IMG/VR virus record: IMGVR_UViG_3300020463_000001
Span: 128,001 to 192,000 of that record
Reading direction: 5' to 3' (one strand)
Source of the DNA: a virus
Lineage: Duplodnaviria > Caudoviricetes
DNA: 64,000 nt
In this document: piece after piece, positions 1 through 64,000 of the stretch
Layout of the letters: every line of letters starts with the position of its first letter
Position numbering within the stretch: position 1 is the first letter of the stretch
Translations under genes and position numbers: made by a program
The notes under the pieces: generated by a model
Seen by the model: the letters and a program-made list of their open reading frames with translations, nothing else
Told to the model about the DNA's origin: nothing
Databases searched by the model: none

Positions 1-22
1 GATTATTAAAAAACACTTTTTT

Positions 23-30
23 TATAAATA
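23..30 (+). promoter_or_regulatory. T4-type late promoter
   Basis: Exact TATAAATA upstream of gp18. Confidence 0.85.
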
Positions 31-92
31 TTAATCAAAGAAGAATACACTTAAACTAATGAGTTTATGATAAATTTTAAGGAGATGATAAA

Positions 93-2147
93 ATGCCATT
101 TCAAGTAAGTCCCGGCGTTAATGTATCAGAAGTAGACCTAACTACTACCACCCCAGCAGCTGCGGTATCCGTAGGTGCTTTGGTGGGTCAATTCGCAAAA
201 GGCCCAGTAGGTGAAATAGTTACGGTTTCTAGTGAAACTGAATTGGCGCAAGTTTTTGGTAAACCAACAGACCAAAACTACAGATCTTTTTACACCGCCG
301 CGAATTTCTTGGCATACGCTGGAAACTTGCAAGTTTCTAGAGTTGTTGGAAGCGGAACTTTAAACGCGGTCGCAGGAGTCCCTACTACATCGACTCCTAC
401 TCTTGCAACAGAAACAGGAACTGCCGTCGTTGCAATAAGTGGAGAAACATTCACTGGTAACGGTGCAGATACAACATTTACTCTTTCTAGAGTTACTTAC
501 GACGAAACTCTGACAGTGACTGTGGACGGAACTGCTACTACAGATTTCACAGTAGACGGAACTACACTGACATTTGACTCTGCTCCTACTGGAACTATTC
601 TTGTAGATGTTCCTGCGAGAAGCATATTTGAAGTTTCTCAAACAGTTGGGGCAAATGACACAGTAGAAGTTGACGGATTTAGTATTGGTGTTGATTTTAC
701 TGTTAGTGGTCAATCAATTGACTTCTCAACCGCTCCGGTAAGTGATATCACAATTACAGTCAAAGGCCCAACAGTTACATCATTTGCATATACCCCAGTA
801 TTGGTTGGATCTTCTGACGATGTTTCATTTGGTTCCGGTCAAGCAGGCGGGGCCGAGTTTGTTGCAAGAACCCCTGGCCCTCACGGTAATTTTCTGAAGG
901 TTTATATGGTCGATGCAGGAACTTTCTCAAGTTTATCCTCGACTTTTCAAAATGAATTTTCTGGAGCTCCAAGTGCAGGCGAAGTTCACGTTCTTGTATG
1001 TTCTTATGAGTCTGGAACTGATAAGGTTGTCGAGAAGTTTTCATTCCTGTCAAAGGCGTCTGATGGAAAGCTCGAAGACGGAACAAATATCTACTATGTG
1101 GATTATGTCAATGAATATTCAGATTTTATTTTTGTAGTAAATCACACAACAGAAGGAACAAACTGGGGAACTCCCGCATTAGGTACAACCTTTGCAACTT
1201 TAAGTTCTATGGTTTATGTAGAATTTTCTGGTGGCACTGAAGGTTCTGTTCCAACAGCAGGCGAAGCAATATCAGGATATGGAGTTTTTGAAGACTCAGA
1301 AACTACAGATGTTGCGTTAGTAATGTCTGGAGAGTGGGGAGATATTACAGATGGTAATACGGTACAAACACATATCATCGACACAGTTGCGGCTGGTCGA
1401 AGAGATGCAGTCGCTCTGATATCTGCACGATATGTAGATTGTGCAGGATCATCTCCAGCCTCTGATGTTATTAGTTATTTCACTTCTACAATGACTAGTA
1501 ACAGCAATTATGCATTTGTAGATTCAAACTACAAGTATCAATACGACAAGTACAATGATAAGTATCGATGGATTCCGCTAAATGGAGACATCGCTGGTCT
1601 TATGGCAAGAACTGACAGCGAAAGAGATCCTTGGTTCTCTCCTGCTGGCTTCAACCGTGGGGTTATCAAGAATGTTGTTAAAACGGCTTGGACACAAACG
1701 AAGGCAAACAGAGACGATCTTTACAGAAAAGCCTTAAATCCCGTTGTTACATTCCCAGGCCAAGGTACAGTTCTTTATGGTGACAAGACGTTCACTACAA
1801 AACCAAGTGCCTTTGACAGAATAAATGTAAGAAGATTGTTTATTGTTCTAGAGAAAACTATTGCAACAGCATCTAAGTTTACATTATTCGAAATGAATGA
1901 TGAATTTACGAGATCACAATTTGTATCTCTGGTAGAACCTTTCTTGAGAGAAGTAAAGGGCCGAAGGGGAATTTTTGATTTTAAGGTGGTTTGTGACTCA
2001 ACAAATAATACTGCTCAGATAGTAGATAGTAATGAATTTGTGGGTGACATCTTTATCAAGCCTGCAAGATCTATCAACTTCATCCAGTTAAACTTTGTTG
2101 CTACAAGAACTGGAACAGATTTTGAAGAAATTGTTGGATCTGTATAA
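93..2147 (+). CDS. gp18: tail sheath protein
   Basis: N-term SPGVNVSEVDLT; C-term PWFSPAGFNRG, RINVRRLF, IKPARSINFIQLNF; first gene of the T4 18-23 block. Confidence 0.97.
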   Translation: MPFQVSPGVNVSEVDLTTTTPAAAVSVGALVGQFAKGPVGEIVTVSSETELAQVFGKPTDQNYRSFYTAANFLAYAGNLQVSRVVGSGTLNAVAGVPTTSTPTLATETGTAVVAISGETFTGNGADTTFTLSRVTYDETLTVTVDGTATTDFTVDGTTLTFDSAPTGTILVDVPARSIFEVSQTVGANDTVEVDGFSIGVDFTVSGQSIDFSTAPVSDITITVKGPTVTSFAYTPVLVGSSDDVSFGSGQAGGAEFVARTPGPHGNFLKVYMVDAGTFSSLSSTFQNEFSGAPSAGEVHVLVCSYESGTDKVVEKFSFLSKASDGKLEDGTNIYYVDYVNEYSDFIFVVNHTTEGTNWGTPALGTTFATLSSMVYVEFSGGTEGSVPTAGEAISGYGVFEDSETTDVALVMSGEWGDITDGNTVQTHIIDTVAAGRRDAVALISARYVDCAGSSPASDVISYFTSTMTSNSNYAFVDSNYKYQYDKYNDKYRWIPLNGDIAGLMARTDSERDPWFSPAGFNRGVIKNVVKTAWTQTKANRDDLYRKALNPVVTFPGQGTVLYGDKTFTTKPSAFDRINVRRLFIVLEKTIATASKFTLFEMNDEFTRSQFVSLVEPFLREVKGRRGIFDFKVVCDSTNNTAQIVDSNEFVGDIFIKPARSINFIQLNFVATRTGTDFEEIVGSV

Positions 2148-2154
2148 TAATCGT

Positions 2155-2162
2155 TATAAATA
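2155..2162 (+). promoter_or_regulatory. T4-type late promoter
   Basis: TATAAATA before gp19; AGGAG RBS follows. Confidence 0.85.
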
Positions 2163-2186
2163 TAGTTAAAATTTTAGGAGAAAACA

Positions 2187-2738
2187 ATGGCGTTTGATAT
2201 CGCATCATTCAAATCAAGATTGAGAAACGGTGGAGCAAGACCTAATCTATTTGAAGTAGAAGTAGGAAATCCAATTGACGGTTCTGCAGATGACGTATTT
2301 CGTTTTCATTGCAGAGCGGCCCAGTTACCAGCATCCACAATACCCGCAATTGATGTTCCTTATTTTGGAAGACAGGTGAGGATTGCCGGAAACAGAACAT
2401 TTGAGCCTTGGACGGTTACAATTCTTAATGATGAAGATTTCTCAGTAAGAACTGCACTTGAAAACTGGATGGGTGGAATTAATGATCATGCATCAAATTT
2501 ACAGTTTAACAGTCAAACATCTTATAAGAATAGAGATTCTAAAGTCGTTCATTATGGTAAAGACGGTTCAGTTATTGCAACATACAAGTTTGTTGGTATT
2601 TTCCCAACAGAACTTGGTGCGGTAGAGCTCGCGTGGGATTCTAATGATCAGATTGAAGAATTTACTTGCACATTTGCATATGACTATTGGTTGCATGAAG
2701 AAGCAGCCGGAGGCCTGAGGGTTACCGTAAGTCTATAA
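2187..2738 (+). CDS. gp19: tail tube protein
   Basis: GGARPNLFEV, GRQVRIAGNRTFEPWTVT, IEEFTCTFAYDYW; synteny. Confidence 0.96.
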   Translation: MAFDIASFKSRLRNGGARPNLFEVEVGNPIDGSADDVFRFHCRAAQLPASTIPAIDVPYFGRQVRIAGNRTFEPWTVTILNDEDFSVRTALENWMGGINDHASNLQFNSQTSYKNRDSKVVHYGKDGSVIATYKFVGIFPTELGAVELAWDSNDQIEEFTCTFAYDYWLHEEAAGGLRVTVSL

Positions 2739-2769
2739 TACTCCCGAATTTACACAACTATTTTTTCAT

Positions 2770-2777
2770 TATAAATA
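2770..2777 (+). promoter_or_regulatory. T4-type late promoter embedded in a 17-bp inverted repeat (2747-2789)
   Basis: TATAAATA upstream of gp20. Confidence 0.8.
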
Positions 2778-2803
2778 GTTGTGTAGATTTAAGGTGATGT
2801 TAA

Positions 2804-4372
2804 ATGGCGATTAAACTTTTTGGATTCAATATATCTAGGAGTTCGGAGGAGAATAAACAAGTTCGTTCCTTTGTTCCTAGAGAAGATCAAACCGATGACG
2901 GCGCATTAACAGTTCAGAGTGGGTTCTCCGGAACCTACTTGGAATTGGAAAACAATGCTAAGTCAGATTCAGAACTTATAAACAAATATCGTGAAATGGT
3001 GATGCATCCAGAAGTGGAGATTGCCGTTGACGATATCACATCAGAAGCGATAGTTCATGACACTATCGAATACCCTGTCAAAATTCACACAAAGAATATT
3101 AAGAGTGCTTCTCTGAGAAAAACTATTGAAGAGGAATTTAATAATATTCTAAAACTTCTCAAGTTTAAAGAAAGAGGATATGACATTTTCCGCAACTGGT
3201 ACGTTGACGGAAGACTATTCTATCATATCATCATTAACGAGTCCAAACCAAAAGATGGAATTAGAGAACTTCGAAGTATCGATCCTCGCAAAATCAAAAA
3301 AGTAAAACAAGTTAAGAAAGACAAAGTTTCTCCGCAAGATCCGGTGAATACTGCAGGGATAGTTTCTAAACAAGAAGAGTATTATGTCTACAATCAAAAG
3401 GGAATTGTAAATGCGGAAGGTGTTTCTGGACTTCCAATTACTGTCGATTCTATTTGTCATATCACATCAGGACTTAAAGATGGCCGCAGAAACTATGTTG
3501 TAAGTCATCTCCATAAAGCAATCAAACCCCTCAATCAGTTGAAATTGGTAGAAGACTCCGTTGTCATTTACAGATGGACAAGAGCACCAGAAAGAAGAGT
3601 ATTCTATATCGATGTTGGTAACTTACCAAAACAGAAAGCAGAACAATATCTTTCTGAAATAATGACCAAACACAAGAACAAGATTGTCTATGATGGAACT
3701 ACTGGTGAAGTCAGGGACGATAGAAAACATCTATCAATGTTAGAAGATTACTGGTTCCCTCGTAGAGAAGGTGGGCGAGGAACAGAGATTGAAACATTGC
3801 CCGGCGGTACAAACCTAGGCGAGATGGATGATGTCAATTACTTCCTCAAGAAATTATACAAGTCTCTTAATGTTCCTATCTCAAGATTAGAACCAGAGAA
3901 TACTATGCAGTTGGGAAGGGCTCAGGAGATATCTAGAGACGAATACAAATTCAACAGATTTATCATACGACTGCGAGATAAATTTTCAGATCTATTTACC
4001 GATCTATTGAAAAAACAATTAGTTCTCAAAGGTTATATCAGTCTTGATGAATGGAAAGAGATGAGTCAAGATATTATATTTGACTTTACTCAAGACTCAT
4101 ATTATACAGAAATTAAGAATGCAGAAATGCTGCGAGATAGGATTGCCTTGGTTGCTGAAATGCAAGACTACATTGGTAAGTACTATTCTAATGAATGGGT
4201 GAGAAAAAATATTCTTAAGATGACTACATCCGAAATTAAACAGATGGATACTCAGATTAAGAAAGAATTGGAAAGTGAAGAACCTCAAGACCAACCGCCG
4301 TCAGGAGAAGACGGTGAAGGTGGAGAAGAGGGTGGAAACGATCAACAAGATAATGAACAAAATTTCATATAG
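2804..4372 (+). CDS. gp20: portal vertex protein
   Basis: RAPERRVFYIDVGNLPKQKAEQY and MLEDYWFPRREGGRGTEIETLPGG are T4 portal motifs. Confidence 0.98.
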   Translation: MAIKLFGFNISRSSEENKQVRSFVPREDQTDDGALTVQSGFSGTYLELENNAKSDSELINKYREMVMHPEVEIAVDDITSEAIVHDTIEYPVKIHTKNIKSASLRKTIEEEFNNILKLLKFKERGYDIFRNWYVDGRLFYHIIINESKPKDGIRELRSIDPRKIKKVKQVKKDKVSPQDPVNTAGIVSKQEEYYVYNQKGIVNAEGVSGLPITVDSICHITSGLKDGRRNYVVSHLHKAIKPLNQLKLVEDSVVIYRWTRAPERRVFYIDVGNLPKQKAEQYLSEIMTKHKNKIVYDGTTGEVRDDRKHLSMLEDYWFPRREGGRGTEIETLPGGTNLGEMDDVNYFLKKLYKSLNVPISRLEPENTMQLGRAQEISRDEYKFNRFIIRLRDKFSDLFTDLLKKQLVLKGYISLDEWKEMSQDIIFDFTQDSYYTEIKNAEMLRDRIALVAEMQDYIGKYYSNEWVRKNILKMTTSEIKQMDTQIKKELESEEPQDQPPSGEDGEGGEEGGNDQQDNEQNFI

Positions 4373-4383
4373 GAGTGTAAAAA

Positions 4384-4641
4384 ATGACTGACAATGAAGA
4401 AAATATAAATAATGAAGTAGATGCGACAACAAGTATTGTCGATGACATTGTTAATGGTGAATTATCAGATGCTCAGAATACAATCAAAGGTATACTGAGT
4501 CAAAATATGGCCGGCGAAATCGAAGGTCATAAACAAGAATTTGCGGGCACTCTTTTTCAAGATGAACCAGAAGTTGAGGTAGAAGATACCGAAGAAACAT
4601 CTGCAGAAGTCGAGACAGAGGTTGCAGAAACCGAAGAATAG
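4384..4641 (+). CDS. gp67: acidic prohead core protein (gp67-like)
   Basis: Small, very acidic, immediately after the portal gene; mainly positional. Confidence 0.65.
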   Translation: MTDNEENINNEVDATTSIVDDIVNGELSDAQNTIKGILSQNMAGEIEGHKQEFAGTLFQDEPEVEVEDTEETSAEVETEVAETEE

Positions 4642-4649
4642 GAATTACT

Positions 4650-4919
4650 ATGAAGACTTTTTCTCAATTTTTAGAAGATGATTTAGACGAAGCGGTAAAA
4701 CGTAAAGTTGTTATCCGTGGCGGAAAACGCAAGATTAAGTTTAAGTCTGACAGGGCCGGATACAAAGTTGACGGCAATAAAAGAGAAGTCAAAATTTCTG
4801 CATCAGATAAAGTCAAAATGAGTTTGAGAAATAAAAAGTCTGCTCGAAAGAGAAAGGGCAAAGTTGCTATTTCTAATACTCGCAGAGCAAGGTCAATGGC
4901 CAAACGTACAGGAACATAG
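4650..4919 (+). CDS. gp68: basic prohead core protein (gp68-like)
   Basis: Lys/Arg-rich, MKTFSQFLE..LDE N-terminus, precedes gp21. Confidence 0.75.
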   Translation: MKTFSQFLEDDLDEAVKRKVVIRGGKRKIKFKSDRAGYKVDGNKREVKISASDKVKMSLRNKKSARKRKGKVAISNTRRARSMAKRTGT

Positions 4920-4921
4920 AC

Positions 4922-5569
4922 ATGAAACTAATCACAGAAATTTGCGAAGATCTAATTGTTGAAGAAAAAGGAAAAGACCTTTATATCGAAGGTGTTTTTC
5001 TCCAGTCAAATGTAGAAAACAGAAATGGCAGAGTGTATCCAAAAGAAGTTCTTGAGAAAGAAGTCAAAAGATATACAGAAAATTACATCAATAAAAACAG
5101 GGCATTCGGTGAATTAGGTCATCCGGATGGGCCCTCTATTAACCTAGAAAGAGTTTCCCACATGATTAAATCTCTCAAACTTGAGGGCGATAATTATGTC
5201 GGTAAAGCAAAGATTATGAAAGAAACTCCTTATGGTGCAATAGTATCAAATCTTATCAAAGAAGGTGCGTCTCTTGGTGTTTCTTCTAGAGGTATGGGAA
5301 GTGTGAAGTCTACGAAAGAAGGAAACAATGTAGTGCAAGGTGATTTTTATCTTGCGACTGCGGCCGATATCGTGGCGGATCCATCTGCTCCTGATGCATT
5401 CGTAAATGGAATCATGGAAGGAAAGGAATGGATTTGGGATAATGGTATTATCCGCGAAGCACAAATTGACAGTTATCGAAATGCAGTTAGGTCTGCAAAG
5501 TCTAAAGAGATGGAAACTACTAAGATAGGACTCTTTGAAGATTTCTTCGAAAAATTGTCTAAAAACTAA
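4922..5569 (+). CDS. gp21: prohead core protease
   Basis: NRNGRVYP, GELGHPDGP, GVSSRGMGS, DIVADPSAPDA. Confidence 0.97.
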   Translation: MKLITEICEDLIVEEKGKDLYIEGVFLQSNVENRNGRVYPKEVLEKEVKRYTENYINKNRAFGELGHPDGPSINLERVSHMIKSLKLEGDNYVGKAKIMKETPYGAIVSNLIKEGASLGVSSRGMGSVKSTKEGNNVVQGDFYLATAADIVADPSAPDAFVNGIMEGKEWIWDNGIIREAQIDSYRNAVRSAKSKEMETTKIGLFEDFFEKLSKN

Positions 5570-5574
5570 ATTAT

Positions 5575-5582
5575 TATAAATA
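5575..5582 (+). promoter_or_regulatory. T4-type late promoter
   Basis: TATAAATA before gp22. Confidence 0.85.
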
Positions 5583-5617
5583 TTTGGTAAAATCAACTCA
5601 ATTAGGAGAATAATACG

Positions 5618-6682
5618 ATGGCTAATGAACTAGAAGTCAATGAAGTTGAAGAACTAGAGAATTCAGTAGAGTCTGAAGAAATTTCTGAAGAGTCTCAAGA
5701 CGAACTAGTTCAAGAAGTTTCTGAAGAACAAGCTGACGAAGCGGTAGAAGAAATTCTTGCCGAGTTAGACGAAGAAGAAACTTCTGAAGAAAGTGAAGAA
5801 GAAGAGTCTTTGGCAGAAGGCGGTTACGGCAAGAAAAAAATGAAAGAAGCCGACGATGAAGAAGACGAAGAAGAACCTAAGAATTCTTTTATGATGAAGA
5901 AGAAGGTCAAGAAAGAAGATATTGATGTATCAGAGCACATTGATGCAATGTTGTCTGGTCATGAATTATCAGAAGATTTCCAAGAAAAGGCTCGCACAAT
6001 TTTCGAAGCTGCAGTTCTAGAACAAGTAAACAAAGAAGTTGAAAAGATAGATCAACAGTATGAAGAAGATTTTGAGAAGTCAGTTCTTGAAGTCAGATCA
6101 CAAATTGCAGAAAAGGTAGATGAGTATCTATCTTATGTTGCTAAAGAGTGGTTGGAAGAGAATAAGGTTGTTGTTGAAAGCAGCCTTAAACTTGAAATCA
6201 TGGAAAATTTCATTTCTGGTATGAAGACAGTTTTCGAAGAAAATTATATCGAAGTCCCAGAAGAGAAAGCAGATTTGTATGCAGAAGCAGTTGCTGAAGC
6301 AGAACAAGTCAAAGAACAACTCAATGAAGCAATCGAAAAGAATGTTAAACTTTCTAAAGAAGTTGAAACTGTTCAGAAAGATGGAATCATTAGGGATGTC
6401 GTGGAAGGTATGACTATACAACAGGCTGATAAGATTCGTTCTTTGTCTGAAGGTGTAGAATTTACTTCTGCTGAAGATTTTGCTGAAAAGGTTAAAGTCA
6501 TTAAGGAAAATTATTTTCCAAGTGAAGAAACTGTTTCTAGTGAAGTTGTAGATGGCGAAGAAGAAGTTACTGCGGTTGAAGATTCTGAGGTTGTTCTTGA
6601 AGAACAGGCTTCTAAGAAAACTTCTGATCCTGTAATGGAGAACTACGCAAGAGCAATCTCAAGGTTCAGTAGAAAACAGTAA
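5618..6682 (+). CDS. gp22: prohead core scaffolding protein
   Basis: Acidic coiled coil, KVDEYLSYVAKEW, KVIKENYF; lies between gp21 and gp23. Confidence 0.93.
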   Translation: MANELEVNEVEELENSVESEEISEESQDELVQEVSEEQADEAVEEILAELDEEETSEESEEEESLAEGGYGKKKMKEADDEEDEEEPKNSFMMKKKVKKEDIDVSEHIDAMLSGHELSEDFQEKARTIFEAAVLEQVNKEVEKIDQQYEEDFEKSVLEVRSQIAEKVDEYLSYVAKEWLEENKVVVESSLKLEIMENFISGMKTVFEENYIEVPEEKADLYAEAVAEAEQVKEQLNEAIEKNVKLSKEVETVQKDGIIRDVVEGMTIQQADKIRSLSEGVEFTSAEDFAEKVKVIKENYFPSEETVSSEVVDGEEEVTAVEDSEVVLEEQASKKTSDPVMENYARAISRFSRKQ

Positions 6683-6694
6683 AAATCAAAATAT

Positions 6695-6702
6695 TATAAA
6701 TA
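6695..6702 (+). promoter_or_regulatory. T4-type late promoter
   Basis: TATAAATA before gp23. Confidence 0.85.
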
Positions 6703-6764
6703 ATAACTGAAAATTAAGAAAAACTTGACAAAAACTTAATTGAATTAATCCAAAGGAGACTACG

Positions 6765-8126
6765 ATGTATACAGAAATGCATTTGTCAGAGCAACTTCAA
6801 GAGAAGTGGAAGCCGGTAATCGAGCATCCCGATCTACCTAAGATCGAAGATTCTTACAAGAGAGCGGTAACTGCTATGCTTCTTGAAAACCAAGAAAAAG
6901 TTGCAAGAGAAGAAGCATCAATGTTGACTGAAGGGCCGATAAATGCAGTTGGTGGCGGTATGTCTCCAGTTGTCGGTGGTGAAGGCAACATTAAAGGTAT
7001 GGATCCAGTACTGATCTCATTGATCAGACGTTCTATGCCCAACCTGATGGCGTATGATGTTCTAGGTGTTCAACCTATGAGCGGCCCAACAGGTCTTATC
7101 TTCGCGATGAAATCACAATACGGCGATCAGGCCGGCGAAGCACTTTACGGCGAAGCAGATACTGCTTTCTCTGGTGCCTCAAGTCCTGTTCACAACGGAA
7201 CTGATCCATTCAGTGGTGTCGCAGTAACTGGTTCTGGCGCTTCTGCCGAACTTGATTACTCTGGTAGCGATTACACATCTGGAGGGCCCGCCGCTACTGC
7301 TAAGGCAGAAGCATTGGGAGACGGTACTGTAACTGGAATGGGTACAGGCGGTCACTTCAATCAGATGTCATTCTCAATCGATAGAGTATCTGTGACAGCG
7401 CAATCAAGAGCACTGAAAGCAGAATACACTATGGAATTGGCACAAGATCTGAAGGCAGTTCACGGTCTAGACGCTGAAAGCGAATTATCAAACATTCTTT
7501 CTTCAGAAATCACTGCTGAAATCAACAGAGAAGTTCTGAGAACAGTATACGCAGTTGCAAAGCCTGGCGCACAAGCTGGTGTAACTACGAAGGGTGTTTT
7601 TGATCTAGATGCTGACGCAGATGGTCGTTGGTCAGTAGAGAAGTACAAAGGTCTTCTTTACCAGATCGAAAGAGAAGCAAACGCAATCGCTAAAGAAACT
7701 CGTAGAGGAAAAGGTAACTTGGTTATCTGTTCTTCAGACGTTGCTTCGGCTCTCGCCATGTCAGGTGTACTAGATTACAACCCTGCGCTACAAACTAATC
7801 TTTCAGTTGATGACACAGGTCAAACTTTTGCCGGTGTTCTTAACGGAAGAATGAGAGTTTATATTGATCCTTACTTTACATCAACCTCTGGTTATGAGTT
7901 GTTGGTTGTAGGTTATAAGGGATCTTCACCTTATGATGCTGGTATTTTCTACTGCCCATACGTCCCATTACAAATGGTTCGCGCAGTGGGTGAAAATACT
8001 TTCCAACCTAAGATTGGATTCAAGACCCGATACGGAATTGTTGCAAACCCATTTGCATCAATGAGTTCTGGTTCAAACCAATACTACAGAAAGGTTGCCA
8101 TCTCAGGATTGACAGCAATCGGTTAA
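6765..8126 (+). CDS. gp23: major capsid protein
   Basis: GVQPMSGPTGLIFAM, SRALKAEYTMELAQDLKAVHGLDAE, YCPYVPLQM, FQPKIGFKTRYG. Confidence 0.99.
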   Translation: MYTEMHLSEQLQEKWKPVIEHPDLPKIEDSYKRAVTAMLLENQEKVAREEASMLTEGPINAVGGGMSPVVGGEGNIKGMDPVLISLIRRSMPNLMAYDVLGVQPMSGPTGLIFAMKSQYGDQAGEALYGEADTAFSGASSPVHNGTDPFSGVAVTGSGASAELDYSGSDYTSGGPAATAKAEALGDGTVTGMGTGGHFNQMSFSIDRVSVTAQSRALKAEYTMELAQDLKAVHGLDAESELSNILSSEITAEINREVLRTVYAVAKPGAQAGVTTKGVFDLDADADGRWSVEKYKGLLYQIEREANAIAKETRRGKGNLVICSSDVASALAMSGVLDYNPALQTNLSVDDTGQTFAGVLNGRMRVYIDPYFTSTSGYELLVVGYKGSSPYDAGIFYCPYVPLQMVRAVGENTFQPKIGFKTRYGIVANPFASMSSGSNQYYRKVAISGLTAIG

Positions 8127-8155
8127 TCGATTACTTAAAATCTAAAAAGAAAAAA

Positions 8156-8178
8156 GGGACTTTCGAGTCCCTTTTTTT
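8156..8178 (+). terminator. rho-independent terminator
   Basis: GGGACT-TTCG-AGTCCC stem-loop followed by T7, with an upstream A-tract. Confidence 0.9.
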
Positions 8179-8187
8179 GTGGTTGAT

Positions 8188-8195
8188 TATAAATA
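8188..8195 (+). promoter_or_regulatory. T4-type late promoter (drives putative sRNA)
   Basis: TATAAATA just after the gp23 terminator. Confidence 0.75.
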
Positions 8196-8293
8196 GTTTG
8201 GTCGTTTAACGACTTCCATTCTTACTTAAATTATTAAAGAGCAATTCTTTATAAAAAAGGTGGTAGAAGGGGGCAATGCCCCCTTCTTTTTTG
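8196..8293 (+). ncRNA. putative late small non-coding RNA
   Basis: Bounded by a late promoter and a terminator; no ORF; hairpins GTCGT-TTA-ACGAC and TAAAGA-GCAAT-TCTTTA. Confidence 0.5.
8265..8292 (+). terminator. rho-independent terminator
   Basis: AGAAGGGGGC-AAT-GCCCCCTTCT 10-bp stem followed by a T-run. Confidence 0.85.
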
Positions 8294-8313
8294 GGAAAGT
8301 CAAATACTTTTTT

Positions 8314-8321
8314 TATAAATA
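8314..8321 (+). promoter_or_regulatory. T4-type late promoter
   Basis: TATAAATA upstream of ATG 8357. Confidence 0.8.
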
Positions 8322-8356
8322 TAAGAAAATCATTTTACACTGGAGAGAGAGAATCC

Positions 8357-10633
8357 ATGCCTAATTCCAATCTAGTCAACGCAAAGAATAATATGAAAAC
8401 TAGAATCAGAAATCGTGTTTCTGGTTCTAATCCAAGAGATTTAGGAAGACTTGCAAAATCTGCAAGATTTGTCGGTCTTACCGATGATTCAGAAGTTGAA
8501 ACTGATATCGATACCGAAATGGCTGCAGTAATTCCTAGTGCATCAGTAGATGACCTAGTAGAAATGTCCGAAGGTCTTAAAGAATTAAGAACTGGTGCTG
8601 CGGATATGGGAACAGTTGCAAACGCAGATAGTCTCACAGAAGGCGGAAATAAGTTTCTAAACGCCGAAAGTGTTCAACCATCAATAAGTGTCTCTGGAGA
8701 TTTATCATACAACGGCGGTGTTGTTTCTTACACCGCTCCCACTGCTTCCGCACTACAAGTTGTTGCAACAGTCGGTGATTTGCCCGCTGGTGCTTCGGCC
8801 GGAGATCAAGCAGTTGTTCAATCAAATAATAAGTTATACATCAAAACTGCAGACGGTTGGTATGCAGTAGCATTAATTAACACTGCTCCAAGTATATCTG
8901 GGAACAGTGCTACATACGAGCTCGCCACTGACATGACTCCAACAGTTATCACATTAACTGCAACAGATCCAGAAAATGATCCAGTAACATTTTCATATGC
9001 AGTCACTTCTGGAGATCTCAATGGAACTACAGTACAACAGGCAGATAATGTATTCACTGTAAGTCCACACGGATTAAATGATGCTACTTTCGAATTAACA
9101 TTCTCCGCAAATGATACGGTGAATGTTGCAACATCAGTTTCTAGTTTTAGTTTGACTCATGGAATTGATTGGAGTAATCCAACTCAAATAGCTGTTCGAG
9201 GTTGGTGGGGAGTTAACATATACGAATCGCATGGTCTTAATGTATCCAGTAATCAAAATCAGTGGCCAGGCGGTTCAGAACAGACAGCAGTAGCGTCATA
9301 TTTTAAAAATGGAAAAAGTTGGGTTGTTGCTGGAGATTCTAAGGTAACAGATGGAAGTACTGATGGTTTAATTTATGGTCTCGCCCTACACCCCGCAGCA
9401 GGACTACAAGAAGAATATGGAGGTGATTGGGAAAATGCTCATTGGAGTTATCAGAATCCAAATCCATATTCTGCTTCATATGGCCAACCCGACTATTATG
9501 GTCAAAAGGTAGATGTATCACCAAATGCAACTTGGGTAATTACCGGAGCAGAAAATGAAAATCCTCCGCAAGATTTTGGTAGACAAGCTGCTGGAATGGC
9601 ATATCTATACAATTTAGATACAGATTCTTACGTTACAATAAATGACCCCAATATATCTCATATGGGGAATTGGGGAGAAGCAGTTGCGGTCAACGATACT
9701 CATTGTGCGGTTGGTAAAACAGATTATGATTCTAAATCTGGAAAAGTTGGTATTTTTGAAAATGCAACTGGAAATCTTGTAACTTGGGTATATCATACAG
9801 GAACTCATTATCAAGACACAAGATGGCCGACTGATTCTTGGCACACAACAGAAGCCAACGGTTACTTTGGATCACATATAGTAATGAATAATGAATATAT
9901 GTGTGTTTCTGCTTCAAACGAACAGCCCGCCAACGGCCATAACCAAATTGGTGCTGTGTATGTTTATGATATGACAAATCCTGCTAGTCCTGCATTTTTG
10001 TACAAATTAGAAAATCCGGATTATAGTGGTGCAAATGTTCCTACTTCAGTAATTGGTAATTCTCCATATCAAATGAATCACAGAGTACATTTTGGAGGTG
10101 ATTCGACAAATCCGATGAGAGCATCTAGTATCCAAATTTCTGGAACTAAACTTGCTGTCGGTGCGCCAGGAAACTATACTGCAGATTCTCTTTCTGGGAC
10201 TGGAGGAAGTCAAAACCAAGGATGGGGTGGAAGTTCATTTAATGTATCAGAAGAAGAGTATCAAAGAGGCGGAAAGATATTCGTATTTGATTTAACAACA
10301 GGAAATCTTATAACAGATATAGAACATCCAAACAATCAATCATATGGAAACAGAAACTCTACCTCATTTGGAGCTGGATTCTTAGGAAAGAATTTTGCAT
10401 TTAATGGAGATGTGGTTGTTGCTGGTAGAGGAAATACAAAAGACATCGATATTTATAGTGCGACAGATGGAAGTATAATCAGTACTTTGGTCGATGCAAT
10501 GCCCTTCACTTCGCAGATGGGTTATAGACCTCCTGCAGTTGCCATACAGGATGAATATATTGTAGTCTTTTACAAAGATGGAACAGACTACTATTCTGGG
10601 GGTCGGCCGACCATCAAGGTCTATAAAGCTTAA
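8357..10633 (+). CDS. virion structural protein: helical N-domain, Ig/cadherin-like domain, FG-GAP-like beta-propeller (paralog 1)
   Basis: Start moved to ATG 8357 (GGAG RBS; track start 8276 lies inside the terminator). Repeats YYGQKVDVS, WGEAVAVN, YFGSHIVMN, FLGKNFAFNG. Confidence 0.7.
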   Translation: MPNSNLVNAKNNMKTRIRNRVSGSNPRDLGRLAKSARFVGLTDDSEVETDIDTEMAAVIPSASVDDLVEMSEGLKELRTGAADMGTVANADSLTEGGNKFLNAESVQPSISVSGDLSYNGGVVSYTAPTASALQVVATVGDLPAGASAGDQAVVQSNNKLYIKTADGWYAVALINTAPSISGNSATYELATDMTPTVITLTATDPENDPVTFSYAVTSGDLNGTTVQQADNVFTVSPHGLNDATFELTFSANDTVNVATSVSSFSLTHGIDWSNPTQIAVRGWWGVNIYESHGLNVSSNQNQWPGGSEQTAVASYFKNGKSWVVAGDSKVTDGSTDGLIYGLALHPAAGLQEEYGGDWENAHWSYQNPNPYSASYGQPDYYGQKVDVSPNATWVITGAENENPPQDFGRQAAGMAYLYNLDTDSYVTINDPNISHMGNWGEAVAVNDTHCAVGKTDYDSKSGKVGIFENATGNLVTWVYHTGTHYQDTRWPTDSWHTTEANGYFGSHIVMNNEYMCVSASNEQPANGHNQIGAVYVYDMTNPASPAFLYKLENPDYSGANVPTSVIGNSPYQMNHRVHFGGDSTNPMRASSIQISGTKLAVGAPGNYTADSLSGTGGSQNQGWGGSSFNVSEEEYQRGGKIFVFDLTTGNLITDIEHPNNQSYGNRNSTSFGAGFLGKNFAFNGDVVVAGRGNTKDIDIYSATDGSIISTLVDAMPFTSQMGYRPPAVAIQDEYIVVFYKDGTDYYSGGRPTIKVYKA

Positions 10634-10651
10634 TTTAAATAGGAAAAACAA

Positions 10652-13534
10652 ATGTCAGATACAAATTTAGATCCTTCAATAACCGCCCTCACTAATAGGG
10701 CATCTACAGTTGCTGTCACTGCGACTGCAAGAGAGTTAATGAATCTTTCAAGGCTTGCTCCTAGTTTGGAACAGTCAGAGAACACAGATTTAGAAGTTGC
10801 AATCAACGCAAGGGCAGAAGATCTGGCTCCATCCGCGACTGCAACAGAACTCAAGAGTATTGGTAAGGCAATCGGTAATGTTCTAGAACCAGAAACATTT
10901 GTCGCTGGTGGGACACTTCCAAATCAAGCACAAAACTCTGGTAACTTCCTTGCAACAAATGGAACTGCAGAATCTTGGGGTGGACTTTCAGTCTCTACTC
11001 TTAGTGAAGTCAATATATCTTCTATCATGAATGACGAGACTTTAGTTTACAATCATGTCAATGGTCTCTTTGAAAATAACTCACAGGTTTTCAGAATCCA
11101 AGAAATCGGTTTAACAGAAAATATCCCTGCTTCTGGAGCATTTGAAGGACAGGTTGTTTTTGATCAACAAACATCAGAACTCAAATACTGGGACGGATCC
11201 GAATGGAAAGTTGCAGCGGTTGTTGCAGCTGCCGGTGGTGGTGGAACTTCTACGGTAGATTGGACAGGATCACAAACCACTCTTGCCACATTACCTCGCG
11301 GATCTGGTACAACTAGATTCGGAAGAATGGTTGTAATGAATAGTACTTATGTCGCGGTATCGGATTATGAATTCGATCAGGGCGGATATACAGACAACGG
11401 AAAGGTCACAGTATATCTAGTCGCAGATGGTTCTGAAGTATGGACTGTTTATGGGACGGAATCACATAATTATCATGGATACACTAATAACGGCGAGAAG
11501 GGGATGTTCATGTCCGAAAATCTTCTTGTTATCAATGATGGAGCTACTCGGTCATATGGAGACACTGGAGCAAGAGTTAGACTTTATGATGTGACCAATG
11601 GAAATTTATTAGGAACATTTGATGTTAGTGGTGATACGAATATAAGCGTAAATGCTAGCAATCACTATGGGCGTTCTGTTGCCATCAATGACGATGAAAC
11701 TAAACTTGCAATTGGGTCTCCCGAAGCTTCGCCATCGACAGGAGGGAAGTGGGGGAGATTTTCTGTATATGATATATCCGATTTAAATAACTTGTCAAAC
11801 ACACCCATTCATTCTGTTGGTGGAGAAGATTTACCAGCTAGTGATACTTACTCATTATTTGGATTTGATTTAGATTTTTCTGGAGTCAATACTTTGGTTG
11901 TAAGTGCTCCAGATTGGAAAGATGGTGGAGTTAAAACAGGTAGAACTTTTATATTTGATCTGACTGCAGCAGGAAATGGATTACAACAAAGTCTTCCCGG
12001 CAAAGCAGTTAGAGTTATTGCTTCCGGAGGAGAATATTCTGGTGGAAATTTAGTTGTTGTTGCTTCAGACTGGCAAGCAGATCCTACAGAAAACGGATTA
12101 GTTAAAATTTGGGATTCAAATAGTTTCGGAACTGCAACACCAACTGCGACTATAAATTATCCCGATGGGGGAGCAAACGCGAGATTTGGTCATTCAACTG
12201 CCTTTGATGGGAACTACATATTGGTTGCTGGTCTTTATGCAAATACTGATACAACAGGCGGTGGTCAGATTTATGTTTATAACTTAGATGGAACTTCTGT
12301 TAGTCAGATATCAAGCCCAAATCCTACTACATGGGGTTCATTCGGATTCTGTGTTGCAGTAGATGCTTCTGGAAGCGGAAAGTGGGCAGTGGGTGCTACT
12401 GGGGAAGCAAAGGTTTATGTATTCCAACAGGCGATGTCTGGAGGCGGTTCTGGTTCATCTTACACTGTAGTAGACTGGACTGCAGCAGACTCAACACTAA
12501 CCACAATATGGGGGTCTAGAATCGGTCACACTCTAACTTCTACTCAATTATCAGATGGTAGAAATGTAGTAATCGCGGCCGTCAATAGCGGTCATTTCTA
12601 CGCATATGATTTGGCAGATAACTCTCTGATATGGACTGTATCAACGTCGGGTCATGTCCCAGATGATAATGGAGCAATGGCTTCTTCCGGAGATTATTTT
12701 GCTGCTGTCGAAGGAGGGAGCGTTAGAGTTCGTTCAGCGCTTGACGGAAGTGCTGTTGACGGCGGGTCAGTTGAAAATGGAGTTGAAAGTATCCCAGGCT
12801 GGGGAATCTTCCAAGTCGAGAGTATTAGTATGCATGGAAATTATATCTTCTTACCCAGAACAGCGTATAACGAGTATGCCATGGTCAAATGGGATACAAG
12901 GGAGATAGTCTGGCAATATAACTCAAATAATCATCCTTGGAACATAGTTAATTCAAATCCAAATGCTGGTATCGCGGCTTATAACCACGACATGGGAGAA
13001 AATTATCTTGCAGTTCAAGATATGTATAGTCATTCCGGAGCATATCAAGCTGGATGTGTATATGTGGTAGATGTTCTTACTGGCCAAGAAATTTCTAGAC
13101 TTGACGATCCAAATCCTAGAGTTAATGGTAGATTTGGTGGTATTGGTGGGAGAGAAAATGGAATTGCAGTTTCTGGAGACAAGGCTATTATTGGTGATCC
13201 CGAAGACGGTCATGGTAAAGTCCACATTTTCGATATGCCCACAGGAACATTAGAATTCACAATAGATGAAAACACTGCTGGTGGGTCAGGCATAACCACT
13301 TATGCGCGACAGAGCATTGCTGGATACAATTTTGGTCAGGAAATCGAAGCATACGGAGACTACGCATTAATTTCTCACAATTGGGACTCTTTCATAGTTC
13401 AGATATCTACGGGCGAAATTAAACATGAAACTGACCTTCTTAATATTGACAGAGTAACTATAGTAGAGAACTATGCGATTGGCGGAGATTTGAATACACA
13501 AAATCTAAGAATCATAAAAGGAATAATTTCTTAA
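10652..13534 (+). CDS. virion structural protein with tandem beta-propellers (paralog 2)
   Basis: Shared N-domain; repeats RFGRMVVMN, YGRSVAIN, LFGFDLDFS, RFGHSTAFDG, SFGFCVAVD. Confidence 0.7.
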   Translation: MSDTNLDPSITALTNRASTVAVTATARELMNLSRLAPSLEQSENTDLEVAINARAEDLAPSATATELKSIGKAIGNVLEPETFVAGGTLPNQAQNSGNFLATNGTAESWGGLSVSTLSEVNISSIMNDETLVYNHVNGLFENNSQVFRIQEIGLTENIPASGAFEGQVVFDQQTSELKYWDGSEWKVAAVVAAAGGGGTSTVDWTGSQTTLATLPRGSGTTRFGRMVVMNSTYVAVSDYEFDQGGYTDNGKVTVYLVADGSEVWTVYGTESHNYHGYTNNGEKGMFMSENLLVINDGATRSYGDTGARVRLYDVTNGNLLGTFDVSGDTNISVNASNHYGRSVAINDDETKLAIGSPEASPSTGGKWGRFSVYDISDLNNLSNTPIHSVGGEDLPASDTYSLFGFDLDFSGVNTLVVSAPDWKDGGVKTGRTFIFDLTAAGNGLQQSLPGKAVRVIASGGEYSGGNLVVVASDWQADPTENGLVKIWDSNSFGTATPTATINYPDGGANARFGHSTAFDGNYILVAGLYANTDTTGGGQIYVYNLDGTSVSQISSPNPTTWGSFGFCVAVDASGSGKWAVGATGEAKVYVFQQAMSGGGSGSSYTVVDWTAADSTLTTIWGSRIGHTLTSTQLSDGRNVVIAAVNSGHFYAYDLADNSLIWTVSTSGHVPDDNGAMASSGDYFAAVEGGSVRVRSALDGSAVDGGSVENGVESIPGWGIFQVESISMHGNYIFLPRTAYNEYAMVKWDTREIVWQYNSNNHPWNIVNSNPNAGIAAYNHDMGENYLAVQDMYSHSGAYQAGCVYVVDVLTGQEISRLDDPNPRVNGRFGGIGGRENGIAVSGDKAIIGDPEDGHGKVHIFDMPTGTLEFTIDENTAGGSGITTYARQSIAGYNFGQEIEAYGDYALISHNWDSFIVQISTGEIKHETDLLNIDRVTIVENYAIGGDLNTQNLRIIKGIIS

Positions 13535-13551
13535 TTTAAAGGAAAATTAAA

Positions 13552-15753
13552 ATGGCAAATACATTTACTTCGAGAGATACTCTCAAAACAAAACTCTTGG
13601 CCGCAGTAGGTTCTGCGACTACTGCAGATCAGATTGTAAAGTTGTCTCGTTCAATTGAGAGAGCAAATCTGGACGATGATGCAGATCTAGAGACTGCACT
13701 AGATACAAAAGTATCTGCAATGGCGACTAGTGCGTCCACTGCAGATATTGAGAAACTTGCATTTGGTGTCAAGAAACTCAGAACTCCGCCGGGCGCTGCA
13801 ACTCCGACATCTAGTATGATTGCGGAAGGTTCTAGTAATCTCTATGTAACTGACTCTAGAGTTAGAAGTTCATTCAGTGCATCTGGAGACTTATCATATA
13901 ATGCAGGAACTGGTGTTCTATCTTACACTGCACTACCAGACGCATTAACAGTTTACGCAACAGTCGCAGATTTGCCTGCAAGTGGAGTTGCAGCTGGTGC
14001 AAAGGGTATCGTAGAAGAGAATAAGAAACTCTACATCTTCACAGGTGCATCATGGGTTGGTGTAGGATTGGTTGATCAGAAACCAAACTTCACAACAACT
14101 CCAGATGGTTCTTATGCATTATCACCTGGCGCTGATACGGTGATCACTCTTGCTGCAACAGATCCACAAGGAGACGCAATCACATATAGTTATCAAGTAA
14201 CTGCAGGGGCCTTGGGTGGAACTACAGTATCACAGACAGATAATGTCTTCACAATTTCCGCAAGTTCTAATAGTGCGGATGCTGGTTCTTTCTCATTGTC
14301 ATTTACTGCATCAGACGGAACTAACTTAACAACCACAACTCCTTCAGAGTTTACTCTCGTGTTTGGTTTTAATTGGGACAGTATTGACATTTATACTCCA
14401 TATTCCAAAGACGAAAACAACAGTTTTGGTAGATGGATGGACACATCTGGTCAATTTTTCACAACCTCCAAGCCAGGTTATTTCGATATAGGAATGATAG
14501 ACATACAAGATAGTTCGTCCGGCACCAATCCTTTAGGACAACAAATAGATTATATTATTCCGACTTGGATATCTAGTAGTGTCGGTCAGGGGCCCGCGTC
14601 AAATAACGGTCATGGTTTGAGTTGGTTGACCGGAACATACACTCCACAAAACGCAGGAACAAGACTATGCCTAGATGGAAATCTGGTTGCATTCCAATCT
14701 CACAGTAATAATGGTGATGTACAGGTTTGGAAAGTAAATACAGACGGAACTCAAACATATGGCCAGCCAGTTGCTAAATTTATGTTCACTCCAAGAGATT
14801 CATATCTTGATCAACGAATACAAGATTATTGTTATTTTAATGGGTTCTCTGCGTTTGGTCAATCAATTGCAATGGGCGGCGGTTACTTGGCAGTCGGTGA
14901 TTACAGAGCGAAAATGAACCGGCTCGATTCTCCATATGACGGAGATGGAAATGCACTAGAAAATTCTGGAAAGGTTTTTGTATATGACCTTAGTCAATCG
15001 GACGAGGCAGCTGCATTTGCTAATGGATATGTTTTAGAAAGACCATTCACTCCATACAACGGAACCCCAGGCCAACCAGTTGGCGGATCAGGAACTCCAA
15101 GAGTTACCATAAGGTTTGGTAGTTCGATAGCGATAGCCGGAGACGCTGGACTTCTCGCTGTTGCCGCGGCAGGATATTCATATTCAAGCAATGAAAGGGT
15201 GAGTGGGGCAGTTTTCATCTACAACCTTGCGGATGGGTCTTTTGTACGAGAAATTGATGTATCTTCGCAGAGTGCAGATGGATTAGGAGACCAAGGCGAT
15301 GCAACCAGTGCGCCCGGAGCTTATCACGACCAACTGCGAATTACTCCAGACGGTTCTAGGTTGGTTATAGGAGATCAAAATACTAGACGATCAGGGTATA
15401 CTCAAAGAGGAGCAGTCTCCGTATATGATGTAAGTACTGGAGCTCACATAATTACTTGGAGATCTTCCGATCAGAGTGTCGGAGAAGTTAATACCAAATG
15501 GGGTAGTACGGTTGATATAACTCCCGATGGAAATTATGTATTATTTGGTGCTCAAGATTCATTCAGTGGAGATGTGGGAAGATGTTTTATGGTCAAGGTG
15601 GATGGAACTACATTTGACAATAATCTGCTGTGGTGGGATATTGATGGTAGGACTACTTCATTCAGTGGATTTGGAACCAGTGTCAGATTTGGAGATGATC
15701 AAATCTATATTGGTGTTGAAGTACAGGATGCTGTTGTTACATATAAAGCATAA
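13552..15753 (+). CDS. virion structural protein: N-domain, Ig-like domain, beta-propeller (paralog 3)
   Basis: Shares SGDLSYN...TVITLxATDP...GTTVxQxDNVFT with paralog 1; repeats AFGQSIAMG, RFGSSIAIAG, WGSTVDIT, GFGTSVRFG. Confidence 0.7.
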   Translation: MANTFTSRDTLKTKLLAAVGSATTADQIVKLSRSIERANLDDDADLETALDTKVSAMATSASTADIEKLAFGVKKLRTPPGAATPTSSMIAEGSSNLYVTDSRVRSSFSASGDLSYNAGTGVLSYTALPDALTVYATVADLPASGVAAGAKGIVEENKKLYIFTGASWVGVGLVDQKPNFTTTPDGSYALSPGADTVITLAATDPQGDAITYSYQVTAGALGGTTVSQTDNVFTISASSNSADAGSFSLSFTASDGTNLTTTTPSEFTLVFGFNWDSIDIYTPYSKDENNSFGRWMDTSGQFFTTSKPGYFDIGMIDIQDSSSGTNPLGQQIDYIIPTWISSSVGQGPASNNGHGLSWLTGTYTPQNAGTRLCLDGNLVAFQSHSNNGDVQVWKVNTDGTQTYGQPVAKFMFTPRDSYLDQRIQDYCYFNGFSAFGQSIAMGGGYLAVGDYRAKMNRLDSPYDGDGNALENSGKVFVYDLSQSDEAAAFANGYVLERPFTPYNGTPGQPVGGSGTPRVTIRFGSSIAIAGDAGLLAVAAAGYSYSSNERVSGAVFIYNLADGSFVREIDVSSQSADGLGDQGDATSAPGAYHDQLRITPDGSRLVIGDQNTRRSGYTQRGAVSVYDVSTGAHIITWRSSDQSVGEVNTKWGSTVDITPDGNYVLFGAQDSFSGDVGRCFMVKVDGTTFDNNLLWWDIDGRTTSFSGFGTSVRFGDDQIYIGVEVQDAVVTYKA

Positions 15754-15774
15754 TAATATACCTTATGACTTTAG

Positions 15775-15802
15775 AGGGACTCTTCGGAGTCCCTTTTTTT
15801 TT
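15775..15802 (+). terminator. rho-independent terminator with C(UUCG)G tetraloop
   Basis: AGGGACTC-TTCG-GAGTCCCT followed by a T-run. Confidence 0.92.
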
Positions 15803-15804
15803 GA

Positions 15805-15812
15805 TATAAATA
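15805..15812 (+). promoter_or_regulatory. T4-type late promoter
   Basis: TATAAATA before gp3. Confidence 0.85.
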
Positions 15813-15834
15813 ATAGTGTTACGGAGTATCTATT

Positions 15835-16356
15835 GTGGCGTTAAATGTCGATTTTGAAAATCCAAATTATCTGAGTAATCAGTCTTTCCAATTAAGTATT
15901 CTTAAGTGTCCTTCACTGAGTCCGTTTGTACAGGGTGTCAGTTTGCCTGGCCTCACATTCGGAGAAGCACTTCTTGGAACACCATTTGCGGATAGAAAGG
16001 AACCGGGCGATAAAATAATATTCTCAGTTCTTTCTGTAAGTTTTCTAGTCGATGAAGAAATGAAAACTTGGATGGAAATTTATGAATGGATCCGTGGTCT
16101 TGGATTCCCAGAAAGCTTTGATCAGTATCGAAGTTTTGCACAGGGAAGAAAACTTATCGGAACAGATGTTTATTCCGATGGATCTTTGATGATATATAAC
16201 AATCAGGGTGCTCCAATATATGAAGCAGTATTCAGAGATTTATTTCCAATTGCGTTAGGTGATATACCTCTATCATCCTTAGAAACTGGAGACGAACCTA
16301 CTGCGGCAACTGCAGATTTCCAATATACAACATATGAAATTAGAAAAATAGAATAA
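15835..16356 (+). CDS. gp3: tail completion / tube terminator protein
   Basis: NPNYLSNQSFQL, VSLPGLTFG, FLVDEEMKTWMEIYEWIRG, FRDLFPIALG; gp3-uvsY-uvsW synteny. Confidence 0.88.
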   Translation: MALNVDFENPNYLSNQSFQLSILKCPSLSPFVQGVSLPGLTFGEALLGTPFADRKEPGDKIIFSVLSVSFLVDEEMKTWMEIYEWIRGLGFPESFDQYRSFAQGRKLIGTDVYSDGSLMIYNNQGAPIYEAVFRDLFPIALGDIPLSSLETGDEPTAATADFQYTTYEIRKIE

Positions 16357-16359
16357 AAT

Positions 16360-16794
16360 ATGAAACTAAGTGAACTCAAGGAAGAGGCTTCTCAAGACCT
16401 CCAAATTGACAGAACTGATATTGAAACCTCTATTCTCAATCTTTCCATGTTATGTTCTAAGTGGCATAACTATCGTATTGAACAGGCTTCTATTGTCAGT
16501 TTGAATCAATTCAAATATAAAAAACTCGAAGCAAAGAAAAAGAAATACTATCTAGGCAAACTTACAGAAGATGAGATGGATCGTCTTGGGTGGGAATCTG
16601 ATGGATATAAAGTTCTTAAAGGTGATGTACAAATGTGGTTAGATGACGATGATGATCTTATCACAGAGGCACAGAAACTCACCTACCAAAAAGAAATATT
16701 ACACTTCATAGAGAAACAGATGGATCTTCTTGATAGCAATAAATGGTTGATCAAGGATCTCATTAACGTGCGGAAATTTCTAGAGGGCGGTTAA
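16360..16794 (+). CDS. uvsY: recombination mediator UvsY
   Basis: Helical protein, KKKYYLGK...LKGDVQMWLDDD; precedes uvsW. Confidence 0.85.
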   Translation: MKLSELKEEASQDLQIDRTDIETSILNLSMLCSKWHNYRIEQASIVSLNQFKYKKLEAKKKKYYLGKLTEDEMDRLGWESDGYKVLKGDVQMWLDDDDDLITEAQKLTYQKEILHFIEKQMDLLDSNKWLIKDLINVRKFLEGG

Positions 16795-18281
16795 TGCAAT
16801 CGGTTACTGCACAAAAACATAGCGAAGTGCATTACATTCTGGATTCGGATGAACTATTCATTCTGAAAGAATTGGTGGATTACTTTACCTACGAAGTGCC
16901 TGGCGCAAAGTTTATGCCTGCATACAGGAACAAAGTGTGGGACGGAAAGATTCGTTTGTTCAATCCTACCAATAGAAAGATATATGCTGGTCTTATCAAT
17001 CAGGTTCAAAATTTCTGTGAAAGGAATGAATATGAATTTTTCTGCGAAAAACCAGAAAAAAAATTATTCGGAGAAGATAATCTTAAGGAACTTGCAGAGT
17101 ATGTTAAACCTCAATCTAAAGGTCAACCTCTTACCTATAGAGATTATCAACTAGACGCGATACAAACTGCAATCAATAAAGATAGGTGTCTCTTACTATC
17201 ACCTACGGCTTCTGGTAAGTCTCTTATCATATACACTCTGATACGATTTTATCTTTTACATCCGGATCTGTCTGGTAAGAAGATATTAATAATTGTTCCG
17301 ACTACTTCTTTGGTGTCTCAGATGTATGCAGATTTCCAAGATTATGGATTTGATGTTAAGAATAAGTGTCATGTTATCTATCAGGGACAATCCAAGACTA
17401 CGGATAAGAGAGTGGTAATCTCTACATGGCAATCTATCTATAAAGAACGGAAAGATTACTTTGATCAATTTGGTGTAGTTATCGGTGATGAATGTCATTT
17501 ATTTAAGGCTAATTCTCTTACAAAAATTATGGAGAAAATGACTCAATGTAAGTATAGATTTGGAACTACTGGAACATTGGATGGAACTAAGACTCATAAG
17601 TTAGTTCTCACTGGTTTATTTGGAGATGTCAAAAAGGTCACAACTACAAGAAAATTAATTGACAATGAAACTCTTTCTAGTTTTAAGATTCAGTGTCTGG
17701 TTCTCAAATACTCAGAAGAACAATGTAAAGAAATAAAAAAGATGCCATATCAGGATGAGATTGATTGGATAGTGAGAAATGAAAAAAGAAACAACTTCAT
17801 AGTTAATTTGACAAATAGTCTTAAAGGTAATACACTAGTTCTTTTTAATTTTGTAGAAAAACATGGTAAGCCCTTATTTTCTCAGATACAAGAAAGGGTT
17901 GAAGAGGGGAGGCCAGTTTTTTATGTAAGTGGTGAGACTAAAGTAGACAATAGAGAGGATATCAGAACTACCACAGAAGAATCTGAAAATGCAATCATTG
18001 TTGCTTCTTATGGTACATTCTCGACTGGTATTAATATAAAGAATCTTCATAATATTGTGTTTGCTTCTCCCTCCAAAAGTAAGATAAGAAATCTTCAATC
18101 AATCGGAAGGGGATTGAGAAAGGGCGATAGAAAAGAGAATGCAGTACTCTACGATATTGTAGATAATCTCAAGTATAAGTCCTACACGAACTTTGCTTTG
18201 AGGCATTTTTTTGAACGTATAAATATTTACAACGAAGAGAAATTTGATTTTAAAATTAACGAAATAAGAATGTATAAATGA
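16794..18281 (+). CDS. uvsW: SF2 DNA helicase UvsW
   Basis: WDGKIRLF, SPTASGKS, DECH, GTFSTGINI, QSIGRGLR. Confidence 0.97.
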   Translation: MQSVTAQKHSEVHYILDSDELFILKELVDYFTYEVPGAKFMPAYRNKVWDGKIRLFNPTNRKIYAGLINQVQNFCERNEYEFFCEKPEKKLFGEDNLKELAEYVKPQSKGQPLTYRDYQLDAIQTAINKDRCLLLSPTASGKSLIIYTLIRFYLLHPDLSGKKILIIVPTTSLVSQMYADFQDYGFDVKNKCHVIYQGQSKTTDKRVVISTWQSIYKERKDYFDQFGVVIGDECHLFKANSLTKIMEKMTQCKYRFGTTGTLDGTKTHKLVLTGLFGDVKKVTTTRKLIDNETLSSFKIQCLVLKYSEEQCKEIKKMPYQDEIDWIVRNEKRNNFIVNLTNSLKGNTLVLFNFVEKHGKPLFSQIQERVEEGRPVFYVSGETKVDNREDIRTTTEESENAIIVASYGTFSTGINIKNLHNIVFASPSKSKIRNLQSIGRGLRKGDRKENAVLYDIVDNLKYKSYTNFALRHFFERINIYNEEKFDFKINEIRMYK

Positions 18282-18667
18282 ATCATAAAGTAGTCAGGTT
18301 ACAAAACGGAGAAGATTTGCTCACAGAATTGGTAAGTGAGAGTAGAGATTATTATAGGATTAGAAATCCTTGGTTACTCTCTAGAATTCCAACTGGTGTA
18401 AAACCTTCTGAGGCTTACCTTGCTTTTTCTGAGTGGAACCCCTACACAAATGAAAAAGATTTTTCTATTGCTAAAAGGGATGTTCTCATCATCTCATCTT
18501 GTAAGCAGGAAATTATAGATTTTTATGATCAACTGATTGAGTCAAAAAGCGGAGAGACTAACTTCCGAGCATTTGACGAAGTTATGGCAGAAAGAAGAGA
18601 GAAAGTAGAAAATGCCAAAGACTATATGCAAGTTCTAAAAGACTTCGATTCACCAGATAAACATTAG
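18278..18667 (+). CDS. conserved T4-like hypothetical protein (Sm-like fold likely)
   Basis: KVVRLQNGEDLL N-terminal pattern; ATGA-coupled to uvsW. Confidence 0.6.
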   Translation: MNHKVVRLQNGEDLLTELVSESRDYYRIRNPWLLSRIPTGVKPSEAYLAFSEWNPYTNEKDFSIAKRDVLIISSCKQEIIDFYDQLIESKSGETNFRAFDEVMAERREKVENAKDYMQVLKDFDSPDKH

Positions 18668-18746
18668 AATAATCCTTAAATCACAACAGAATTATTATAC
18701 ACACAGAAGCACATTCTGTCAAGTATTAATTTAAAAAAATTAGTGT

Positions 18747-18775
18747 TTGACAAATCCAACCTCATTTGTTACAAT
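18747..18775 (+). promoter_or_regulatory. sigma70-type early/middle promoter
   Basis: TTGACA-N17-TACAAT. Confidence 0.8.
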
Positions 18776-18800
18776 GTATGCAACTTTTAAAGAGGATATA

Positions 18801-19352
18801 ATGGCCGAAAAAAAGAAAAACGCACACTATGTAGATAACAAAAAACTCCTTGCTGCGATGATAGAATTTCGTAATTCTGTTATTGAGGCGAAAGAGAATG
18901 ATAAACCAAGGCCCAGAATTCCTAATTACATTGGAGAATGTATTATGAAGATTTCTGAGCATTTGTCGTATCGTCCTAATTTTATTAACTACACATACAA
19001 AGATGAAATGATTTCCGATGGGATAGAGAATTGTCTCCTATACATAGATAACTTCAATCCAGAGAAATCTAAAAATCCCTTCGCATATTTTACTCAGATA
19101 ATCTACTATGCCTTTATAAGAAGAATGCAGAAAGAGAAGAAACAAACTTATGTTAAGTATAAGTCTCTTGAACGTCATGTCTTGGAAGATGATATACTTG
19201 AGGCCGGTGGAGTGACTAAGAAAAGTTATCTAGAGTTTATGCAGAATAATATGTCTGGATTTATCGAAGATTTTGAGAAATCACAGAAAGTCAAAAAGAC
19301 CAGAGCAAAAGCAAAGAAAAAGGAACAGAATGAAAATAGCCCTCTTGACTGA
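18801..19352 (+). CDS. gp55: late-transcription sigma factor
   Basis: HYVDNKKL, YIGECIMKI, RPNFINY, NFNPEKSKNPFAYFTQI; start moved to ATG 18801 after AGAGGA. Confidence 0.96.
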   Translation: MAEKKKNAHYVDNKKLLAAMIEFRNSVIEAKENDKPRPRIPNYIGECIMKISEHLSYRPNFINYTYKDEMISDGIENCLLYIDNFNPEKSKNPFAYFTQIIYYAFIRRMQKEKKQTYVKYKSLERHVLEDDILEAGGVTKKSYLEFMQNNMSGFIEDFEKSQKVKKTRAKAKKKEQNENSPLD

Positions 19353-20376
19353 TACTCATTTTGGAGCTAGGGGTGATTCCCTAGTCTTCTTTGATTACAT
19401 GATGGAGTTCTATGACAATGTGTTTTTTCCATACCTGTCAGAGAACAATATTACAACTATGATTCATCTTGGAGATGTTGTGGATAGACGAAAGTTTATC
19501 AACTTCAATATTCTTCATGGCATGAATAGTCGGTTTATGAAACGATTACAAGACGATAAGATAGAATCTCATATCATTATTGGGAACCATGATACTTACT
19601 TTAAGAATACGAATGATATCAATTCTATGAATGAACTGATAGACTTCAACCACGAGTACTCTCCTAAAGTCTATTCGGATCCGGTTACTTTGAATTTTGA
19701 CGGCAGAGATATTTGTTTTATGCCGTGGATCAACTCTGGTAACTACACCGATTGTAGATCTCACATTAAAGATACCAAAGCAAAAACTTTATTCGGACAT
19801 CTTGAAATTGCCGGATTTGAAATGAGTCGCGGAATCAAGTGCGAAGATGGATTTGATATTCATATGTTTAAAAAGTTTGATTTAGTTTGCTCTGGACATT
19901 TCCATCATAAATCAAACAACGGAAATATTCATTATCTTGGAAGCCCATACGAAACAACTTGGATAGATTATAATGATCCAAGAGGCTTTCACATATATGA
20001 TACGGATACAAATGAAATTGAATTTATTCAGAACCCATATCGTATGTTTCATAAGATATATTATGATGAAGAAAACCTTGACCGAATAAATTACTCGACA
20101 TACAATCAGAAATATGTTAAGGTGATTGTCAAAAACAAAACAAAGCAACATTTATTGGATAATCTAATAGATGAATTATACAACAATGATGTCGTTGATG
20201 TATCTGTAGTTGACGATACATACGAGTTTGAAGGGATGGATGAGACACAATCTATAGAAGATACTATGTCTCTTCTCTCTGGATACATAGATGATTATAA
20301 TTTAGATTTGGATAAGAATCGGCTTAAAGGTTTGATTCAAGATTTATACATTACTGCGTTAAGAGAGCCTGCCTAG
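19330..20376 (+). CDS. gp47: recombination endonuclease subunit (SbcD/Mre11-like)
   Basis: KIALLTDTHFG, HLGDVVDRR, GNHD, SGHFH; start moved to ATG 19330. Confidence 0.96.
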   Translation: MKIALLTDTHFGARGDSLVFFDYMMEFYDNVFFPYLSENNITTMIHLGDVVDRRKFINFNILHGMNSRFMKRLQDDKIESHIIIGNHDTYFKNTNDINSMNELIDFNHEYSPKVYSDPVTLNFDGRDICFMPWINSGNYTDCRSHIKDTKAKTLFGHLEIAGFEMSRGIKCEDGFDIHMFKKFDLVCSGHFHHKSNNGNIHYLGSPYETTWIDYNDPRGFHIYDTDTNEIEFIQNPYRMFHKIYYDEENLDRINYSTYNQKYVKVIVKNKTKQHLLDNLIDELYNNDVVDVSVVDDTYEFEGMDETQSIEDTMSLLSGYIDDYNLDLDKNRLKGLIQDLYITALREPA

Positions 20377-22094
20377 TGTTAGAATTTCAAAAAATACGGT
20401 GGAAGAATTTTCTTTCCACTGGTGATAACTTTACTGAAATATTATTTGACAAATCTCCAACCACATTAATCCTTGGTGCAAATGGAGCCGGAAAATCTAC
20501 GGTTCTGGATGCACTCACCTTTGGATTGTTTGGTAAACCCTTTCGAAAGATAAACAAACCTCAGTTGGCGAACTCTGTCAATGAGAAAGATTGTCTTATT
20601 GAGATTGAGTTCAAGATAGGAAAGACTCAGTATAAGATTCGTAGAGGTATCAAGCCTGGCATCTTTGAGATATATCATAATAAAAAGATGATCAATCAGG
20701 ATTCCAAGATAAAAGACTATCAAAAATATCTAGAAGATAATATTCTCAAACTTAATTTTAAGTCTTTTACTCAAACAGTGATCTTGGGATCTGCTACTTT
20801 TGTTCCGTTCATGCAACTTTCGGCAAAAGATCGAAGAGACATCATAGAAGATCTATTAGACATTAAGATATTCTCTTCTATGAATGAGATACTGAAATCC
20901 AGATTAATAGACCATAAAGAAAATTTAAGAGAAACCGGCAATGAAAGAAATAATATAGACAATCAGATCCACTTACAAGAATCTAGCATAGAAGAAATCA
21001 AGAAGGATAGAAAGAAACTTATACAAACTTCTAAGAAAAAGATAGAAGAGTATCAATTAAAGATTGATGAAAATGATTCTTGTATAGAAAAACTTACCGC
21101 AAAGATTGGTATGTTAAATGATACACTTGTTGAATTAAAACCAGTACAAAAGAAAATATCCAAGATGGATAGTATTAGTGCTGGACTGACTTCTAAGATT
21201 AAGTCTCTTAAAGAAGATCAAGAGTTCTTTCACGATATTGATAATTGTCCTACCTGTAAACAAGATGTTGATGCATCTCATAAAGAAATGATGATTGCAG
21301 AAAGGAAAGATAAACAAAAAGAAATAGAACAGGCCATAGAAGATTTTAAGAGTGAATATGAAGTTATTAATGCAAGGATGGATAAATTATTAAATACTCA
21401 GAATAAAGTATCTAATCTTACTGCAGATATATCCGAAAAAACTTCTCACAATAAAGGCCTCAAAAGTTCTATAAAGGATTACGAAAGAGAAGTAGAAGAA
21501 CTTGAATCGACAGATACATCTACCACTAAGATGCGAAAAGATCTCAAGAAGTTTACTGATCAGAAAAATAGGATAGAAAGGATAAGAGAAGAACTTTTGG
21601 AAGAAAGAGAATACTTGAATGTTGCTTCTACACTTCTTAAGGATGGTGGTATTAAGACTTCTATCATCAAATATTATCTTCCCATTATGAATGGTCTGAT
21701 AAACAAGTATCTTCATCAAATGGATTTCTATGTTAACTTTACAATGGATGAAAACTTCTCAGAGAATATTAAGTCTCGCAATAGAGAAAACTTTTCTTAC
21801 AGCTCATTCTCCGAAGGTGAAAAGATGCGAATAGACCTGGCTCTACTCTTCACTTGGAGAGAAGTCGCGAAGATGAAGAATAGTGTTAATACAAATCTTT
21901 TGATACTGGATGAAGTATTTGATAGTTCTCTAGATAGTAATGGAACAGATGAGTTCTTAAAACTTCTCAATCAACTTGGCGGAAATAATGTATTTGTTAT
22001 TTCACACAAAGGAGAGATCCTCTACGATAAATTTAGAAGTATCATCAAGTTTGATAAAATCAAAAACTTCAGTAAAATAGTGGAAGAGAAGTAA
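20376..22094 (+). CDS. gp46: recombination ATPase subunit (SbcC/Rad50-like)
   Basis: GANGAGKS, CPTC zinc hook, FSEGEKMRIDLAL, LDEVFD. Confidence 0.97.
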   Translation: MLEFQKIRWKNFLSTGDNFTEILFDKSPTTLILGANGAGKSTVLDALTFGLFGKPFRKINKPQLANSVNEKDCLIEIEFKIGKTQYKIRRGIKPGIFEIYHNKKMINQDSKIKDYQKYLEDNILKLNFKSFTQTVILGSATFVPFMQLSAKDRRDIIEDLLDIKIFSSMNEILKSRLIDHKENLRETGNERNNIDNQIHLQESSIEEIKKDRKKLIQTSKKKIEEYQLKIDENDSCIEKLTAKIGMLNDTLVELKPVQKKISKMDSISAGLTSKIKSLKEDQEFFHDIDNCPTCKQDVDASHKEMMIAERKDKQKEIEQAIEDFKSEYEVINARMDKLLNTQNKVSNLTADISEKTSHNKGLKSSIKDYEREVEELESTDTSTTKMRKDLKKFTDQKNRIERIREELLEEREYLNVASTLLKDGGIKTSIIKYYLPIMNGLINKYLHQMDFYVNFTMDENFSENIKSRNRENFSYSSFSEGEKMRIDLALLFTWREVAKMKNSVNTNLLILDEVFDSSLDSNGTDEFLKLLNQLGGNNVFVISHKGEILYDKFRSIIKFDKIKNFSKIVEEK

Positions 22095-22282
22095 TGGATG
22101 GCGTGGATCTAGAAATCAAAAGGAAGGATTCTACTCTGTTGATAAAAGTCAACAAAGAAGAGAAGAAAAAGTTTATTGCTCTGTGTGAGTTGAATGATTC
22201 CAGTGCATCCAGAGAGATTCGCAGATTTATGAAAGAATATATTAATAATTTTTCGGTGGAAATAAAACTTGACAACGGCTAG
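22094..22282 (+). CDS. ribbon-helix-helix (CopG/Arc-like) DNA-binding protein
   Basis: LLIKVNKEEKKKFIALCELNDSSASREIRRFMKEYI fits strand-helix-helix; TAATG-coupled to gp46. Confidence 0.6.
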   Translation: MDGVDLEIKRKDSTLLIKVNKEEKKKFIALCELNDSSASREIRRFMKEYINNFSVEIKLDNG

Positions 22283-22297
22283 AAAATTTGAGACAAT
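22269..22297 (+). promoter_or_regulatory. possible sigma70-type promoter for the modification cassette
   Basis: TTGACA-N17-GACAAT (imperfect -10). Confidence 0.4.
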
Positions 22298-23492
22298 GGT
22301 TCCCATGTATCAACCTTATACTCTAAAGGATGTGTTTGCAGCATCCGCACAGAATAAATTTAACGTCATATCTACATTCGCTGGCGGTGGTGGATCTAGT
22401 ACTGGTTATCGTCTTGCTGGCGGTAATGTATTGTGTGTAAATGAATTTGTCGAAGAGGCACAAAATACCTACGCAGAAAACTATCCAAACACTCCTATAC
22501 TACCTAACGATATTAAGGAGTTGAGTGGATCAGACTTTTTAGATATTGTCGGATTGGGTGTGGGCGAGTTAGATATTCTTGATGGTTCGCCACCGTGTTC
22601 TGCATTTTCAGTTGCAGGAAAACTATCTCACAATGTTAAAAAGGAAGAGATGGTTGATTTGTTTGGAGAGACAACTATAGTCAATGTGTCTGGAAAACAT
22701 TCAGATGGTTGGGGTCAGACTAAGAATTATTCTGACGGAAAGATGGTAGAGAATATCGAAGATCTTTTCTTTGAGTTCCTTAGAGTTGCAAATGATATCA
22801 AACCCAAAGTGATTGTTGCGGAGAATGTTAAAGGATTGACCATAGGCGAGGCGAAACAATACTATAATAAAATTCTCAACGAGTTCGAAAAGATAGGGTA
22901 TGATGTTTCATCTCAAGTCATGGACGCAAGATATTATGGTGTTTCTCAGACAAGAACTAGGGTAATCTTTATCGGCATTAGACACGATATTACTGAGAAG
23001 GCTGGTTTTAACTTTATGACTGTTGGAAATATTTTTCCGCAACCGTCCAGAAAAATAATTCCCTTGATGGATGCCCTAGTAGATTTAGAATACGATCAAG
23101 AAGAAGTTGATTATCTCACAGAGAAGTTTACTAAAACTGCGTATTGGTTACAGACCGGAAGTAAGATGGAAGACGATCCAAAGAAAGTTTTGACTGGAAT
23201 GGATTATCATCCGAAAGGACATCACTTTAACCTCAAAAGAGTGTCCAGATACGCACCAGCACCCACGCTAACGGCGATGGGGAGTAATGACACTACAGCA
23301 GGTGCATTCCACTGGGCCGAACCTAGAAAACTCACTCTGGGGGAATTAAAGAGGATTCAGAGTTTACCTGATGACTTCAAGTTGACCGGAAAATGGAACC
23401 AGAAATCAGAAAGAATCGGTAGAATGGTTCCGCCAAAAATGATGCAGTCAATTGCTGCGTCTATCTATGAAAATGTATTGGAGAAAATATGA
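22296..23492 (+). CDS. C5-cytosine DNA methyltransferase-family protein, probable carboxymethyltransferase (CmoX-like)
   Basis: Motif I FAGGGG, IV GSPPC, VI ENVKG, VIII QTRTR, IX RKLT..E..RIQ; motif X reads GRMVPP instead of GN(A/S)VP; start is ATG 22296 or 22305. Confidence 0.85.
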   Translation: MVPMYQPYTLKDVFAASAQNKFNVISTFAGGGGSSTGYRLAGGNVLCVNEFVEEAQNTYAENYPNTPILPNDIKELSGSDFLDIVGLGVGELDILDGSPPCSAFSVAGKLSHNVKKEEMVDLFGETTIVNVSGKHSDGWGQTKNYSDGKMVENIEDLFFEFLRVANDIKPKVIVAENVKGLTIGEAKQYYNKILNEFEKIGYDVSSQVMDARYYGVSQTRTRVIFIGIRHDITEKAGFNFMTVGNIFPQPSRKIIPLMDALVDLEYDQEEVDYLTEKFTKTAYWLQTGSKMEDDPKKVLTGMDYHPKGHHFNLKRVSRYAPAPTLTAMGSNDTTAGAFHWAEPRKLTLGELKRIQSLPDDFKLTGKWNQKSERIGRMVPPKMMQSIAASIYENVLEKI

Positions 23493-24037
23493 GCAACGTA
23501 AGCCAATTGATCGCTAAACATAATGGTGATGATCCTTTTAACGATGAAGCCCAAAGAAACGCGCTTAAAAGTTTCCTTCGCACAGACCTTGATTTTGTCA
23601 GATTTATTTTAGACTATGCAGAAATAAAAAGTGACGCTAAGCCATGTGATATTATAGATGACCCTTTAGGAGAAAAAAGAGTAGACTTGGGAATAATAGA
23701 TAAAAATTCTAATGTTCGATGTTTAGTTGAAGTTGATTACTATTTCAAATGGGATCCATTTTGGCCAAAAAACTATAAAAATGCTCACGCATTAGAGAGA
23801 AAAATAAAATATTGGAGGGGCAAAAATATCCCATATATTGGTTGTACTTTTAGTAAAAATCTCGATAAGATGATAGTAATTACAGATGAACTTATAACAG
23901 AGTATATGCACACCAAACGAAAAAAGTGGGTAGAACTTCATGGCGAGTTGGTAGAAGATGTTTTCATTAGTATACCCCCCTTCAGAGCGTTTAAGTTTGG
24001 AGATTGGCAAGACGACGAATTACGGAGAGTTTCATAA
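23489..24037 (+). CDS. putative PD-(D/E)xK-fold nuclease-like protein
   Basis: DDPLG..RVDLGI...LVEVD pattern; ATGA/TAATG-coupled to both neighbours. Confidence 0.45.
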   Translation: MSNVSQLIAKHNGDDPFNDEAQRNALKSFLRTDLDFVRFILDYAEIKSDAKPCDIIDDPLGEKRVDLGIIDKNSNVRCLVEVDYYFKWDPFWPKNYKNAHALERKIKYWRGKNIPYIGCTFSKNLDKMIVITDELITEYMHTKRKKWVELHGELVEDVFISIPPFRAFKFGDWQDDELRRVS

Positions 24038-24723
24038 TGGCAGACTTTACTTTTGCACACAGAAAAGAGGGCTTCGATGCTCACATAGATGCATCTATTC
24101 GTCACTACTCATCACTTCATGATGATATAGTTGCAATGTCTAGATACTTTGTAGAGAATGATACCAGTGTAGTTGATATTGGTTGCTCTACTGGAAAAAC
24201 TCTAGGGGCAATGATTGACCAGAATAAGGAATCGGCTCCTAATGCACAGTATCATGGAGTTGAAAACGCAGATGGATTTGCGGAAGATATGAAATCCAGA
24301 GAAGAAGAATATGTTGATTCTAATCTCAGTTTACATTTTCAAGATGTAAGAAACTTTGTATTTCCTGTTGATTCTTCATTCATAACGAGCATATTTACTT
24401 TACAGTTTATTCCAAAACGAGATCGACAATCTATTCTGGATTCGATATATGATTCTCTTCTTCCCGGCGGAGCATTCGTTTTTTCTGAGAAGACTTATGC
24501 CTCATCTCCAGAACTAGAACAGATACTCACATTCCTCTTTTATGACCATAAAAGAAAAGAGTTTTCCTGTGAAGATATTATGGACAAAGAATATACTTTG
24601 AGATCAATGCTGAAACCAATGCACTGGGACGATTTACTATCCATGATGTACGAGGCAGGATTCCAAGAAGTTCAACCTTTTTGGAGAAATCATCTATTCG
24701 TAGGAGCAATCGCTATAAAATAG
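24037..24723 (+). CDS. cmoA: CmoA-like carboxy-S-adenosylmethionine synthase (class I SAM-binding fold)
   Basis: FD.HI..SI..Y, VVDIGCSTG, FTLQFI, LLPGGAFVFSEK, HKR, EAGF..V..FW parallel E. coli CmoA; start ATG 24037. Confidence 0.78.
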   Translation: MADFTFAHRKEGFDAHIDASIRHYSSLHDDIVAMSRYFVENDTSVVDIGCSTGKTLGAMIDQNKESAPNAQYHGVENADGFAEDMKSREEEYVDSNLSLHFQDVRNFVFPVDSSFITSIFTLQFIPKRDRQSILDSIYDSLLPGGAFVFSEKTYASSPELEQILTFLFYDHKRKEFSCEDIMDKEYTLRSMLKPMHWDDLLSMMYEAGFQEVQPFWRNHLFVGAIAIK

Positions 24724-24768
24724 TTATAACGATATTCCAAAAAGTTCTATAAATCGCCAAATAATTAG

Positions 24769-24797
24769 TTGACATTCGCCAACTAGCCCCTTAGAAT
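24769..24797 (+). promoter_or_regulatory. sigma70-type early/middle promoter
   Basis: TTGACA-N17-TAGAAT. Confidence 0.85.
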
Positions 24798-24826
24798 AGC
24801 TGTATAGTTTGTTGATAGAGAACCAA

Positions 24827-27145
24827 ATGACCGAAGTTACCGTCTCCAAGAATTCCAAGAGTCTTCTTGCTCGTCTACTTGCGGAAGAAAACATTCGCGT
24901 CGAACACTCTTCAGAAGTTGTGACAGCGAGTTTCAATGTAGAGACTCGACTATTACTTCTTCCTATCTGGAAAGATGAATCATATACTCCTGATATATAT
25001 GACCTTTTTGTTGGCCATGAAGTTGCTCACGCATTATACACTCCAAGTGATCTAGAAGTTCTAGAAGAAGCCATGAAGCGATCCAACCATGCGTTTCTTA
25101 ACGTAGTGGAAGATGCGCGAATTGAGAAGTTAATGAAGCGAAAGTTTCAAGGTCTTCAGGCTCCTTTCAAGAATGCGTATCAAGATCTTTACGAGAGAGA
25201 CTTTTTCAGTCTTAAGGGTCAACCTATTCAATCTCGCAATTTCATTGACCGCATCAATCTCTTCTTTAAGTTGCGATATGCGCTGAACCTATACGCACCA
25301 TCCATCTTCAATTCAGAAGAAATGACTTTCATTCGCAGGATCGATGATGCAGAAACTTATGTGGAAGTTGCGGATATCTGTGAAGATCTTTACAAGTATC
25401 TGAAAGAGAAGCAAGAAGAACAACAGCAACAGGCACAAATGTCTCCCAGTTCTTCTAATTCTGAAGGAGAACCTCAAGAAGGCGAGACTTATGAAATGCC
25501 TTCTGATGATGAAGAAGAAGAATCTGAGGGGTCAACAGAGGCTTCTGGATCCGGAGAAGAAGAATCAGAAGAAGGGCCCAAGGAATCTTCTGGATCATCT
25601 TCTGAAGAACAACCAGAAGAGTCTGGAGAAGAGACCGAAGAACAATCTACCGCATCATCTTCTGAAGAAAAGAAAAATCCTCAAGATGGAAATCAGTCAA
25701 GCGTCTTTACCGATGAGTTCACTTCAGAGACTAGTGAGTCTCTAGAAGAAAATCTCAAGGAGATGGTTAATGAAAATACTCGCGAAAGTGTTTACATCAA
25801 TCTTCACAGTAACTATGAACTAGAGAAGTATGTCCATGACTATACAGAAGTTCAGGCAGACTTTGAACGCGAGGTATCTGCAGTAGAAGTACTTCATCGT
25901 CAACAATATAGTCACGGTGATGCACCAGAGTTAAATTTTCCTTCTCTGAAAGAATTGATCTCAGAAAACTCAAAGACCATTTCTTATCTTGTAAAAGAAT
26001 TCGAAATGAAGAAAGCTGCTCGCGCACAGGCATTGAGTTCAGAATCCAAGACTGGTGCGATCAACACTTCCAAGTTGTGGAGTTATCAAGTCAACGAAGA
26101 TATTTTCCTTCGTAAGACTAACACTCCAGACGGCAAGAATCATGGTATGGTTATGGTAGTAGACTGGAGTGGATCTATGGGATCTACTGTTCTTAACACT
26201 GTCAAACAGACCATCGTTCTCGCAACATTTTGTAAGAGAGTTGGAATTCCTTTTGAGGTCTACAACTTTACCAGTGTTAATAAGAAGGCTGTTCCGGAAC
26301 CAAGTATCTTGCCATTATCGGAAGGAGACATTCTTCTAAGGAGTATCGCATTGCGAAATACGTTATCCAGTAGAATGAGTGGCAAGGTCTTTAATCAGGC
26401 CTGTCAAAACTATCTGAACATTGCTGCGATAGTAGGGAATGCGATAGGGGCATACTACATTCCTTATCGATTGATGCATACTGCAGTCTCTGAGGATCAG
26501 TTTGGTGCCACTCCTACTAATCAGGCACTGGTTCTTCTAGACAGAGTGATTCCTAAGTTCCGCAAAGAAAATTCTTTAGAGAAGGTTAACTTAGTTCTAT
26601 TGACTGATGGAGAACCTACCGATCATCTTACTTATAAGAAAATAGATGATGACTATCCAACGGAACGAACAACTAGATATGCTTCGAACATTTATGTGCG
26701 AGATACATCTACTAATGAGACTTATCGCATGGTTGCTGAGAATGAGTATAGTGGAATTGACGGTTTCGACTCTTCTAAGTTTCTTATCAAGATCTTGCGA
26801 GAGAAGCATGGGATCAATTCTATTGGATTCTATCTCTTGAATTCTCATGGGAGAACTGAGATTAAACGAGTCATTCAAAGATTTGTTAACTACAATCTAC
26901 AACCATACATGGAAGAGTATCGCACTCTGCGAAAAGAATTCAACAAGAATAACTTCTTTGTTGCGACTAACTCAGGACACAATGAGTACTATATCATCAA
27001 TGCGAAGGTAGATCCTAAGACTGATGAGTTGGATGTAAATTCATCTATGTCAAAGGCTGCAATCGCAAAAAGCTTCATGAGTCACAATAGATCTAAGGTT
27101 GTAAACCGACAATTATTAAATAAATTTGTCGATTTAGTAAAATAG
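24827..27145 (+). CDS. zincin-motif / VWA (CobT-like) protein, MoxR partner
   Basis: HEVAH, acidic linker, MIDAS DWSGS, LLTDGE; start ATG 24827. Confidence 0.85.
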   Translation: MTEVTVSKNSKSLLARLLAEENIRVEHSSEVVTASFNVETRLLLLPIWKDESYTPDIYDLFVGHEVAHALYTPSDLEVLEEAMKRSNHAFLNVVEDARIEKLMKRKFQGLQAPFKNAYQDLYERDFFSLKGQPIQSRNFIDRINLFFKLRYALNLYAPSIFNSEEMTFIRRIDDAETYVEVADICEDLYKYLKEKQEEQQQQAQMSPSSSNSEGEPQEGETYEMPSDDEEEESEGSTEASGSGEEESEEGPKESSGSSSEEQPEESGEETEEQSTASSSEEKKNPQDGNQSSVFTDEFTSETSESLEENLKEMVNENTRESVYINLHSNYELEKYVHDYTEVQADFEREVSAVEVLHRQQYSHGDAPELNFPSLKELISENSKTISYLVKEFEMKKAARAQALSSESKTGAINTSKLWSYQVNEDIFLRKTNTPDGKNHGMVMVVDWSGSMGSTVLNTVKQTIVLATFCKRVGIPFEVYNFTSVNKKAVPEPSILPLSEGDILLRSIALRNTLSSRMSGKVFNQACQNYLNIAAIVGNAIGAYYIPYRLMHTAVSEDQFGATPTNQALVLLDRVIPKFRKENSLEKVNLVLLTDGEPTDHLTYKKIDDDYPTERTTRYASNIYVRDTSTNETYRMVAENEYSGIDGFDSSKFLIKILREKHGINSIGFYLLNSHGRTEIKRVIQRFVNYNLQPYMEEYRTLRKEFNKNNFFVATNSGHNEYYIINAKVDPKTDELDVNSSMSKAAIAKSFMSHNRSKVVNRQLLNKFVDLVK

Positions 27146-27148
27146 CCC

Positions 27149-27177
27149 TTGACAAAGAGCTAAGAATAGATTAGCAT
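27149..27177 (+). promoter_or_regulatory. sigma70-type promoter
   Basis: TTGACA-N17-TAGCAT. Confidence 0.7.
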
Positions 27178-27210
27178 ATAAACTGGAATTTTTAACTGAG
27201 AGAGAAAATT

Positions 27211-28380
27211 ATGCCTCGCACTGCAAACCTAGAAACCCGAAAGACTCTTCTTACCGCCCTTCAAGAAGAAGCGGTTGATGGAATTGTCACTACAGGTCAA
27301 ATCAAGGCTGCTGCTAAGAAGATTGGATCTTCTAGTACTAAATGGTTGCGTTCAATGGAACTGAAAGTTTCTTACGGAAAGTATCAACTTCCGGAAAGTG
27401 TTGCCGGAACTCCGCCAACTAAAACTCAAACAGTATCTAAGGTTGTCGAAGAGACTTCTATCGATATTTCATTGGAACAAAATCTGGTTCCGGCAAAAGA
27501 TCCCAACTTCGTCAAGTTTGGATTCTACAATGATCTCAAGACCATCGTAGGTTCTAAGATGTTCTATCCGGTATTCATCACTGGTCTTTCTGGAAATGGT
27601 AAGACTCATGGTGCTCAACAAGTTTGTGCGGCTCTCAAGCGAGAGTGTATCACCATCCCGATAACTGTTGAGACAGATGAGTCGGATCTTTTAGGAGATA
27701 AGACTCTAGTGGATGGAAACATCCGATTTGTTCCTGGCCCTGTAGTTCGGGCGATGGAAACTGGTGCGGTTTTGATCTTGGATGAGATTGACCTTGCATC
27801 AAATAAGATTATGTGTCTTCAGTCTATCATTGACGGCAAGGGAGTTTTTCTTAAGAAGGACAACCGATTCGTAATTCCTAAGAAGGGATTCACTGTCATT
27901 GCGACTGCGAACACTAAAGGTAAAGGATCCGACGATGGTCGATTCATTGGAACCAATGTCCTAAACGAAGCTTTCCTAGAGCGATTCAAGGTTACTTTCG
28001 AACAAGAGTATCCTACTCAGGTTACTGAGAAGAAGATTCTAAACAACTACCTTGAATCCTTCGGCGTGAAGGATGCAGAGTTCGCGGAAGATTTGACCGT
28101 ATGGGCTTCTGCAATTCGTAAGACCTTCATGGAAGGCGGTTGTGATGAGTTGATCTCTACTCGCCGCCTGGTTCACATTGTCGAGACTTTCTCAATCTTC
28201 AAGAACAAAATGAAGTCTATTGAATTGTGCGTCAGTCGTTTTGATGAAGATACTAAGGCATCATTCATCGATCTCTTTGAGAAGATCAGTGACCCGAATG
28301 AAGAGTTTCAAGACTCTTCATGCGAGGGTCAGATTCCAGAAGGATCCGACTATGCCTCTGATAATGACACTGCGTTTTAA
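27211..28380 (+). CDS. MoxR/CobS-like AAA+ ATPase
   Basis: GLSGNGKT, LILDEID, ATANTKG, NEAFLERF, ISTRRLV. Confidence 0.92.
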   Translation: MPRTANLETRKTLLTALQEEAVDGIVTTGQIKAAAKKIGSSSTKWLRSMELKVSYGKYQLPESVAGTPPTKTQTVSKVVEETSIDISLEQNLVPAKDPNFVKFGFYNDLKTIVGSKMFYPVFITGLSGNGKTHGAQQVCAALKRECITIPITVETDESDLLGDKTLVDGNIRFVPGPVVRAMETGAVLILDEIDLASNKIMCLQSIIDGKGVFLKKDNRFVIPKKGFTVIATANTKGKGSDDGRFIGTNVLNEAFLERFKVTFEQEYPTQVTEKKILNNYLESFGVKDAEFAEDLTVWASAIRKTFMEGGCDELISTRRLVHIVETFSIFKNKMKSIELCVSRFDEDTKASFIDLFEKISDPNEEFQDSSCEGQIPEGSDYASDNDTAF

Positions 28381-28389
28381 GGATCGAGA

Positions 28390-28734
28390 ATGTCGGCAGA
28401 ATTAAATAAACTAATCCAACAACAGTTGGGAGAAATTAGCAACTATCCGATTGAATACAAGTTCAATGAAGATGAGTTGCTAAAAGAACTTAAAATATAC
28501 ATTGACAAAACCTACTCAATGCATTATTCTAAGAACCAGTTTCAATCGACAGAGTTTATCATTGACTCTGGCCATGGAACTGGATTTTTAATTGGGAATA
28601 TTATGAAGTATGCCCAGAGATATGGAAGGAAGGGATCACCAGAAGAGTGGCGAAGAGATCTGATGAAGATCATACACTACTCTCTTTTGGCCCTTTATAA
28701 TCATGACAATGACGGAGATTTAAATGATGATTAG
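28390..28734 (+). CDS. DUF3310-like conserved phage protein (putative nucleotide kinase family)
   Basis: HY...GFLIGNIMKYAQRYGRKG..RDLMKIIHY. Confidence 0.7.
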   Translation: MSAELNKLIQQQLGEISNYPIEYKFNEDELLKELKIYIDKTYSMHYSKNQFQSTEFIIDSGHGTGFLIGNIMKYAQRYGRKGSPEEWRRDLMKIIHYSLLALYNHDNDGDLNDD

Positions 28735-29419
28735 TGAAGATACTCAAACTATACTAAGGAACTTTTCGGGTATTAACCCTTCAATTTTATTGACTGGTAA
28801 TAATCGAATTGCCACAATGTCAGTAATGCGAAACATTCTCGCAACTGCTGATATCGAAGAAGAGTTTCCAGAAGAATTTGGCATCTATGATTTGCCTCGG
28901 TTCTTGGGAAACCTTGCGGTATATCCTGAGTTGAACTTTGGTGACACTTCTGTAATTATGGCAGATGGGTCTAAGACCTACAAGTTCATGGCTGCGGAAC
29001 CAAGTGCGATTATCCATCCTACAACTATGTTTGCGATGGAAGGATCTAGGAACAACCCTGAGAACGTGAAGGCGACTCCTGAGTATGATATCAATGTCAC
29101 TCTGCCCAGTTCTACTCTTGCGACAATCCAAAAAGTCGCTGCGATAAATTCTTTACCAGACTATGGATTGATCACCGAAGGTGGAGAGATATTCTTTACT
29201 GCGTTAGATAAGAAGTCTGATACAACTGATATCGCAAAAGAGCCAGTTGGGAGTAGCAATGTCAATTTCAAGATGTACTTCAAGTCTGAGAATCTTAAGT
29301 TGATTGAAGGCGATTATAATGTGAGTGTGTCTCGCAATGCGATATCTACTTTCAGACATCAGACTAGGCCCATTCAATACTGGATCACTCTGGAATCAGA
29401 TTCTCAGTATGATATTTAA
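28724..29419 (+). CDS. gp45: DNA polymerase sliding clamp
   Basis: LRNFSGINPSI, FGIYDL, NLKLIEGDY, YWITLE; 45-44-62-regA order. Confidence 0.95.
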   Translation: MMISEDTQTILRNFSGINPSILLTGNNRIATMSVMRNILATADIEEEFPEEFGIYDLPRFLGNLAVYPELNFGDTSVIMADGSKTYKFMAAEPSAIIHPTTMFAMEGSRNNPENVKATPEYDINVTLPSSTLATIQKVAAINSLPDYGLITEGGEIFFTALDKKSDTTDIAKEPVGSSNVNFKMYFKSENLKLIEGDYNVSVSRNAISTFRHQTRPIQYWITLESDSQYDI

Positions 29420-29430
29420 GGCGAAGTCTA

Positions 29431-30369
29431 TTGAAAGATTTATTATTATGGGTGGAGAAATATCGTCCACAAACAATTGATGACTGCATTCTCCCCGAAG
29501 AGTTGAAAGATACTTTTCGGGAGTTTGTGGCCAACAAAGAAATTCCAAACCTACTTCTTAGTGGTGCGCCAGGCGTCGGTAAAACGACTGTAGCGAAGAT
29601 ATTATGCAAAGAGGTAGGTTTGGATCACCTTATGATAAACGGGTCTGAGGATGGAAATATAGACACTCTTAGAACCAAAATAAGGCACTATGCGTCTACC
29701 GTGTCATTCTCTGGTGAAGGTAAGTGTGTGATTCTGGATGAGGCAGATTATCTCAATCCACAATCCACACAACCAGCCCTGCGTGGGTTCATCGAAGAGT
29801 TTGCGGGCAACTGTAGATTCATTCTTACTTGTAACTTCCGCAACCGAATTATCGATCCATTACATAGTCGATGTTCGGTAGTGGAGTTCAAGATTCCTAA
29901 ATCAGAGAAACCAAAACTCTCAGCTGGATTCTATGAAAGAATCAAAAACATTCTTGCAGAAGAAGGCATTGAATACAAACAGAAATCTCTGTTGGAACTT
30001 ATCAACAAGTACTATCCTGATTGGCGTAGAGTTCTGAATGAACTTCAACGATACTCTGTCGGCGGAGAGATAGATGAAGGGATTCTAGTTAATGTCAGTG
30101 AGTCTAGTCTTAAGAGATTAAGTAATACTCTCAAGGATAGAAAGTTCACCGATATGCGAAAGTGGGTTGTCGATAATCTTGACAACGATCCTTCAACAAT
30201 CTTCCGGACAGTCTATGACGGATTGTATTCTTATATGGAACCACAATCTATTCCACAGGCTGTGGTTACGATTGCTGATTATCAACACAAGTCCGCCTTT
30301 GTTGCGGATCAAGAAATCAACATGGTTGCGTGTTTGACTGAATTAATGGTCGAGTGCGATTGGAAATAA
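29431..30369 (+). CDS. gp44: clamp loader large subunit
   Basis: WVEKYRP, GAPGVGKTT, DEADYL, SRC. Confidence 0.97.
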   Translation: MKDLLLWVEKYRPQTIDDCILPEELKDTFREFVANKEIPNLLLSGAPGVGKTTVAKILCKEVGLDHLMINGSEDGNIDTLRTKIRHYASTVSFSGEGKCVILDEADYLNPQSTQPALRGFIEEFAGNCRFILTCNFRNRIIDPLHSRCSVVEFKIPKSEKPKLSAGFYERIKNILAEEGIEYKQKSLLELINKYYPDWRRVLNELQRYSVGGEIDEGILVNVSESSLKRLSNTLKDRKFTDMRKWVVDNLDNDPSTIFRTVYDGLYSYMEPQSIPQAVVTIADYQHKSAFVADQEINMVACLTELMVECDWK

Positions 30370-30370
30370 T

Positions 30371-30754
30371 ATGTATGATCTATTTAAAGATTATGTCCCA
30401 GCTTTGTCTCATACAAAAGAGAACCTTTTAGACAACGAGGATGAACTATGGGAGAAATCTTACCAACCATACTTGATAAATAAAACATTCTCATACTATA
30501 TGGACACTATCATGTATGCGAATGAGATGAATCAATATTCTATGATAGATAATAAACTTCAATTCGACTATTTACTAAATAGTGTAAGACCAAGGAAAAG
30601 ATTTTCTCCTTGGGCTAAAAAAGAAATCAACTCTGATATTGATTTGATTAAAGAATATTATGGGTACAGTAATAGAAAAGCTGAAGAAGCGATGTCCATT
30701 TTATCTAGTTCGCAGTTAGAATATATCAGAACTAAACTATACAAAGGCGGATAA
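30371..30754 (+). CDS. gp62: clamp loader small subunit
   Basis: YQPYLIN..SY..DT, VRPRKRFSPW, KEYYGYS. Confidence 0.93.
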   Translation: MYDLFKDYVPALSHTKENLLDNEDELWEKSYQPYLINKTFSYYMDTIMYANEMNQYSMIDNKLQFDYLLNSVRPRKRFSPWAKKEINSDIDLIKEYYGYSNRKAEEAMSILSSSQLEYIRTKLYKGG

Positions 30755-30755
30755 T

Positions 30756-31166
30756 GTGGATTTTCTGAACATAGAAGACTTAGTAGAGGTGACTCTAAAA
30801 GATCCGGAAGATTTTCTCAAAATACGAGAAACTCTGACACGGATTGGTGTGTCTTCAAAAAAGGAAAAGAAGCTTTATCAATCCTGCCACATTCTGCATA
30901 AACGTGGAAAATACTATATCGTCCACTTCAAAGAATTATTCAAATTAGATGGAAAACCATCAGACTTTTCTGACAATGACAGAGCAAGAAGAAACGCTAT
31001 TGTCAATTTATTAGAAGAGTGGAAGTTAGTTGATGTTCCAGTGAAAGATGTTATGGATCCTGCCCCATTGTCTCAAATAAAAATCATTTCGCATAGAGAT
31101 AAATCTGAATGGGAACTGGTGCCCAAGTATAATATCGGCAGAAAGACTAAACCAGTTGACAAGTAA
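30756..31166 (+). CDS. regA: translational repressor RegA
   Basis: FLKIRETLTRIG, LYQSCHILHKRGKYYIVHFKELF, PKYNIG. Confidence 0.97.
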   Translation: MDFLNIEDLVEVTLKDPEDFLKIRETLTRIGVSSKKEKKLYQSCHILHKRGKYYIVHFKELFKLDGKPSDFSDNDRARRNAIVNLLEEWKLVDVPVKDVMDPAPLSQIKIISHRDKSEWELVPKYNIGRKTKPVDK

Positions 31167-31194
31167 GAAATAAACCTGTATAGTGTTATAAATA
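31156..31194 (+). promoter_or_regulatory. tandem sigma70-type and late promoters for hsp20
   Basis: TTGACA-N17-TATAGT (31156-31184) then TATAAATA (31187-31194). Confidence 0.75.
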
Positions 31195-31281
31195 TAAATG
31201 AGGATTGCGTAAAGAGTCCTCACTTAGTCTTGCGACAATGGTCGGAGACAATATATAACTCGCTTATACAAGGAGATAACA

Positions 31282-31728
31282 ATGGTTACAATGAGAACCT
31301 TAGCTGAGTTCGATCCATTTTTGAAGAGAACTATCGGATTTGATAGTTTGTTTAGAACATTAGATTCTATGACCGAAGGAACTCAGGACAACTATCCGCC
31401 CTATAACATCGTCAAGAACGATAAATTATATCGAATAGAAATTTCGGTATCAGGCTTTTCGGAAGAAGATCTTTCTGTAGTACATGAAAATTATGTACTT
31501 ACTGTATCTGGTTCAAAGACAACACAAGAACCCGAGCAAGAGTATCTTCATAAAGGAATTGCATCTAGAGACTTCGTTAAGAAGTTTACTCTATCTAAAG
31601 ATCTAGTTGTTGTGGATGCCACAATTAACGACGGCCTTTTGGTAGTCACTCTAGAATTGGTTGTTCCAGAAGAGAAAAAACCAAGAGTTATTGACATAAC
31701 AAGTTCCCCTAAATTACTGGTGGACTAA
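31282..31728 (+). CDS. hsp20: small heat-shock protein (Hsp20/IbpA-like)
   Basis: NYPPYNI, YLHKGIASRDF, DGLLVV, PEEKKPRVI. Confidence 0.95.
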   Translation: MVTMRTLAEFDPFLKRTIGFDSLFRTLDSMTEGTQDNYPPYNIVKNDKLYRIEISVSGFSEEDLSVVHENYVLTVSGSKTTQEPEQEYLHKGIASRDFVKKFTLSKDLVVVDATINDGLLVVTLELVVPEEKKPRVIDITSSPKLLVD

Positions 31729-31739
31729 ATAATTGTAGT

Positions 31740-31758
31740 GGGGGTACTCTGTACCCCC
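31740..31758 (+). terminator. GC-rich stem-loop after hsp20 (possible terminator)
   Basis: GGGGGTAC-TCT-GTACCCCC; weak T-tail. Confidence 0.5.
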
Positions 31759-31781
31759 TCTATAATTTACCGGAGACTACA

Positions 31782-31964
31782 ATGGAAACGCATGAACAAC
31801 TTATCGTTTTATTAGAACAATACAAATTTGAGAATGAGAAGTTTGCGAGAGGAAATAAATCTGCTGGCGTTAGAGCTCGTAAGGCACTCATGGAAATAAT
31901 CAAGGCTTCAAAGGTTCGTAGATCAGAGATTCAAGAAGAAAAGGAATGGATAGTCAAGAAGTAA
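31782..31964 (+). CDS. histone H1-like (Hc1-family) small basic protein
   Basis: F.RGNKSAGVRARKALMEI matches the Hc1 GNKAAGxRARK pattern. Confidence 0.7.
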   Translation: METHEQLIVLLEQYKFENEKFARGNKSAGVRARKALMEIIKASKVRRSEIQEEKEWIVKK

Positions 31965-32308
31965 AGTATGATGTTCATCTAAGAAAAGATGAAGAAACTG
32001 GAGAACCGATTCTATACAGAACTAAAAATAGATCGAATTCGTTTGGTGATGTGAGAATGACTCCAGCACTTCCCAATCAAAGAATTATAGAACTGATTTG
32101 TAACAATAAAAAACTGATGCAAGAACAGCCTCAGGTTGTACAAAGAGTTCTCAACATGGAGTGGCGGTATATCGAAAGAAGAATCGTCCGATGGTTAGGT
32201 AATGTTCCCGAAGCACTAGAGTTAAAGGAACTGCTAAGAAACCACATTAAAAGTGAAAAAAAATGGTATCGTGAAAAGGGAAAAGATTATGAAATTCAAC
32301 TACGTTAA
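31946..32308 (+). CDS. hypothetical protein
   Basis: ORF tiles with neighbours; no motif recognised. Confidence 0.5.
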   Translation: MDSQEVKYDVHLRKDEETGEPILYRTKNRSNSFGDVRMTPALPNQRIIELICNNKKLMQEQPQVVQRVLNMEWRYIERRIVRWLGNVPEALELKELLRNHIKSEKKWYREKGKDYEIQLR

Positions 32309-32555
32309 CAGTCCATTAACTGCTGCATTGATACGAAAGTACGAATACGAAAGAGATCAGGCAATCGCCAATCTTAATGTATACTTTACAAATCCAGCAG
32401 GAATTGGTGAACATGGAGACATAGTTTCGCAGATGGATGCACAGATAAATAAATTGGCGGTGGCAGAAGGAAATCTCAAAACATTTATATCAACTTTTGT
32501 TAATATTCCTCAGCAAGCACCGCCTGGCGCACCCGAAGAAACCGAAGAGTCCTAA
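32289..32555 (+). CDS. conserved hypothetical protein
   Basis: NPAGIGEHGDIV motif; start moved to ATG 32289. Confidence 0.6.
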   Translation: MKFNYVNSPLTAALIRKYEYERDQAIANLNVYFTNPAGIGEHGDIVSQMDAQINKLAVAEGNLKTFISTFVNIPQQAPPGAPEETEES

Positions 32556-32929
32556 TGTCTATAAATGATATAAAAGTTATTCGCCTGATCTCAGGTGAAG
32601 AACTAATGGGAGAAATAACTGAGGATGGAGAGGATACATACAGAATTAAAAATGTATGTCAAATCGCAAGTTCTTATGCGGATCCAACATCTGCGACTGC
32701 AAGAATTGGTATCGCACCATTTCTTCCATATACTAAAGTCAAGGACGGACTCACTCTTAACAAATTTTATGTAGGATTTGTTATTGAGCCGGTTAATGAA
32801 CTACTGAGTGAATATAACAAAGTCTTTGGAAGTGGTATTGTATTGCCGCCTGAAGGTACGCAGTCTATTAAGTCTACTACCGCAAATGCAGCAACATCCT
32901 CTTCCAATTCTGCGTTTGTTAAATTATGA
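32555..32929 (+). CDS. Sm-like conserved T4-like protein upstream of DNA polymerase
   Basis: IKVIRLISGEELMGEI, APFLPY. Confidence 0.65.
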   Translation: MSINDIKVIRLISGEELMGEITEDGEDTYRIKNVCQIASSYADPTSATARIGIAPFLPYTKVKDGLTLNKFYVGFVIEPVNELLSEYNKVFGSGIVLPPEGTQSIKSTTANAATSSSNSAFVKL

Positions 32930-32941
32930 TTCGGAGATTGA

Positions 32942-35437
32942 ATGAGATTTTACACTAATGTTCAGTGTGTAAAAAACAAAATCTTTCTCAGAGAAATTGA
33001 TGGAAATAAACGTCGAGAAGTCAAGATAGACTACTCGCCGTCTCTGTTTATATCTGGAAAGAAAGATTCTTTATACAAAACTCTAGACGGAAAACCTCTA
33101 GATAGAGTCCAGTTTGGTTCTATCGCAGAGGCCAGAGAATTCAAAGAGAAGTATAAAGACATAGATAATATGAAGGTATATGGCCATGACCAATATCTTT
33201 ATCCGTTCATTTCTGATGAATATCCTTCCAATATTGAGTATGATTTCTCTAAACTCAACATCTGCAATATCGATATTGAGGTAGAATGCGAAACTGGATT
33301 CCCAGAACCAACCGAAGCAATAGAAAGAGTTAACGCCATCACTATGAAGATGGGCGGATTCTATGTTGTTCTTGGTCTTGGTGACTGGGAAAATAAAGAC
33401 AATCTTCCCAGAATAAAGTACATGAAGTTCAAGGATGAGCACAGTCTTCTCCGCAATTTCTTACAAATTTGGGAAAGTTCTAAGATTGATATTGTGACTG
33501 GTTGGAATGTAAACCAGTTTGATATGACTTATCTTGTCAACAGAATTGAAAAACTCTTTGGCGAAAAAGAAGTCAGAAGAATGTCTCCTTGGGGAATGTA
33601 TTCTAGGATAGAAAAAGTTTTGTTCGGTAGAACACAAACTCAAGTCAAACTACCTGGCCTCGCCATTATAGACTATCTAGATTTATACAAGAAGTTTACT
33701 TATGTGAACCGTGAAAGTTATTCTCTGGACTTTATTGCCCATGTCGAACTTGGCGAAAGAAAATTAGATCACTCAGAATTTGAGCAGATGCATCTGTTCT
33801 ATAAATTAGACTACCAGAAGTATATCGATTATAATATCAAAGATGTAGAGTTGGTTGATAAACTTGAGGATAAACTGAAGTTGATGGAACTTCTAGTGAC
33901 TCTTGCTTATCAGTCTAAAGTTAATTTTGAAGATGTTTTCTCTCCTGTTAAGATATGGGATACAGTCGCGTTTGATGAACTAAAGAAAACTAAAACTGTA
34001 GTTCCCAATAAATCTAGAAATGAAAAATCTGAATCTTTCGAAGGGGCTTATGTAAAAGATCCAGTTGTTGGGCTGCATAAGTGGGTAGTATCATTTGACT
34101 TAAATAGTCTATATCCTCATCTAATCATGCAGTATAATATCAGTCCAGAAACATTGATAGAAGGAGAAATTATACCAACTTCCATCGATGAATTGTTAGA
34201 AAAGAAGACAGATCTATCTGGACTAAAAGATGAAACTGTCTGCCCTACTGGTCATATGTTTTTAAAATCAAATAAAGGATTTCTTCCCAAACTGATGCAG
34301 AGGATGTATGATGATCGTGTCCAGTATAAGAAGGAGATGATACAGTGGAAACAAAAGAAACAATCAGGCCAAGGTGATCCTGTAGAGATAGATAAGAAAA
34401 TATCTCAATTAGATAATAAACAGATGGCCGCTAAGATTCTTCTTAATTCCGCTTATGGTGCGTTGGGAAATCAGTGGTTTCGATATTATGATATTCGACA
34501 GGCAGAATCTATAACTACCGCTGGTAAGTTGTCTATCAAGTGGATTGAAAATAAGGTCAATGATTACTTTAATAAACTAATGGGCAATGAAGAACCGAAG
34601 AGTTATGTTATTGCGAGTGATACTGATTCAATCTATGTTGCCCTTGGTGATTTTGTGGAGAAAGTATTTAAGGAAGTTCCCGAAGATAGTAAAGTGGTAG
34701 ACTTTCTTGATACAGTCGCAAAGGATAAGATAGAACCTTATATCGATAAGTGTTATCAGGAACTTGCAGACTATATGAATGCATATGATCAGAAGATGTT
34801 TATGAAGCGAGAAGTGATTGCATCTAAGGGCATATGGACTGCAAAGAAGAGATACATTCTTAATGTTCACGATAACGAGGGAGTTAGATACAAGTCTCCG
34901 GAACTTAAGATTATGGGAATAGAGGCTGTCAGATCTTCGACACCACAGGCCTGCAGAGAAAAGATTAAAGAATCACTAAAGATCATCATGAACAGTTCGA
35001 ATGAAGATCTGATGAAGTTCATTATAGATTTTGAAAAAGAATTTAAAACATATCCGGTGCCGGATATATCGTTTCCGCGAGGAGTCAACGGAATAGAAAA
35101 ATATAAAGACTCAAAGGATGTATTTAAAAAGGGCACTCCTATTCATGTAAAGGGTGTTCTCTTTTATAACTTATTGATAGATCAATATAAATTGGGTAAT
35201 ATATATCAAAAGATAAAGAATGGAGATAAGATTAAATTTGCATATCTTAAAACTCCAAACCCAATACAAAATAATGCAATTGCGTTAATGTCTAGTTTGC
35301 CCAAAGAGTTCAATCTAGAAAACTATATTGATTATAACATACAATTTGAAAAATCGTTTTTAGAACCAATTAAAACAATCACAGATTCTATTGATTGGCA
35401 ATTGAAAAAACAATACACACTTGATGACTTTTTTTAG
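32942..35437 (+). CDS. gp43: family B DNA polymerase
   Basis: Exo DIEVE and GWN..FD; polymerase SFDLNSLYP, KILLNSAYG, ASDTDS. Confidence 0.99.
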   Translation: MRFYTNVQCVKNKIFLREIDGNKRREVKIDYSPSLFISGKKDSLYKTLDGKPLDRVQFGSIAEAREFKEKYKDIDNMKVYGHDQYLYPFISDEYPSNIEYDFSKLNICNIDIEVECETGFPEPTEAIERVNAITMKMGGFYVVLGLGDWENKDNLPRIKYMKFKDEHSLLRNFLQIWESSKIDIVTGWNVNQFDMTYLVNRIEKLFGEKEVRRMSPWGMYSRIEKVLFGRTQTQVKLPGLAIIDYLDLYKKFTYVNRESYSLDFIAHVELGERKLDHSEFEQMHLFYKLDYQKYIDYNIKDVELVDKLEDKLKLMELLVTLAYQSKVNFEDVFSPVKIWDTVAFDELKKTKTVVPNKSRNEKSESFEGAYVKDPVVGLHKWVVSFDLNSLYPHLIMQYNISPETLIEGEIIPTSIDELLEKKTDLSGLKDETVCPTGHMFLKSNKGFLPKLMQRMYDDRVQYKKEMIQWKQKKQSGQGDPVEIDKKISQLDNKQMAAKILLNSAYGALGNQWFRYYDIRQAESITTAGKLSIKWIENKVNDYFNKLMGNEEPKSYVIASDTDSIYVALGDFVEKVFKEVPEDSKVVDFLDTVAKDKIEPYIDKCYQELADYMNAYDQKMFMKREVIASKGIWTAKKRYILNVHDNEGVRYKSPELKIMGIEAVRSSTPQACREKIKESLKIIMNSSNEDLMKFIIDFEKEFKTYPVPDISFPRGVNGIEKYKDSKDVFKKGTPIHVKGVLFYNLLIDQYKLGNIYQKIKNGDKIKFAYLKTPNPIQNNAIALMSSLPKEFNLENYIDYNIQFEKSFLEPIKTITDSIDWQLKKQYTLDDFF

Positions 35438-35446
35438 GAGATTAAT

Positions 35447-36484
35447 ATGTCAAAATTGATGGATAAGTTGAGAACTAACACAACTATCAAAGCAGCACAA
35501 CTGCTTAAAGATTCTGATTTTATGAATAATGAAATGGTTCCTACCGACATCCCTGCAGTTAATATTGCGTTATCAGGGACTATCTGTGGTGGATTGACAT
35601 CTGGACTGACTACAATTGCAGGGCCATCTAAACACTTTAAGACTGCATTTGGTTTATTGATGATGAAGGCATATCTGCAGTCAAAACCAAATGCGATTGC
35701 GTTATTCTATGACTCAGAGTTTGGTACTCCCCAGAAATACTTTGAGACATTTGACATCGATATGTCCAGAGTATTACATTCACCGATTATGGATGTAGAA
35801 CAATTAAAGATTGATATCGTCAAGCAGTTGGATCAATTGGAAAAAGAAGATGAAGTCTATATTTTTGTAGATTCTATTGGTAATCTTGCGTCACACAAAG
35901 AAGTCCAAGATGCTCTGGATGGAAAGATGGTTGGTGATATGACTAGAGCAAAATCTATCAAGTCATTATTCCGATCAGTTACTCCATATCTGAAGTCAAA
36001 GAATATTCCGATGGTTGTTGTGAATCACACATATGACTCTCAGGAAATGTTCTCCAAGCCAGTAGTGTCTGGGGGAACTGGTATCTACTACTCTTCTGAT
36101 ACAATCTGGATCGTCGGTAGGAGACAACAGAAAGAAGGTTCTGATGTCACTGGATATCAGTTTGTCATTAATGTAGAGAAGTCTAGATACGTCAAGGAGA
36201 AGTCTAAGATCCCTGTCAGCGTCAGTTTTGACGGCGGTATTGATAAGTGGTCGGGTCTTCTTGATATGGCCTTAGACGCCGGTGTAATAAGTCGTAGTGG
36301 TGCTTGGTATCAGTTGACGGATCTGGAAACTGGAGAGATCATAGAGAAGAAGTATCGTGCAAAAGAACTTGTAGGAAATGACCTGTGGAATCCTATCTTG
36401 AAGAGCGAATCTTTTAAGAATTATGTGAAAGAAAAATATATGTTAGTCACCGATTCTATTATGGAAGAAGAAATTGAGGCATAA
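35447..36484 (+). CDS. uvsX: RecA-like recombinase UvsX
   Basis: GPSKHFKT, YDSEFG, DSIGNLAS, VVSGGTG. Confidence 0.97.
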   Translation: MSKLMDKLRTNTTIKAAQLLKDSDFMNNEMVPTDIPAVNIALSGTICGGLTSGLTTIAGPSKHFKTAFGLLMMKAYLQSKPNAIALFYDSEFGTPQKYFETFDIDMSRVLHSPIMDVEQLKIDIVKQLDQLEKEDEVYIFVDSIGNLASHKEVQDALDGKMVGDMTRAKSIKSLFRSVTPYLKSKNIPMVVVNHTYDSQEMFSKPVVSGGTGIYYSSDTIWIVGRRQQKEGSDVTGYQFVINVEKSRYVKEKSKIPVSVSFDGGIDKWSGLLDMALDAGVISRSGAWYQLTDLETGEIIEKKYRAKELVGNDLWNPILKSESFKNYVKEKYMLVTDSIMEEEIEA

Positions 36485-36804
36485 TGGCATTCTTCGCATC
36501 TGCGTTCATTTACAAAGAAAGGCTGTCTATATGTAAGACTTGTGAGTATTACATAAAGTCGGCTCATATGTGTAAAGAATGTGGGTGTTTCATGCCCGCA
36601 AAGGCAAAGATTGCGAAACTTAGATGTCCAAAAGATAAATGGGTTGAAGTCTACGGAACTGAAGAACGAGAACCGGAGACACTCTTATCGGAAGAACAAG
36701 CTATAATGACGGAAGAACGAAAAAAAGAAAAAATAGAAAATACTATAGTTTCTTTAGAAAGAGAGATAATTAAATTAAAGGATGAGTTAAATGGAAATAA
36801 ATGA
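36484..36804 (+). CDS. Cys-rich small protein (metal-binding) with C-terminal coiled coil
   Basis: CKTC...CKECGC...CPKDKW. Confidence 0.6.
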   Translation: MAFFASAFIYKERLSICKTCEYYIKSAHMCKECGCFMPAKAKIAKLRCPKDKWVEVYGTEEREPETLLSEEQAIMTEERKKEKIENTIVSLEREIIKLKDELNGNK

Positions 36805-37120
36805 AAACTTTTTTACCGTAATGGAATCTGATCAAGAAGACCATTTTGCATTTAGGATCGATGAAGGTGATTATAAAGATGTTATCTTCAAGATAGGTAA
36901 TGTAAAATTAGAAGAAGATGGCGACGAATCAGGAGCCGCCTGTACCTTCGATTATAATGCATTGCGTCCAAATGAAACGTATACAATAGAAGAACTTGAC
37001 AAAGATATCATATTTGGTACAATAGTAGGTGAAGTTTTAAATTTTATGTTGACAACTTCAATACAGGACGCCATGAATGGAATTAACGGAACTCACAATA
37101 CTGCAGAACTTAGTCAATAG
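36791..37120 (+). CDS. hypothetical protein at the gp40 position
   Basis: Acidic ORF between uvsX and gp41; assignment is positional only. Confidence 0.5.
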   Translation: MEINENFFTVMESDQEDHFAFRIDEGDYKDVIFKIGNVKLEEDGDESGAACTFDYNALRPNETYTIEELDKDIIFGTIVGEVLNFMLTTSIQDAMNGINGTHNTAELSQ

Positions 37121-38459
37121 AGAAGATTACTCTAGAAAAGTAATTCCCTTTATTGAGACTGAATATTTCTCCGAAGAAAGAGACAGAGAAATATTTAAAA
37201 TGGTTTATAACCATATAGAAAAATATAATGCCCTGCCGGAAAAAACAAGTCTTCGAATAACACTAGAAGATCTTAATCTGTACGATGCCCTCCACAAAGA
37301 GTGTATCGAAACTATCGGTGTTATTGAAGAATATGATTCGAATATAAATATAGATTGGTTGGTTGATGTCACAGAGAAGTGGTGTCAAGACCGAGCAATA
37401 TATAATGCTATATTTAAATCTATTAAGATTATTGAAGATGATAATACTAAAGAAGATCCCGGCTCCCTACCAAAGATATTACAAGATGCTCTCGCCGTAT
37501 CTTTTGATAACCATGTTGGTCATGATTTTATTGATGACTCGGAAGAGCGTTTTGAATTCTATCAGAGGGTAGAAGAGAAACTTCCTTTCCATCTTGAGAA
37601 ATTCAATGAGATAACCAAAGGTGGATTATCCAAGAAAACTCTCAACATTGCGTTGGCTGGTACTGGTGTGGGTAAGTCTCTCTTTATGTGCGATTCTGCG
37701 TCTGCACAACTCTCTCAGGGAAAGAATGTTTTATATATTACCTTAGAGATGTCTGAAGAAAAGATCGCTGAGAGGATAGATGCGAACCTTCTGAACGTCC
37801 CTATTCAACAAATACCAGAGATGAGTAAAGATATGTTTGAGAATAAAATCAAACGTATTGAAAAGAAAACATCTGGCAAAATGGTTATTAAAGAATATCC
37901 TACTGCATCTGCAAACGCAAATCATTTCCGACATCTTCTTAATGAACTCCAAATGAAGAAGAACTTTTATCCGGATATAGTCTTTATTGACTATCTAAAT
38001 ATTTGTAGTTCTGCGAGAATCCGCGGCGGTGCAAATGTTAATTCATATACCTACATCAAATCTATTGCGGAAGAACTCAGAGGATTGGCTGTAGAGTTTA
38101 ATGTCCCGATAGTGAGTGCAACACAGACAACTAGATCTGGTTTCACTAGTTCAGATATTGGACTAGAAGATACTTCAGAGAGTTTTGGTCTGCCTGCGAC
38201 TGCTGACTTTATGTTTGCGATTATATCTACAGAAGAACTGGAAGATATGAATCAGATTCTAATTAAACAATTGAAGAATCGATATAATGATCCGAATATG
38301 AACAAACGATTTGTGGTTGGAATTGACAGATCTAAAATGAGATTATATGATGTGGAAGAATCTGCCCAATCTGATTTGATTGAAGCACCATATGAAGATA
38401 CGACAAATTTTACAAAGAATACTAAATCTAAATTTGGTAAAGTAGAGGTTACATTATGA
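37077..38459 (+). CDS. gp41: replicative DNA helicase
   Basis: AGTGVGKS, ITLEMSE, IDYLNIC, SATQTTR, SESFGLPATADF. Confidence 0.98.
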   Translation: MELTELTILQNLVNREDYSRKVIPFIETEYFSEERDREIFKMVYNHIEKYNALPEKTSLRITLEDLNLYDALHKECIETIGVIEEYDSNINIDWLVDVTEKWCQDRAIYNAIFKSIKIIEDDNTKEDPGSLPKILQDALAVSFDNHVGHDFIDDSEERFEFYQRVEEKLPFHLEKFNEITKGGLSKKTLNIALAGTGVGKSLFMCDSASAQLSQGKNVLYITLEMSEEKIAERIDANLLNVPIQQIPEMSKDMFENKIKRIEKKTSGKMVIKEYPTASANANHFRHLLNELQMKKNFYPDIVFIDYLNICSSARIRGGANVNSYTYIKSIAEELRGLAVEFNVPIVSATQTTRSGFTSSDIGLEDTSESFGLPATADFMFAIISTEELEDMNQILIKQLKNRYNDPNMNKRFVVGIDRSKMRLYDVEESAQSDLIEAPYEDTTNFTKNTKSKFGKVEVTL

Positions 38460-39064
38460 CAGAACAATTAGAAGAAGTTGAACTTGAATCAGAAGAGATA
38501 GAAATACCAACAGAACCATCGGCTGCAAAATCTTATATCTGTATGTGGGATGATGCATTGCCTCCCGATTACTGTGAGGAAACAATTGATCTTTTTAAGG
38601 AATCTATTCCGCGAAGAGTTGATGAAGAAAATTACGGTTGCTTTGAACTTGATATTCTGGATGAAAATCTACTGAAAATTAAACCAAGATGGAAAGAAGT
38701 TTCTTATTTCGTACTGCAAAGACTCCAGCGATATAGTGAAATATATCGACAATTTTATAACATTGAATTCTTCCCTTCGCAGGCTGTCAATGAACAACTG
38801 ATGATGAGAAAGTATATTCCGACAGATGAGGTAGGGTATCATTCTGATGTTATGATTGATGACGAACACAAAAGATTTTTGACTGTAAACTTTTTTCTCA
38901 ACAATACAGAAGACGGTCAATATACTCTGCCCGACTATAATATCGGCGTAGAATCGCGCACAGGAAGAGTTCTTATACACCCTTCATTCTGGACTCATCC
39001 TTCCCAAATAACTCCCTCAAAGGAAGAACGATACGTTATATCAACATTTTTGCGGTATCAGTAA
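38456..39064 (+). CDS. 2OG-Fe(II) oxygenase-like protein
   Basis: YHSD (HxD), FLNN, GRVLIHPSFW, RY; distal His appears replaced (THPS). Confidence 0.75.
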   Translation: MTEQLEEVELESEEIEIPTEPSAAKSYICMWDDALPPDYCEETIDLFKESIPRRVDEENYGCFELDILDENLLKIKPRWKEVSYFVLQRLQRYSEIYRQFYNIEFFPSQAVNEQLMMRKYIPTDEVGYHSDVMIDDEHKRFLTVNFFLNNTEDGQYTLPDYNIGVESRTGRVLIHPSFWTHPSQITPSKEERYVISTFLRYQ

Positions 39065-39067
39065 TAT

Positions 39068-39075
39068 TATAAATA
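39068..39075 (+). promoter_or_regulatory. T4-type late promoter
   Basis: TATAAATA heading the 39.1-47.8 kb cluster. Confidence 0.85.
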
Positions 39076-39097
39076 TTCTATTAAAGGAATATTTTTG

Positions 39098-40351
39098 ATG
39101 CACGATTTTACTGATTTCTTAACGGAAGCGAAAGGTGGAAAAAATCTACACCTAGAACATATAGAAGAAGAAATCATCAATCATGGAATTGATGGTGGAC
39201 GCGCTGCATTAAATTTTCTTCGTTCTCTTCGTAATATGCTCGCCGGAACATCAGGTTCTAGAGTTAATATGACCGTTAAGTGGGACGGAGCTCCAGCAAT
39301 ATTCGCCGGAGTTGATCCATCAGACGGCAAGTTCTTTGTCGCAAAGAAAAGTGTTTTCAATGTCAACCCAATACTTTATAAGAGCATTAAAGATATTAAT
39401 GATGATACTTTATCTGCCCAACTTGATTCCAAATTCAAAATAGCATTTAATGAGTTCAAGAAACTCAATATCAAAGGTGTCATACAGGGAGACTTGATGT
39501 TCACCGATGATGTCTCTACTACCAAGATAGATGGTAAAACCTATTATACATTTCAACCAAACACTCTAGTATATGCTGCAGAAGTAAATTCTGATCTTGG
39601 TAAACAAATTAATAAGGCCAAGATTGGAGTAGTTTGGCACACCACATATAAAGGAAGTGATCTACAAGATATGTCTGCATCATTTGGTGTCAATATATCC
39701 GGACTTAAAAAGTCTTCTTCTGTTTGGATGGACGATGCGACATATAAAGATGTCTCTGGTAGTGCGAAGTTTACTAAATCCGAAACCGATCAAGTGACTA
39801 AAATATTATCTGGCGTTGGAAGTTCATTCAGAAAAATTAAATCATCTGAATTAAGAAAGTTCTTATCTATGCAGGATAAGAGTTTTTCTAAGTCGAAGGT
39901 CGGCGGGTCATTCAAAACATATTTAAATCAATTCATCAAATCTGGGAATAATTTTTCTGTACAAAATGTCAAAAACCTAAATTATTCTATGTACGTTAAA
40001 AAGTATTACGATGAAAAAGTAATATCGAAATTGAAGTCTGCAAGGGGCAGAGAGGCAAAAGAACAAGAGAGAGATGAATTAGTAAAACAATTGATCTCGT
40101 ATGATAAATTAATAATAAACTTGGTAGAATTCATGCAAGGATTAGTTTCTGCGAAGTCAATTATTGTAACGAAGTTGAATAAAGTGAAACAACTTACCGA
40201 TATCTTTATAAGAACTTCAACTGGATATGAAGTAAGTAATCCGGAAGGATATGTTGCTATTGATAGGAGTGGTAAGGGTGCGGTAAAACTGGTCGATAGA
40301 TTAGAGTTTAGTTATAATAACTTTACTGCTGCGAAAAACTGGGATAAGTGA
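39098..40351 (+). CDS. conserved protein with KxDG motif (ligase/nucleotidyltransferase-like) and capsid-targeting-like N-terminus
   Basis: MHDFTDFLTE; HLEHIEE; TVKWDGAPA; QGDLMF; EGYV; VKLVDR. Confidence 0.6.
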   Translation: MHDFTDFLTEAKGGKNLHLEHIEEEIINHGIDGGRAALNFLRSLRNMLAGTSGSRVNMTVKWDGAPAIFAGVDPSDGKFFVAKKSVFNVNPILYKSIKDINDDTLSAQLDSKFKIAFNEFKKLNIKGVIQGDLMFTDDVSTTKIDGKTYYTFQPNTLVYAAEVNSDLGKQINKAKIGVVWHTTYKGSDLQDMSASFGVNISGLKKSSSVWMDDATYKDVSGSAKFTKSETDQVTKILSGVGSSFRKIKSSELRKFLSMQDKSFSKSKVGGSFKTYLNQFIKSGNNFSVQNVKNLNYSMYVKKYYDEKVISKLKSARGREAKEQERDELVKQLISYDKLIINLVEFMQGLVSAKSIIVTKLNKVKQLTDIFIRTSTGYEVSNPEGYVAIDRSGKGAVKLVDRLEFSYNNFTAAKNWDK

Positions 40352-40352
40352 T

Positions 40353-40820
40353 ATGTACAAGTATAGAGTTGATGTGATAAAAGTTATTGATGGTGACACA
40401 GTAGATGTTGATATCGATTTAGGATTTGGTGTTTGGTTAAAGAAAGAACGAGTTAGATTATATGGAATTGACACTCCAGAGTCCAGAACCAGAGATTTAG
40501 AAGAAAAGAAATTTGGATTACTCGCAAAAGACTTCTTACAGGAAGCCTTAATGGGAGATAAATATGATGAGGTATTACTACAAACTCACAAAGACGAAAA
40601 GGGTAAGTTTGGTAGAATACTTGGTGAGTTTATTGTAGTAGATAACGCTGGTCATCCTACGTTTGAAGTAGAATTAAATTTAAACGATATGATGATAGAA
40701 CGCAAGATGGCGGTTGCCTATTACGGTCAGAGCAAAGATGATATTGAAGAAGGTCATCTAAAGAATAGAGAATACCTCTATGAGAATGGAACGGTAGAAT
40801 TTGAAATTGCGGAAAGTTAA
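40353..40820 (+). CDS. staphylococcal nuclease-like (thermonuclease) protein
   Basis: VIDGDTVDV, RVRLYGIDTPE, GKFGRILG. Confidence 0.9.
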   Translation: MYKYRVDVIKVIDGDTVDVDIDLGFGVWLKKERVRLYGIDTPESRTRDLEEKKFGLLAKDFLQEALMGDKYDEVLLQTHKDEKGKFGRILGEFIVVDNAGHPTFEVELNLNDMMIERKMAVAYYGQSKDDIEEGHLKNREYLYENGTVEFEIAES

Positions 40821-42181
40821 TGAGAGATTATAAACAAATATTCCTCAACGAGAAACTCAAGAGAGTTGCACAGGACAAAGATATCGAAGATAAAGAAGGT
40901 ACTCAACCGAAGAAGTACTACGCTGGAGATATGTCTAAATCAACTAAAGATAAACGTGCAGCACACTTCAAAAAGAAGAAGTCTGGGCCTGCTCCAGGCG
41001 ATGCTGGTGCGAAAACAAAACCATCCAAACATACATTAAAGTATAAGAAGATGTATGGTGAGGAAGAGAACGAAGCAGTATCTCCTGCCCAACAGGCAGC
41101 GATTGCCATTGCAAAAAAAGAAAAGAAAAAACAACAAGAGAAACTTGATCCTAAGAAGGATGATGCCGGAGATTATATAGACGATTTCCGCAAGTCAGAC
41201 GCTCCTCAGTTTAAGGGTAAGTCTGACAAAAAGATTCAAAAGATGGCCATCGCAGCATATCTCAAAGACAAAGAAAAATCAGAAGAAGTAGATTTAGAAG
41301 AAGGCATAAATGATCCTTCTATATTCAAGGCAGTATTCCTCGCAGGAGGGCCCGGATCCGGTAAATCATTCATTGTAGGTCAAACTGGACTGGTTGCGCT
41401 TGGCATGAAACTTGTTAATTCAGATCCAGCATTTGAGAAGTTACTCAAGAAAGCAGGATTATCAACAACTCCAGATGATATAATGTCGCCGCAAGGACAA
41501 GCAGTCAGAGGTAAAGCAACTAAGCTGACAGACATTCAGAAGTCAATGTATATTAAGGGAAGATTGGGACTTGTCATCGACGGAACTGGGAAGAACTTCA
41601 AGAAGATATTAACACAAAAGAGATACTTAGATCAACTAGGATATGACTCTGCAATGATTTTTGTCAACACAGATCTTGAGACTGCATTAGAAAGAAACCG
41701 AAATCGTCCAAGACAATTGCCAGACGCAGAAGTAGAAAAGATGTGGAAGGGAGTTCAGAAGAATATCGGTAGATTCCAGAACACATTTAAGACAAATTTT
41801 TATGTGGTGGACAACTCTGACGGTGCAGATTTCGCAAGAGACTCAAAGAGAGTTTATAAAGATATTAAAACTTGGTCTACTAAACCTCCCAAGAATAGTA
41901 TCGGCAAAGATTGGATAACTCAGGTGAAGAAACAAAGAGGTATCAAGGAGGATTATTCTATGGACATATATGAAGATCAAGAATCGAAGATGGCATTAAC
42001 TCAACTCAGAGCCCTCGCAGATAAAGCAGAACAACTCTCAGATGAACTAATTGGTCTTCTGCGTGATTCTCCTAATCAGGATATCGAATTGGACGCATGG
42101 GTTCAGGCAAAGATTACTAAGGCAAGTGATTATATGACATCCGTCTATGATTACATGATGTATTCGGAGAAAGAAGATTGA
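40820..42181 (+). CDS. multi-module protein with a zeta-toxin/AAA_33-like P-loop kinase
   Basis: KAVFLAGGPGSGKS, VNSD, VIDGTG, RNRNRPR; basic N-modules and a helical C-module separated by acidic linkers. Confidence 0.75.
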   Translation: MRDYKQIFLNEKLKRVAQDKDIEDKEGTQPKKYYAGDMSKSTKDKRAAHFKKKKSGPAPGDAGAKTKPSKHTLKYKKMYGEEENEAVSPAQQAAIAIAKKEKKKQQEKLDPKKDDAGDYIDDFRKSDAPQFKGKSDKKIQKMAIAAYLKDKEKSEEVDLEEGINDPSIFKAVFLAGGPGSGKSFIVGQTGLVALGMKLVNSDPAFEKLLKKAGLSTTPDDIMSPQGQAVRGKATKLTDIQKSMYIKGRLGLVIDGTGKNFKKILTQKRYLDQLGYDSAMIFVNTDLETALERNRNRPRQLPDAEVEKMWKGVQKNIGRFQNTFKTNFYVVDNSDGADFARDSKRVYKDIKTWSTKPPKNSIGKDWITQVKKQRGIKEDYSMDIYEDQESKMALTQLRALADKAEQLSDELIGLLRDSPNQDIELDAWVQAKITKASDYMTSVYDYMMYSEKED

Positions 42182-42501
42182 AAGACTTTAAACAATACAT
42201 GACAGAAAAAGTCAAGGTAGAAGTACAGAATCCACAAAGTCTTGAAGATTTCGAAGATCCTCAAGTATACTTTAATGGAATATATACATATAGTACTCTC
42301 AATATGAAGTTGAGGGGTTATGTGGATCAACTATCTCGCGCAGTCAAAATGAAAAACTGGAAACAAGCCGGAAGTCTTATGGAGAAGGGTGGGATGTCTA
42401 TGAATATTCCAGACCTCATAGAAGCAATTGAACAAGTTGAAAAGGAAATGGGTTCTAGGACATGGAAATCCAAGAGAACCAAAATGAAAAAGAAAGGATA
42501 A
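42178..42501 (+). CDS. hypothetical protein with capsid-targeting-like N-terminus
   Basis: TTG start; MKDFKQYMTE. Confidence 0.55.
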   Translation: MKDFKQYMTEKVKVEVQNPQSLEDFEDPQVYFNGIYTYSTLNMKLRGYVDQLSRAVKMKNWKQAGSLMEKGGMSMNIPDLIEAIEQVEKEMGSRTWKSKRTKMKKKG

Positions 42502-42504
42502 ATT

Positions 42505-42681
42505 ATGTGTGTTAGTGAAAAACAAGATTTAGTAAATACTCTGAGAAGAGAAATTGCTTATGCAGAGTCACAGGTTCGTCCATCTGCGACAGGAAATATT
42601 ATTACCGCAATCAGTTGGATGAAAACTAGAGTGGAAGAATTAGAAACACAACTCAACGAAGAGTACTTGGAAGCAATGTAA
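42505..42681 (+). CDS. small hypothetical protein (58 aa, not in ORF track)
   Basis: AAGGA RBS; MCVSEKQDLVNTLRREIAYAESQ...; TAATG-coupled to the next gene. Confidence 0.6.
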   Translation: MCVSEKQDLVNTLRREIAYAESQVRPSATGNIITAISWMKTRVEELETQLNEEYLEAM

Positions 42682-43232
42682 TGAAAAGTTTCGCGTCTTA
42701 CAATAAGACTATATGTGAAGATTGCAGCGAAGCAATCCGATTTCATTTAGAGAATGATATACCATTCCTAGAGAATATATTTCGTATGGGTTCTGAAGGA
42801 TTTTTTGAATTCTTTATAGAGGCCAAAGGATTATATCATGAAGGTAAATTAGAACACCTAAATGAATCCGACATAGAGATATTAAATACCGACATAGGAG
42901 ACTTTGCGGAGTTTGAAGGCGAAGAAGTCCCACTGGATTTACCTATGTCAGAAGAAGAAAAAGATGTGGAACTGAATAAACCCAAGAGAGGCGGCAGTAA
43001 AAAATATTATGTTTATGTTAAGAATGATAAAGGAAATGTTATAAAGATTTCGTTTGGTGATGATACTGGACTCTCTGCAAAAATCAATGACCCCGAAGCA
43101 AGAAAATCCTTTAATGCTAGGCATAAATGTGCTCAAAAGAACGACAAAACAAAGGCCGGATACTGGGCTTGTCGTTTACCGAAGTATGCTAAATCATTGG
43201 GACTTTCTGGCGGGGGTAACTTCTTTTGGTAG
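42681..43232 (+). CDS. conserved phage protein (acidic N-module, basic C-module ARKSFNARHKC...AGYWAC)
   Basis: MKSFASY..ICE N-terminus; LNE and MSE motifs. Confidence 0.6.
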   Translation: MKSFASYNKTICEDCSEAIRFHLENDIPFLENIFRMGSEGFFEFFIEAKGLYHEGKLEHLNESDIEILNTDIGDFAEFEGEEVPLDLPMSEEEKDVELNKPKRGGSKKYYVYVKNDKGNVIKISFGDDTGLSAKINDPEARKSFNARHKCAQKNDKTKAGYWACRLPKYAKSLGLSGGGNFFW

Positions 43233-43501
43233 AACCATACGTTCAAACCTCAATAACATCAAATAAATTCCTCAGAACATTCCCAGAAACAGTCGATGAA
43301 GATTCTCTCGTATGGCATAGAGATATAAACACAAGACACATGAGAGTAATAGAAGTAGGAGATTGGTATTTTCAGAAAGATAATATTTTACCAGCAAAGT
43401 TAAAATTTGATGATGAGTTTATTATATGGGAAATGGAATATCATAGGTTAATAAAAAAAAGTGGCCACCTTATTATCGAAATTACTGAGTTCCGGAAATA
43501 A
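43226..43501 (+). CDS. small cupin-like protein
   Basis: LVWHRD...YHRLIK metal-ligand pattern. Confidence 0.55.
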   Translation: MVEPYVQTSITSNKFLRTFPETVDEDSLVWHRDINTRHMRVIEVGDWYFQKDNILPAKLKFDDEFIIWEMEYHRLIKKSGHLIIEITEFRK

Positions 43502-43523
43502 CGAACAGATAAATACAAGTACT

Positions 43524-43940
43524 ATGAGTAAAGAATACAAATACGAAGATATAGATTACGGTTTCACTGCCGTCGATGAAGACGAACTTGCGGAACTCCG
43601 ATCTGCGCCTCAAGAAGTCTCGGTCAAGATTGACGGTGTAGATAGTGAAATACAAAATCTTGGTATCAAAATACAAGAATTAGTAGAACTTCAGACAGAT
43701 ATTATGTCTGAGTTGGTCGATACGAAACAACTGTATCAGGAAAAACTGAGCGGATTAGATATAACCAGTGAAGTTACGGAAGATAAGTTAATGAAAGTAG
43801 AAAAACTTATTATGCCACTTCTTTATAATTTATTGAAGAACAAAGAGAAAGATTATATTTACTGGCCCAATCGTGAACCGATTATCAAAACTCAGATAGA
43901 AAAGATACTTGAAATAACAAGGACTTCCGATGAAGGATAA
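43524..43940 (+). CDS. conserved T4-like coiled-coil protein
   Basis: DYGFTAVDEDEL; PLLYNLLKN..DYIYWPNR; start ATG 43524. Confidence 0.6.
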   Translation: MSKEYKYEDIDYGFTAVDEDELAELRSAPQEVSVKIDGVDSEIQNLGIKIQELVELQTDIMSELVDTKQLYQEKLSGLDITSEVTEDKLMKVEKLIMPLLYNLLKNKEKDYIYWPNREPIIKTQIEKILEITRTSDEG

Positions 43941-44934
43941 AGTAGTCTTCACATTCGGAAGATTTAATCCTCCAACAATAGGACATGAGAAGTTGTTGGA
44001 TAAAGTCTATGCGGTTGCTTCTAGAGAGGGGGCTGATTTCTTGGTGTTCCCTAGTCACTCTCAAAACCCAAAGAAAGATCCATTGGATTTCAGATCCAAG
44101 GTCAAATTTATGAAGAAGATGTTTCCGAAGTATTCTAAGAACATTATGTCAAATAATAAAGTCAAGACTGCGTTTAATGCTGTCAGTCTTCTTCATGAAC
44201 TGGGATACAAAGAAGCGTTAATGGTTGTGGGTGGAGATAGAGTATCAGAGTTTAATAGTGTCCTTAATAAGTATAATGGAGTTGAAGGCAGACATGGTTT
44301 CTATGACTTCGAAGGTGGAATCAAAATAGTATCTGCAGGAGAAAGAGATCCAGATGCGGAAGGTGTCTCCGGTATGTCTGCGTCTAAGATGAGAACAGCC
44401 GCTGCAGCAAATGACTATGACTCGTTTAAAAATGGATTGCCATCTAAGTTTAGAGGCGGAGACCTTCTATTTAAAATGTTGCGTAAGGCAATGAAAGTAG
44501 AAGAAACAGAATTAGGAATATTTCTTGGTTCTGATGTTAATACTTTCAGAGAATTTATAGAGTCTCCTACAGTAGAATCTATAGAAGTATTTAATGATAA
44601 GGAACTCATACAAGAATTTTATACCCCAGTTAATCTACAGAAGAGAGAATCATCTATCTCAGGTTTCAAGTCTTTTCTTAGCGAAGAGAATGTCGAAGAA
44701 GATTTTACTAATATTCCTTGGATTGATGATACTCTAGATAGATTGTTTAGAAGAAGTAGATATAAGATGGCGCTTCAATACTTTTTCAAGTTTTACGACA
44801 AAGATCCACAACATAATTCTAGAAATGCGTTAGATAGGGCCTCTAAAGTTTTGGGATTAGAACCTTTACCTCTTCAAAAATATGTCATATCTTTAATTAA
44901 AAAAGGTAAGATCCCGAAAAAGTACTCTTTCTAA
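43930..44934 (+). CDS. HIGH-family nucleotidyltransferase (cytidyltransferase-like) with C-terminal extra module
   Basis: TFGRFNPPTIGHEKL, VVGGDRV, SAGERDPD, MSASKMR. Confidence 0.85.
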   Translation: MKDKVVFTFGRFNPPTIGHEKLLDKVYAVASREGADFLVFPSHSQNPKKDPLDFRSKVKFMKKMFPKYSKNIMSNNKVKTAFNAVSLLHELGYKEALMVVGGDRVSEFNSVLNKYNGVEGRHGFYDFEGGIKIVSAGERDPDAEGVSGMSASKMRTAAAANDYDSFKNGLPSKFRGGDLLFKMLRKAMKVEETELGIFLGSDVNTFREFIESPTVESIEVFNDKELIQEFYTPVNLQKRESSISGFKSFLSEENVEEDFTNIPWIDDTLDRLFRRSRYKMALQYFFKFYDKDPQHNSRNALDRASKVLGLEPLPLQKYVISLIKKGKIPKKYSF

Positions 44935-44938
44935 AAAT

Positions 44939-44946
44939 TATAAATA
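44939..44946 (+). promoter_or_regulatory. T4-type late promoter
   Basis: TATAAATA before the 960-aa gene. Confidence 0.85.
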
Positions 44947-44966
44947 TTGAGGATAAATATACCTAA

Positions 44967-47849
44967 ATGGGGATCGTTATGGAATCTGGTCACAATTCAT
45001 TCAAAAATTTCCTTGAGTGGCATAAGAAAGAAGGCGCAGAAAGAAGAGTCCGTGGTGGAGATAAGAGGAAACCTCATAACAAAGAGTTAGAGGAATCTGA
45101 TGAAGCACTTAAAGGCAAAGCCGAAAAAAGTGGTATCTCTCTTGGAATTCTAAAACAAGTCTACAATCGTGGAATGGCTGCATACAAGACAGGTCATCGC
45201 CCCGGCACAACTGCACAACAATGGGCACTTGCCCGTGTCAACTCCTTTATCACCAAAGGAAAAGGAACATGGGGTGGTGCGGATAAAGATCTCGCTGCTA
45301 AAGTCGGTGGTGGAACCAAGAAAGAACAAGCTCCTTGTTGGGATGGATATAAACAAATAGGAATGAAAAAGAAAGGGAACAAGATGGTTCCCGATTGTGT
45401 CCCAGAGTCTTTTAGTGGAGCAGAGAAACAACCATTCAAATCCAAGGCTGGTGCTGGAGAATTTGCATCCAAAGAACTAGAAAAGAAATATCGCAAAGGA
45501 ACTCCTGGCCAACCAAAGAAAAAGATTGAAGATGCCACGATAACAGAAAAACTAGATTATGATTTGTATCACAAAACATTTTCTGCCGCAATGCAACATT
45601 CTTACAAGGTGGCAAAGAAAAGAGGATTCAAAGTATCTGCAGATTCGATAGATACACAGGTCGCATTTGGCCCTCGCAAACCATCAAACGGAAAGATGAA
45701 CAGTTATCATTTAGACTTGGATGGAGAAAGAAATAAGAAACTTCGCGTTCAAGTATACAACACCGGAAAGTCATACGAACTGAATATGTATATTGAGTCT
45801 ATGGAACTTAATGAGAGAATGTCCAGAAAAGACTTTGAAAAACTGAAGAAAGGCGATAAGGTAGAAATAAATTACGGTAGCACCATGTCTGGTTCTACGA
45901 CTAGAGAGTTTTCTGTAGTCAATAGATCCAGAAGTGCGAAGTATGATGTTGATAAGATAAGACTACAACCGACAGACAAGACTGGCGGAATGAAATTCTT
46001 TCTCTATAGCAGAAAGGGTGGAGATGCCACCCTCGCACTTGGAGATATGGGCGCATCCATTAAGAGTTATAGATTGACAGAAGAAGTCGAACTTCGAGAG
46101 AAGAAGTACAGTCCTTCTGATGAAAAGAAAATCCAAAAAACAATTAGTATTATGAAGAAGTATCCAGACAATAAAAAGAAGTCGGATAAAGAATTAAGAG
46201 ACGGTGCGATTGAATATCTATTCCACAATAGAACTATGAAAAGAAAGAAGGTAGAAACTACAGAAGGTTTCACCACATCACAGATTGGTAAACTGAAGAA
46301 GGCATACTCTACTGTTTCTACTGTAGATCCTACTAGTTCTTCTTATAAAAAATTAACAAAGATGATTAAGTCTCAGGATAAAGAAGCTCTGACTCAAATT
46401 GCAAAGGCAAAGGTTAACTTTGTCTCTCAGATAGCTGCAACAGAACTTCGAAGAACTCACAACATTAAACTGAAGGCTTCTGAATTTATGGAGGAAATTG
46501 AGATGAATGAGTCAGAATTTAAGACTGTCAAAGGAAAAGATGGTAAGAAGTATGACGTTAAGATTTCTATGGACGGCAAAAAGTTCAAGTTTAGAGTGAC
46601 GGATAAGACCGGAAATGTAGGCGCATTTAAGGTTATATCTCTAGGCCAGGCTGCAAAACTCTTTGAGAACCTAGAAGAACTTATAGATATCACTGAAGAA
46701 AGTGGTATCGAACTTGCTCGTAAAATTGTTGACAGAAAACAACACATGAAGGGAATTGATTTGACCACTGCTGGTCTTATTCTACAAGTTTATGATAAAG
46801 TAAACGATAAGAATAAATCGAAGATGGAGAAGATGTCTGGAAAACAACTTGCTTCTGTTGTCTACAAAATGCTTTCTAAAGAAGAAGTTCAAGAGGAACA
46901 TGATATGTATGGATATAAATTATTCAATGAAGAAGTTGAACTTGATGAGAAATTGAAAGTTGGGGATAAGGTCAAGTTCAAGAAAGGCATCGACCCAAAG
47001 ACTGCTAGAAGTTATGGAGACGCAATAAGGAAGTCTGGCAAGGTTGTGAAGGACTACGGTGATGGTGATGTCAAAGTAAACTTTGGTGGTAATAATGATA
47101 AGTCTGTTGATGCTAAACTATTAGTAAAAGAAGAAGTAGAACTAGAAGAAGCGACAGGAAAAGAAATTGCTGCACTCATGAAGAAATCCAAGACTATGAA
47201 AGGATTTGCTGCTAAAGTTGCGAAGATGAAGACTGTCACCGTAGATGATCTAGAAGATATGCTTCCCGATTATGTTTCTGGTGGAGATATCAGAAAGATG
47301 TTCGAAGCTCATTGTAGTTCTAAGAAAATGAAGAAAGAAGGAATTACCGATGAAGATGTTGCACAGTTTATTGGTGCCGCGTCTGCTGCTAAGAAGGCTG
47401 GAAAGAAAAATTTCTCATTTGGTGGTAAGTCTTATCCAGTAACGATCTCTGGAGATACTGCAAAGAAGGTTCTTGAGGACTCTCTTGAGGAATCCTTGCA
47501 AGAAAAGATGGATCCTACAGAACACGTTGAGAAAAATAAAGAAACTGGGATGTATTGTGTCTATGATGCCAACGGGAAGAAAGTAAAAGAATTTGAGGAT
47601 AAGGAAGAAGCAGATGACTATGCTATCAAGAATCACGAAAAATTGATGGCTGTAAAGGAGTCTAAATATACAGACATAGAAGAATTAATTGAGTCTTCTG
47701 ATAAAAAAGACGCAGCAGAGATGTCGAAGTTAGTGAAAGAATTGCAACCAAAAATTTCTAACTCTGAATTGAAGAAAGAGGTTCATGCAATGGCAATGGA
47801 AAAATATAAGAACAAAACTAGAGCGAAGAAGATCGCCAGTTTTGCATAA
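44967..47849 (+). CDS. large modular putative internal-head polyprotein
   Basis: Lys-rich modules separated by EEVELxE-type motifs; NSFKNFLE near the N-terminus; alternative start 44979. Confidence 0.6.
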   Translation: MGIVMESGHNSFKNFLEWHKKEGAERRVRGGDKRKPHNKELEESDEALKGKAEKSGISLGILKQVYNRGMAAYKTGHRPGTTAQQWALARVNSFITKGKGTWGGADKDLAAKVGGGTKKEQAPCWDGYKQIGMKKKGNKMVPDCVPESFSGAEKQPFKSKAGAGEFASKELEKKYRKGTPGQPKKKIEDATITEKLDYDLYHKTFSAAMQHSYKVAKKRGFKVSADSIDTQVAFGPRKPSNGKMNSYHLDLDGERNKKLRVQVYNTGKSYELNMYIESMELNERMSRKDFEKLKKGDKVEINYGSTMSGSTTREFSVVNRSRSAKYDVDKIRLQPTDKTGGMKFFLYSRKGGDATLALGDMGASIKSYRLTEEVELREKKYSPSDEKKIQKTISIMKKYPDNKKKSDKELRDGAIEYLFHNRTMKRKKVETTEGFTTSQIGKLKKAYSTVSTVDPTSSSYKKLTKMIKSQDKEALTQIAKAKVNFVSQIAATELRRTHNIKLKASEFMEEIEMNESEFKTVKGKDGKKYDVKISMDGKKFKFRVTDKTGNVGAFKVISLGQAAKLFENLEELIDITEESGIELARKIVDRKQHMKGIDLTTAGLILQVYDKVNDKNKSKMEKMSGKQLASVVYKMLSKEEVQEEHDMYGYKLFNEEVELDEKLKVGDKVKFKKGIDPKTARSYGDAIRKSGKVVKDYGDGDVKVNFGGNNDKSVDAKLLVKEEVELEEATGKEIAALMKKSKTMKGFAAKVAKMKTVTVDDLEDMLPDYVSGGDIRKMFEAHCSSKKMKKEGITDEDVAQFIGAASAAKKAGKKNFSFGGKSYPVTISGDTAKKVLEDSLEESLQEKMDPTEHVEKNKETGMYCVYDANGKKVKEFEDKEEADDYAIKNHEKLMAVKESKYTDIEELIESSDKKDAAEMSKLVKELQPKISNSELKKEVHAMAMEKYKNKTRAKKIASFA

Positions 47850-47859
47850 GTGAGGTATC

Positions 47860-48219
47860 ATGGGTAAGTTTACGCCGCCTAAGTGGGCAAAATTCGCAGT
47901 CGCGACAGATAAGGGATGGGAAGATTCCAGAACTGGAGAACTCTTAGTTTCTATGAGAAACTTAAAGACCGATATGGAAGCCGCCGCAGCACCTGTCGTT
48001 GCAGAACCAGAGCCTGTTGAAGAACCAGTGGTCGAAGAGAAACCCAAGAAGAAACGCGAACAGAAAAATCATTTCGCAGCAAAACCAGAATCGCCAGACT
48101 TTGAATCAATGACAAAAGAAGAACTGGAACTCTGGGCAAGAGAACACATAGATGTCGAGTTGGACAGAAGAAAGACTAAGAAAAGTCTTATCGAAGAAAT
48201 ACAGGAAAATTTAAAGTAG
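47860..48219 (+). CDS. conserved T4-like protein with C-terminal Rho-N/HeH-like helical motif
   Basis: PPKWAK..ATDKGW...TGELLVS; MTKEELE..DRRKTKKSLIEEI. Confidence 0.55.
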   Translation: MGKFTPPKWAKFAVATDKGWEDSRTGELLVSMRNLKTDMEAAAAPVVAEPEPVEEPVVEEKPKKKREQKNHFAAKPESPDFESMTKEELELWAREHIDVELDRRKTKKSLIEEIQENLK

Positions 48220-48238
48220 AAATACTTTAGGAGGAAAA

Positions 48239-48451
48239 ATGGCAGTATCACAATTTGGTCAAGAGAACTATATCGCAAACGGCCTAGGAATCCCTGCCCA
48301 CGATTTTATAGAAAACTCATACGAATCCTCTACTAATAATTTGATTGCAGTTGAATACAAACTTGGAGGTTCGTCCGGTACAGTGGTTGCCCGTTTAGAT
48401 TTTACATATGATTCATCCGGAAACTTACTGACTGTTGAAAGGACGGCGTAA
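48239..48451 (+). CDS. small fibre-associated structural protein
   Basis: IPAHDFI...YKLGGSSGTVVA..TYDSSGNL; coupled to the fibre gene. Confidence 0.55.
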   Translation: MAVSQFGQENYIANGLGIPAHDFIENSYESSTNNLIAVEYKLGGSSGTVVARLDFTYDSSGNLLTVERTA

Positions 48452-51400
48452 TGAGTTATAGATATAATCCACTATCCGGAAAGATAGAATTTGTAGGAAT
48501 CTCAACCTCAGATGGAACATCTCTCGAAGCAACTATCAATGAGAAAGTTGCAAACTTAGTAGATTCTGCACCAACTACATTGGACACGCTCAATGAGTTG
48601 GCTGCTGCGTTGAATAATGATCCTAACTTTGCGACATCTACCGCGACATTGCTTGGCGAAAAGGCACTCGCAACTGATTTGGCGTCTTTGGCTGCGTCTC
48701 TGAACCAAGTTGCAACATCTGGTTCTTATGCAGATTTGACCGGCACTCCTACTTTGGTTAATATTGCAACATCTGGTTTATATGCGGATTTAACTGGTGC
48801 TCCCGATTTGTCTGATGTCGCAACATCTGGTTCTTACGCCGACTTGACCGGAACTCCTACTAATGTTTCTGATTTTACAAATGATGAAGGATTTATCACT
48901 GATTATACTGTAACAGAATCTGACGTAACAGGACATGAGGCGTCACTAACTTTAACTGAATCACAGATTAGTGATTTACAATCTTATTTAACTACAGTTG
49001 CATTTGCAGATTTAACATCTAAACCAACCACTGTCTCTGGTTATGGAATTACTGATGCATTTGATGGAGATTATGGTTCACTGACAAATAAACCAGATCT
49101 TTTTGACGGCGCATATTCTAGTTTATCCGGAGCTCCCACTAATGTTTCTACATTTACAAACGATTCTGGATATATCACTGGTTATACCGTCACTGAATCT
49201 GATGTTACTGGTCATGAGTCTGCACTCACCATAACTGAATCTCAAATATCTGACTTGGGATCATACTTAGTTGCTGCAGATTTATCATCTTATGCTACAC
49301 AAACATATGTAAATGCCCAAGGATTTATTACTGGTTATACCGTCACTGAATCTGATGTTACTGGTCATGAGTCTGCACTCACCATAACTGAATCTCAAAT
49401 ATCTGATTTGACACCATATTTAGTTTCCGCCGATCTGAATGGATATGCGACAGAAACCTTTGTTGGTTCGCAGGGATATATCACTGGTTATGCAGTCACT
49501 GAATCTGATGTTACTGGCCACCAAACCGCATTATCAATTACAGAATCACAGATTAGTGATTTACAATCTTATTTAACTACAGTTGCATTTGCAGATTTAA
49601 CATCTAAACCAACCACTGTCTCTGGTTATGGAATTACTGATGCATTTGATGGAGATTATGGTTCACTGACAAATAAACCAACAATACCTACCGTCCCAAC
49701 AACGGTGAGTTCTTTCACTAATGATTCTGGATATATTACAGGATATACTGTTACTCAGGATGATCTTTCTGGATTAACTATAACTGAATCTCAAATAACA
49801 GATTTGGGAGCTTATCTAGTTGCGTCTGATTTATCAACATATGCACTGACAACGTATGTAGACGCTCAAGTTGCTGGAGTTGTAAATTCTGCTCCGGAAA
49901 CATTAAATACCTTAAATGAACTGGCAACTGCCCTTGGAAATGATCCAGACTTTGCCACATCAACTGCTAATTTAATTGGCACAAAGGCAAACACTGCGGA
50001 TTTGTCTTCTGTCGCAACATCCGGTGCATACGCAGATTTAAGTGGTGTTCCTTCTTTGTTTGACGGCGCATATTCTAGTTTATCTGGAGCTCCCACTAAT
50101 GTTTCTACATTTACAAACGATTCTGGATATTTAACAACAGTTTCTTTTGATGATCTGTCTTCTTCCCCGACAACTGTCTCTGGTTATGGAATTACCGATG
50201 CGTTCTCAGGAGCATATGGAGATTTGACTGGTGTTCCTACTAATATTTCTACATTCACAAATGACTCAGGGTATTTAACTACTATATCTTATGCAGAAGT
50301 AACTGGTAAACCAACATTATTTGATGGTGCATATTCTAGTTTGTCTGGTGTTCCTACTAATATTTCTGATTTTACAAACGATTCTGGATATTTAACAACA
50401 GTTGCATTTGCAGATTTAACATCCAAACCAACCACTGTTTCGGGCTACGGAATCACCGATGCCTTTGATGGTGCATATTCTAGTTTATCCGGAGCTCCCA
50501 CTAATGTTTCTACATTTACAAATGACTCTGGTTATTTAACAACAGTTTCCTTCGAAGACTTAACATCAAAACCAACGACTATCGATGGTTATGGAATTAC
50601 TGATGCTTTTGATGGTGCATATTCTAGTTTATCTGGTGTCCCTACTACTGTTTCTACATTCGCAAATGACTCAGGGTATTTAACAACAGTTGCATTTGCA
50701 GACTTAACTTCTAAACCAACAACTGTTTCTGGTTACGGAATCACTGATGCATTTGATGGTGCGTATTCTAGTTTATCTGGAGCTCCCACTAATGTTTCTA
50801 CATTTGCAAATGACTCTGGCTATTTAACAACAGTTGCATTTGCAGATTTAACTTCTAAACCAACTACTATATCTGGTTATGGAATCACAGATGCATTTGA
50901 TGGAGATTATACTAATTTAACAAATAGACCAACTATACCGACTGTCCCAACTGCATTAAGTTCTTTTTCTAATGATACTAACTTTATCACTCTAGACGAA
51001 TCTCAATCTGGAGTCAGTGTTACCAGCGTATCCGCAAGTGGCTCCGGTTCACTTAACTATAATAATTCTAGTGGCGTATTTACATTTGCTCCTGCAGATT
51101 TGAGTTCTTATCTAGTTGCGTCTGATTTATCAACTTATGCATTAAAGACTTATGTTGATACTCAGGTTGCTGGTGTAGTAAGTTCTGCTCCAGAAACTTT
51201 GGATACTTTGAATGAATTGGCGGCCGCGTTAGGAGACGATCCAAACTTTGCAACAACAGTATCAAATCAGATTGGTACAAAGGCTGAATTGGGCGACTTT
51301 AGTGTTTCTACTGTTGCTGAAAGTGGTGCCGGATCTCTTAACTATAATAATGCTGGAGTATTTACATTTGCTCCTGCAGATCTAAGTTCTTATTTAACAA

Positions 51401-52926
51401 CAGTTGCGTTTGCAGATTTAACATCTAAACCAACCACTGTCTCTGGCTACGGAATTACTGATGCATTTGATGGAGATTATAATAGTCTTACAAATCAACC
51501 AGTAATCCCCGAAGGTGCAGATCTTACAGGGTATGCAACAGAAATTTATGTTAATGATCAGGGTTTTATCACAGGAATCTCATTCGCAAATGTATCCGCA
51601 AAACCAACTACTATTGCTGGTTATGGAATAACTGATGCCTTCTCTGGTGCATATGGAGATTTGACTGGAGCTCCTACTTTATTTGACGGTGCATATTCAT
51701 CGCTTACAGATGCACCTACTGCATTAAGTAGTTTTTCTAACGATACAAACTTTATTGATTTGACCAGAGTAAGTGTCTCCAGTGTCGCTGCAAGTGGTTC
51801 TGGTTCTCTTAACTATAATAACGCAAATGGAGTATTTACATTCTCTCCTGCAGATTTGAGTTCTTATTTGACTTCTTCTGATCTATCAACATACGCAACA
51901 GAGTCTTTTGTCTCTACTCAAGTTGCAAATGTTGTTAATTCTGCGCCAGAGGCATTAAATACTCTTAATGAACTTGCTGATGCTTTGGGAGATGATCCAA
52001 ATTTTGCAACAACTATTTCAACTCAAATAGGAACTAAGGCAGCTCTTGGAGATTTGGATGTCAACACCGTATCTTCAAGTGGTTCTGGTTCTCTTAATTA
52101 TGATAGTTCTACTGGTGCGTTTACATTTGCACCAGCAGATTTGAGTTCGTTTTTAACTTCTTATACCGAGACAGATCCAGTATTTACTGCCCATCCTTCC
52201 TCTGGAATTACGACATTCCACATCCAACAATGGAATACTGCATATACTTGGGGAGACCATAGTACTGTAGGATATTTAACTACAGAGACACAATCAGACT
52301 ATAATCAAACAGATAGTAGTGCTGTAGATTTTATCAAGAACAAACCTTCTTTGTTTGACGGTGATTATGATTCTTTGACTAATAAACCATCTTTATTTGA
52401 TGGCGATTATGGAAGTTTGAGCAATCAACCGTCACTATTTTCTGGTGCATATGCGGATTTATCTGGAAAACCTACTATCCCATCAGCACAAGTTCAATCA
52501 GATTATGATCAGACAGATGATACTGCGGTAGATTTTATTAAGAATAAACCAACATTATTTGATGGCGACTACAGTTCTCTGACTAATCCGCCTTCACTAT
52601 TCGATGGGGATTATGGTTCATTGACTAATACACCTTCTCTATTCGATGGGGATTATGATAGTTTAAGTAATAAACCTACATTGTTTGATGGAGACTATAC
52701 AAACTTAACAAACCAGCCAACCATACCAACTAACAATAATGAGTTGACTAATGGTGCTGGTTATCTTGCTTTAGTTTCTGTACCATCAACATCTAAGGGA
52801 GCGTCAGGAGATGCCTCTGGAGATGTCGCGATGGATAATGATTATATATATAGATGTACTGCGAATTATACTGATGGAAATGCCGATATTTGGAAGAGAG
52901 TAGAATTCTCAACTGATACTTGGTAA
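48451..52926 (+). CDS. long repeat-rich tail/virion fibre protein
   Basis: Many KPTTVSGYGITDAFDG and TNDSGY repeats; 4x TLNELAxALxxDPxFAT; C-term DNDYIYRC...WKRV. Confidence 0.85.
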   Translation: MSYRYNPLSGKIEFVGISTSDGTSLEATINEKVANLVDSAPTTLDTLNELAAALNNDPNFATSTATLLGEKALATDLASLAASLNQVATSGSYADLTGTPTLVNIATSGLYADLTGAPDLSDVATSGSYADLTGTPTNVSDFTNDEGFITDYTVTESDVTGHEASLTLTESQISDLQSYLTTVAFADLTSKPTTVSGYGITDAFDGDYGSLTNKPDLFDGAYSSLSGAPTNVSTFTNDSGYITGYTVTESDVTGHESALTITESQISDLGSYLVAADLSSYATQTYVNAQGFITGYTVTESDVTGHESALTITESQISDLTPYLVSADLNGYATETFVGSQGYITGYAVTESDVTGHQTALSITESQISDLQSYLTTVAFADLTSKPTTVSGYGITDAFDGDYGSLTNKPTIPTVPTTVSSFTNDSGYITGYTVTQDDLSGLTITESQITDLGAYLVASDLSTYALTTYVDAQVAGVVNSAPETLNTLNELATALGNDPDFATSTANLIGTKANTADLSSVATSGAYADLSGVPSLFDGAYSSLSGAPTNVSTFTNDSGYLTTVSFDDLSSSPTTVSGYGITDAFSGAYGDLTGVPTNISTFTNDSGYLTTISYAEVTGKPTLFDGAYSSLSGVPTNISDFTNDSGYLTTVAFADLTSKPTTVSGYGITDAFDGAYSSLSGAPTNVSTFTNDSGYLTTVSFEDLTSKPTTIDGYGITDAFDGAYSSLSGVPTTVSTFANDSGYLTTVAFADLTSKPTTVSGYGITDAFDGAYSSLSGAPTNVSTFANDSGYLTTVAFADLTSKPTTISGYGITDAFDGDYTNLTNRPTIPTVPTALSSFSNDTNFITLDESQSGVSVTSVSASGSGSLNYNNSSGVFTFAPADLSSYLVASDLSTYALKTYVDTQVAGVVSSAPETLDTLNELAAALGDDPNFATTVSNQIGTKAELGDFSVSTVAESGAGSLNYNNAGVFTFAPADLSSYLTTVAFADLTSKPTTVSGYGITDAFDGDYNSLTNQPVIPEGADLTGYATEIYVNDQGFITGISFANVSAKPTTIAGYGITDAFSGAYGDLTGAPTLFDGAYSSLTDAPTALSSFSNDTNFIDLTRVSVSSVAASGSGSLNYNNANGVFTFSPADLSSYLTSSDLSTYATESFVSTQVANVVNSAPEALNTLNELADALGDDPNFATTISTQIGTKAALGDLDVNTVSSSGSGSLNYDSSTGAFTFAPADLSSFLTSYTETDPVFTAHPSSGITTFHIQQWNTAYTWGDHSTVGYLTTETQSDYNQTDSSAVDFIKNKPSLFDGDYDSLTNKPSLFDGDYGSLSNQPSLFSGAYADLSGKPTIPSAQVQSDYDQTDDTAVDFIKNKPTLFDGDYSSLTNPPSLFDGDYGSLTNTPSLFDGDYDSLSNKPTLFDGDYTNLTNQPTIPTNNNELTNGAGYLALVSVPSTSKGASGDASGDVAMDNDYIYRCTANYTDGNADIWKRVEFSTDTW
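48958..49680 (+). repeat. exact coding direct repeats in the fibre gene
   Basis: 138-bp identical copies at 48958-49095 and 49543-49680; 77-bp identical copies at 49177-49253 and 49330-49406. Confidence 0.85.
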
Positions 52927-52948
52927 TTTGAACTACTAAGATTATTTT

Positions 52949-53344
52949 ATGCAAAAATTTGACAACTTGACGGAAGAAAACGTCTTGATGTATCAAATGA
53001 AGTCTTACGATAATCCGCAATGTCACACATACGAAGAGTTTGTGGATGATATGAAGCGGATAAAATATATCAAGAGACTTTTTTTTAGATACCACACAAA
53101 ACGTATATTGAAAGAAAGATTGATTATCAATCACCTAATTATTTTATATAATGTTTTAGGGAATAGCGCGGCTTCGCGAATTCTCTTTTTAAAGATAGAC
53201 CCTTCTCAGTATTATATACTAAAGAGTTTTCTAGTCTTTATAAACAAGATGCCAAACCGCATTTATGGGGTAAATGGGTCTGATATAAATAGTATTGACA
53301 TACCCATAGATGATGATATAATAGAAACACTCAGGAAATTATAA
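52949..53344 (+). CDS. conserved T4-like hypothetical protein
   Basis: YDNPQC...EEF.DD.KRIKYIKRL...LKERLIINHLIILYNV. Confidence 0.7.
   Translation: MQKFDNLTEENVLMYQMKSYDNPQCHTYEEFVDDMKRIKYIKRLFFRYHTKRILKERLIINHLIILYNVLGNSAASRILFLKIDPSQYYILKSFLVFINKMPNRIYGVNGSDINSIDIPIDDDIIETLRKL
53284..53291 (+). promoter_or_regulatory. T4-type late promoter (intragenic)
   Basis: TATAAATA 60 bp upstream of ATG 53344. Confidence 0.6.
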
Positions 53345-54009
53345 TGGCATCAGTCTTTAACGCATTTCTAGCATACAAATTTATCAAAGTTATAACGACT
53401 CCTTGGAAAGACATGGAGGCATTTGAACACGGTATTGTAGATGCGAATGGAAAACAGTTAAAGAAATCTAATCAATTGAAAACTTCCGAAGAAAAATCTT
53501 CGTACACACTCTTTCATAGATTGATATTTAATCTTAAACGAGTATTAGAAAAGTTTCCTTTTGGTAAGAGTCGTATTGCAAGTTATGCGGCCGCATTTGC
53601 ACTTCTCAGAGAAGAAAGAAACAAGTCTCTCAAAGATATGGATGACGAAACATATGAACAAATAGAAGGTTTCTTGTGTGACTATGTTAATATACTTGAA
53701 GAGAAAACACAAGAACTTTTGATGGAAGATGCTCCAGTTAATTCTATTGGAGACGCAAGTCATCTTGCAGGGTTGGGTAAAATGCCTCCGACATCTTTTG
53801 CTGGAATGCGAGTTTTTAGAATAAAAAATGATACTTATAATAAACTTCTCAAAGGAAAGAAGAAGTATGCGAGATGGCAGAATTATATTTCTGCGGAAGA
53901 AGCATCAGATATTAGAGATTATATAAGAAGAAATCCAAAGAAGAGTGTGGTACTCATGGATGATTCTTATGGAACTATGACTATATTAAGAAGACACAAC
54001 GAGATTTGA
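53344..54009 (+). CDS. conserved T4-like hypothetical protein
   Basis: AYKFIK..TTPW...GIVD.NG..LK; HRLIFNLKR; SYAAA..LLRE. Confidence 0.65.
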   Translation: MASVFNAFLAYKFIKVITTPWKDMEAFEHGIVDANGKQLKKSNQLKTSEEKSSYTLFHRLIFNLKRVLEKFPFGKSRIASYAAAFALLREERNKSLKDMDDETYEQIEGFLCDYVNILEEKTQELLMEDAPVNSIGDASHLAGLGKMPPTSFAGMRVFRIKNDTYNKLLKGKKKYARWQNYISAEEASDIRDYIRRNPKKSVVLMDDSYGTMTILRRHNEI

Positions 54010-54010
54010 A

Positions 54011-54415
54011 ATGGCATTTTTCAGTACATTTAAGATAGTTATGATACTCATTCCTCTCCTTATGGGAGCTGGGGGGTGGTACTATATCAAGGGATTGAAA
54101 GAATCTTTGGAACAGATGAAAATCAACGCTGCACAGATGGAAGACGCAATCAATTCCAAAGATGGAGAGATAAATAGACTGAATGAAAATATTAACGTAC
54201 TGAGAACAGTCACGGACGAAGTTCAGGCAGTCAGGAACAATTTAGAAAAAGAAGTAGACAAGTTAAGAGTAACTCTTGGAGAACACGATTTGGGTTATCT
54301 TGCGAGTAAGAAGCCCGGTTTGGTAGAAAAAATAGTAAATAGAGCAGTAGATAGAGATGTTAAACAACGTCTTGATAGAATTACAGGAAATGTAGATGAA
54401 GATAAAGATTCTTAG
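54011..54415 (+). CDS. putative inner-membrane spanin (Rz-like)
   Basis: Single N-terminal TM helix followed by a long coiled coil; overlaps the next gene. Confidence 0.7.
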   Translation: MAFFSTFKIVMILIPLLMGAGGWYYIKGLKESLEQMKINAAQMEDAINSKDGEINRLNENINVLRTVTDEVQAVRNNLEKEVDKLRVTLGEHDLGYLASKKPGLVEKIVNRAVDRDVKQRLDRITGNVDEDKDS

Positions 54416-54791
54416 TTTATTATTACTAGTATTTTTGATGACAGTTTCTACTGGTTGTTCAATACTAAGACCAGAACCAGTTGAAAAAATAATTACTAAA
54501 GAGGTTTTAATTAAAAAACTTCCTCTTAAATTGAAAAATCCGGAACCAATTGATTGGTTGGGTATAAAGTGGATGATCATAACTCCGGAAACATATGAGT
54601 CCAGAATAGAAGAATTGAAGAGGGACGGAAAAAGTTTAGCGATATTTGCATTAGACAAAGATTCGTATGAGGCCATATCTATAAATATGGCTGAGATCTT
54701 AAAATATATGGAAGAGCAAAGTTTCATTCTTGCTCAATACCGAGAGTATTACGAATCGGAAGATGAATCTGAAGAGTCTGAAGATAAATAA
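54396..54791 (+). CDS. putative outer-membrane lipoprotein spanin (Rz1-like)
   Basis: Signal peptide MKIKILSLLLLVFLMTVSTG-C lipobox. Confidence 0.72.
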   Translation: MKIKILSLLLLVFLMTVSTGCSILRPEPVEKIITKEVLIKKLPLKLKNPEPIDWLGIKWMIITPETYESRIEELKRDGKSLAIFALDKDSYEAISINMAEILKYMEEQSFILAQYREYYESEDESEESEDK

Positions 54792-54802
54792 TAGGAACAA
54801 TT

Positions 54803-55144
54803 ATGTCAGCACAAGACGGCGTGGACAGTGTAGAAGACTTTCAAGATTCTGTTAAACAGAACACAGATAGGATACATTCTATGGAACAAAGAATACAAAC
54901 AGTCGCAATGGTTTTGATTGTTGGTTTTTTGACATGGGTTGGCACTGGATTGGTAGATGTAAAAGTAGGACTCGCTCAAGTTTTATCTGAGTCCGTATCA
55001 CTGAGAGGTTCACTCGATTCTCAGGGTAGAAGGTTGGTTGATATTGAAAAGGATATTCAAGAGATCAATAAAGAGATGGCAAGTTACATCACCAGAGACG
55101 AATTTAGAGAAGAATTAAAAGAATTGAAGGAAAGTAAAGATTGA
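54803..55144 (+). CDS. single-TM coiled-coil protein, possible holin/antiholin
   Basis: Hydrophobic VAMVLIVGFLTWVG; adjacent to spanins. Confidence 0.4.
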   Translation: MSAQDGVDSVEDFQDSVKQNTDRIHSMEQRIQTVAMVLIVGFLTWVGTGLVDVKVGLAQVLSESVSLRGSLDSQGRRLVDIEKDIQEINKEMASYITRDEFREELKELKESKD

Positions 55145-55169
55145 CAAGACACAAATAAGAGTGTAGAAT
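55141..55169 (+). promoter_or_regulatory. sigma70-type promoter
   Basis: TTGACA-N17-TAGAAT with TG extension. Confidence 0.85.
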
Positions 55170-55193
55170 GGTTTCTAAAATTCGTACACCCTT

Positions 55194-56279
55194 ATGTTAT
55201 ATATTGATCATACCTACATAAATCTAGTTGGTAGTAAACTAGAAAGATTTGCAAAGAAACGAGATAACCTATACAATTGTAGGTGCCCTCTATGTGGTGA
55301 TTCTCAAAAACACTCTTATAAAGCCAGAGGGTTCTTCTTTGAGAAGAAGAGTAAGTTCTTCTATATGTGTCATAATTGTGGTGCGTCCATGTCTCTTGGT
55401 AAGTTCTTAAGTATAGTTGATGGAGAAATTCATAAACAATATAGACTTGAGAAGTGGAAAGATAATAATCCAAAGAAAGAACAAAAGAAGGAAGAACATA
55501 AACCTCTAAAGTTCTATTACGATTTTAGGGATAATTCAGTACTTGTTAAAGAAGAACAGACCGAGTTCAATATAGACTTCAAGGCAAAGTTCAAAGACAA
55601 ATTACAGGGTATGACTCCAATTAAAAAGTTGGATGATTCACACCCAGCCAAACGATATTTGGTAAACAGAAAAATTCCTAACTTGGATGTATTATATTAT
55701 ACTGAAGACTTTAAGTCAACAGTCAATACATTACTTTCTAAGTTTGGTGACAATTCTAGATTGTATGACAGACTTGTAGATAATGAAAAACGGATTGTAA
55801 TTCCCTTCTTCAACGAAAACAAGAAACTTGTCGCATTACAGGGTAGAGCATTAGACTCTTCTGGTATGCGATATATTACTATCAAGATAGATGAAGACGC
55901 AGAAAAGATCTATGGATTGGAGAGAGTAGATAAGAGTAAAACTGTATATGTGACAGAGGGCCCAATCGATTCTTTGTTTCTTGATAATGCAATCGCAATG
56001 GCGGGTAGTGATGTTGGTTTGAAGTACTTTGACAAGTTCAGTGACGTTGTTTTTGTGTTCGATAATGAACCCAGAAACCCCCAAATTGTCAAGAGAATGT
56101 TGAATGTAATCCAGACGGGATTTAGTATTTTTGTCTGGCCAAATAAAATAAAAGAAAAAGATATAAATGATGTGATACTGTCAGGAATGAGTGTTTTAGA
56201 ATTACAAGACATTATAAGTAAAAACACATCAAATGGATTAGAAGCGAAATTAAAAATTTCCGCATGGAAAAAGTGTTAA
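55194..56279 (+). CDS. gp61: DNA primase
   Basis: CRCPLCGDS...CHNC zinc finger; TOPRIM VTEGPIDSLF; DNEPRN; KDIND. Confidence 0.97.
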   Translation: MLYIDHTYINLVGSKLERFAKKRDNLYNCRCPLCGDSQKHSYKARGFFFEKKSKFFYMCHNCGASMSLGKFLSIVDGEIHKQYRLEKWKDNNPKKEQKKEEHKPLKFYYDFRDNSVLVKEEQTEFNIDFKAKFKDKLQGMTPIKKLDDSHPAKRYLVNRKIPNLDVLYYTEDFKSTVNTLLSKFGDNSRLYDRLVDNEKRIVIPFFNENKKLVALQGRALDSSGMRYITIKIDEDAEKIYGLERVDKSKTVYVTEGPIDSLFLDNAIAMAGSDVGLKYFDKFSDVVFVFDNEPRNPQIVKRMLNVIQTGFSIFVWPNKIKEKDINDVILSGMSVLELQDIISKNTSNGLEAKLKISAWKKC

Positions 56280-56290
56280 GGTGAGTACGG

Positions 56291-58048
56291 ATGAAGTTGA
56301 GATTAGAATATGAGAGAGATGAGAAGTTATCAGAACAGTCCTACAAATTATTGAAAGATTATTATTGCATTGAAGGTGAAAATTCCCCCCAAGATTCATT
56401 CGCAAGAGCCGCAGTATCGTACTCTTACGGAGATAAAAAACTCGCCCAGAGAATATATGAAGGTGCGTCGAAGGGTTGGTTTATGTTCTCTTCACCAGTA
56501 TTATCTAACGCACCGAAACAAGGAAAACAACCAAAGTCCCTGCCGATTTCTTGTTTTCTCTCATATGTTCCAGACACACTAGAAGGTCTTATTTCGCACT
56601 CATCTGAATTGAGATGGTTGTCAGTGAAGGGTGGTGGTGTTGGTGGTCACTGGAGCACTGTCCGTTCAGTCTCTGATAAAGCACCCGGCCCTATTCCCTT
56701 TATGCACACCGTAGATGCGGATATGACAGCGTACAGACAGGGCAAAACTAGGAAGGGGTCTTATGCAGCATACCTTGATATAGACCATCCAGACATCTTA
56801 GAGTTCGTAGGAATGCGTACTCCAACTGGTGATGTGAACAGAAAGAATCTTAATCTACATCACGCAGTCAATATAACCGACAAGTTCATGGAAGCAGTCA
56901 AAGAAAATTTAGACTGGGATTTAATTGACCCAAATGAAAAGACTGCAAAGGATACAATACGGGCTAGAAAGTTATGGGAGACTATTCTGGAAACCCGATA
57001 TAGAACCGGAGAACCATATTTAAACTTCATCGATACCGCAAATCGATCACTCCCAAAAGAGATGAAGAAGAAAGGATTAAAGATACATGGGTCTAACTTA
57101 TGTAACGAGATTCATTTACCTACAAGCGAAGATAGAACCGCTGTTTGTTGTTTGTCATCACTAAATATCGAGAAATATGACGAATGGAAAGAATCTAATA
57201 TTGTCAGAGATTTGATTAGATTCTTGGATAATGTATTACAATATTTTATAGACCATGCCGGAGATGAGATATCAAAGGCAAAATACTCCGCACAGATGGA
57301 GAGGTCTCTGGGATTGGGTGCAATGGGATTGCATTCCTATTTCCATAAAAATAGAGTCTCTTTCGATTCGGAAGAAGCAAGAGAAATGAACAATGAGATA
57401 TTTAAGTTCATTAAAGATCAGGCTTCAGAAGAATCTAAGTTACTCGCTGAAGAAAGAGGGGAGTGTCCGGACATGGAAGGTTCTGGACTTCGTAACTCAC
57501 ATTTATTGGCTATTGCGCCCAATGCGAATAGTTCAATTATTGTGAATACTTCTCCCTCAATTGAACCTCTGAAGGCAAACGCCTATACCCATAGAACCAG
57601 AGTTGGTTCACATTTGGTTAGGAACAGATACTTAGAGGAAGAATTGGAAAAAATCGATAAAAGTACTGACGAAGTATGGAGTTCGATAATCACTAATGGT
57701 GGTTCTGTACAACACCTAGCATTCTTAAGTGATCATCTTAAAGAGGTATTTAAGACTGCGATAGAAATTGATCAGATGGCATTGATAGAACAAGCAGCAG
57801 ACCGACAGAATTATCTCTGTCAGGGACAGTCGTTGAATATATTCTTTCCGCCATCTGCAGATAAATCGTATATACATAAAGTCCATTATAGAGCTTGGGA
57901 AAGTGGATGTAAAGGACTTTACTACTTGAGAACTGAGAGTTCAAGTAGAGCAGAGAATGTTGCACAAAAGGTTACTAGAATTGCATTGAAGGATTACGAA
58001 ACTCCAACCGATGAAAGTCAGGAAGAATGTGAAGCCTGTCAAGGTTAG
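56291..58048 (+). CDS. nrdA: ribonucleotide reductase class I alpha subunit (no ATP cone)
   Basis: PISCFL, SNLCNE, IAPNANSS, GLYYLR, C-term CEACQG. Confidence 0.96.
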   Translation: MKLRLEYERDEKLSEQSYKLLKDYYCIEGENSPQDSFARAAVSYSYGDKKLAQRIYEGASKGWFMFSSPVLSNAPKQGKQPKSLPISCFLSYVPDTLEGLISHSSELRWLSVKGGGVGGHWSTVRSVSDKAPGPIPFMHTVDADMTAYRQGKTRKGSYAAYLDIDHPDILEFVGMRTPTGDVNRKNLNLHHAVNITDKFMEAVKENLDWDLIDPNEKTAKDTIRARKLWETILETRYRTGEPYLNFIDTANRSLPKEMKKKGLKIHGSNLCNEIHLPTSEDRTAVCCLSSLNIEKYDEWKESNIVRDLIRFLDNVLQYFIDHAGDEISKAKYSAQMERSLGLGAMGLHSYFHKNRVSFDSEEAREMNNEIFKFIKDQASEESKLLAEERGECPDMEGSGLRNSHLLAIAPNANSSIIVNTSPSIEPLKANAYTHRTRVGSHLVRNRYLEEELEKIDKSTDEVWSSIITNGGSVQHLAFLSDHLKEVFKTAIEIDQMALIEQAADRQNYLCQGQSLNIFFPPSADKSYIHKVHYRAWESGCKGLYYLRTESSSRAENVAQKVTRIALKDYETPTDESQEECEACQG

Positions 58049-58057
58049 GAGAAAAAT

Positions 58058-59296
58058 ATGGATGTATCTATCTATTCAAAATCGGGTTGTCCCTTTTGCG
58101 TAAAGGCAAAAGATTGGTTTGAAGATTTTGATATTAAATATACAGAGGTTGTTCTTGATGATGAAGAACAGCGTCTATCATTTTATCAAAGAATAAATGG
58201 TTCAAAAGAAGTTCTAGGGACAGGTTCGTTCCCTAGAAGAGTTAACTCTATGCCTCAGATATTTGTCGATGACAAACATATCGGTGGGTATGATGATTTG
58301 ATGGTTAGTGCAGATAAGATACTGAAGAAAGTATCTGGTGGATTGACAAAAGTATCTCAGACATATAAACCATTCTTTTATCCTTGGGCAGTAGAACTGA
58401 CTACGAAACATGAAAAAGTTCACTGGATCGAAGATGAAGTTGACCTATCCGAAGATGTGATGGATTGGAAGACTGGTAGGGTGTCAGAAACAGAAAAGGA
58501 ATACATAACAAACATCCTTAGATTGTTTACTCAATCAGATGTGGAAGTTGGTAAGAACTATTACGATCAATTCATTCCCAGAATTAAGAATAATGAAGTT
58601 CGTAATATGTTGGGGTCATTCGCTGCGAGAGAAGGTATCCATCAAAGGGCCTACGCACTGTTAAACGAGACTCTTGGATTGCCTGATAGTGAGTATCACG
58701 CATTCTTGGAGTATCAGGAAATGACCGACAAGGTAGAGTTCATGACAGACTCCGATCCTTCTACTGTAAGAGGTTTGGGGCTCGCCTTCGCAAAATCTGT
58801 ATTCAACGAAGGTGTCGCACTGTTTGCCTCATTCGTAATGTTGCTCAACTTCCAGAGATATGGAAAGATGAAAGGAATGGGTAAGGTCGTAGAGTGGTCT
58901 ATCAGAGACGAATCTATGCACGTTGAGGGAAACGCAAATCTATTCAGATCATACTGTTCAGAACATCCAAGAATTGTAGATGATTCCTTTAAGAAAGAAA
59001 TTTATGAAATGTCCAAGACTGCAGTTAAGTTAGAAGATAAGTTTATTGACTTGGCTTACAGTCTAGGAGATATTGATGGACTGTCTTCAAATGAGGTGAA
59101 AGTTTATATTAGATATATAACTGATAGAAGATTACTTCAATTGGGACTAAAACCTGTGTTTAAGGTAAAAACGAATCCTCTTCCTTGGTTGGAATGGATT
59201 CTAAATGGCGCAGATCACACCAACTTCTTCGAAAATAGGGTTACGGAATACGAAGTTGCAGGGCTGGTTGGAAGTTGGGATGATGCCTACGCATAA
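58058..59296 (+). CDS. nrdB: glutaredoxin-NrdB fusion (RNR beta subunit)
   Basis: N-term YSKSGCPFC...MPQIFVDDKHIGGYD (Grx); FTQSD, EGIH, DESMH, TNFFE (R2). Confidence 0.94.
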   Translation: MDVSIYSKSGCPFCVKAKDWFEDFDIKYTEVVLDDEEQRLSFYQRINGSKEVLGTGSFPRRVNSMPQIFVDDKHIGGYDDLMVSADKILKKVSGGLTKVSQTYKPFFYPWAVELTTKHEKVHWIEDEVDLSEDVMDWKTGRVSETEKEYITNILRLFTQSDVEVGKNYYDQFIPRIKNNEVRNMLGSFAAREGIHQRAYALLNETLGLPDSEYHAFLEYQEMTDKVEFMTDSDPSTVRGLGLAFAKSVFNEGVALFASFVMLLNFQRYGKMKGMGKVVEWSIRDESMHVEGNANLFRSYCSEHPRIVDDSFKKEIYEMSKTAVKLEDKFIDLAYSLGDIDGLSSNEVKVYIRYITDRRLLQLGLKPVFKVKTNPLPWLEWILNGADHTNFFENRVTEYEVAGLVGSWDDAYA

Positions 59297-59308
59297 ATAG
59301 GAATGTAG

Positions 59309-59521
59309 ATGTCAAGAGATAACGCATTAGAGATTCTAGAGTGTCGTTATTGTTCTTGTTACTTTGAAATATTTTTAAGAAATATAGATGATAGTGTGAA
59401 TTATTGCCCGAATTGTGGAGAACAAATTTCGGGCAGTTACTCTTTAGAAGATGATGAAGATGAAGATGAAGATGAGGGTAGAGATTTATATAATGAAACT
59501 AATAGGTTATGGTCAGATTAG
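59309..59521 (+). CDS. zinc-ribbon protein with acidic tail
   Basis: CRYC...CPNCG. Confidence 0.6.
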   Translation: MSRDNALEILECRYCSCYFEIFLRNIDDSVNYCPNCGEQISGSYSLEDDEDEDEDEGRDLYNETNRLWSD

Positions 59522-60078
59522 GCGGAATTGATTACAGTTTAACATCACCATCTGTATGTGTATACACAGGAGAACCAGAAGATTTTTCATTTGAGTCTTG
59601 TGGTGTGTACTTCCTGTCACCTACTAAAAAATATTCAGAGTATTCTTTCAAGAACATAGACGGTCAATCGACAATATTTACTTATGAGTATCCCGAAGAG
59701 AGATATGATTTTATATCCGATTGGGCGATAGATATTGTATTGACAAACGAGATAGAATCTGTTTATATAGAAGATTATAGTTATAACTCTACAGGAAAGG
59801 TATTTCATATCGCAGAAAACTGTGGCCTTCTGAAGTGGAAACTATGGAATTCGGAGATAGATTATCATCTAGTATCACCAGCGGAGATTAAAAAGTTCGC
59901 TTCTGGTAAAGGAAATGCGAATAAAGAACTGATGTATGAGAGTTTTATTTCTTCTACAGATGTTGATCTGAAGCAGTATCTAGAATCTAAATCTACAAAA
60001 ATAGGAAATCCAATATCGGATATCATAGATTCCTATTATATTTGCAAATATGGTATAAATTTACTTGACAAAGACTAG
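59509..60078 (+). CDS. RuvC-like Holliday junction resolvase/nuclease
   Basis: GIDYSLT, YIEDY, KKFASGKGNANKE, DIIDS. Confidence 0.8.
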   Translation: MVRLGGIDYSLTSPSVCVYTGEPEDFSFESCGVYFLSPTKKYSEYSFKNIDGQSTIFTYEYPEERYDFISDWAIDIVLTNEIESVYIEDYSYNSTGKVFHIAENCGLLKWKLWNSEIDYHLVSPAEIKKFASGKGNANKELMYESFISSTDVDLKQYLESKSTKIGNPISDIIDSYYICKYGINLLDKD

Positions 60079-60093
60079 ATTATTCTATAGAAT
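60065..60093 (+). promoter_or_regulatory. sigma70-type promoter
   Basis: TTGACA-N17-TAGAAT. Confidence 0.85.
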
Positions 60094-60120
60094 GGTCTTA
60101 TCTTTTAATTGAGTAAATTT

Positions 60121-60420
60121 ATGCAGATAATTTACGGCAGCATGAGACACGATCCATCAGGTAGAAAACGGAAAACGTCTCGCAAATCTACTAAAAAATA
60201 CCAACAAGAATTTCGTCCGCTCAAGACTAAACCTAATGTCCTTAGACAAGAAACTGTTTATCCTTCTAGAGAGTTGACAAGTTCGACTACTTGTGGTATG
60301 ATAGAAAAACAAAAATATACAGGCGATTCTATTGTAGGTATCGCCACTATGCATAAGTCTAACGCAGTCCCAGTTACAAGTGCAAAATACGCAGAAGAAA
60401 TATCAAGGATGGGGAAATGA
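60121..60420 (+). CDS. conserved basic hypothetical protein
   Basis: YTG..IVGIATMHKSNAVPV. Confidence 0.6.
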   Translation: MQIIYGSMRHDPSGRKRKTSRKSTKKYQQEFRPLKTKPNVLRQETVYPSRELTSSTTCGMIEKQKYTGDSIVGIATMHKSNAVPVTSAKYAEEISRMGK

Positions 60421-60971
60421 ATGTATTTGTATTAAGTCGCGATCCGGTTGAGGCAGCACAACAACAGTGTGATAAACACATTCCGAAGATGGTTGTTGAA
60501 TCAGCTCAGATGCTCTCAACAGTCCATCGTATACTGGATGGAGTTGAAATGTTGAAACCATCTGTATCCGGAAAAACACAAGTAAAGTATTATATGTTGC
60601 CGGACAATAGAGAACTAACTCTATACAAGGCTGTTCATCATAAACATCCATGCACTGTATGGACTGGTGAATCTTTCATCAATTACAGGTGGCACTGGAA
60701 ACATTTTTCTGCGCTCTGTGACGAATATACGCACCGCTACGGTAAGGTTCACGCAACTGATACGAAACTACGAGAAGAACTGGAAAGGATGCCAGACAAC
60801 ATCCCACGCACCAGAATGACCGATTTTAAACTGGCAATGCAGTCAAATCCAGAGTGTATGTTCCCAGAAGATCCTGTTAAGTCATATCAAAAATTTTACA
60901 TGACAAAACAGAAAAGATTCAATATGAAATGGACTAACAGAAAAGTACCGGAGTGGTTTAAGTATGAGTGA
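60417..60971 (+). CDS. pyrimidine-dimer DNA glycosylase family (DenV-like)
   Basis: MNVFVL..DP..AAQ..CDKH..KM..ESAQML; H.HPCT.W; EYT.RYGK.H. Confidence 0.8.
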   Translation: MNVFVLSRDPVEAAQQQCDKHIPKMVVESAQMLSTVHRILDGVEMLKPSVSGKTQVKYYMLPDNRELTLYKAVHHKHPCTVWTGESFINYRWHWKHFSALCDEYTHRYGKVHATDTKLREELERMPDNIPRTRMTDFKLAMQSNPECMFPEDPVKSYQKFYMTKQKRFNMKWTNRKVPEWFKYE

Positions 60972-61251
60972 ATTTATTGGAAAGATTGGTGAAAGGGCTC
61001 TTTGGTTCGCAAAGATCATCGAAAAGAAAGATGTCAATACTCACTATGGAGCAAGCACAGTCTATAGCGTTGTGACCCAGACCGGAAGGTACGGATCATT
61101 CTTTGCTGATAACAATGATCAATTAGATGTTGATATTTGTTTTCATTTCAAAGGAACTGTCAAGTCTCATGATTTTAATCAATACACAAACAGAAATGAG
61201 ACAAAGTTCAATAGGGTATCGATTGGAGATGTCATAGGAAAAGCTTCTTGA
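60964..61251 (+). CDS. hypothetical protein (OB-fold-like)
   Basis: FIGKIGER...KGTVKSH..N.Y....ET.FNRV. Confidence 0.5.
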   Translation: MSEFIGKIGERALWFAKIIEKKDVNTHYGASTVYSVVTQTGRYGSFFADNNDQLDVDICFHFKGTVKSHDFNQYTNRNETKFNRVSIGDVIGKAS

Positions 61252-61276
61252 CAAACTCCGAATATCTCGGTATACT
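61248..61276 (+). promoter_or_regulatory. sigma70-type promoter
   Basis: TTGACA-N17-TATACT. Confidence 0.85.
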
Positions 61277-61304
61277 GTTCTACAATATAAAAATGGATTT
61301 CTAA

Positions 61305-62183
61305 ATGATTTTGGTTGATTTGAATCAAGTTGTAATATCTAACTTGATGACGCAGATAAACTCCTACCAAGAAACTGTCGATGAAAATTTAATTCGACAC
61401 ATGATTCTCAACAGCATTCTAAGTGTTAAAAAGAGGTTCTCTGGAGACTATGGAAATATTATCCTCTGTTGTGATAATAAAAATTTTTGGCGTAAGGAGA
61501 TTTATCCGTATTATAAAGCTTCTCGTAGGAAAATGCGTGAAGATTCTGATTATGATTGGAATCTTATCTTTAATACTATTACTGATGTAAAGAGAGATCT
61601 ACGAGAAGTTTTTCCTTACAAGATACTTGAAGTCGAACACGCAGAGGCAGATGATATAATCGGTGTTCTCACAAGACACTTTTCTTCAAGAGAAAAGATA
61701 CTGATCATCTCTAGTGACAAAGACTTCAAGCAACTTCAACGATACGAAGGAGTTGCACAATACAGTCCTATTTTGAAGAAATTTATCTCAACTTCCGATC
61801 CTTATAAATATATCAGAGAACATATTATTAGGGGCGATAGAGGTGATGGTATTCCCAATTTTTTGTCTCCAGATGATGTATTTGTGTCAGGTAAGAGACA
61901 GAAGGCCCTATCCAAAAATAAGATGGTAGATTGGTTGGACATAGACAGAGATCCAGAGGATTTCTGTGATTCGAATATGTTGAAGAATTACAAAAGAAAT
62001 CAGCAACTGGTCGATCTAACATTCGTTCCCGAAGAAATAGAGAATCAAATTCTCCAAGAGTATCAGAAACTTCCGACTGGTGACATGAAGAAAGTTTTTG
62101 ATTATTTTATTAAAAACAAGATGATTCTTCTTATGGATGAATTATCTGAGTTTAAAGAGGCAAATTATGAAGTTAGTATCTGA
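61305..62183 (+). CDS. rnh: T4 RNase H / 5'-3' exonuclease
   Basis: LVDLNQ, WRKE.YPYYK..R, EADDII, SSDKDFKQL, GDRGDGIPN. Confidence 0.96.
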   Translation: MILVDLNQVVISNLMTQINSYQETVDENLIRHMILNSILSVKKRFSGDYGNIILCCDNKNFWRKEIYPYYKASRRKMREDSDYDWNLIFNTITDVKRDLREVFPYKILEVEHAEADDIIGVLTRHFSSREKILIISSDKDFKQLQRYEGVAQYSPILKKFISTSDPYKYIREHIIRGDRGDGIPNFLSPDDVFVSGKRQKALSKNKMVDWLDIDRDPEDFCDSNMLKNYKRNQQLVDLTFVPEEIENQILQEYQKLPTGDMKKVFDYFIKNKMILLMDELSEFKEANYEVSI

Positions 62184-62589
62184 AATCTTTGAGGAAATAG
62201 AGTCCACACGATCTATTAATCAAAAGAAAGATATTCTATCCGGCCATAAAAGGACTGGATTCTTGAGTGTTTTACAACATATGTTCGATAGGAACATCAA
62301 GTTCGCTATCAAAAAAATTCCAGAATATCGCCCATCCAAGGCACCTCTAGGACTGGAAGACAGTTATCTAGAGAAAGCAATGAAAGATCTTAGACTGTTC
62401 TACACGGACAGCAACGTATCCGAAGAAAGAATGAAAATCATTCTTATTCAGATTCTTGAGAGTCTTAATCCCAAAGAGGCAGAAATCCTCTGTAAGATTA
62501 TCACTCGCAAGATAAAGGTTTCCGGTCTGACTGAGAGATTAGTTAGAGAAGTTCATCCAGACCTTCTACCGGAAGCAGTAGGGGAGTAA
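62167..62589 (+). CDS. conserved T4-like helical protein
   Basis: LVSEIFE...PEYRPS.APLG...QILESL.PKEAE; start ATG 62167. Confidence 0.6.
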   Translation: MKLVSEIFEEIESTRSINQKKDILSGHKRTGFLSVLQHMFDRNIKFAIKKIPEYRPSKAPLGLEDSYLEKAMKDLRLFYTDSNVSEERMKIILIQILESLNPKEAEILCKIITRKIKVSGLTERLVREVHPDLLPEAVGE

Positions 62590-62596
62590 TAGTCTG

Positions 62597-62758
62597 ATGA
62601 ATATGATGAGTAAATTCGTGAAAGGTTCATTTTTAGTTCTTGTTTTCGTTTTTATTATGTCATGTTTCAATCAAACTAATGCTTTAATCGATGACTTTGT
62701 TCATGTAAAATATAATGGGATAATTGATGAAAAACAAGAAAGATTTTCACAAAAATAA
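62597..62758 (+). CDS. small putative lipoprotein (53 aa, not in ORF track)
   Basis: MNMMSKFVKGSFLVLVFVFIMS-C; GGGGAG upstream. Confidence 0.45.
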   Translation: MNMMSKFVKGSFLVLVFVFIMSCFNQTNALIDDFVHVKYNGIIDEKQERFSQK

Positions 62759-62978
62759 TCGTCACCACAAAATAGAAAGTTATAAAAACTTTTCTAAAAA
62801 TCTAGTGGTCAAATTGCGGCCTATAATCAACTTTAGAAAGACTTGGGGATATGAAGTCAAACTTATTGACTTTGCTTCTGAGTGGTCTAGAGAAAATGGG
62901 CCAGAAGTAACCGCAAAGTTCTTTCTCAGAGAAAACGAAGCAAGAACTTATGCAAAAGAATTAGCAGGAGCTTCATAA
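62724..62978 (+). CDS. hypothetical protein (start uncertain)
   Basis: TAATG-coupled to the next gene. Confidence 0.45.
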   Translation: MMKNKKDFHKNNRHHKIESYKNFSKNLVVKLRPIINFRKTWGYEVKLIDFASEWSRENGPEVTAKFFLRENEARTYAKELAGAS

Positions 62979-63169
62979 TGCAAGATTTTGAAGAATATAT
63001 GCGTCCAGAAGATACGGAAAAGTGGAATAATGATCCATACTATGCCGGTTGGTTCTGGTCAAATGAAGAAAATGACTTCTTCCGATGGCCAACATTCGTT
63101 GCTAAGAGTCGTATGTATGACCTCAAAGCAACAGTAACATCAACAACTTATGATAGGAGTTTAGTTTAA
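62978..63169 (+). CDS. hypothetical protein
   Basis: AGGAG RBS; Trp-rich. Confidence 0.55.
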   Translation: MQDFEEYMRPEDTEKWNNDPYYAGWFWSNEENDFFRWPTFVAKSRMYDLKATVTSTTYDRSLV

Positions 63170-63172
63170 ATT

Positions 63173-63469
63173 ATGGCAAAAGGAAAGGGCGGATCTAAGA
63201 CCGCAAATATCTCATCTGGCCCAAAGGTATCTGCGGGCCCATCTAGGAGTCGTTGGGCAGGCGATCCTAATCGTCCAATGCAACGTGCGATGAACCAACT
63301 CAACGCATGGAAGAAAGGTAAGAATGTTGTTCTTACAGTTCCCAATCCGGACAAAAACGTAACCAATGCTCGGTACATCAAAGTGAATGCCAGAGAGTAT
63401 TGGGGTAGTCCTTTCAAGAAGCAACAACCTTCTAAGAAGGCTGTAGAGACCGAAAAGGGAGACGAATAA
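63173..63469 (+). CDS. conserved basic hypothetical protein
   Basis: LNAWKKGKNVVLTVPNPD. Confidence 0.55.
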   Translation: MAKGKGGSKTANISSGPKVSAGPSRSRWAGDPNRPMQRAMNQLNAWKKGKNVVLTVPNPDKNVTNARYIKVNAREYWGSPFKKQQPSKKAVETEKGDE

Positions 63470-63777
63470 TGACATTATCTAGAGGAGCAGTGGTGGCAAC
63501 TAGAACTAACTTGAAGTCGTTAACGAGACAAGAAATTGAAATGTCTCTCAAGAGGGGCAAGTTCTTGATAGATTTTACCAAAGTCAATGGAGATCAGAGA
63601 AAACTTCTCTGTACTCTATCTCAAAAGTTTATGCCCAAGGCAGAATTTAATGTCAGTCGGGTAGAAGCAAAACGACAAAAAAACACAGAAACTCTTTCCG
63701 TATGGGATTTAGAGTCTGAGTCTTGGAAGTCGTTTAGAATCAATTCTGTTAAATCATTGGAACAAGTGAATGACTAG
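63469..63777 (+). CDS. SH3/WYL-like beta-barrel protein (DUF2693-like)
   Basis: FTKVNGDQRKLLCTL; VWDLE..SWKSFR. Confidence 0.65.
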   Translation: MTLSRGAVVATRTNLKSLTRQEIEMSLKRGKFLIDFTKVNGDQRKLLCTLSQKFMPKAEFNVSRVEAKRQKNTETLSVWDLESESWKSFRINSVKSLEQVND

Positions 63778-63922
63778 AGAAGAAGAATTCGAAATCTATA
63801 AAAAGATTTACATCGATGTTTATCGTAAAAGATGGGGAAGAGATCCTCATATCATCCGAGGCAGTCTCTTCGTGGAAAGTCTCAAATATATCCTTAGTGC
63901 AGTTTACGAAGTAGACGTATAG
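63770..63922 (+). CDS. small hypothetical protein (50 aa, not in ORF track)
   Basis: MTREEEFEIYKKIYIDVYRKRWGRDP...; overlaps the upstream stop. Confidence 0.5.
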   Translation: MTREEEFEIYKKIYIDVYRKRWGRDPHIIRGSLFVESLKYILSAVYEVDV

Positions 63923-63928
63923 AACCAT

Positions 63929-64000
<72 letters not shown>

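Follow-up and report, generated by a model that had tools for sequence, protein, structure and literature searches.

Near-complete purge of GGWCC from the 200.7-kb genome of an uncultured marine T4-like phage, with a host restriction enzyme as the probable cause

The word GGWCC is entirely missing from the window, the 64,000-nucleotide stretch analysed here (bases 128001-192000 of a complete 200,733-bp genome record), with neither GGACC nor GGTCC found once, where base or dinucleotide composition predicts about 48 sites and a third-order Markov model predicts 24. The whole genome contains a single example, a GGACC at genome position 103238 within an ORF of 1998 amino acids, against 163-172 sites expected under Markov models of order 0 or 1 and 80 under order 3. 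The order-3 Poisson probability for GGWCC, 1.4e-33, is the lowest among the 512 pentamer pairs. Synonymous codon shuffling within 224 ORFs gave 125.6 +/- 7.7 sites, with a minimum of 107 in 200 shuffles (z = -16.2), and by this measure no other palindrome of 4, 5 or 6 bp in the genome is as extreme as GGWCC. The motif is significantly under-represented against composition-aware and codon-aware null models alike. The original prediction, made from the letters of the window, had claimed window-wide avoidance of this AvaII-like site; the full count shows an avoidance stronger than that claim, in a domain that is annotated as follows.

1..64000, unstranded (.), GGWCC-avoidance domain, continuing across the whole 200.7-kb genome

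Further Type IIP palindromes are purged along with GGWCC in the codon-shuffle comparison. The accompanying remark that several other motifs are common in the window holds for GGCC, CCGG, GATC, GANTC and GGATCC, but not for CCWGG, which has 21 occurrences in the window and is depleted roughly two-fold genome-wide (66 observed, 138 expected).

Synonymous choices remove GGWCC in all three reading frames. Although GGA and GGT make up 77% of all Gly codons in the genome, 91 of the 92 Gly-Pro pairs use GGG (48) or GGC (43), and only one uses GGA; in the window, where 19 such pairs had been noted as using GGC or GGG, all 20 do so. Genome-wide, ACC and TCC never follow a codon ending in GG, and GAC and GTC never stand between a codon ending in G and one beginning with C. 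The words GGSCC, a product of this recoding, are enriched 2.5-fold. At Gly third positions the changes run from W to S, against the AT-rich compositional bias; C-to-T decay cannot yield such changes, and deamination is therefore not the route by which the sites were lost.

The purge has also been maintained over time. GGWCC is also absent from two relatives with 87-90% nucleotide identity, over 127 kb and 60 kb. One of them, designated G787, differs from this genome across 107 kb by 13,265 substitutions. When substitutions of these classes are scattered at random, 48 +/- 6 GGWCC sites arise, never fewer than 33 in 300 trials; the actual numbers are zero in G787 and one in this genome. The ORF stretch that holds the surviving site did not align when its counterpart was sought in G787. 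GGWCC has been kept out through 13% divergence, and purifying selection against it is strong and ongoing. Recoding in all frames and maintenance over time identify its loss as the result of selection rather than mutation bias, which upholds the earlier proposal of selection against an AvaII-like site.

That proposal named two possible agents, restriction by the host or a nuclease-like gene of the phage itself at 23489, of which the first remains the best reading and the second is not supported. We infer that a Type IIP restriction enzyme of AvaII/SinI specificity, carried by the host, is the likely force that keeps GGWCC out. AvaII cuts GGWCC (PMC12944874), and modified GGWCC, GGHCC and CCWGG motifs are known from viral genomes of marine myovirus-like type (PMC8919816), where modification is the alternative way to meet such a pressure. 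The host population would carry an endonuclease of this specificity (G^GWCC), to which every GGWCC would be a target; an enzyme for which GGWCC is an unprotectable subset of its sites would have an equal effect. SinI recognises GGWCC as well. Modification by the phage could not touch GGWCC, since CmoX/CmoA would act at GpC, and survival would be left only to lineages in which every GGWCC had been recoded, with GGS-CCN for Gly-Pro, codons other than ACC and TCC for Thr or Ser after ..GG, and GAT or GTD for Asp or Val when C.. follows. The modification genes concerned, and the nuclease-like gene between them, are these.

22269..23492, + strand, CmoX-like DNA cytosine-C5 carboxymethyltransferase, originally called simply an MTase (PF00145, 4.7e-57)
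23489..24037, + strand, ORF182, probable PD-(D/E)xK nuclease, a cassette between cmoX and cmoA (insertion boundaries versus the related locus L084)
24004..24723, + strand, CmoA-like carboxy-SAM synthase, predicted supplier of the CmoX cofactor (TIGR00740 CmoA, 6.2e-27)

The CmoX-like protein matches PDB 8YF3, the CmoX of phage S-B43, with E = 3.9e-144 and 62% identity; in the alignment, S107-P-P-C110 forms the SPPC motif, and Arg385 in ERIGRMVPP aligns with the cofactor Arg that replaces the motif-X Asn of the C5-MTase fold. For the CmoA-like protein, which has a SAM-MTase fold according to Pfam, TIGR00740 is the best NCBIfam match, spanning positions 13-239 of 239 at 94.8 bits, below the curated cut-off of 193; identity is 52-53% to the cmoA product encoded beside cmoX in S-B43, S-CRM01 and RN05-S. 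The characterised CmoX homolog modifies GpC (PMC12783734), and GpC is the predicted target here. GGWCC contains no GpC, so an enzyme of this kind cannot mask it. On homology, the idea of an MTase targeting GGWCC is rejected: whether the MTase shares the avoided motif had been posed as a question, and the answer by homology is that it would act on a different one and is not an AvaII-type methylase. The CmoX-type protein is the only C5 enzyme in the genome, the other MTase is Dam-like (PF02086), and no member of PF01555 was found in the phage. Judged by homology, the phage appears to encode no GGWCC-specific methyltransferase.

Avoidance is distributed across marine T4-like phages in a manner typical of host-specific pressure. 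The observed-to-expected ratio of GGWCC is 0.15 in 76 marine cmoX contigs (566 kb; 62 versus 411 for the clade), falls to 0.04 among the gp23 clades that avoid the word, and is 0.98 in other marine T4-like contigs. Avoiding clades, one of them Melnitz-like (83-92% identity), are interspersed with non-avoiding ones, and the cmoX clade has non-avoiding sublineages nested inside it. The gp23 tree forces at least four gains or losses of avoidance, and at least four gp23 lineages, that of the cultured phage Melnitz among them, show the purge. It is host or lineage, and not composition or the phylogeny of the phages, that avoidance follows. In these short-fragment records, searches of the cmoX contigs that do not avoid GGWCC gave no additional N4 MTase, and searches of the avoiding gp23 fragments gave no cmoX.

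Melnitz EXVC044M (MZ577097), likewise a marine T4-like myophage, with a GC content of 37.6%, infects the Methylophilales (OM43) strain H5P1 (PMC9004378). It has no GGWCC in 134 kb, where 58-96 are expected, and a keyword search of its paper for restriction and palindromes found no mention of the purge. It shares the secondary depletions of CGWCG, CCTGAA/TTCAGG, AACGTT, GGTACC, GACGTC, GTGCAC and TGCGCA with the present phage, and the two palindrome-depletion profiles correlate with rho 0.63, versus 0.28 for the SAR11 phage Mosig and 0.33-0.40 for cyanophages, even though gp23 identity to all of these is similar at 58-60% (just 58.6% for Melnitz). The two phages differ in genome size (141 kb versus 200,733 bp), in ACATGT, which Melnitz does not avoid, and in the modification genes: Melnitz is without CmoX and CmoA, and its own C5 MTase has Leu, not Arg, in motif X. 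Mosig does not avoid GGWCC (77 observed, 70 expected), and neither do the cyanophages S-B43, RN05-S and S-CRM01. A cyanophage identity for the present phage was rejected; its complete genome lacks psbA, and GGWCC is not avoided by the cyanophages that carry CmoX.

A host enzyme of GGNCC type (Sau96I/AsuI) would offer another route to the same result, if GpC carboxymethylation by CmoX masked GGGCC and GGCCC and only GpC-free GGWCC had to be purged. Both GGSCC words do contain GpC while GGWCC has none, GGSCC is in excess while GGWCC is absent, and GGWCC is overwhelmingly lacking from the marine cmoX clade. The modified GGHCC of marine myovirus-like genomes would also fit such an enzyme. We nevertheless regard this route as unlikely. 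Gly-Pro recoding alone would give the GGSCC excess, Melnitz combines zero GGWCC with a normal level of GGSCC in a genome lacking CmoX and CmoA, S-B43 still avoids GGCC and GGSCC with CmoX active, and TGCGCA, GTGCAC and AGCT are avoided in the present genome despite containing GpC. Overall, GC-containing and GC-free palindromes show no difference in depletion (Mann-Whitney p 0.5-1), leaving a general rule of purging only GpC-free palindromes unsupported. The broader proposal that purge and hypermodification are halves of one anti-restriction strategy, in which hosts carry one or more GGNCC-type enzymes, CmoX shields the GpC sites, GGSCC among them, and selection removes only what lies beyond the reach of the modification, strikes us as equally doubtful. 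Were it true, the list of purged words would read out the blind spots of 5-carboxymethylcytosine, and the GGWCC-free signature would link the marine cmoX clade, together with this phage, to hosts with an OM43-shared enzyme outside the SinI family.

The phage might instead be protecting itself from a GGWCC nuclease of its own, directed against the DNA of hosts or rivals; there would be no methylase, and the absence of sites would confer immunity. ORF182 resembles a PD-(D/E)xK nuclease: weak Foldseek matches to its AF2 model (pLDDT 73) are nearly all to that group, which makes such a nuclease its probable identity, while Pfam, NCBIfam, PHROGs and PADLOC gave no match and only four homologs were found among 5.8 billion proteins. 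The gene is an exact 549-bp cassette insertion, with boundaries versus L084 that coincide with the ORF. It is missing from L084, L085 and L140, loci in which cmoX abuts cmoA and which have 0 GGWCC versus 12-17 expected, and no homolog was found in Melnitz. Because the closest relatives lack ORF182 and are equally GGWCC-free, ORF182 is not the cause of the purge, and the suggestion that the gene at 23489 drives it fails. Many phage ORFs are unannotated and might include a GGWCC nuclease, and seven ORFs common to this phage and Melnitz have no family assignment. Among the ORFs that Melnitz shares and Mosig lacks, a Pfam scan found no restriction-enzyme family, the sole nuclease among them being the following.

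40353..40820, + strand, staphylococcal-nuclease-type, non-specific nuclease (PF00565 SNase, 1.4e-10)

This protein is 57% identical to its Melnitz counterpart and was not found in Mosig by tblastn; it was set aside as a candidate self-nuclease, being of a non-specific type. RE_SinI has no match in the phage genome even at E <= 1, and neither it nor ORF182 is a phage-borne nuclease whose presence tracks the purge. The four or more avoiding gp23 lineages would, in addition, require repeated transfer of one gene. Self-protection is accordingly an improbable explanation.

Among GGWCC enzyme families, the search for host endonucleases covered the Pfam family RE_SinI (PF09570). Hosts were sought through the P450 gene of the phage, whose best matches, 73-76% identical, lie in OM182/K189A/Pseudomonadales MAGs. 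These genomes have a GC content of 47-56%, far from the 38% of the phage, and GGWCC is only mildly low in them (0.5-0.75 of expectation in candidate host genomes). The P450 gene points tentatively to Gammaproteobacteria of OM182/K189A type; the depletion profile points towards a Melnitz-like ecology. RE_SinI was found in none of the five genomes with the closest P450 homolog, in 5 of 301 sampled genomes of the P450-homolog order, and in none of 83 genomes from a family that is putatively Methylophilaceae, an assignment that rests on two strong hexulose-phosphate synthase matches in its 1.5-Mb centre genome, G313, and on genome sizes within the family. Among the family's streamlined genomes, those sampled had no C5 MTase and almost no N4 or N6 MTase. 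These outcomes, and the mildness of the GGWCC depletion in candidate hosts, speak against a host enzyme. The rarity of known AvaII/SinI-family enzymes in candidate hosts, and of recognisable R-M genes in streamlined marine hosts, would suit a sequence-specific defence other than Type II restriction, such as a GGWCC-sensing system. This we consider quite unlikely, as short, strict palindromes with a central W are the hallmark of dimeric Type IIP enzymes, and numerous Type IIP palindromes besides GGWCC are purged too.

A compositional or mutational artefact, through codon usage, dinucleotide bias or deamination decay of a methylated motif, would suit an AT-rich genome in which the tetramers GGAC/GTCC and GACC/GGTC are somewhat low, but it is highly improbable and decay is ruled out, since the purge persists under Markov orders 0-3 and codon shuffling, is effected in every frame with A/T-to-G/C changes at Gly third positions, withstands substitutions that predict 48 new sites where 0-1 are observed, and is not seen in Mosig and other gp23 contigs of the same composition, which keep GGWCC at the expected level.

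Restriction by the host, the preferred explanation, predicts a GGWCC-cutting activity in the hosts; streamlined marine methylotrophs may be among these, and Melnitz and H5P1 are a cultured phage-host pair for them. The case is an unusually clean, quantified restriction-site purge among ocean phages of an abundant, uncultured group: essentially complete, maintained and recurrent. Two attractive links are corrected by it: the purge is not due to the nuclease gene next door, and the supposed methylase is not of AvaII type. For uncultured phages, the word-depletion profile gives an inexpensive signal for linking them to hosts.

Two known systems bear comparison. In the CmoX/CmoA(/CmoY) 5-carboxymethylcytosine system of S-B43, a Synechococcus phage (PMC12783734, PDB 8YF3), cmoX adjoins cmoA, as here. 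Unlike in S-B43, the order here is cmoX then cmoA, with the nuclease-like cassette between them and no adjacent asparagine-synthetase-like cmoY; S-B43 avoids CCGG, GGCC and GGSCC but not GGWCC, and 5-carboxymethylcytosine is only predicted for the present phage. Restriction-site avoidance itself is known from lytic dsDNA phages, among them T7, Bacillus phages (against GGCC) and Anabaena/Nostoc cyanophages that lack AvaI and AvaII sites. The present phage, uncultured, marine and T4-like, is a probable further example. As in the classic cases, a short palindrome of the Type IIP kind has almost vanished through synonymous recoding and is avoided in a lineage- and host-specific way, with other palindromes depleted more weakly alongside it. 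Unlike in those cases, the purge is essentially total in a 200-kb genome (1 site of 126), no fewer than four T4-like lineages show it, and it is common to a large uncultured marine group with predicted GpC carboxymethylation genes.

GGWCC (GGACC or GGTCC, the AvaII word) is absent from the window, with zero copies of each form where base or dinucleotide composition would predict about 48 sites and a third-order Markov model 24. The record holding the window (as its bases 128001-192000) is complete (200,733 bp, direct terminal repeats, 38% GC), and across this whole genome GGWCC occurs once, against 163-172 expected under order 0 or 1 Markov models and 80 under order 3, where its p-value of 1.4e-33 is the lowest among all pentamers. 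For a codon-level null, 224 non-overlapping ORFs were called (96% coding) and synonymous codons were shuffled within each gene for 200 rounds. The shuffled expectation is 125.6 +/- 7.7 (minimum 107), giving z = -16.2, the most extreme value of any 4-, 5- or 6-bp palindrome. The window-wide avoidance claimed by the original prediction is therefore confirmed by Markov and codon-shuffled expectation and by the palindrome scan. Its description of CCWGG as common has to be softened, since that word is depleted about two-fold in the genome (66 vs 138, codon shuffle). GGSCC is in excess (160 vs 64 by the same shuffle). The sole surviving site, GGACC at genome position 103238, lies outside the window in a fibre-like ORF of 1998 aa (101390-107386). 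No homology to the 87%-identical metagenomic relative G787 was found around this site; the segment was possibly exchanged recently, with its purge still pending.

The route of removal can be read in codon choice. All 20 Gly-Pro pairs in the window use GGC (10) or GGG (10), in line with the 19 pairs checked on first reading, and the 92 pairs genome-wide comprise 48 GGG, 43 GGC and a single GGA, which is the surviving site; Gly codons overall are GGA or GGT in 77% of cases. None of the 101 Thr codons that follow a codon ending in GG is ACC, and none of the 86 Ser codons in that position is TCC. Where the preceding codon ends in G and the next begins with C, all 57 Asp codons are GAT and none of the 87 Val codons is GTC.

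Two independent relatives from other metagenomes show that selection continues. G787 (127 kb) is 86.7% identical over 110 kb and has no GGWCC, against 105 (order 1) or 49 (order 3) expected; G788 (60 kb) is 90.2% identical and also has none, against 46 or 24. The studied genome and G787 differ by 13,265 substitutions across 107,351 aligned positions. When these were placed at random, each class keeping its number, its original and new base and its codon phase, 48 +/- 6 new GGWCC sites were created, and never fewer than 33 in 300 trials, so the word is being actively kept out. A compositional or deamination origin of the loss is excluded by this test, and also by the repair of Gly-Pro pairs, which proceeds through third-position changes from A/T to G/C. 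The purge of this one restriction word is real, extreme and actively maintained.

The studied virus is a T4-like myophage whose complete genome has no psbA. Its major capsid protein (window 6765-8126) shares just 58-60% identity with the capsid proteins of cyanomyoviruses, the SAR11 phage Mosig and Melnitz, a cultured phage of OM43 (host Methylophilales sp. H5P1). GGWCC counts were compared with order-1 expectation across sets of contigs. The 76 marine contigs that carry a homolog (74-81% identity) of the C5 "MTase" in the window have 62 sites vs 411 expected. In a capsid-based sample of 80 marine T4-like contigs, the avoiding clades hold 3 vs 74, and the remaining contigs 334 vs 339. Avoiders appear in at least four places on the gp23 tree, with one avoiding clade 83-92% identical to Melnitz, and the "MTase" tree places a few non-avoiding sublineages among avoiders. 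Melnitz itself has no GGWCC in 133.7 kb (58-96 expected), and this is its most depleted pentamer too; a word search of the Melnitz paper on restriction and palindromes found no mention of the purge (PMC9004378). GGWCC is retained in Mosig (77 vs 70 expected) and in the CmoX-bearing cyanophages S-B43, RN05-S and S-CRM01. Over about 100 palindromes, the depletion profile of the studied phage correlates best with a Melnitz-like contig (rho 0.67) and Melnitz (0.63), and less with cyanophages (0.33-0.40) or Mosig (0.28).

Phage genes considered in connection with the purge are the following.

Window 22269-23492: CmoX-like C5 "MTase", matching PDB 8YF3 at E = 3.9e-144
Window 23489-24037: ORF182, nuclease-like, with weak but consistent Foldseek matches
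Window 24004-24723: CmoA-like gene
Window 40353-40820: staphylococcal-nuclease homolog, 57% identical to a "nuclease-like protein" of Melnitz, with no counterpart found in Mosig

The original prediction had offered the nuclease-like gene as a possible cause. ORF182, which by structural modelling probably adopts a PD-(D/E)xK fold, is an exact 549-bp cassette between the cmoX stop and cmoA start codons, an insertion of the kind seen for free-standing mobile nuclease genes in T4-like phages. It is rare, with 4 homologs in 5.8 billion proteins, and it is not the cause, being missing from 96-97% identical, GGWCC-free relatives and from Melnitz. The studied genome encodes no SinI-family endonuclease. 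Among ORFs common to Melnitz but not Mosig, the sole nuclease is of the non-specific SNase type and the others have no family assignment; the window's staphylococcal-nuclease gene may serve non-specific degradation of host DNA.

Nor does the "MTase" protect GGWCC. Its match, 8YF3, is CmoX of S-B43, a DNA cytosine-C5 carboxymethyltransferase that takes carboxy-SAM from the phage CmoA and modifies GpC (PMC12783734). The window protein retains the SPPC motif and the carboxymethyl-binding Arg (R385). With a cmoX-ORF182-cmoA unit (window 22269-24723), the phage probably has 5-carboxymethylcytosine at GpC in its DNA. GGWCC contains no GpC, so no protection of it can come from the CmoX/CmoA system. 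The purge neither requires CmoX nor follows from having it: Melnitz, in which CmoA is missing and Leu replaces the carboxymethyl-binding Arg, is purged, whereas S-B43 and its kin have CmoX and retain the word. A general rule under which the purge would be confined to palindromes lacking GpC was also tested, and does not hold.

The agent is likely a host restriction enzyme cutting GGWCC (or GGNCC). Most economically, this would be a Type IIP endonuclease with the specificity of AvaII, an enzyme that cleaves GGWCC (PMC12944874). A search of candidate host genomes did not turn up the enzyme. The phage's CYP153-type P450 shares 73-76% identity with genes in OM182, K189A and Pseudomonadales MAGs. 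The genomes linked by this P450 have 47-56% GC and only a mild GGWCC shortage; the SinI-type endonuclease family RE_SinI (PF09570) was found in none of five of them, and in 5 of the 301 genomes sampled from their order. In a putative Methylophilaceae family, RE_SinI was found in none of 83 genomes, and the small genomes had no C5 MTases and almost no N4/N6 MTases. G313, the 1.5-Mb, hexulose-phosphate-synthase positive genome at the family's centre, has nine N6_N4 methyltransferase matches, and eleven sister genomes (1.1-1.7 Mb) have none. Melnitz and its host each encode a type II methylase (PMC9004378).

Other words are also depleted. For many 6-bp palindromes the codon shuffle predicts 9-40 copies but the genome has none: AACGTT, ACATGT, ACCGGT, GGTACC, GACGTC, GTCGAC, TGCGCA, GTGCAC, CGATCG and CACGTG. 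Of the 162 ACGT copies, just one lies within a palindromic NACGTN hexamer, the single TACGTA; AGCT, ACGT and GTAC stand at 0.38-0.62 of expectation. CGWCG, the Hpy99I word, is depleted in the studied genome (45 vs 97-120) and near-absent in Melnitz (loci L269-L271; 1 vs 41-45). The non-palindromic CCTGAA/TTCAGG is depleted in the studied genome (10 vs 60-114); in Melnitz its 7 copies are low only against the dinucleotide expectation of 63, a fourth-order model giving 11. Depletion of this non-palindromic word hints that it may be the target of a Type IIS, Type III or BREX-like system.

The purge in Mosig (MT647606; loci L268, L288, L289) is complementary to that of the studied phage: ACGT is absent from 136 kb (177-236 expected), as is GGGCC/GGCCC (14-37 expected; GGCC has 115 copies), and GGWCC is normal. 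GGSCC tends to be missing from Mosig-like capsid contigs too. CCGG is almost missing in S-B43 (L164; 1 vs 31) and RN05-S (L166; 0 vs 37), both of which have low GGCC and GGSCC despite GpC modification. RGCY is the commonest "m4C" motif in marine viral MAGs (PMC8919816); speculatively, this signal might be GpC carboxymethylation by CmoX misread by SMRT kinetics.

In marine myovirus-like viral genomes, GGWCC, GGHCC, CCWGG and RGCY motifs are found modified in varying combinations (PMC8919816). Such modification is an alternative answer to the same threat, and independent support for a restriction pressure of this kind in the ocean. Useful corollaries are a test system in culture, a signature for linking phages to hosts, and corrected links to the phage nuclease and methylase. 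The phage is a well-documented new case within a known class, restriction-site avoidance.

Follow-up and report, generated by a model that had tools for sequence, protein, structure and literature searches.

A probable two-enzyme 5-carboxymethylcytosine pathway in a T4-like cyanophage, with a mobile gene for a predicted PD-(D/E)XK nuclease at the cmoX-cmoA junction

In the complete genome of an uncultured T4-like cyanophage (200.7 kb, with terminal repeats), of which we analysed a window of 64,000 nucleotides, we identified a locus that probably encodes the published two-enzyme phage pathway to 5-carboxymethylcytosine (5cxmC), namely cmoX and cmoA, with a further gene, ORF182, standing outside the pathway as a mobile PD-(D/E)XK endonuclease gene. 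By homology with the characterized enzymes of Synechococcus phage S-B43 (SpCmoX and SpCmoA), CmoA would convert SAM and host prephenate into carboxy-SAM (Cx-SAM), and CmoX, in which an Arg replaces the motif-X Asn, would use a Cys-addition mechanism to place the carboxymethyl group on C5 of cytosines in phage DNA. The value of this identification is mainly confirmatory, because at its core lies a system that was already published in December 2025, with 5,615 candidate CmoX sequences (Yang et al., Nat Commun 2025; PMC12783734). Two points go beyond that paper: (i) a complete genome without a ligase gene, together with two cultured relatives, and (ii) an unannotated nuclease family. An initial annotation of this DNA had proposed a 5cxmC cassette of distinctive four-gene architecture without an amide ligase; the pairing of CmoA with an Arg-motif-X C5-methyltransferase (C5-MTase) and the missing ligase stood up to our analysis, and the distinctive architecture did not.

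The island is flanked upstream by a gp46-like gene (20376..22094, + strand; an SMC/AAA recombination nuclease subunit matching Pfam AAA_23, SMC_N, and AAA_29), with gp47 (Metallophos; 19273-20376) just 5' of it. Its first member is an RHH-like ORF of 62 aa (22094..22282, + strand), whose ATG overlaps the gp46 stop as TAATG. This is followed by cmoX (22305..23492, + strand), which encodes 395 aa from ATG 22305, the start that aligns with M1 of SpCmoX (upstream alternatives are ATG 22296 and TTG 22269); by ORF182 (23489..24037, + strand), whose start overlaps the cmoX stop as ATGA; and by cmoA (24037..24723, + strand; 228 aa), whose ATG at 24037 overlaps the ORF182 stop as TAATG. The four ORFs, the two overlaps at the ends of ORF182, and the motif-X Arg codon had all been placed correctly in the initial annotation. 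At the downstream end lies a sigma-70-like promoter match (TTGACA-N17-TAGAAT; 24769..24797, + strand), which is a consensus match only, promoter-like sites in the region not exceeding the shuffle expectation (14 found, 12.9 expected). Beyond it are a gene for a 778-aa protein, which gave no match in a Pfam search, and then an AAA_5 ATPase gene and gp45. A megablast search of the cassette against the phage collection gave no match, and a related-loci search from alignment A1 returned 5 IMG/VR loci only.

The RHH-like ORF, previously regarded as the regulator of the cassette, matches phrog_19878 (E 3.9e-10) and scores 17.1 bits against Pfam RHH_9, below the cut-off of 23.4. Among more than 100 related loci, tblastn matched it only in L065, a 97%-identical relative; the same search against the phage collection found no match, and in locus L010 the ORF is not at the same position between gp46 and cmoX. 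The RHH-like ORF is thus a lineage-specific small gene, found only in this phage and L065, rather than a conserved member of the cassette.

Judged by sequence, the cmoX product is a clear orthologue of SpCmoX, with 59% identity over the full length (E 1e-170), a match to the SpCmoX crystal structure PDB 8YF3 (E 3.2e-144), and a PF00145 domain scoring 194.5 bits. The catalytic Cys lies in an SPPC motif (S95-P96-P97-C98) that is invariant in CmoX alignment A3, as are the residues contacting the adenine and ribose of Cx-SAM (F25, E47, F48, and D69), which are identical in SpCmoX and carry the same numbering there. The ENV and QxRxR motifs are also conserved, and a 17-residue insertion follows motif IV, which SpCmoX lacks. 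Within motif X, ERIGRMVPP (R373) pairs with ERVGRMVPP (R350) of SpCmoX, so the reading GRMVPP in the initial annotation holds; the AGA codon concerned (23421..23423, + strand) is codon 373 counted from 22305 and occupies the position of N304 in M.HhaI. In the crystal structure of SpCmoX, R350 touches the carboxylate of Cx-SAM, and the enzyme takes Cx-SAM only and refuses SAM, while its R350N mutant is inactive (PMC12783734). Similarly, M.MpeI N374K, a C5-MTase with a basic residue in place of the motif-X Asn, can use Cx-SAM (PMC12783734). This enzyme differs from the one described here in being engineered, in carrying a Lys instead of an Arg, and in targeting CG. It reportedly still accepts SAM. 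The combination of SPPC, a motif-X Arg, and an adjacent CmoA picks out orthologues cleanly. As for SpCmoX, the predicted target is probably the GC dinucleotide, which would give ∼6,064 sites, or ∼16% of cytosines; the odds ratio of GC in the genome is 0.83, which is not distinctive beside CG (0.77) and TA (0.80).

The cmoA product shows 52% identity to SpCmoA across 228 of 231 residues (E 2e-79), and it matches the PDB CmoA entries 1im8 and 4gek (E 2e-18) as well as phrog_4752 (E 4e-57). Its top NCBIfam family is TIGR00740 (CmoA) at 94.4 bits, which is below the equivalog cut-off of 193.3, and its NF011995 score is 69.5 against a cut-off of 285; CmoA nevertheless beats every other NCBIfam family by 20 orders of magnitude. 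The cofactor ligands of Escherichia coli CmoA (EcCmoA) comprise Y39, D62, G64, S66, D89, N90, N132, and F137 (PMC3663124). In a phmmer alignment to 4gek, Y39, D62, G64, S66, N90, and F137 are kept as Y24, D47, G49, S51, N77, and F124, whereas D89 is changed to E76 and N132 to I119 (Leu in SpCmoA). Further, EcCmoA R199 pairs with Glu185 of DKEYTLR, and Arg189 follows one helical turn (four residues) later. The initial annotation had entered this as a caveat; it is correct as an alignment, but the feature does not discriminate, since a DKE..LR arrangement is also present in SpCmoA, which is active. The sub-threshold NCBIfam scores, matches to the generic families Methyltransf_25, _12, and _11, and the Glu at the R199 position would also suit a reading that makes the CmoA-like protein some unrelated SAM-dependent methyltransferase and the MTase an ordinary 5mC methylase. 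We find this scarcely credible, given that SpCmoA, with the same features, is a biochemically proven, fast Cx-SAM synthase (kcat 2.33 per s; PMC12783734), that SpCmoX with the same Arg refuses SAM, and that hundreds of phage contigs carry cmoX linked to cmoA. The 5cxmC pair that had been proposed is thus strongly supported by homology to the S-B43 enzymes.

We next consider the fate of the mark. In S-B43, virion DNA contains the glycyl amide only, with no 5cxmC detected, and the anti-restriction effect of 5cxmC in vitro is resistance to HhaI (PMC12783734). Searches of the complete genome with the SpCmoY ligase protein and with PF00733, PF00501, PF08443, and PF01171 gave no match, and no member of the Asn_synthase, AMP-binding, RimK/ATP-grasp, or PP-loop families was found; the lowest CmoY E-value in a local hmmsearch --max was 0.5, and as a positive control PF00733 does recover CmoY in S-B43. 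The earlier statement that no amide ligase is nearby therefore extends, by profile and protein searches, to the whole genome. Since neither a CmoY-type nor another recognizable ligase is encoded, the sequence evidence suggests that the modification most likely remains bare 5cxmC and is not turned into the glycyl amide of S-B43. A ligase is also absent from 28 of the 80 nearest CmoX loci, and no Asn_synthase-type gene was found in the whole genomes of the isolates S-CRM01 and RN05-S. In both isolates, a gene for a CmoX of 58-60% identity stands next to cmoA; they differ from the present phage in their gene order (cmoA then cmoX) and in having neither ORF182 nor the RHH-like ORF. Because of them, the ligase-less layout is not new; it already exists in cultured phages and is implicit in the published census.

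An enzyme that is not of the Asn-synthetase type, unrecognized and encoded elsewhere in the genome, could still derivatize 5cxmC further. The glycyl amide as the sole product in S-B43 virions fits such a route, as do the ligase clusters with unknown amine substrates mentioned for the published system (PMC12783734), and many genes of this genome, including that of the 778-aa neighbor, have no family assignment. We nonetheless consider it unlikely in view of the ligase searches of the complete genome and of the ligase-less state of the neighboring CmoX loci and both isolates. With native phage DNA known to carry only the glycyl amide (PMC12783734), this complete genome, S-CRM01, and RN05-S are the obvious place to seek bare 5cxmC as a final natural base. 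Compared with S-B43, also a T4-like cyanophage, the locus shares the two enzymes with their SPPC motif, motif-X Arg, and cofactor contacts. It differs in (i) the absence of CmoY from the genome, (ii) the order cmoX then cmoA, where S-B43 has cmoA-cmoY-cmoX, (iii) the mobile nuclease gene between cmoX and cmoA, and (iv) its position between gp46 and gp45, the S-B43 cluster lying after the primase-helicase gene.

ORF182 is an optional mobile insert and not part of the modification pathway. At the cmoX-cmoA junction it occurs in none of the 80 nearest CmoX loci, 68 of which have cmoA directly after cmoX; a relative follows cmoA in one. L065, which is 97% identical, is missing precisely the 546 bp at 23489-24034 of the window, a clean indel, so the initial annotation's inclusion of the nuclease-like gene in the cassette does not hold. 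Clean ORF-sized indels of this kind were found independently in three comparisons (the window with L065, L005 with L094, and L091 with L096), and the CmoX tree forces at least five gains or losses of ORF182. Moreover, ORF182 is younger than its flanks: between the window and L022, synonymous differences affect 8 of 182 codons in ORF182 and 59 of 372 in the flanks (p = 4.6e-5). A test of co-divergence between ORF182 and CmoX gave no information, since CmoX and CmoA are not congruent even with each other. Relatives of ORF182 occupy at least six other sites in T4-like phages, comprising those (i) between gp44 and gp62, (ii) after a CobS-like ATPase gene, (iii) between the DNA polymerase gene (polB) and an MTase gene, (iv) between two MTase-matching ORFs, (v) after cmoA (between cmoA and uvsX), and (vi) beside DruA- and ParB-like genes. 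A role as a conserved third pathway gene, present in the context of every close homologue, was rejected, since CmoX-centred sampling showed ORF182 to be absent from nearly all cassettes; in annotation, it should not be counted in the modification pathway.

An AlphaFold model of ORF182 built from 36 sequences (pLDDT 92) places the protein in the PD-(D/E)XK fold, with a restriction-endonuclease-like α/β core; an earlier 5-sequence model had reached pLDDT 73 with weak Foldseek scores and was rebuilt. Structural matches include the D212 nuclease (Z 9.5), Hjc (7.3), NhoI (6.3), and I-Ssp6803I (6.1), and nearly all of the top 50 are PD-(D/E)XK nucleases. The model also matches the SPARDA DREN domain (E 6.6e-5) and the atlas clusters PDDEXK_14 (TM 0.57/0.73) and DUF4365. 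Among the 36 family members, D66, placed before a β strand, is invariant; E81-V-D83, conserved as E81-x-D/E83, lies on the next strand, and R104-K105 is conserved on the helix that follows. The third position of (D/E)xK is an Asp or Glu in most members, not a Lys, and we take E-V-D to be a BamHI-like variant of this motif. ORF182 has no match in Pfam, NCBIfam, or PHROG and no sequence match in the PDB, tblastn against phages found none, and none of the 36 family members matches Pfam. ORF182 thus represents an unannotated PD-(D/E)XK family with homing-endonuclease-like behavior in T4-like cyanophages. Its modeled fold led us to reject both a chorismate mutase that supplies prephenate and a 5cxmC-processing enzyme.

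ORF182 is best read as a freestanding, homing-endonuclease-like mobile endonuclease gene, whose mobility is observed and whose cleavage specificity we infer. The gene would have landed precisely at the junction of the cmoX stop and cmoA start, borrowing their start and stop signals; its product would likely cut the insert-free allele of co-infecting relatives at a specific site, and recombinational repair would then copy the gene into the cut allele. Alternatively, ORF182 could supply the nuclease of a restriction-like module keyed to carboxymethylation, cutting cytosine-unmodified host or competitor DNA and sparing phage 5cxmC DNA, for which T4 EndoII and EndoIV, together with hydroxymethylcytosine, offer an analogue. 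Consistent with this, the fold is that of restriction endonucleases, its matches include the modification-sensing NhoI, DpnI, and Eco15I, the gene is translationally coupled to cmoX and cmoA, and family members adjoin a C5-MTase gene in L016 and lie between N6_N4 MTase-matching ORFs in L026. However, we regard this reading as doubtful, for the gene is missing at the junction in the 80 nearest cassettes and in the 97%-identical sister, is younger than its flanks, and has relatives at the gp44-gp62 and CobS-like sites with no MTase adjacent; to our knowledge, there is also no precedent for a nuclease that reads a GC context of 2 bp. Nor does ORF182 pair with CmoX as in a type II restriction-modification system, the nuclease gene not being a regular companion of the modification gene. 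The broader proposal that the whole family consists of nucleases reading the cytosine-modification state, with the cassette as a mobile module for restriction-modification or host shutoff based on carboxymethylation, appears improbable; if true, the repeated placement of the family by C5 and N6/N4 methyltransferase genes would be partnership rather than chance, and ORF182 would destroy 5cxmC-free DNA of the host or a competitor.

Translational coupling to cmoX and the missing canonical catalytic Lys of (D/E)xK would also fit an accessory role for ORF182 as a DNA-binding protein that has no catalytic activity and assists CmoX, e.g., in loading or specificity. This is very improbable, as the family keeps three acidic residues as well as R104-K105, SpCmoX is active alone, as a monomer, in vitro (PMC12783734), most cassettes lack the gene, and some family members are found far from any MTase. 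As a mobile endonuclease gene, ORF182 would lend itself to study as a mobile nuclease having to act on carboxymethylated DNA.

Several known systems resemble ORF182 in part. The best structural match, D212 of the fusellovirus SSV1 (PDB 2W8M; 133 residues, rmsd 4.1 Å), is likewise a small viral PD-(D/E)XK protein, but it shares 11% identity with ORF182, comes from an archaeal virus, and has a function that is itself unsettled. The T4 seg and mob genes are similarly small nuclease genes, present or absent between collinear close relatives and inserted at many sites among conserved replication genes. They encode GIY-YIG or HNH enzymes, not PD-(D/E)XK nucleases; I-Ssp6803I is a homing endonuclease that has the latter fold. 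ORF182 differs from seg, mob, and I-Ssp6803I in showing no detectable sequence similarity to them and in being translationally coupled. Against a homing role, coupling on both sides is not usual among the classical homing endonuclease genes of T4, and several members of the family adjoin genes for various classes of DNA methyltransferase, a position that would suit a restriction partner.

The window covers bases 128001-192000 of a complete IMG/VR virus genome of 200,733 bp (G+C content of 38.2%, direct terminal repeats), the gene content of which is that of a T4-like cyanophage. Four same-strand ORFs fill the interval between gp46 and the gene for a 778-aa protein, namely (i) an RHH-like ORF of 62 aa (22094-22282; TAATG overlap with gp46), (ii) the C5-methyltransferase gene cmoX (ATG 22305 to 23492, the start being aligned with M1 of SpCmoX from Synechococcus phage S-B43), (iii) ORF182, encoding a nuclease-like protein of 182 aa (23489-24037; ATGA overlap with the methyltransferase stop), and (iv) a CmoA-like ORF of 228 aa (24037-24723; TAATG overlap with ORF182). 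These ORFs, their overlaps, and the AGA codon of Arg373 (23421-23423, within GRMVPP of cmoX) were all found exactly where the initial annotation had placed them. The upstream flank comprises gp47 (Metallophos) and gp46 (SMC/AAA_23), and the downstream flank comprises the 778-aa protein, which has no Pfam match, an AAA_5 ATPase, and gp45. The 778-aa ORF (24809-27145) has an extended acidic region rich in Ser and Glu as well as a VWA/MIDAS-like DWSGSM motif; together with the ATPase encoded next, it resembles a CobT/CobS-like pair. The region from gp46 to gp45 is a hypervariable island; in L022, the closest insert-bearing relative, ∼1.7 kb of extra DNA (1668-3345) missing in the window lies between cmoA and the downstream gene.

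In phage S-B43, CmoA makes carboxy-SAM (Cx-SAM) from SAM and prephenate; CmoX, a C5-methyltransferase homolog, moves the carboxymethyl group onto cytosine C5 in GC motifs; and CmoY, an Asn-synthetase-like ligase, adds glycine to the resulting 5-carboxymethylcytosine (5cxmC), as Yang et al. reported (Nat Commun 2025, PMC12783734). In the 1.9-Å structure 8YF3, R350, which stands in place of N304 of M.HhaI, touches the Cx-SAM carboxylate, and Cx-SAM is the only cofactor accepted by wild-type CmoX (PMC12783734). In native S-B43 DNA the glycyl amide was present but free 5cxmC was not, and a census counted 5,615 candidate CmoX proteins (SPPC plus R350), 4,257 CmoA proteins, 2,251 ligases, and 1,660 ParB-domain proteins (PMC12783734). 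The window methyltransferase, the sole C5-methyltransferase of the complete genome, matches 8YF3 (E 3.2e-144) and shares 59% identity with SpCmoX across the entire protein; SPPC, ENV, QxRxR, the motif-X Arg, and the residues that contact the cofactor (F25, E47, F48, and D69) are all kept. As an SpCmoX ortholog retaining this Arg and these contacts, it is probably the carboxymethyltransferase that its motif X had suggested. The central proposal of the initial annotation, that 5cxmC is made by CmoA together with this enzyme, thus appears right from the sequence and is already published (PMC12783734); the locus is a new, uncharacterized CmoA-CmoX locus of a known system. Compared with SpCmoX, the window CmoX has a 17-residue insertion after motif IV (22617-22667, NVKKEEMVDLFGETTIV), which is also missing in the related cassette L005; another, longer insertion lies near this position in the CmoX proteins of L010 and L023. 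A CmoX-like methyltransferase in L016 (3525-4715; also in L017), 41% identical and with SPPC kept, has Leu at the motif-X position (ARIGLMVAP), neither Arg nor Asn; its gene immediately follows those of an ORF182-family protein and DNA polymerase B, on a 5-kb contig without cmoA.

The best family for the CmoA-like protein is TIGR00740 (CmoA) at 94 bits, below the equivalog cut-off of 193, and its identity to SpCmoA is 52% over the full length. Apart from R199, the ligand residues of E. coli CmoA are either retained (as Y24, D47, G49, S51, N77, and F124 of the window protein) or conservatively replaced, D89 by Glu and N132 by Ile, the latter position being Leu in SpCmoA. The carboxylate salt bridge of the E. 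coli enzyme is made by R199 (PMC3663124), which, as was cautioned from the outset, aligns with Glu185 of DKEYTLR in the window protein, an Arg (Arg189) following four residues later. The alignment holds but does not discriminate: SpCmoA, an active enzyme with ten times the speed of its E. coli counterpart (PMC12783734), reads DKEKELR at the same position, which suggests that the feature is typical of the active phage clade and hardly a warning sign. The histories of CmoX and CmoA are incongruent when window positions 22305-24723 are compared with L005 (CmoX 78%, CmoA 54%), L010 (CmoX 49%, CmoA 59%), and L023, which indicates recombination within the cassette.

Neither an SpCmoY protein query nor a PF00733 search gave a match in the complete genome, the latter search recovering CmoY in S-B43 as a positive control. 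Further, a CmoY profile run with local hmmsearch --max on all six-frame ORFs reached a best E of 0.5, and no AMP-binding, RimK/ATP-grasp, or PP-loop families were found in the complete genome. The claim that no recognizable amide ligase lies nearby is thus borne out genome-wide, which suggests that the end product is likely bare 5cxmC. The isolates S-CRM01 and RN05-S possess cmoA-cmoX only, and their complete genomes also lack a PF00733 match. Among the 80 nearest IMG/VR CmoX loci (70-97% identity), the layouts were cmoY-cmoX-cmoA (31/80), cmoX-cmoA (28/80), cmoX-cmoA-cmoY (9/80), cmoX alone (11/80), and cmoX-cmoA-ORF182 homolog (1/80); with 28 cmoX-cmoA and 11 cmoX-only loci, ligase-less cassettes are common and this architecture is not new. 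One modest lead is that natural bare 5cxmC is best sought in such phages, two of which are in culture. The 11 loci without cmoA within ∼4 kb downstream (L079-L082, L089, L093, L095, L097, and L101 among them) fall mostly in one clade, with RVGRMVPP or RIGRMVPP. These phages may rely on a distant cmoA copy or on host CmoA, the latter being conceivable because E. coli CmoA sufficed as the CmoA source in the published work (PMC12783734).

ORF182 is a single-copy gene whose product has no sequence match in Pfam, NCBIfam, PHROG, or PDB. Word-indexed searching yielded just 4 clusters, and 71 were obtained when 1.84 billion representatives were searched with a profile. Its AlphaFold model (36-sequence alignment, pLDDT 92) has structural neighbors that are almost all restriction-endonuclease-fold nucleases: the D212 nuclease (Z 9.5, 133 residues, rmsd 4.1), Hjc resolvases (Z 6.3-7.3), NhoI (Z 6.3), the homing endonuclease I-Ssp6803I (Z 6.1), and MspI, DpnI, and HinP1I (Z 5.1-5.9), along with the SPARDA DREN domain (Foldseek E 6.6e-5), PF24579 PDDEXK_14 (ESM Atlas TM 0.57/0.73), and DUF4365 (ESM Atlas TM about 0.5). 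D19, D66, and K105 are invariant in the family, W88, P93, L102, R104, and G171 are nearly so, and positions 81 and 83 form E/D-x-D/E in most members. In the model, D66 precedes one strand and E81-V-D83 lies on the next, an arrangement that would be the BamHI-type D...ExE variant of the nuclease motif. The model thus identifies ORF182 as a PD-(D/E)XK-fold protein, in support of its earlier nuclease-like label; the protein is likely catalytically competent.

Searches starting at ORF182 placed all close homologs between cmoX and cmoA, as if ORF182 were a third gene of the pathway; this first impression was overturned by sampling that started from CmoX, as none of the 80 loci carries ORF182 at the cmoX/cmoA junction. 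L065, a sister with 97% amino-acid identity in CmoX and 88-90% nucleotide identity in the flanks (over 5.2 and 4.0 kb), lacks exactly 23489-24034, its cmoX stop TAA being followed two bases on by a TTG start of cmoA. Two more independent clean indels were found, one in L005 (3602-4156, missing in L094) and one in L091 (6311-6871, after cmoA and before uvsX, missing in L096), and in a CmoX tree of 76 sequences with 7 insert-bearing rows, no fewer than 5 gains or losses are required by well-supported branches. Between the window and L022, nucleotide identity is 97.3% in ORF182, against 90.1% in the 3' part of cmoX and 93.3% in cmoA, and the counts of synonymous codon differences are 8/182 for ORF182 and 59/372 for its flanks (Fisher p = 4.6e-5), so that the insert is younger than the sequence around it. 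Within ORF182, G+C falls to 0.31-0.34, with 0.37-0.44 beside it.

Distant family members in T4-like phages occupy other sites: between DNA polymerase B and a C5-methyltransferase, between two ORFs each matching part of an N6_N4 methyltransferase, between gp44 and gp62, 3' of a CobS-like AAA_5 ATPase, and adjoining DruA-like and ParB-like genes. Since several of these neighbors are methyltransferases and ORF182 is translationally coupled, a restriction-like nuclease is possible; this reading is disfavored because nearly all cassettes manage without ORF182 and family members occur without any adjacent methyltransferase. Rather than a part of the cassette, as first annotated, ORF182 is a mobile insert, most probably a selfish one outside the pathway; its distribution, indels, tree, age, and multiple sites are what marks out freestanding endonuclease genes of the homing type. 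A second modest lead is an unannotated mobile family, PD-(D/E)XK by its predicted fold, in T4-like cyanophages. In L026 (1843-4595), a 430-aa ORF that matches the N6_N4_Mtase profile at positions 1-111 and a 216-aa ORF that matches it at positions 170-220 enclose a family gene (3436-3957) together with a 103-aa ORF; the arrangement resembles a methyltransferase gene that the insert has split. In L020 (1774-3997), a distant member lies 3' of a DruA-family (PF14236) ORF and a 331-aa ParB-like ORF with, by eye, a WDGLRR motif. Upstream of cmoY-cmoX-ORF186-cmoA in L005 (162-1547; also L004 and L009), a 461-aa ORF without Pfam match has, by eye, a DGGHRKR motif close to its N-terminus and, toward its C-terminus, an HNH-like H..H..N segment, and may be related to the ParB-domain proteins found near CmoX (PMC12783734).

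The RHH ORF matches phrog_19878 (E 3.9e-10) and falls below the Pfam RHH_9 threshold. Of over 100 related loci, L065 alone shares it, and in L010 the cassette adjoins gp46 in the same way but has no such ORF; the ORF is lineage-specific, and its proposed role as cassette regulator found no supporting evidence. With the ligase-less layout common and the nuclease most probably a selfish insert, the architecture is not the distinctive one first described. Promoter-like sites show no enrichment in this region, and one, a TTGACA-N17-GACAAT match with extended TG (22269-22297), falls within the 3'-terminal part of the RHH ORF; separated by 7 nt from the cmoX ATG at 22305, it would imply a near-leaderless cmoX transcript.

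What the first reader, a model, noticed from the sequence alone, without database searches (positions are those of the whole stretch)
39068..47849. Late gene cluster with T4 internal-protein-like capsid-targeting signals: a candidate injected enzyme kit
Seen: after late promoters at 39068 and 44939, successive ORFs begin MHDFTDFLTE (39098), MRDYKQIFLNE (40820), MKDFKQYMTE (42178), MKSFASYNKTICE (42681) and ..NSFKNFLE (44979). The HIGH NTase has internal TFREFIE and GFKSFLSE. The prohead core protein at 4650 starts MKTFSQFLE. Known: T4 IPII/IPIII use the 10-aa MKTYQEFIAE signal for prohead packaging, which gp21 removes after Glu, and IPs are ejected into the host. Inference: a KxDG ligase-like protein, a P-loop kinase, a nucleotidyltransferase and many basic modules are packaged and delivered with the DNA, possibly as a first-minute anti-defence or nucleic-acid repair set.
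Basis: partly seen in the sequence, partly recalled or inferred. Interest (0 to 1): 0.78.

Follow-up and report, generated by a model that had tools for sequence, protein, structure and literature searches.

The report
Head-loading tags on marine phage enzymes
A marine T4-like phage puts the same short N-terminal tag that phage T4 uses to load proteins into its head on several enzymes, and tagged counterparts in two cultured cyanophages were found in purified virus particles, so these enzymes are probably packed with the DNA.

Summary
Both TATAAATA boxes, every quoted N-terminus and both internal NTase motifs are at the stated coordinates.

The motif M-x-x-[F/Y]-x-x-[F/Y/I]-[L/I/M]-x-E fits the four positions known to matter in the T4 capsid targeting sequence (CTS): 4 and 7 for targeting, 8 and 10 for gp21 cleavage.

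It is not chance:
- Strict matches occur at 2-3 gene starts in the genome, against about 0.02 expected.
- In 80 related loci, 7.3% of ORFs start with it, against 0.12% at internal Met.
- It sits on many unrelated, mostly basic proteins, and the constraint is on amino acids, not codons.
- It is disordered in a confident AlphaFold model.
- Small basic ORFs next to gp21 in relatives begin MKTYSEFIAE, 9/10 identical to T4 IPII/IPIII.

Published virion proteomes give outside support. In cyanophage S-CREM2 all 3 strict-motif ORFs were found in virions, and so was the S-SM1 NTase (MKKFSAFLNE).

The cargo includes an RNA-ligase-like protein (DUF6267) and a kinase closest in fold to polynucleotide kinases.

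Caveats: this phage's own NTase has no N-terminal tag, and packaging, cleavage, ejection and function were not tested for this phage.

This scan has noted similar tags on other phage genomes. I found no paper linking the CTS to marine T4-like phages.

The parts
39068..39075 (+). T4-type late promoter box TATAAATA ahead of the cluster
   Evidence: Exact match. The window has 18 copies against 5.4 expected. It lies in the 33-nt gap between the 2OG-Fe(II) oxygenase gene and the DUF6267 gene.
39098..40351 (+). DUF6267 protein, 417 aa, pI 9.4. Tag MHDFTDFLTE at 39098-39127, then an RNA-ligase-like nucleotidyltransferase. KWDG lies at 39278-39289, EGYV at 40244-40255 and VKLVDR at 40283-40300.
   Evidence: Pfam DUF6267, E = 5e-100, model starting at residue 16. 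K61, D63, G64, D132, E383, G384 and K397 are invariant in 70 diverse homologues. AlphaFold pLDDT is 90.7, with residues 4-14 below 50. The best fold matches are RNA ligases, Z 6.7-8.4. The tag is on nearly all close homologues.
40353..40820 (+). Staphylococcal-nuclease-like protein, 155 aa, acidic (pI 4.7), no tag
   Evidence: Pfam SNase, E = 1.4e-10. Homologues in related loci also have no tag.
40820..42181 (+). Basic multi-module protein, 453 aa, pI 9.3. Tag-like start MRDYKQIFLNE at 40820-40852, about 150 residues of Lys-rich modules, the junction DLEE|GINDP at 41291-41317, then a P-loop kinase (GGPGSGKS at 41345-41368).
   Evidence: Pfam Zeta_toxin and AAA_33. AlphaFold model of the core has pLDDT 85. 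The best superpositions are polynucleotide kinases. [LIVMF]-x-E directly precedes the core in 111 of 120 homologues.
42178..42501 (+). Small basic protein, 107 aa, pI 9.5, with the exact-spacing tag MKDFKQYMTE (42178-42207). TTG start.
   Evidence: Strict motif hit. GGAG lies 9 nt upstream of the TTG. No family match.
42681..43232 (+). 183-aa protein with a longer IPI-like start, MKSFASYNKTICE (42681-42719). It has a conserved C-terminal module that occurs inside fused giant proteins in relatives.
   Evidence: phrog_7595. Homologues begin MKTF.E..[AI][IL].E. The module is fused to NTase, kinase and DUF5824 modules in L014, L017, L020 and L025.
42505..42681 (+). 58-aa acidic ORF without a tag (function unknown)
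43226..43940 (+). Two ORFs without tags (91 aa at 43226-43501; 159 aa at 43461-43940), pI 5.8 and 4.4
   Evidence: Their homologues in related loci also have no tag, so they act as internal negative controls.
43930..44934 (+). HIGH-motif nucleotidyltransferase (PF01467), 334 aa, pI 9.2. No N-terminal tag. Internal tag-like elements TFREFIE (44542-44562) and GFKSFLSE (44662-44685).
   Evidence: Pfam and PHROGs. Most homologues carry an N-terminal tag, but this subclade starts MKDKVVFTFGRFNPP. The internal element at about residue 246 is conserved in the subclade and marks the place where modules are inserted.
44939..44946 (+). Second late promoter box TATAAATA
44979..47849 (+). 956-aa basic multi-module protein, pI 9.4, with a DUF5824 domain. 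Start MESGHNSFKNFLE. EEVELxE linkers at 46074-46100, 46929-46949 and 47130-47150.
   Evidence: Pfam DUF5824. 14 L/I-x-E sites. Its modules occur as separate tagged ORFs or inside fused proteins in relatives.
4650..4919 (+). 89-aa very basic ORF (pI 11.3) between portal and protease, starting MKTFSQFLE. It sits where T4 has its core genes 67 and 68.
   Evidence: Synteny. ORFs at this position in relatives start MKTYSEFIAE, MKAFKDFMEA or MKSFSEYLDE, with pI 10-11.
4922..5569 (+). gp21-type prohead maturation protease
   Evidence: phrog_207, E = 6e-77. It aligns with T4 gp21.
6918..6932 (+). S-M-L-T-E in the major capsid protein, aligned with the T4 gp23 maturation site S-F-L-T-E|A
   Evidence: Pairwise alignment with T4 gp23. 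It shows that an L-x-E site is kept at the homologous position.

Best explanation
The cluster at 39098-47849 is a late-expressed set of head-internal cargo genes in a T4-like marine myovirus.

Proposed mechanism:
1. Most of the products begin with a roughly 10-residue peptide, M-x-x-(F/Y)-x-x-(F/Y/I)-(L/I/M)-x-E. It works like the T4 capsid targeting sequence. The aromatic residues at positions 4 and 7 attach the protein to the scaffolding core while the prohead is built.
2. The gp21-type protease (4922-5569) then cuts after the Glu of the L/I-x-E element and frees a basic mature protein among the packaged DNA. The same cut site probably also separates the modules of the 453-aa and 956-aa proteins.
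3. The cargo includes an RNA-ligase-like nucleotidyltransferase (DUF6267), a kinase most like polynucleotide 5'-kinases, small basic proteins, and possibly the HIGH-motif nucleotidyltransferase.
4. [quoted passage not shown] There, the ligase-like protein and the kinase could heal and seal broken nucleic-acid ends from the first moment of infection.

Shown here: the motif itself, its enrichment, its portability across unrelated proteins, its conservation at the amino-acid level, its disorder in a confident model, the protease gene, the conserved capsid cleavage site, and the folds.

Shown in published work on relatives: tagged counterparts are present in purified virions.

Inferred: packaging and cleavage in this phage, ejection, and the biochemical role.
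For: Fit to the T4 rules:
- Positions 4, 7, 8 and 10 of the tag match the residues that matter in T4 (PMC9026906).
- The T4 record confirms MKTYQEFIAE.

Enrichment and portability:
- In this genome, strict matches at real gene starts are 2-3 against about 0.02 expected.
- In 80 related loci, 73 of 1000 ORFs carry the tag, against 0.12% at internal Met. All are on the cluster strand, and 32 are in families unrelated to the window's proteins, including RimK-type ATP-grasp enzymes.
- Position counts among the 73: F4 in 68, F/Y7 in 60, L/I8 in 70.
- Synonymous codons at the conserved positions follow general usage.
- Tagged proteins are basic: 5 of 5 in this genome (p = 6e-4), and median pI 9.4 against 7.0 in relatives (p = 1e-7).

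Family-wide conservation:
- The tag is on nearly all close DUF6267 homologues and most NTase homologues.
- Part of the kinase homologues carry it directly before the core, for example MIKFKRFIEE|GIND.
- [LIVMF]-x-E precedes the kinase core in 111 of 120 homologues, whatever lies upstream.

The tag is an appendage:
- It is the only low-confidence stretch of a model with pLDDT 90.7.

Link to the head:
- Basic ORFs next to gp21 in relatives start MKTYSEFIAE, 9/10 identical to T4.
- The gp21 homologue is present, and L-T-E is kept at the gp23 cut site.
- Late promoter boxes sit at both cluster starts.

Experimental support from relatives:
- S-CREM2: all 3 strict-motif ORFs in the 175-kb genome were detected by MS in virions (SAM hydrolase, kinase, NTase; Fisher p = 0.012).
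- With a relaxed motif the count is 5 of 7, and the 2 misses do not have the motif at the N-terminus. The virion table is in PMC10665884.
- S-SM1: the NTase (MKKFSAFLNE) gave 25 peptide counts, and 4 of 5 adjacent cluster genes were detected (PMC3037559 Table S8).

Folds:
- DUF6267 matches RNA ligases at Z 6.7-8.4 and has an invariant KxDG.
- The kinase matches C. thermocellum Pnkp kinase and T4 PNK at TM 0.66-0.74, rmsd 3.3-3.8 A.
Against: - There are no virion protein data for this phage or its closest isolates (the Melnitz phages, HTVC008M).
- No neo-N-terminus after the Glu has been observed in any marine T4-like phage, so cleavage is inferred.
- Only two of the six window N-termini have the exact T4 spacing. 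The others have a residue more or fewer, or are shifted.
- The window's NTase has no N-terminal tag.
- The conserved L/I-x-E before the DUF6267 and kinase cores could be part of those domains rather than a cut site.
- The S-CREM2 authors themselves warn that abundant enzymes might co-purify with virions.
- Some virion-detected neighbours have no canonical tag (S-SM1 genes 188 and 191; S-CREM2 gp155 and gp156).
- In related loci the late promoter box is not significantly enriched directly upstream of tagged ORFs (p = 0.09).
- The RNA-ligase fold scores are middling (Z of 8.4 or less), and Foldseek found nothing significant.
- No phosphatase or cyclic phosphodiesterase, which a full RNA-repair set would need, was found in the cluster.
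Confidence: 0.78

Rival explanations
1. The tag does load the proteins into the head, but they work there and are not effectors sent into the host. They might serve as core or scaffold parts, as DNA-condensing basic proteins, or as enzymes that act on the packaged genome or on nucleotides during assembly.
For: - The tagged proteins are strongly basic and rich in Lys modules, as expected for DNA-bound internal proteins.
- One tagged ORF sits at the position of the T4 core genes, next to the protease.
- The T4 core proteins gp67 and gp68 are cut up and lost rather than injected.
Against: - T4 internal proteins and Alt, which use this route, are ejected.
- The cargo in relatives includes a SAM hydrolase and kinases, whose known or proposed targets are in the host cell.
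- A ligase-like enzyme and a polynucleotide-kinase-like enzyme have no evident substrate inside a closed capsid.
Confidence: 0.12
2. The shared N-terminus is an address or interaction peptide for something other than the prohead core. Candidates are a chaperone, the membrane, the tail or baseplate, or a replication or transcription factory. The likeness to the T4 tag would then be convergent.
For: - Nothing in the sequence shows what the tag binds.
- Some virion-detected neighbours have no tag.
- The cluster adjoins tail-fibre-like genes.
Against: - Up to 9 of 10 residues match the T4 tag, on ORFs right next to the gp21 protease gene.
- The tag ends in the protease's own cut motif, which the capsid protein also keeps.
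- All strictly tagged proteins of S-CREM2 are in virions although they are not structural.
Confidence: 0.06
3. The motif is not a signal. It would be chance, a composition effect of AT-rich gene starts, an RNA-level translation element, or simply the first helix of each domain.
For: - MK starts are common in AT-rich phage genes.
- Ungapped scoring against the T4 tag gave only weak genome-wide enrichment.
- L/I-x-E also precedes the domains when they lie inside larger proteins.
Against: - The motif is about 60-fold enriched over internal Met positions, and 2-3 strict hits are seen against about 0.02 expected.
- Synonymous codons vary freely at the conserved positions.
- The tag sits on unrelated folds and is missing from some members of each family.
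- It is disordered in a confident model.
- It goes with virion detection.
Confidence: 0.03

Closest known systems
Phage T4 capsid targeting sequence on internal proteins IPI, IPII and IPIII, removed by the gp21 prohead protease
   Same: - A 10-residue N-terminal peptide with aromatic residues at 4 and 7, L/I at 8 and Glu at 10.
- Up to 9 of 10 residues identical in relatives (MKTYSEFIAE against MKTYQEFIAE).
- Attached to unrelated, basic proteins whose genes are expressed late.
- A gp21 homologue is present, and an L-x-E site is kept in the capsid protein.
   Different: - The cargo here is mostly large enzymes and multi-module proteins of 400-960 aa, not proteins of 95-193 aa.
- The tag is conserved across whole enzyme families in marine metagenomes.
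- Several tags vary in length.
- Tag-like elements also occur at junctions inside fused proteins.
- Loading, cleavage and ejection have not been shown for this lineage.
T4 Alt, an ADP-ribosyltransferase packaged in the head and injected
   Same: An enzyme of about 76 kDa carried in the head, processed by gp21 and delivered with the DNA to act at time zero.
   Different: - Alt's propeptide (MELITELFDE) differs from the internal-protein tag.
- Alt is also trimmed at its C-terminus.
- The enzymes here are unrelated to Alt.
Virion-associated 'non-structural' proteins of T4-like cyanophages: cytidylyltransferase T4-GC190 in S-SM1; SAM hydrolase, kinase and cytidylyltransferase in S-CREM2
   Same: - The NTase is a homologue of the window's NTase (46-52% identity over the core).
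- The genes lie in the syntenic cluster.
- The proteins carry the same tag.
   Different: - The published papers report detection only. They name no loading signal and leave contamination open.
- In cyanophages the DUF6267 homologue has no tag, whereas here it has one and the NTase does not.
T4 Pnkp plus Rnl1, and the bacterial Pnkp/Rnl/Hen1 system (RNA end healing and sealing)
   Same: A polynucleotide-kinase-like P-loop kinase and an RNA-ligase-like lysine nucleotidyltransferase are encoded side by side.
   Different: - No phosphatase or cyclic phosphodiesterase domain was found.
- Sequence similarity is at fold level only.
- The T4 enzymes are made after infection and are not packaged.
- No activity has been tested.
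Long propeptides of the ejection proteins of giant phages (phiKZ, SPN3US)
   Same: Head-internal proteins that are cut after Glu by a related prohead protease. The propeptide is needed for incorporation.
   Different: - Those propeptides are about 100 residues or longer.
- The cut motif there is A/S-x-E.
- They show no sequence likeness to the tag seen here.

Membership tests
T4-type capsid targeting sequence / internal-protein system | N-terminal peptide of about 10 residues with the targeting determinants at positions 4 and 7 (aromatic in T4) | tested here: met
   F4 and F7 in 39098. F4 and Y7 in 42178. F4 and F7 in 4650. F4 and Y7 in 42681. Y4 with one extra residue in 40820. Shifted by four residues in 44979. 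The rule comes from PMC9026906.
T4-type capsid targeting sequence / internal-protein system | Processing determinants: L/I at position 8 and Glu at position 10 (the gp21 site L/I-x-E) | tested here: met
   L-T-E (39098), M-T-E (42178), L-N-E (40820) and I-C-E (42681). 4650 and 44979 have F-L-E, and 4650 also has L-D-E at residues 12-14. Among the 73 tags in relatives, L/I8 occurs in 70 and E10 in all by definition.
T4-type capsid targeting sequence / internal-protein system | The phage encodes a gp21-type prohead protease that cuts after L/I-x-E | tested here: met
   phrog_207, E = 6e-77, at 4922-5569. The capsid protein has L-T-E aligned with the T4 gp23 cut site. The enzyme's specificity itself is inferred.
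T4-type capsid targeting sequence / internal-protein system | The same tag sits on otherwise unrelated proteins (a portable signal) | tested here: met
   It occurs on DUF6267, kinase, NTase, small ORFs, ATP-grasp, SAM hydrolase and other families.
T4-type capsid targeting sequence / internal-protein system | The proteins are physically present inside purified virions | not testable with these tools
   There are no data for this phage. Published MS found tagged counterparts in S-SM1 and S-CREM2 virions. I tested the link across the whole S-CREM2 genome: 3 of 3 strict, p = 0.012.
T4-type capsid targeting sequence / internal-protein system | The tag is removed after Glu during head maturation | not testable with these tools
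   This needs N-terminal peptide data. Indirect support: [LIVMF]-x-E directly precedes the conserved kinase core in 111 of 120 homologues.
T4-type capsid targeting sequence / internal-protein system | The cargo is ejected into the host with the DNA | not testable with these tools
   Inferred only by analogy with T4.
Covalent nucleotidyltransferases (ATP-dependent RNA/DNA ligases, capping enzymes), for DUF6267 | Motif I, KxDG, with the catalytic lysine | tested here: met
   K61, D63 and G64 are invariant in 70 homologues of 35-68% identity.
Covalent nucleotidyltransferases (ATP-dependent RNA/DNA ligases, capping enzymes), for DUF6267 | Motifs III, IV and V in the right order, and the nucleotidyltransferase fold | tested here: inconclusive
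   D132, E383-G384 and K397 are invariant and in the expected order. The best non-helical fold matches are all RNA ligases, then DNA ligases: Z 8.4 (5cot, rmsd 3.8 A, 187 residues aligned) down to Z 6.7 (T4 Rnl1). These Z values are middling, Foldseek was not significant, and I could not check residue-level superposition.
Polynucleotide 5'-kinase (kinase domains of T4 PNK and bacterial Pnkp), for the 40820 protein | P-loop kinase fold closest to PNK | tested here: met
   GGPGSGKS is present. The best Foldseek rows are 4gp6, 4mde and 4gp7 (TM 0.66-0.71, rmsd 3.4-3.8 A) and T4 PNK 1ly1 (TM 0.74, rmsd 3.4 A). Other small-molecule kinases have similar E-values but rmsd of 5-7 A. The substrate is not known. 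Pfam Zeta_toxin passes its cut-off and AAA_33 falls just below its own.
PF01467 cytidylyltransferase-like (HIGH-motif) nucleotidyltransferases, for the 43930 protein | Pfam score above the gathering threshold, and the H-x-G-H motif | tested here: met
   25.4 bits against a cut-off of 21. GRFNPPTIGH lies at residues 10-19. phrog_395 and phrog_3041, E of about 1e-55.

The most novel reading that the evidence does not exclude
Marine T4-like phages (cyanomyoviruses, pelagiphage-like and methylophage-like myoviruses) share one ancient loading tag that can be read from sequence. It fills the head with a swappable set of enzymes. In this lineage the set includes a ready-made nucleic-acid repair pair, an RNA-ligase-like enzyme and a polynucleotide-kinase-like enzyme, cut out of tagged precursors by the head protease and injected to undo host nuclease attack before any phage gene is expressed.
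Probability: 0.2. Interest if true: 0.85.

Novelty: new variant of a known kind. Interest (0 to 1): 0.72.

Why it matters
T4-like myoviruses are among the most abundant viruses in the sea. For over a decade their virion proteomes have turned up unexpected enzymes (cytidylyltransferase, kinases, SAM hydrolase). It has stayed unclear whether these are real cargo or contaminants.

A conserved T4-type loading tag on exactly those proteins gives a mechanism for their presence. It also gives a simple sequence rule for predicting which proteins a marine phage carries into its host.

That makes the question directly testable, through N-terminal proteomics and tag-reporter fusions. It also points to new time-zero functions: an RNA-ligase-like family (DUF6267) not mentioned in any paper of the library searched, a polynucleotide-kinase-like kinase, and ATP-grasp enzymes. 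And it shows that the T4 tag is far older and more widespread than the T-even coliphages where it was defined.

Tried and rejected
- Megablast of the cluster against 50,697 phage records found nothing. Relatives were reached only at protein level.
- My first fixed-length regex missed the variants with a residue more or fewer.
- Ungapped BLOSUM scoring of all N-termini against the T4 tag gave only weak genome-wide enrichment (3 of 229 against 1% background at score 16 or more). I replaced it with a test of the four functional positions.
- phmmer against PDB sequences gave nothing for DUF6267, the kinase or the NTase.
- NCBIfam gave only sub-threshold hits.
- Foldseek against the PDB gave no significant match for DUF6267. 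The RNA-ligase likeness comes from the VIA-align wide search.
- The late promoter box directly upstream of tagged ORFs in related loci is not significantly enriched (9 of 73 against 62 of 927, p = 0.09). The genes appear to be read as operons from fewer promoters.
- I suspected that S-CREM2 ORF112 (408 aa, 76 peptides) was the DUF6267 homologue. It is not: it is acidic and unrelated.
- An RNA-level signal was rejected, because synonymous codons vary freely at the conserved positions.
- The idea that the tag is a structural first helix of the domain was rejected, because it is disordered in the model and missing from some family members.
- The earlier notes of this scan on this stretch are first-reader notes only, so I did not use them as evidence.

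Full report
**What the window is.** The window is part of a 200.7-kb, 38% GC genome of a T4-like marine myovirus. Nearly all genes lie on the + strand. It holds a T4-type head module:
- portal, 2804-4372;
- two small ORFs, 4384-4641 and 4650-4919;
- a gp21-type protease, 4922-5569;
- scaffold, 5618-6682;
- major capsid protein, 6765-8126.

No phage record matches at DNA level. At protein level the nearest isolates are the Methylophilales (OM43) Melnitz phages at about 60% identity, then pelagiphage HTVC008M and the cyanomyoviruses.

**Checking the observation.**
- TATAAATA is at 39068 and at 44939. The window has 18 copies against 5.4 expected, 17 of them on the + strand and many just upstream of structural genes.
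- The ORFs begin MHDFTDFLTE (39098), MRDYKQIFLNE (40820), MKDFKQYMTE (42178, a TTG start with GGAG 9 nt upstream), MKSFASYNKTICE (42681) and MESGHNSFKNFLE (44979).
- The NTase (43930-44934) has TFREFIE and GFKSFLSE inside it.
- The ORF at 4650 begins MKTFSQFLE.
- I read the T4 reference from the T4 record. IPII and IPIII begin MKTYQEFIAE, IPI begins MKTFKEF...ITE, and all three are basic.

The review of Black's work states the functional rules. Residues 4 and 7 of the tag carry targeting, residues 8 and 10 carry processing, and gp21 cuts after L/I-x-E (PMC9026906). The 39098 start fits all four positions exactly and 42178 nearly so. The others are variants with a residue more or fewer, or are shifted.

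**Is it more than chance?** In this genome:
- A fixed-length regex and ungapped scoring against the T4 tag did not discriminate well.
- A test of the four functional positions over all 4026 candidate start codons gave 3 hits against 0.4 in column shuffles. That is about 0.02 expected at the roughly 229 real starts, where 2-3 are seen.
- The five tagged proteins are all basic (pI 9.3-11.3), against 49 of 224 others (p = 6e-4). The untagged ORFs of the cluster are acidic.

**The comparative evidence is much stronger.**
- Among 120 DUF6267 homologues of 60% identity or more, essentially all begin M-x-x-F-x-x-(Y/F/I/L)-L-x-E followed by the invariant KGGKNLHLEH.
- Among 150 representatives at 50% identity or less, many keep the tag and others start directly at the domain. 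Some fusion proteins have an F..FL.E or L-x-E element at the internal junction.
- Most NTase homologues carry the tag directly before the catalytic core, for example MKSFSQYLSE and MKKFSEFLSE. The window's own subclade starts MKDKVVFTFGRFNPP instead.
- In 80 related IMG/VR loci, 73 of 1000 ORFs start with the tag, against 0.12% at internal Met. All are on the cluster strand. 32 are in families unrelated to anything in the window. Median pI is 9.4 against 7.0.
- Other cargo includes RimK-type ATP-grasp enzymes.
- Position counts are F4 in 68 of 73, F/Y7 in 60 and L/I8 in 70.
- Codon usage at these positions follows general usage, with all six Leu codons used. So the constraint is on the peptide, not on the RNA.
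- Families that are conserved in the cluster but never tagged (the SNase, orf91, orf159, orf131, orf221) act as internal negative controls.

**Link to the head.**
- The capsid protein has S-M-L-T-E aligned with the T4 gp23 maturation site S-F-L-T-E|A. So the protease's L-x-E site is kept at the homologous position.
- In relatives, the small and very basic ORF directly upstream of the gp21 gene often begins MKTYSEFIAE, which is 9 of 10 identical to T4. Other starts are MKAFKDFMEA, MKTFKDFTEA and MKSFSEYLDE.
- A review states that genes 67 and 68 are missing from cyanophages (PMC2984593). These small ORFs at that position look like internal or core proteins that carry the T4 tag.

**Experimental support from published proteomes.**
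- Sullivan et al. 2010 found the cytidylyltransferase (T4-GC190, 25 peptide counts) in purified S-SM1 virions, along with T4-GC1453, 1454 and 1455 (PMC3037559). These are four of five adjacent genes in the syntenic cluster.
- The S-SM1 NTase begins MKKFSAFLNE and gene 192 begins MLSFKELQE.
- The untagged S-SM1 DUF6267 homologue (T4-GC71) is not in the parts of the table that I read.
- Liu et al. 2023 list 52 virion proteins for S-CREM2 (PMC10665884). I assembled the record from four stretches and scanned every ORF. Exactly three match the strict motif, and all three are virion proteins: SAM hydrolase (MKDFDSFLEE), kinase (KRFDAFLTE) and NTase (MKNFSSFLTE). That is 3 of 3 against 47 of 215, p = 0.012.
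- A relaxed, unanchored motif adds gp13 (MKDLHSFLTE) and the large nuclease gp12 (...RFASFMAE), giving 5 of 7 (p = 0.008). In the two misses the motif is not at the N-terminus.
- The S-CREM2 authors say these enzymes may be carried in the virion but might be contaminants. They name no signal.
- Full-text searches found no paper that links the capsid targeting sequence to cyanophages or pelagiphages, and none that mentions DUF6267.

**What the cargo is.**
- DUF6267 (39098-40351). In 70 diverse homologues K61-x-D63-G64, D132, E383-G384, K397 and the pair H18/H21 are invariant. The AlphaFold model is confident (pLDDT 90.7, pTM 0.88), and the tag is its only disordered part. Foldseek found nothing significant. 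The wide VIA-align search put RNA ligases first among non-helical matches: Naegleria nick-sealing ligase Z 8.4, trypanosome REL1 8.0, Trl1 7.5, T4 Rnl2 7.5 and T4 Rnl1 6.7, followed by DNA ligases. I read this as an RNA-ligase-like lysine nucleotidyltransferase with an inserted helical domain. The activity is untested.
- The 40820 protein has a tag-like start, about 150 residues of Lys-rich modules, the junction DLEE|GINDP, and then a P-loop kinase. The folded core (pLDDT 85) superposes best on C. thermocellum Pnkp kinase and T4 PNK (TM 0.66-0.74, rmsd 3.3-3.8 A). Nucleotide and shikimate kinases fit worse, at rmsd 5-7 A.
- In 111 of 120 kinase homologues the core is directly preceded by (L/I/V/M/F)-x-E with a free middle residue. 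This holds whether 10 residues or several hundred lie upstream. That is what a conserved cut site would look like, although it could also be part of the domain.
- The NTase is a PF01467 HIGH enzyme. Some source annotations name its homologues NMN adenylyltransferase.
- The SNase-like protein is acidic and untagged.

**Modular build.**
- In relatives a single tagged giant protein carries the NTase, the small basic modules, the kinase, DUF5824 and the orf183 module in various orders. In this phage they are split among several ORFs.
- At internal junctions, sequences such as ...TFKDFVDQINE|VKQDK... and EEVELDE recur.
- The window NTase's element at about residue 246 is conserved in its untagged subclade. 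It marks the place where extra modules are inserted, and those modules follow an N-terminal tag in other phages.
- The 956-aa protein has 14 L/I-x-E sites, including three EEVELxE linkers.
- I therefore think the protease also cuts these precursors into modules. This is an inference.

**Conclusion.**
- The best explanation is a T4-type head-loading and processing tag on an enzyme-rich cargo set (confidence about 0.78 for loading).
- Confidence is lower for cleavage, lower again for ejection, and about 0.2-0.3 for a nucleic-acid repair role.
- It works like the T4 internal-protein system and meets every sequence-level feature of that system that I could test. The physical features (presence in this phage's virion, cleavage, ejection) cannot be tested with these tools.
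- I class it as a new variant of a known kind. The mechanism is the known one. What is new is its reach into abundant marine phages, the enzyme and multi-module cargo, and the explanation it gives for puzzling proteome data.
- This scan has noted similar tags on other phage genomes. Those are unchecked notes, and I did not use them as evidence.

Noticed in passing
L093-L172 (loci around gp21 homologues), ORF directly upstream of the protease gene: Many marine T4-like contigs have a basic ORF of about 122-133 aa (pI 10-11) starting MKTYSEFIAE, MKAFKDFMEA or MKTFKELREA next to the protease gene. Reviews say cyanophages lack genes 67 and 68, so these may be unrecognised internal or core proteins.
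   Followed up: partly
L032:6837-8201 and L053:1705-2754: RimK-type ATP-grasp enzymes, one of them with a Zn-protease-like C-terminal domain, carry the tag (MENFRSFITE, MDSFKKFLAE) in related phages. They would be an unexpected kind of head cargo.
   Followed up: partly
window 47860-48219: The C-terminal 35 residues of this 119-aa ORF, just downstream of the cluster, weakly match a PHROG annotated as prohead protease inhibitor (phrog_8608, E = 4e-6). T4 has a head-located protease inhibitor (inh).
   Followed up: no
window 48451-52926: A 1491-aa protein made of many repeats of about 30-40 residues (TTVSGYGITDAFDG... and SSLSGAPTNVSTFTNDSGY...). It is probably a fibre, and it shows negative GC skew against the rest of the window.
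   Followed up: no
window 39149-39160 (DUF6267 residues 18-21): The pair H18/H21 (HLEH) is invariant across the DUF6267 family and lies just after the tag. It is not one of the nucleotidyltransferase motifs (I, III, IV, V) considered above. Its role is unknown.
   Followed up: no
P0343, P0346, P0367, P0370 (metagenome proteins): Fusion proteins in which a different HIGH-type NTase (start MKKIALLPGGFKPPHA) precedes a DUF6267 domain. PHROG 455 also joins the two. This suggests that the ligase-like enzyme and an NTase act in one pathway.
   Followed up: no
window 40353-40820: A natural staphylococcal-nuclease homologue sits in the cargo cluster but has no tag and is acidic. By coincidence, staphylococcal nuclease was one of the foreign proteins loaded into T4 heads with the tag.
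   Followed up: no
L087 (S-CREM2 3837-13331): The S-CREM2 virion-detected SAM hydrolase, large nuclease, gp13, kinase and gp15 form one minus-strand block. That block is a second tagged cargo cluster, far from the NTase cluster.
   Followed up: partly
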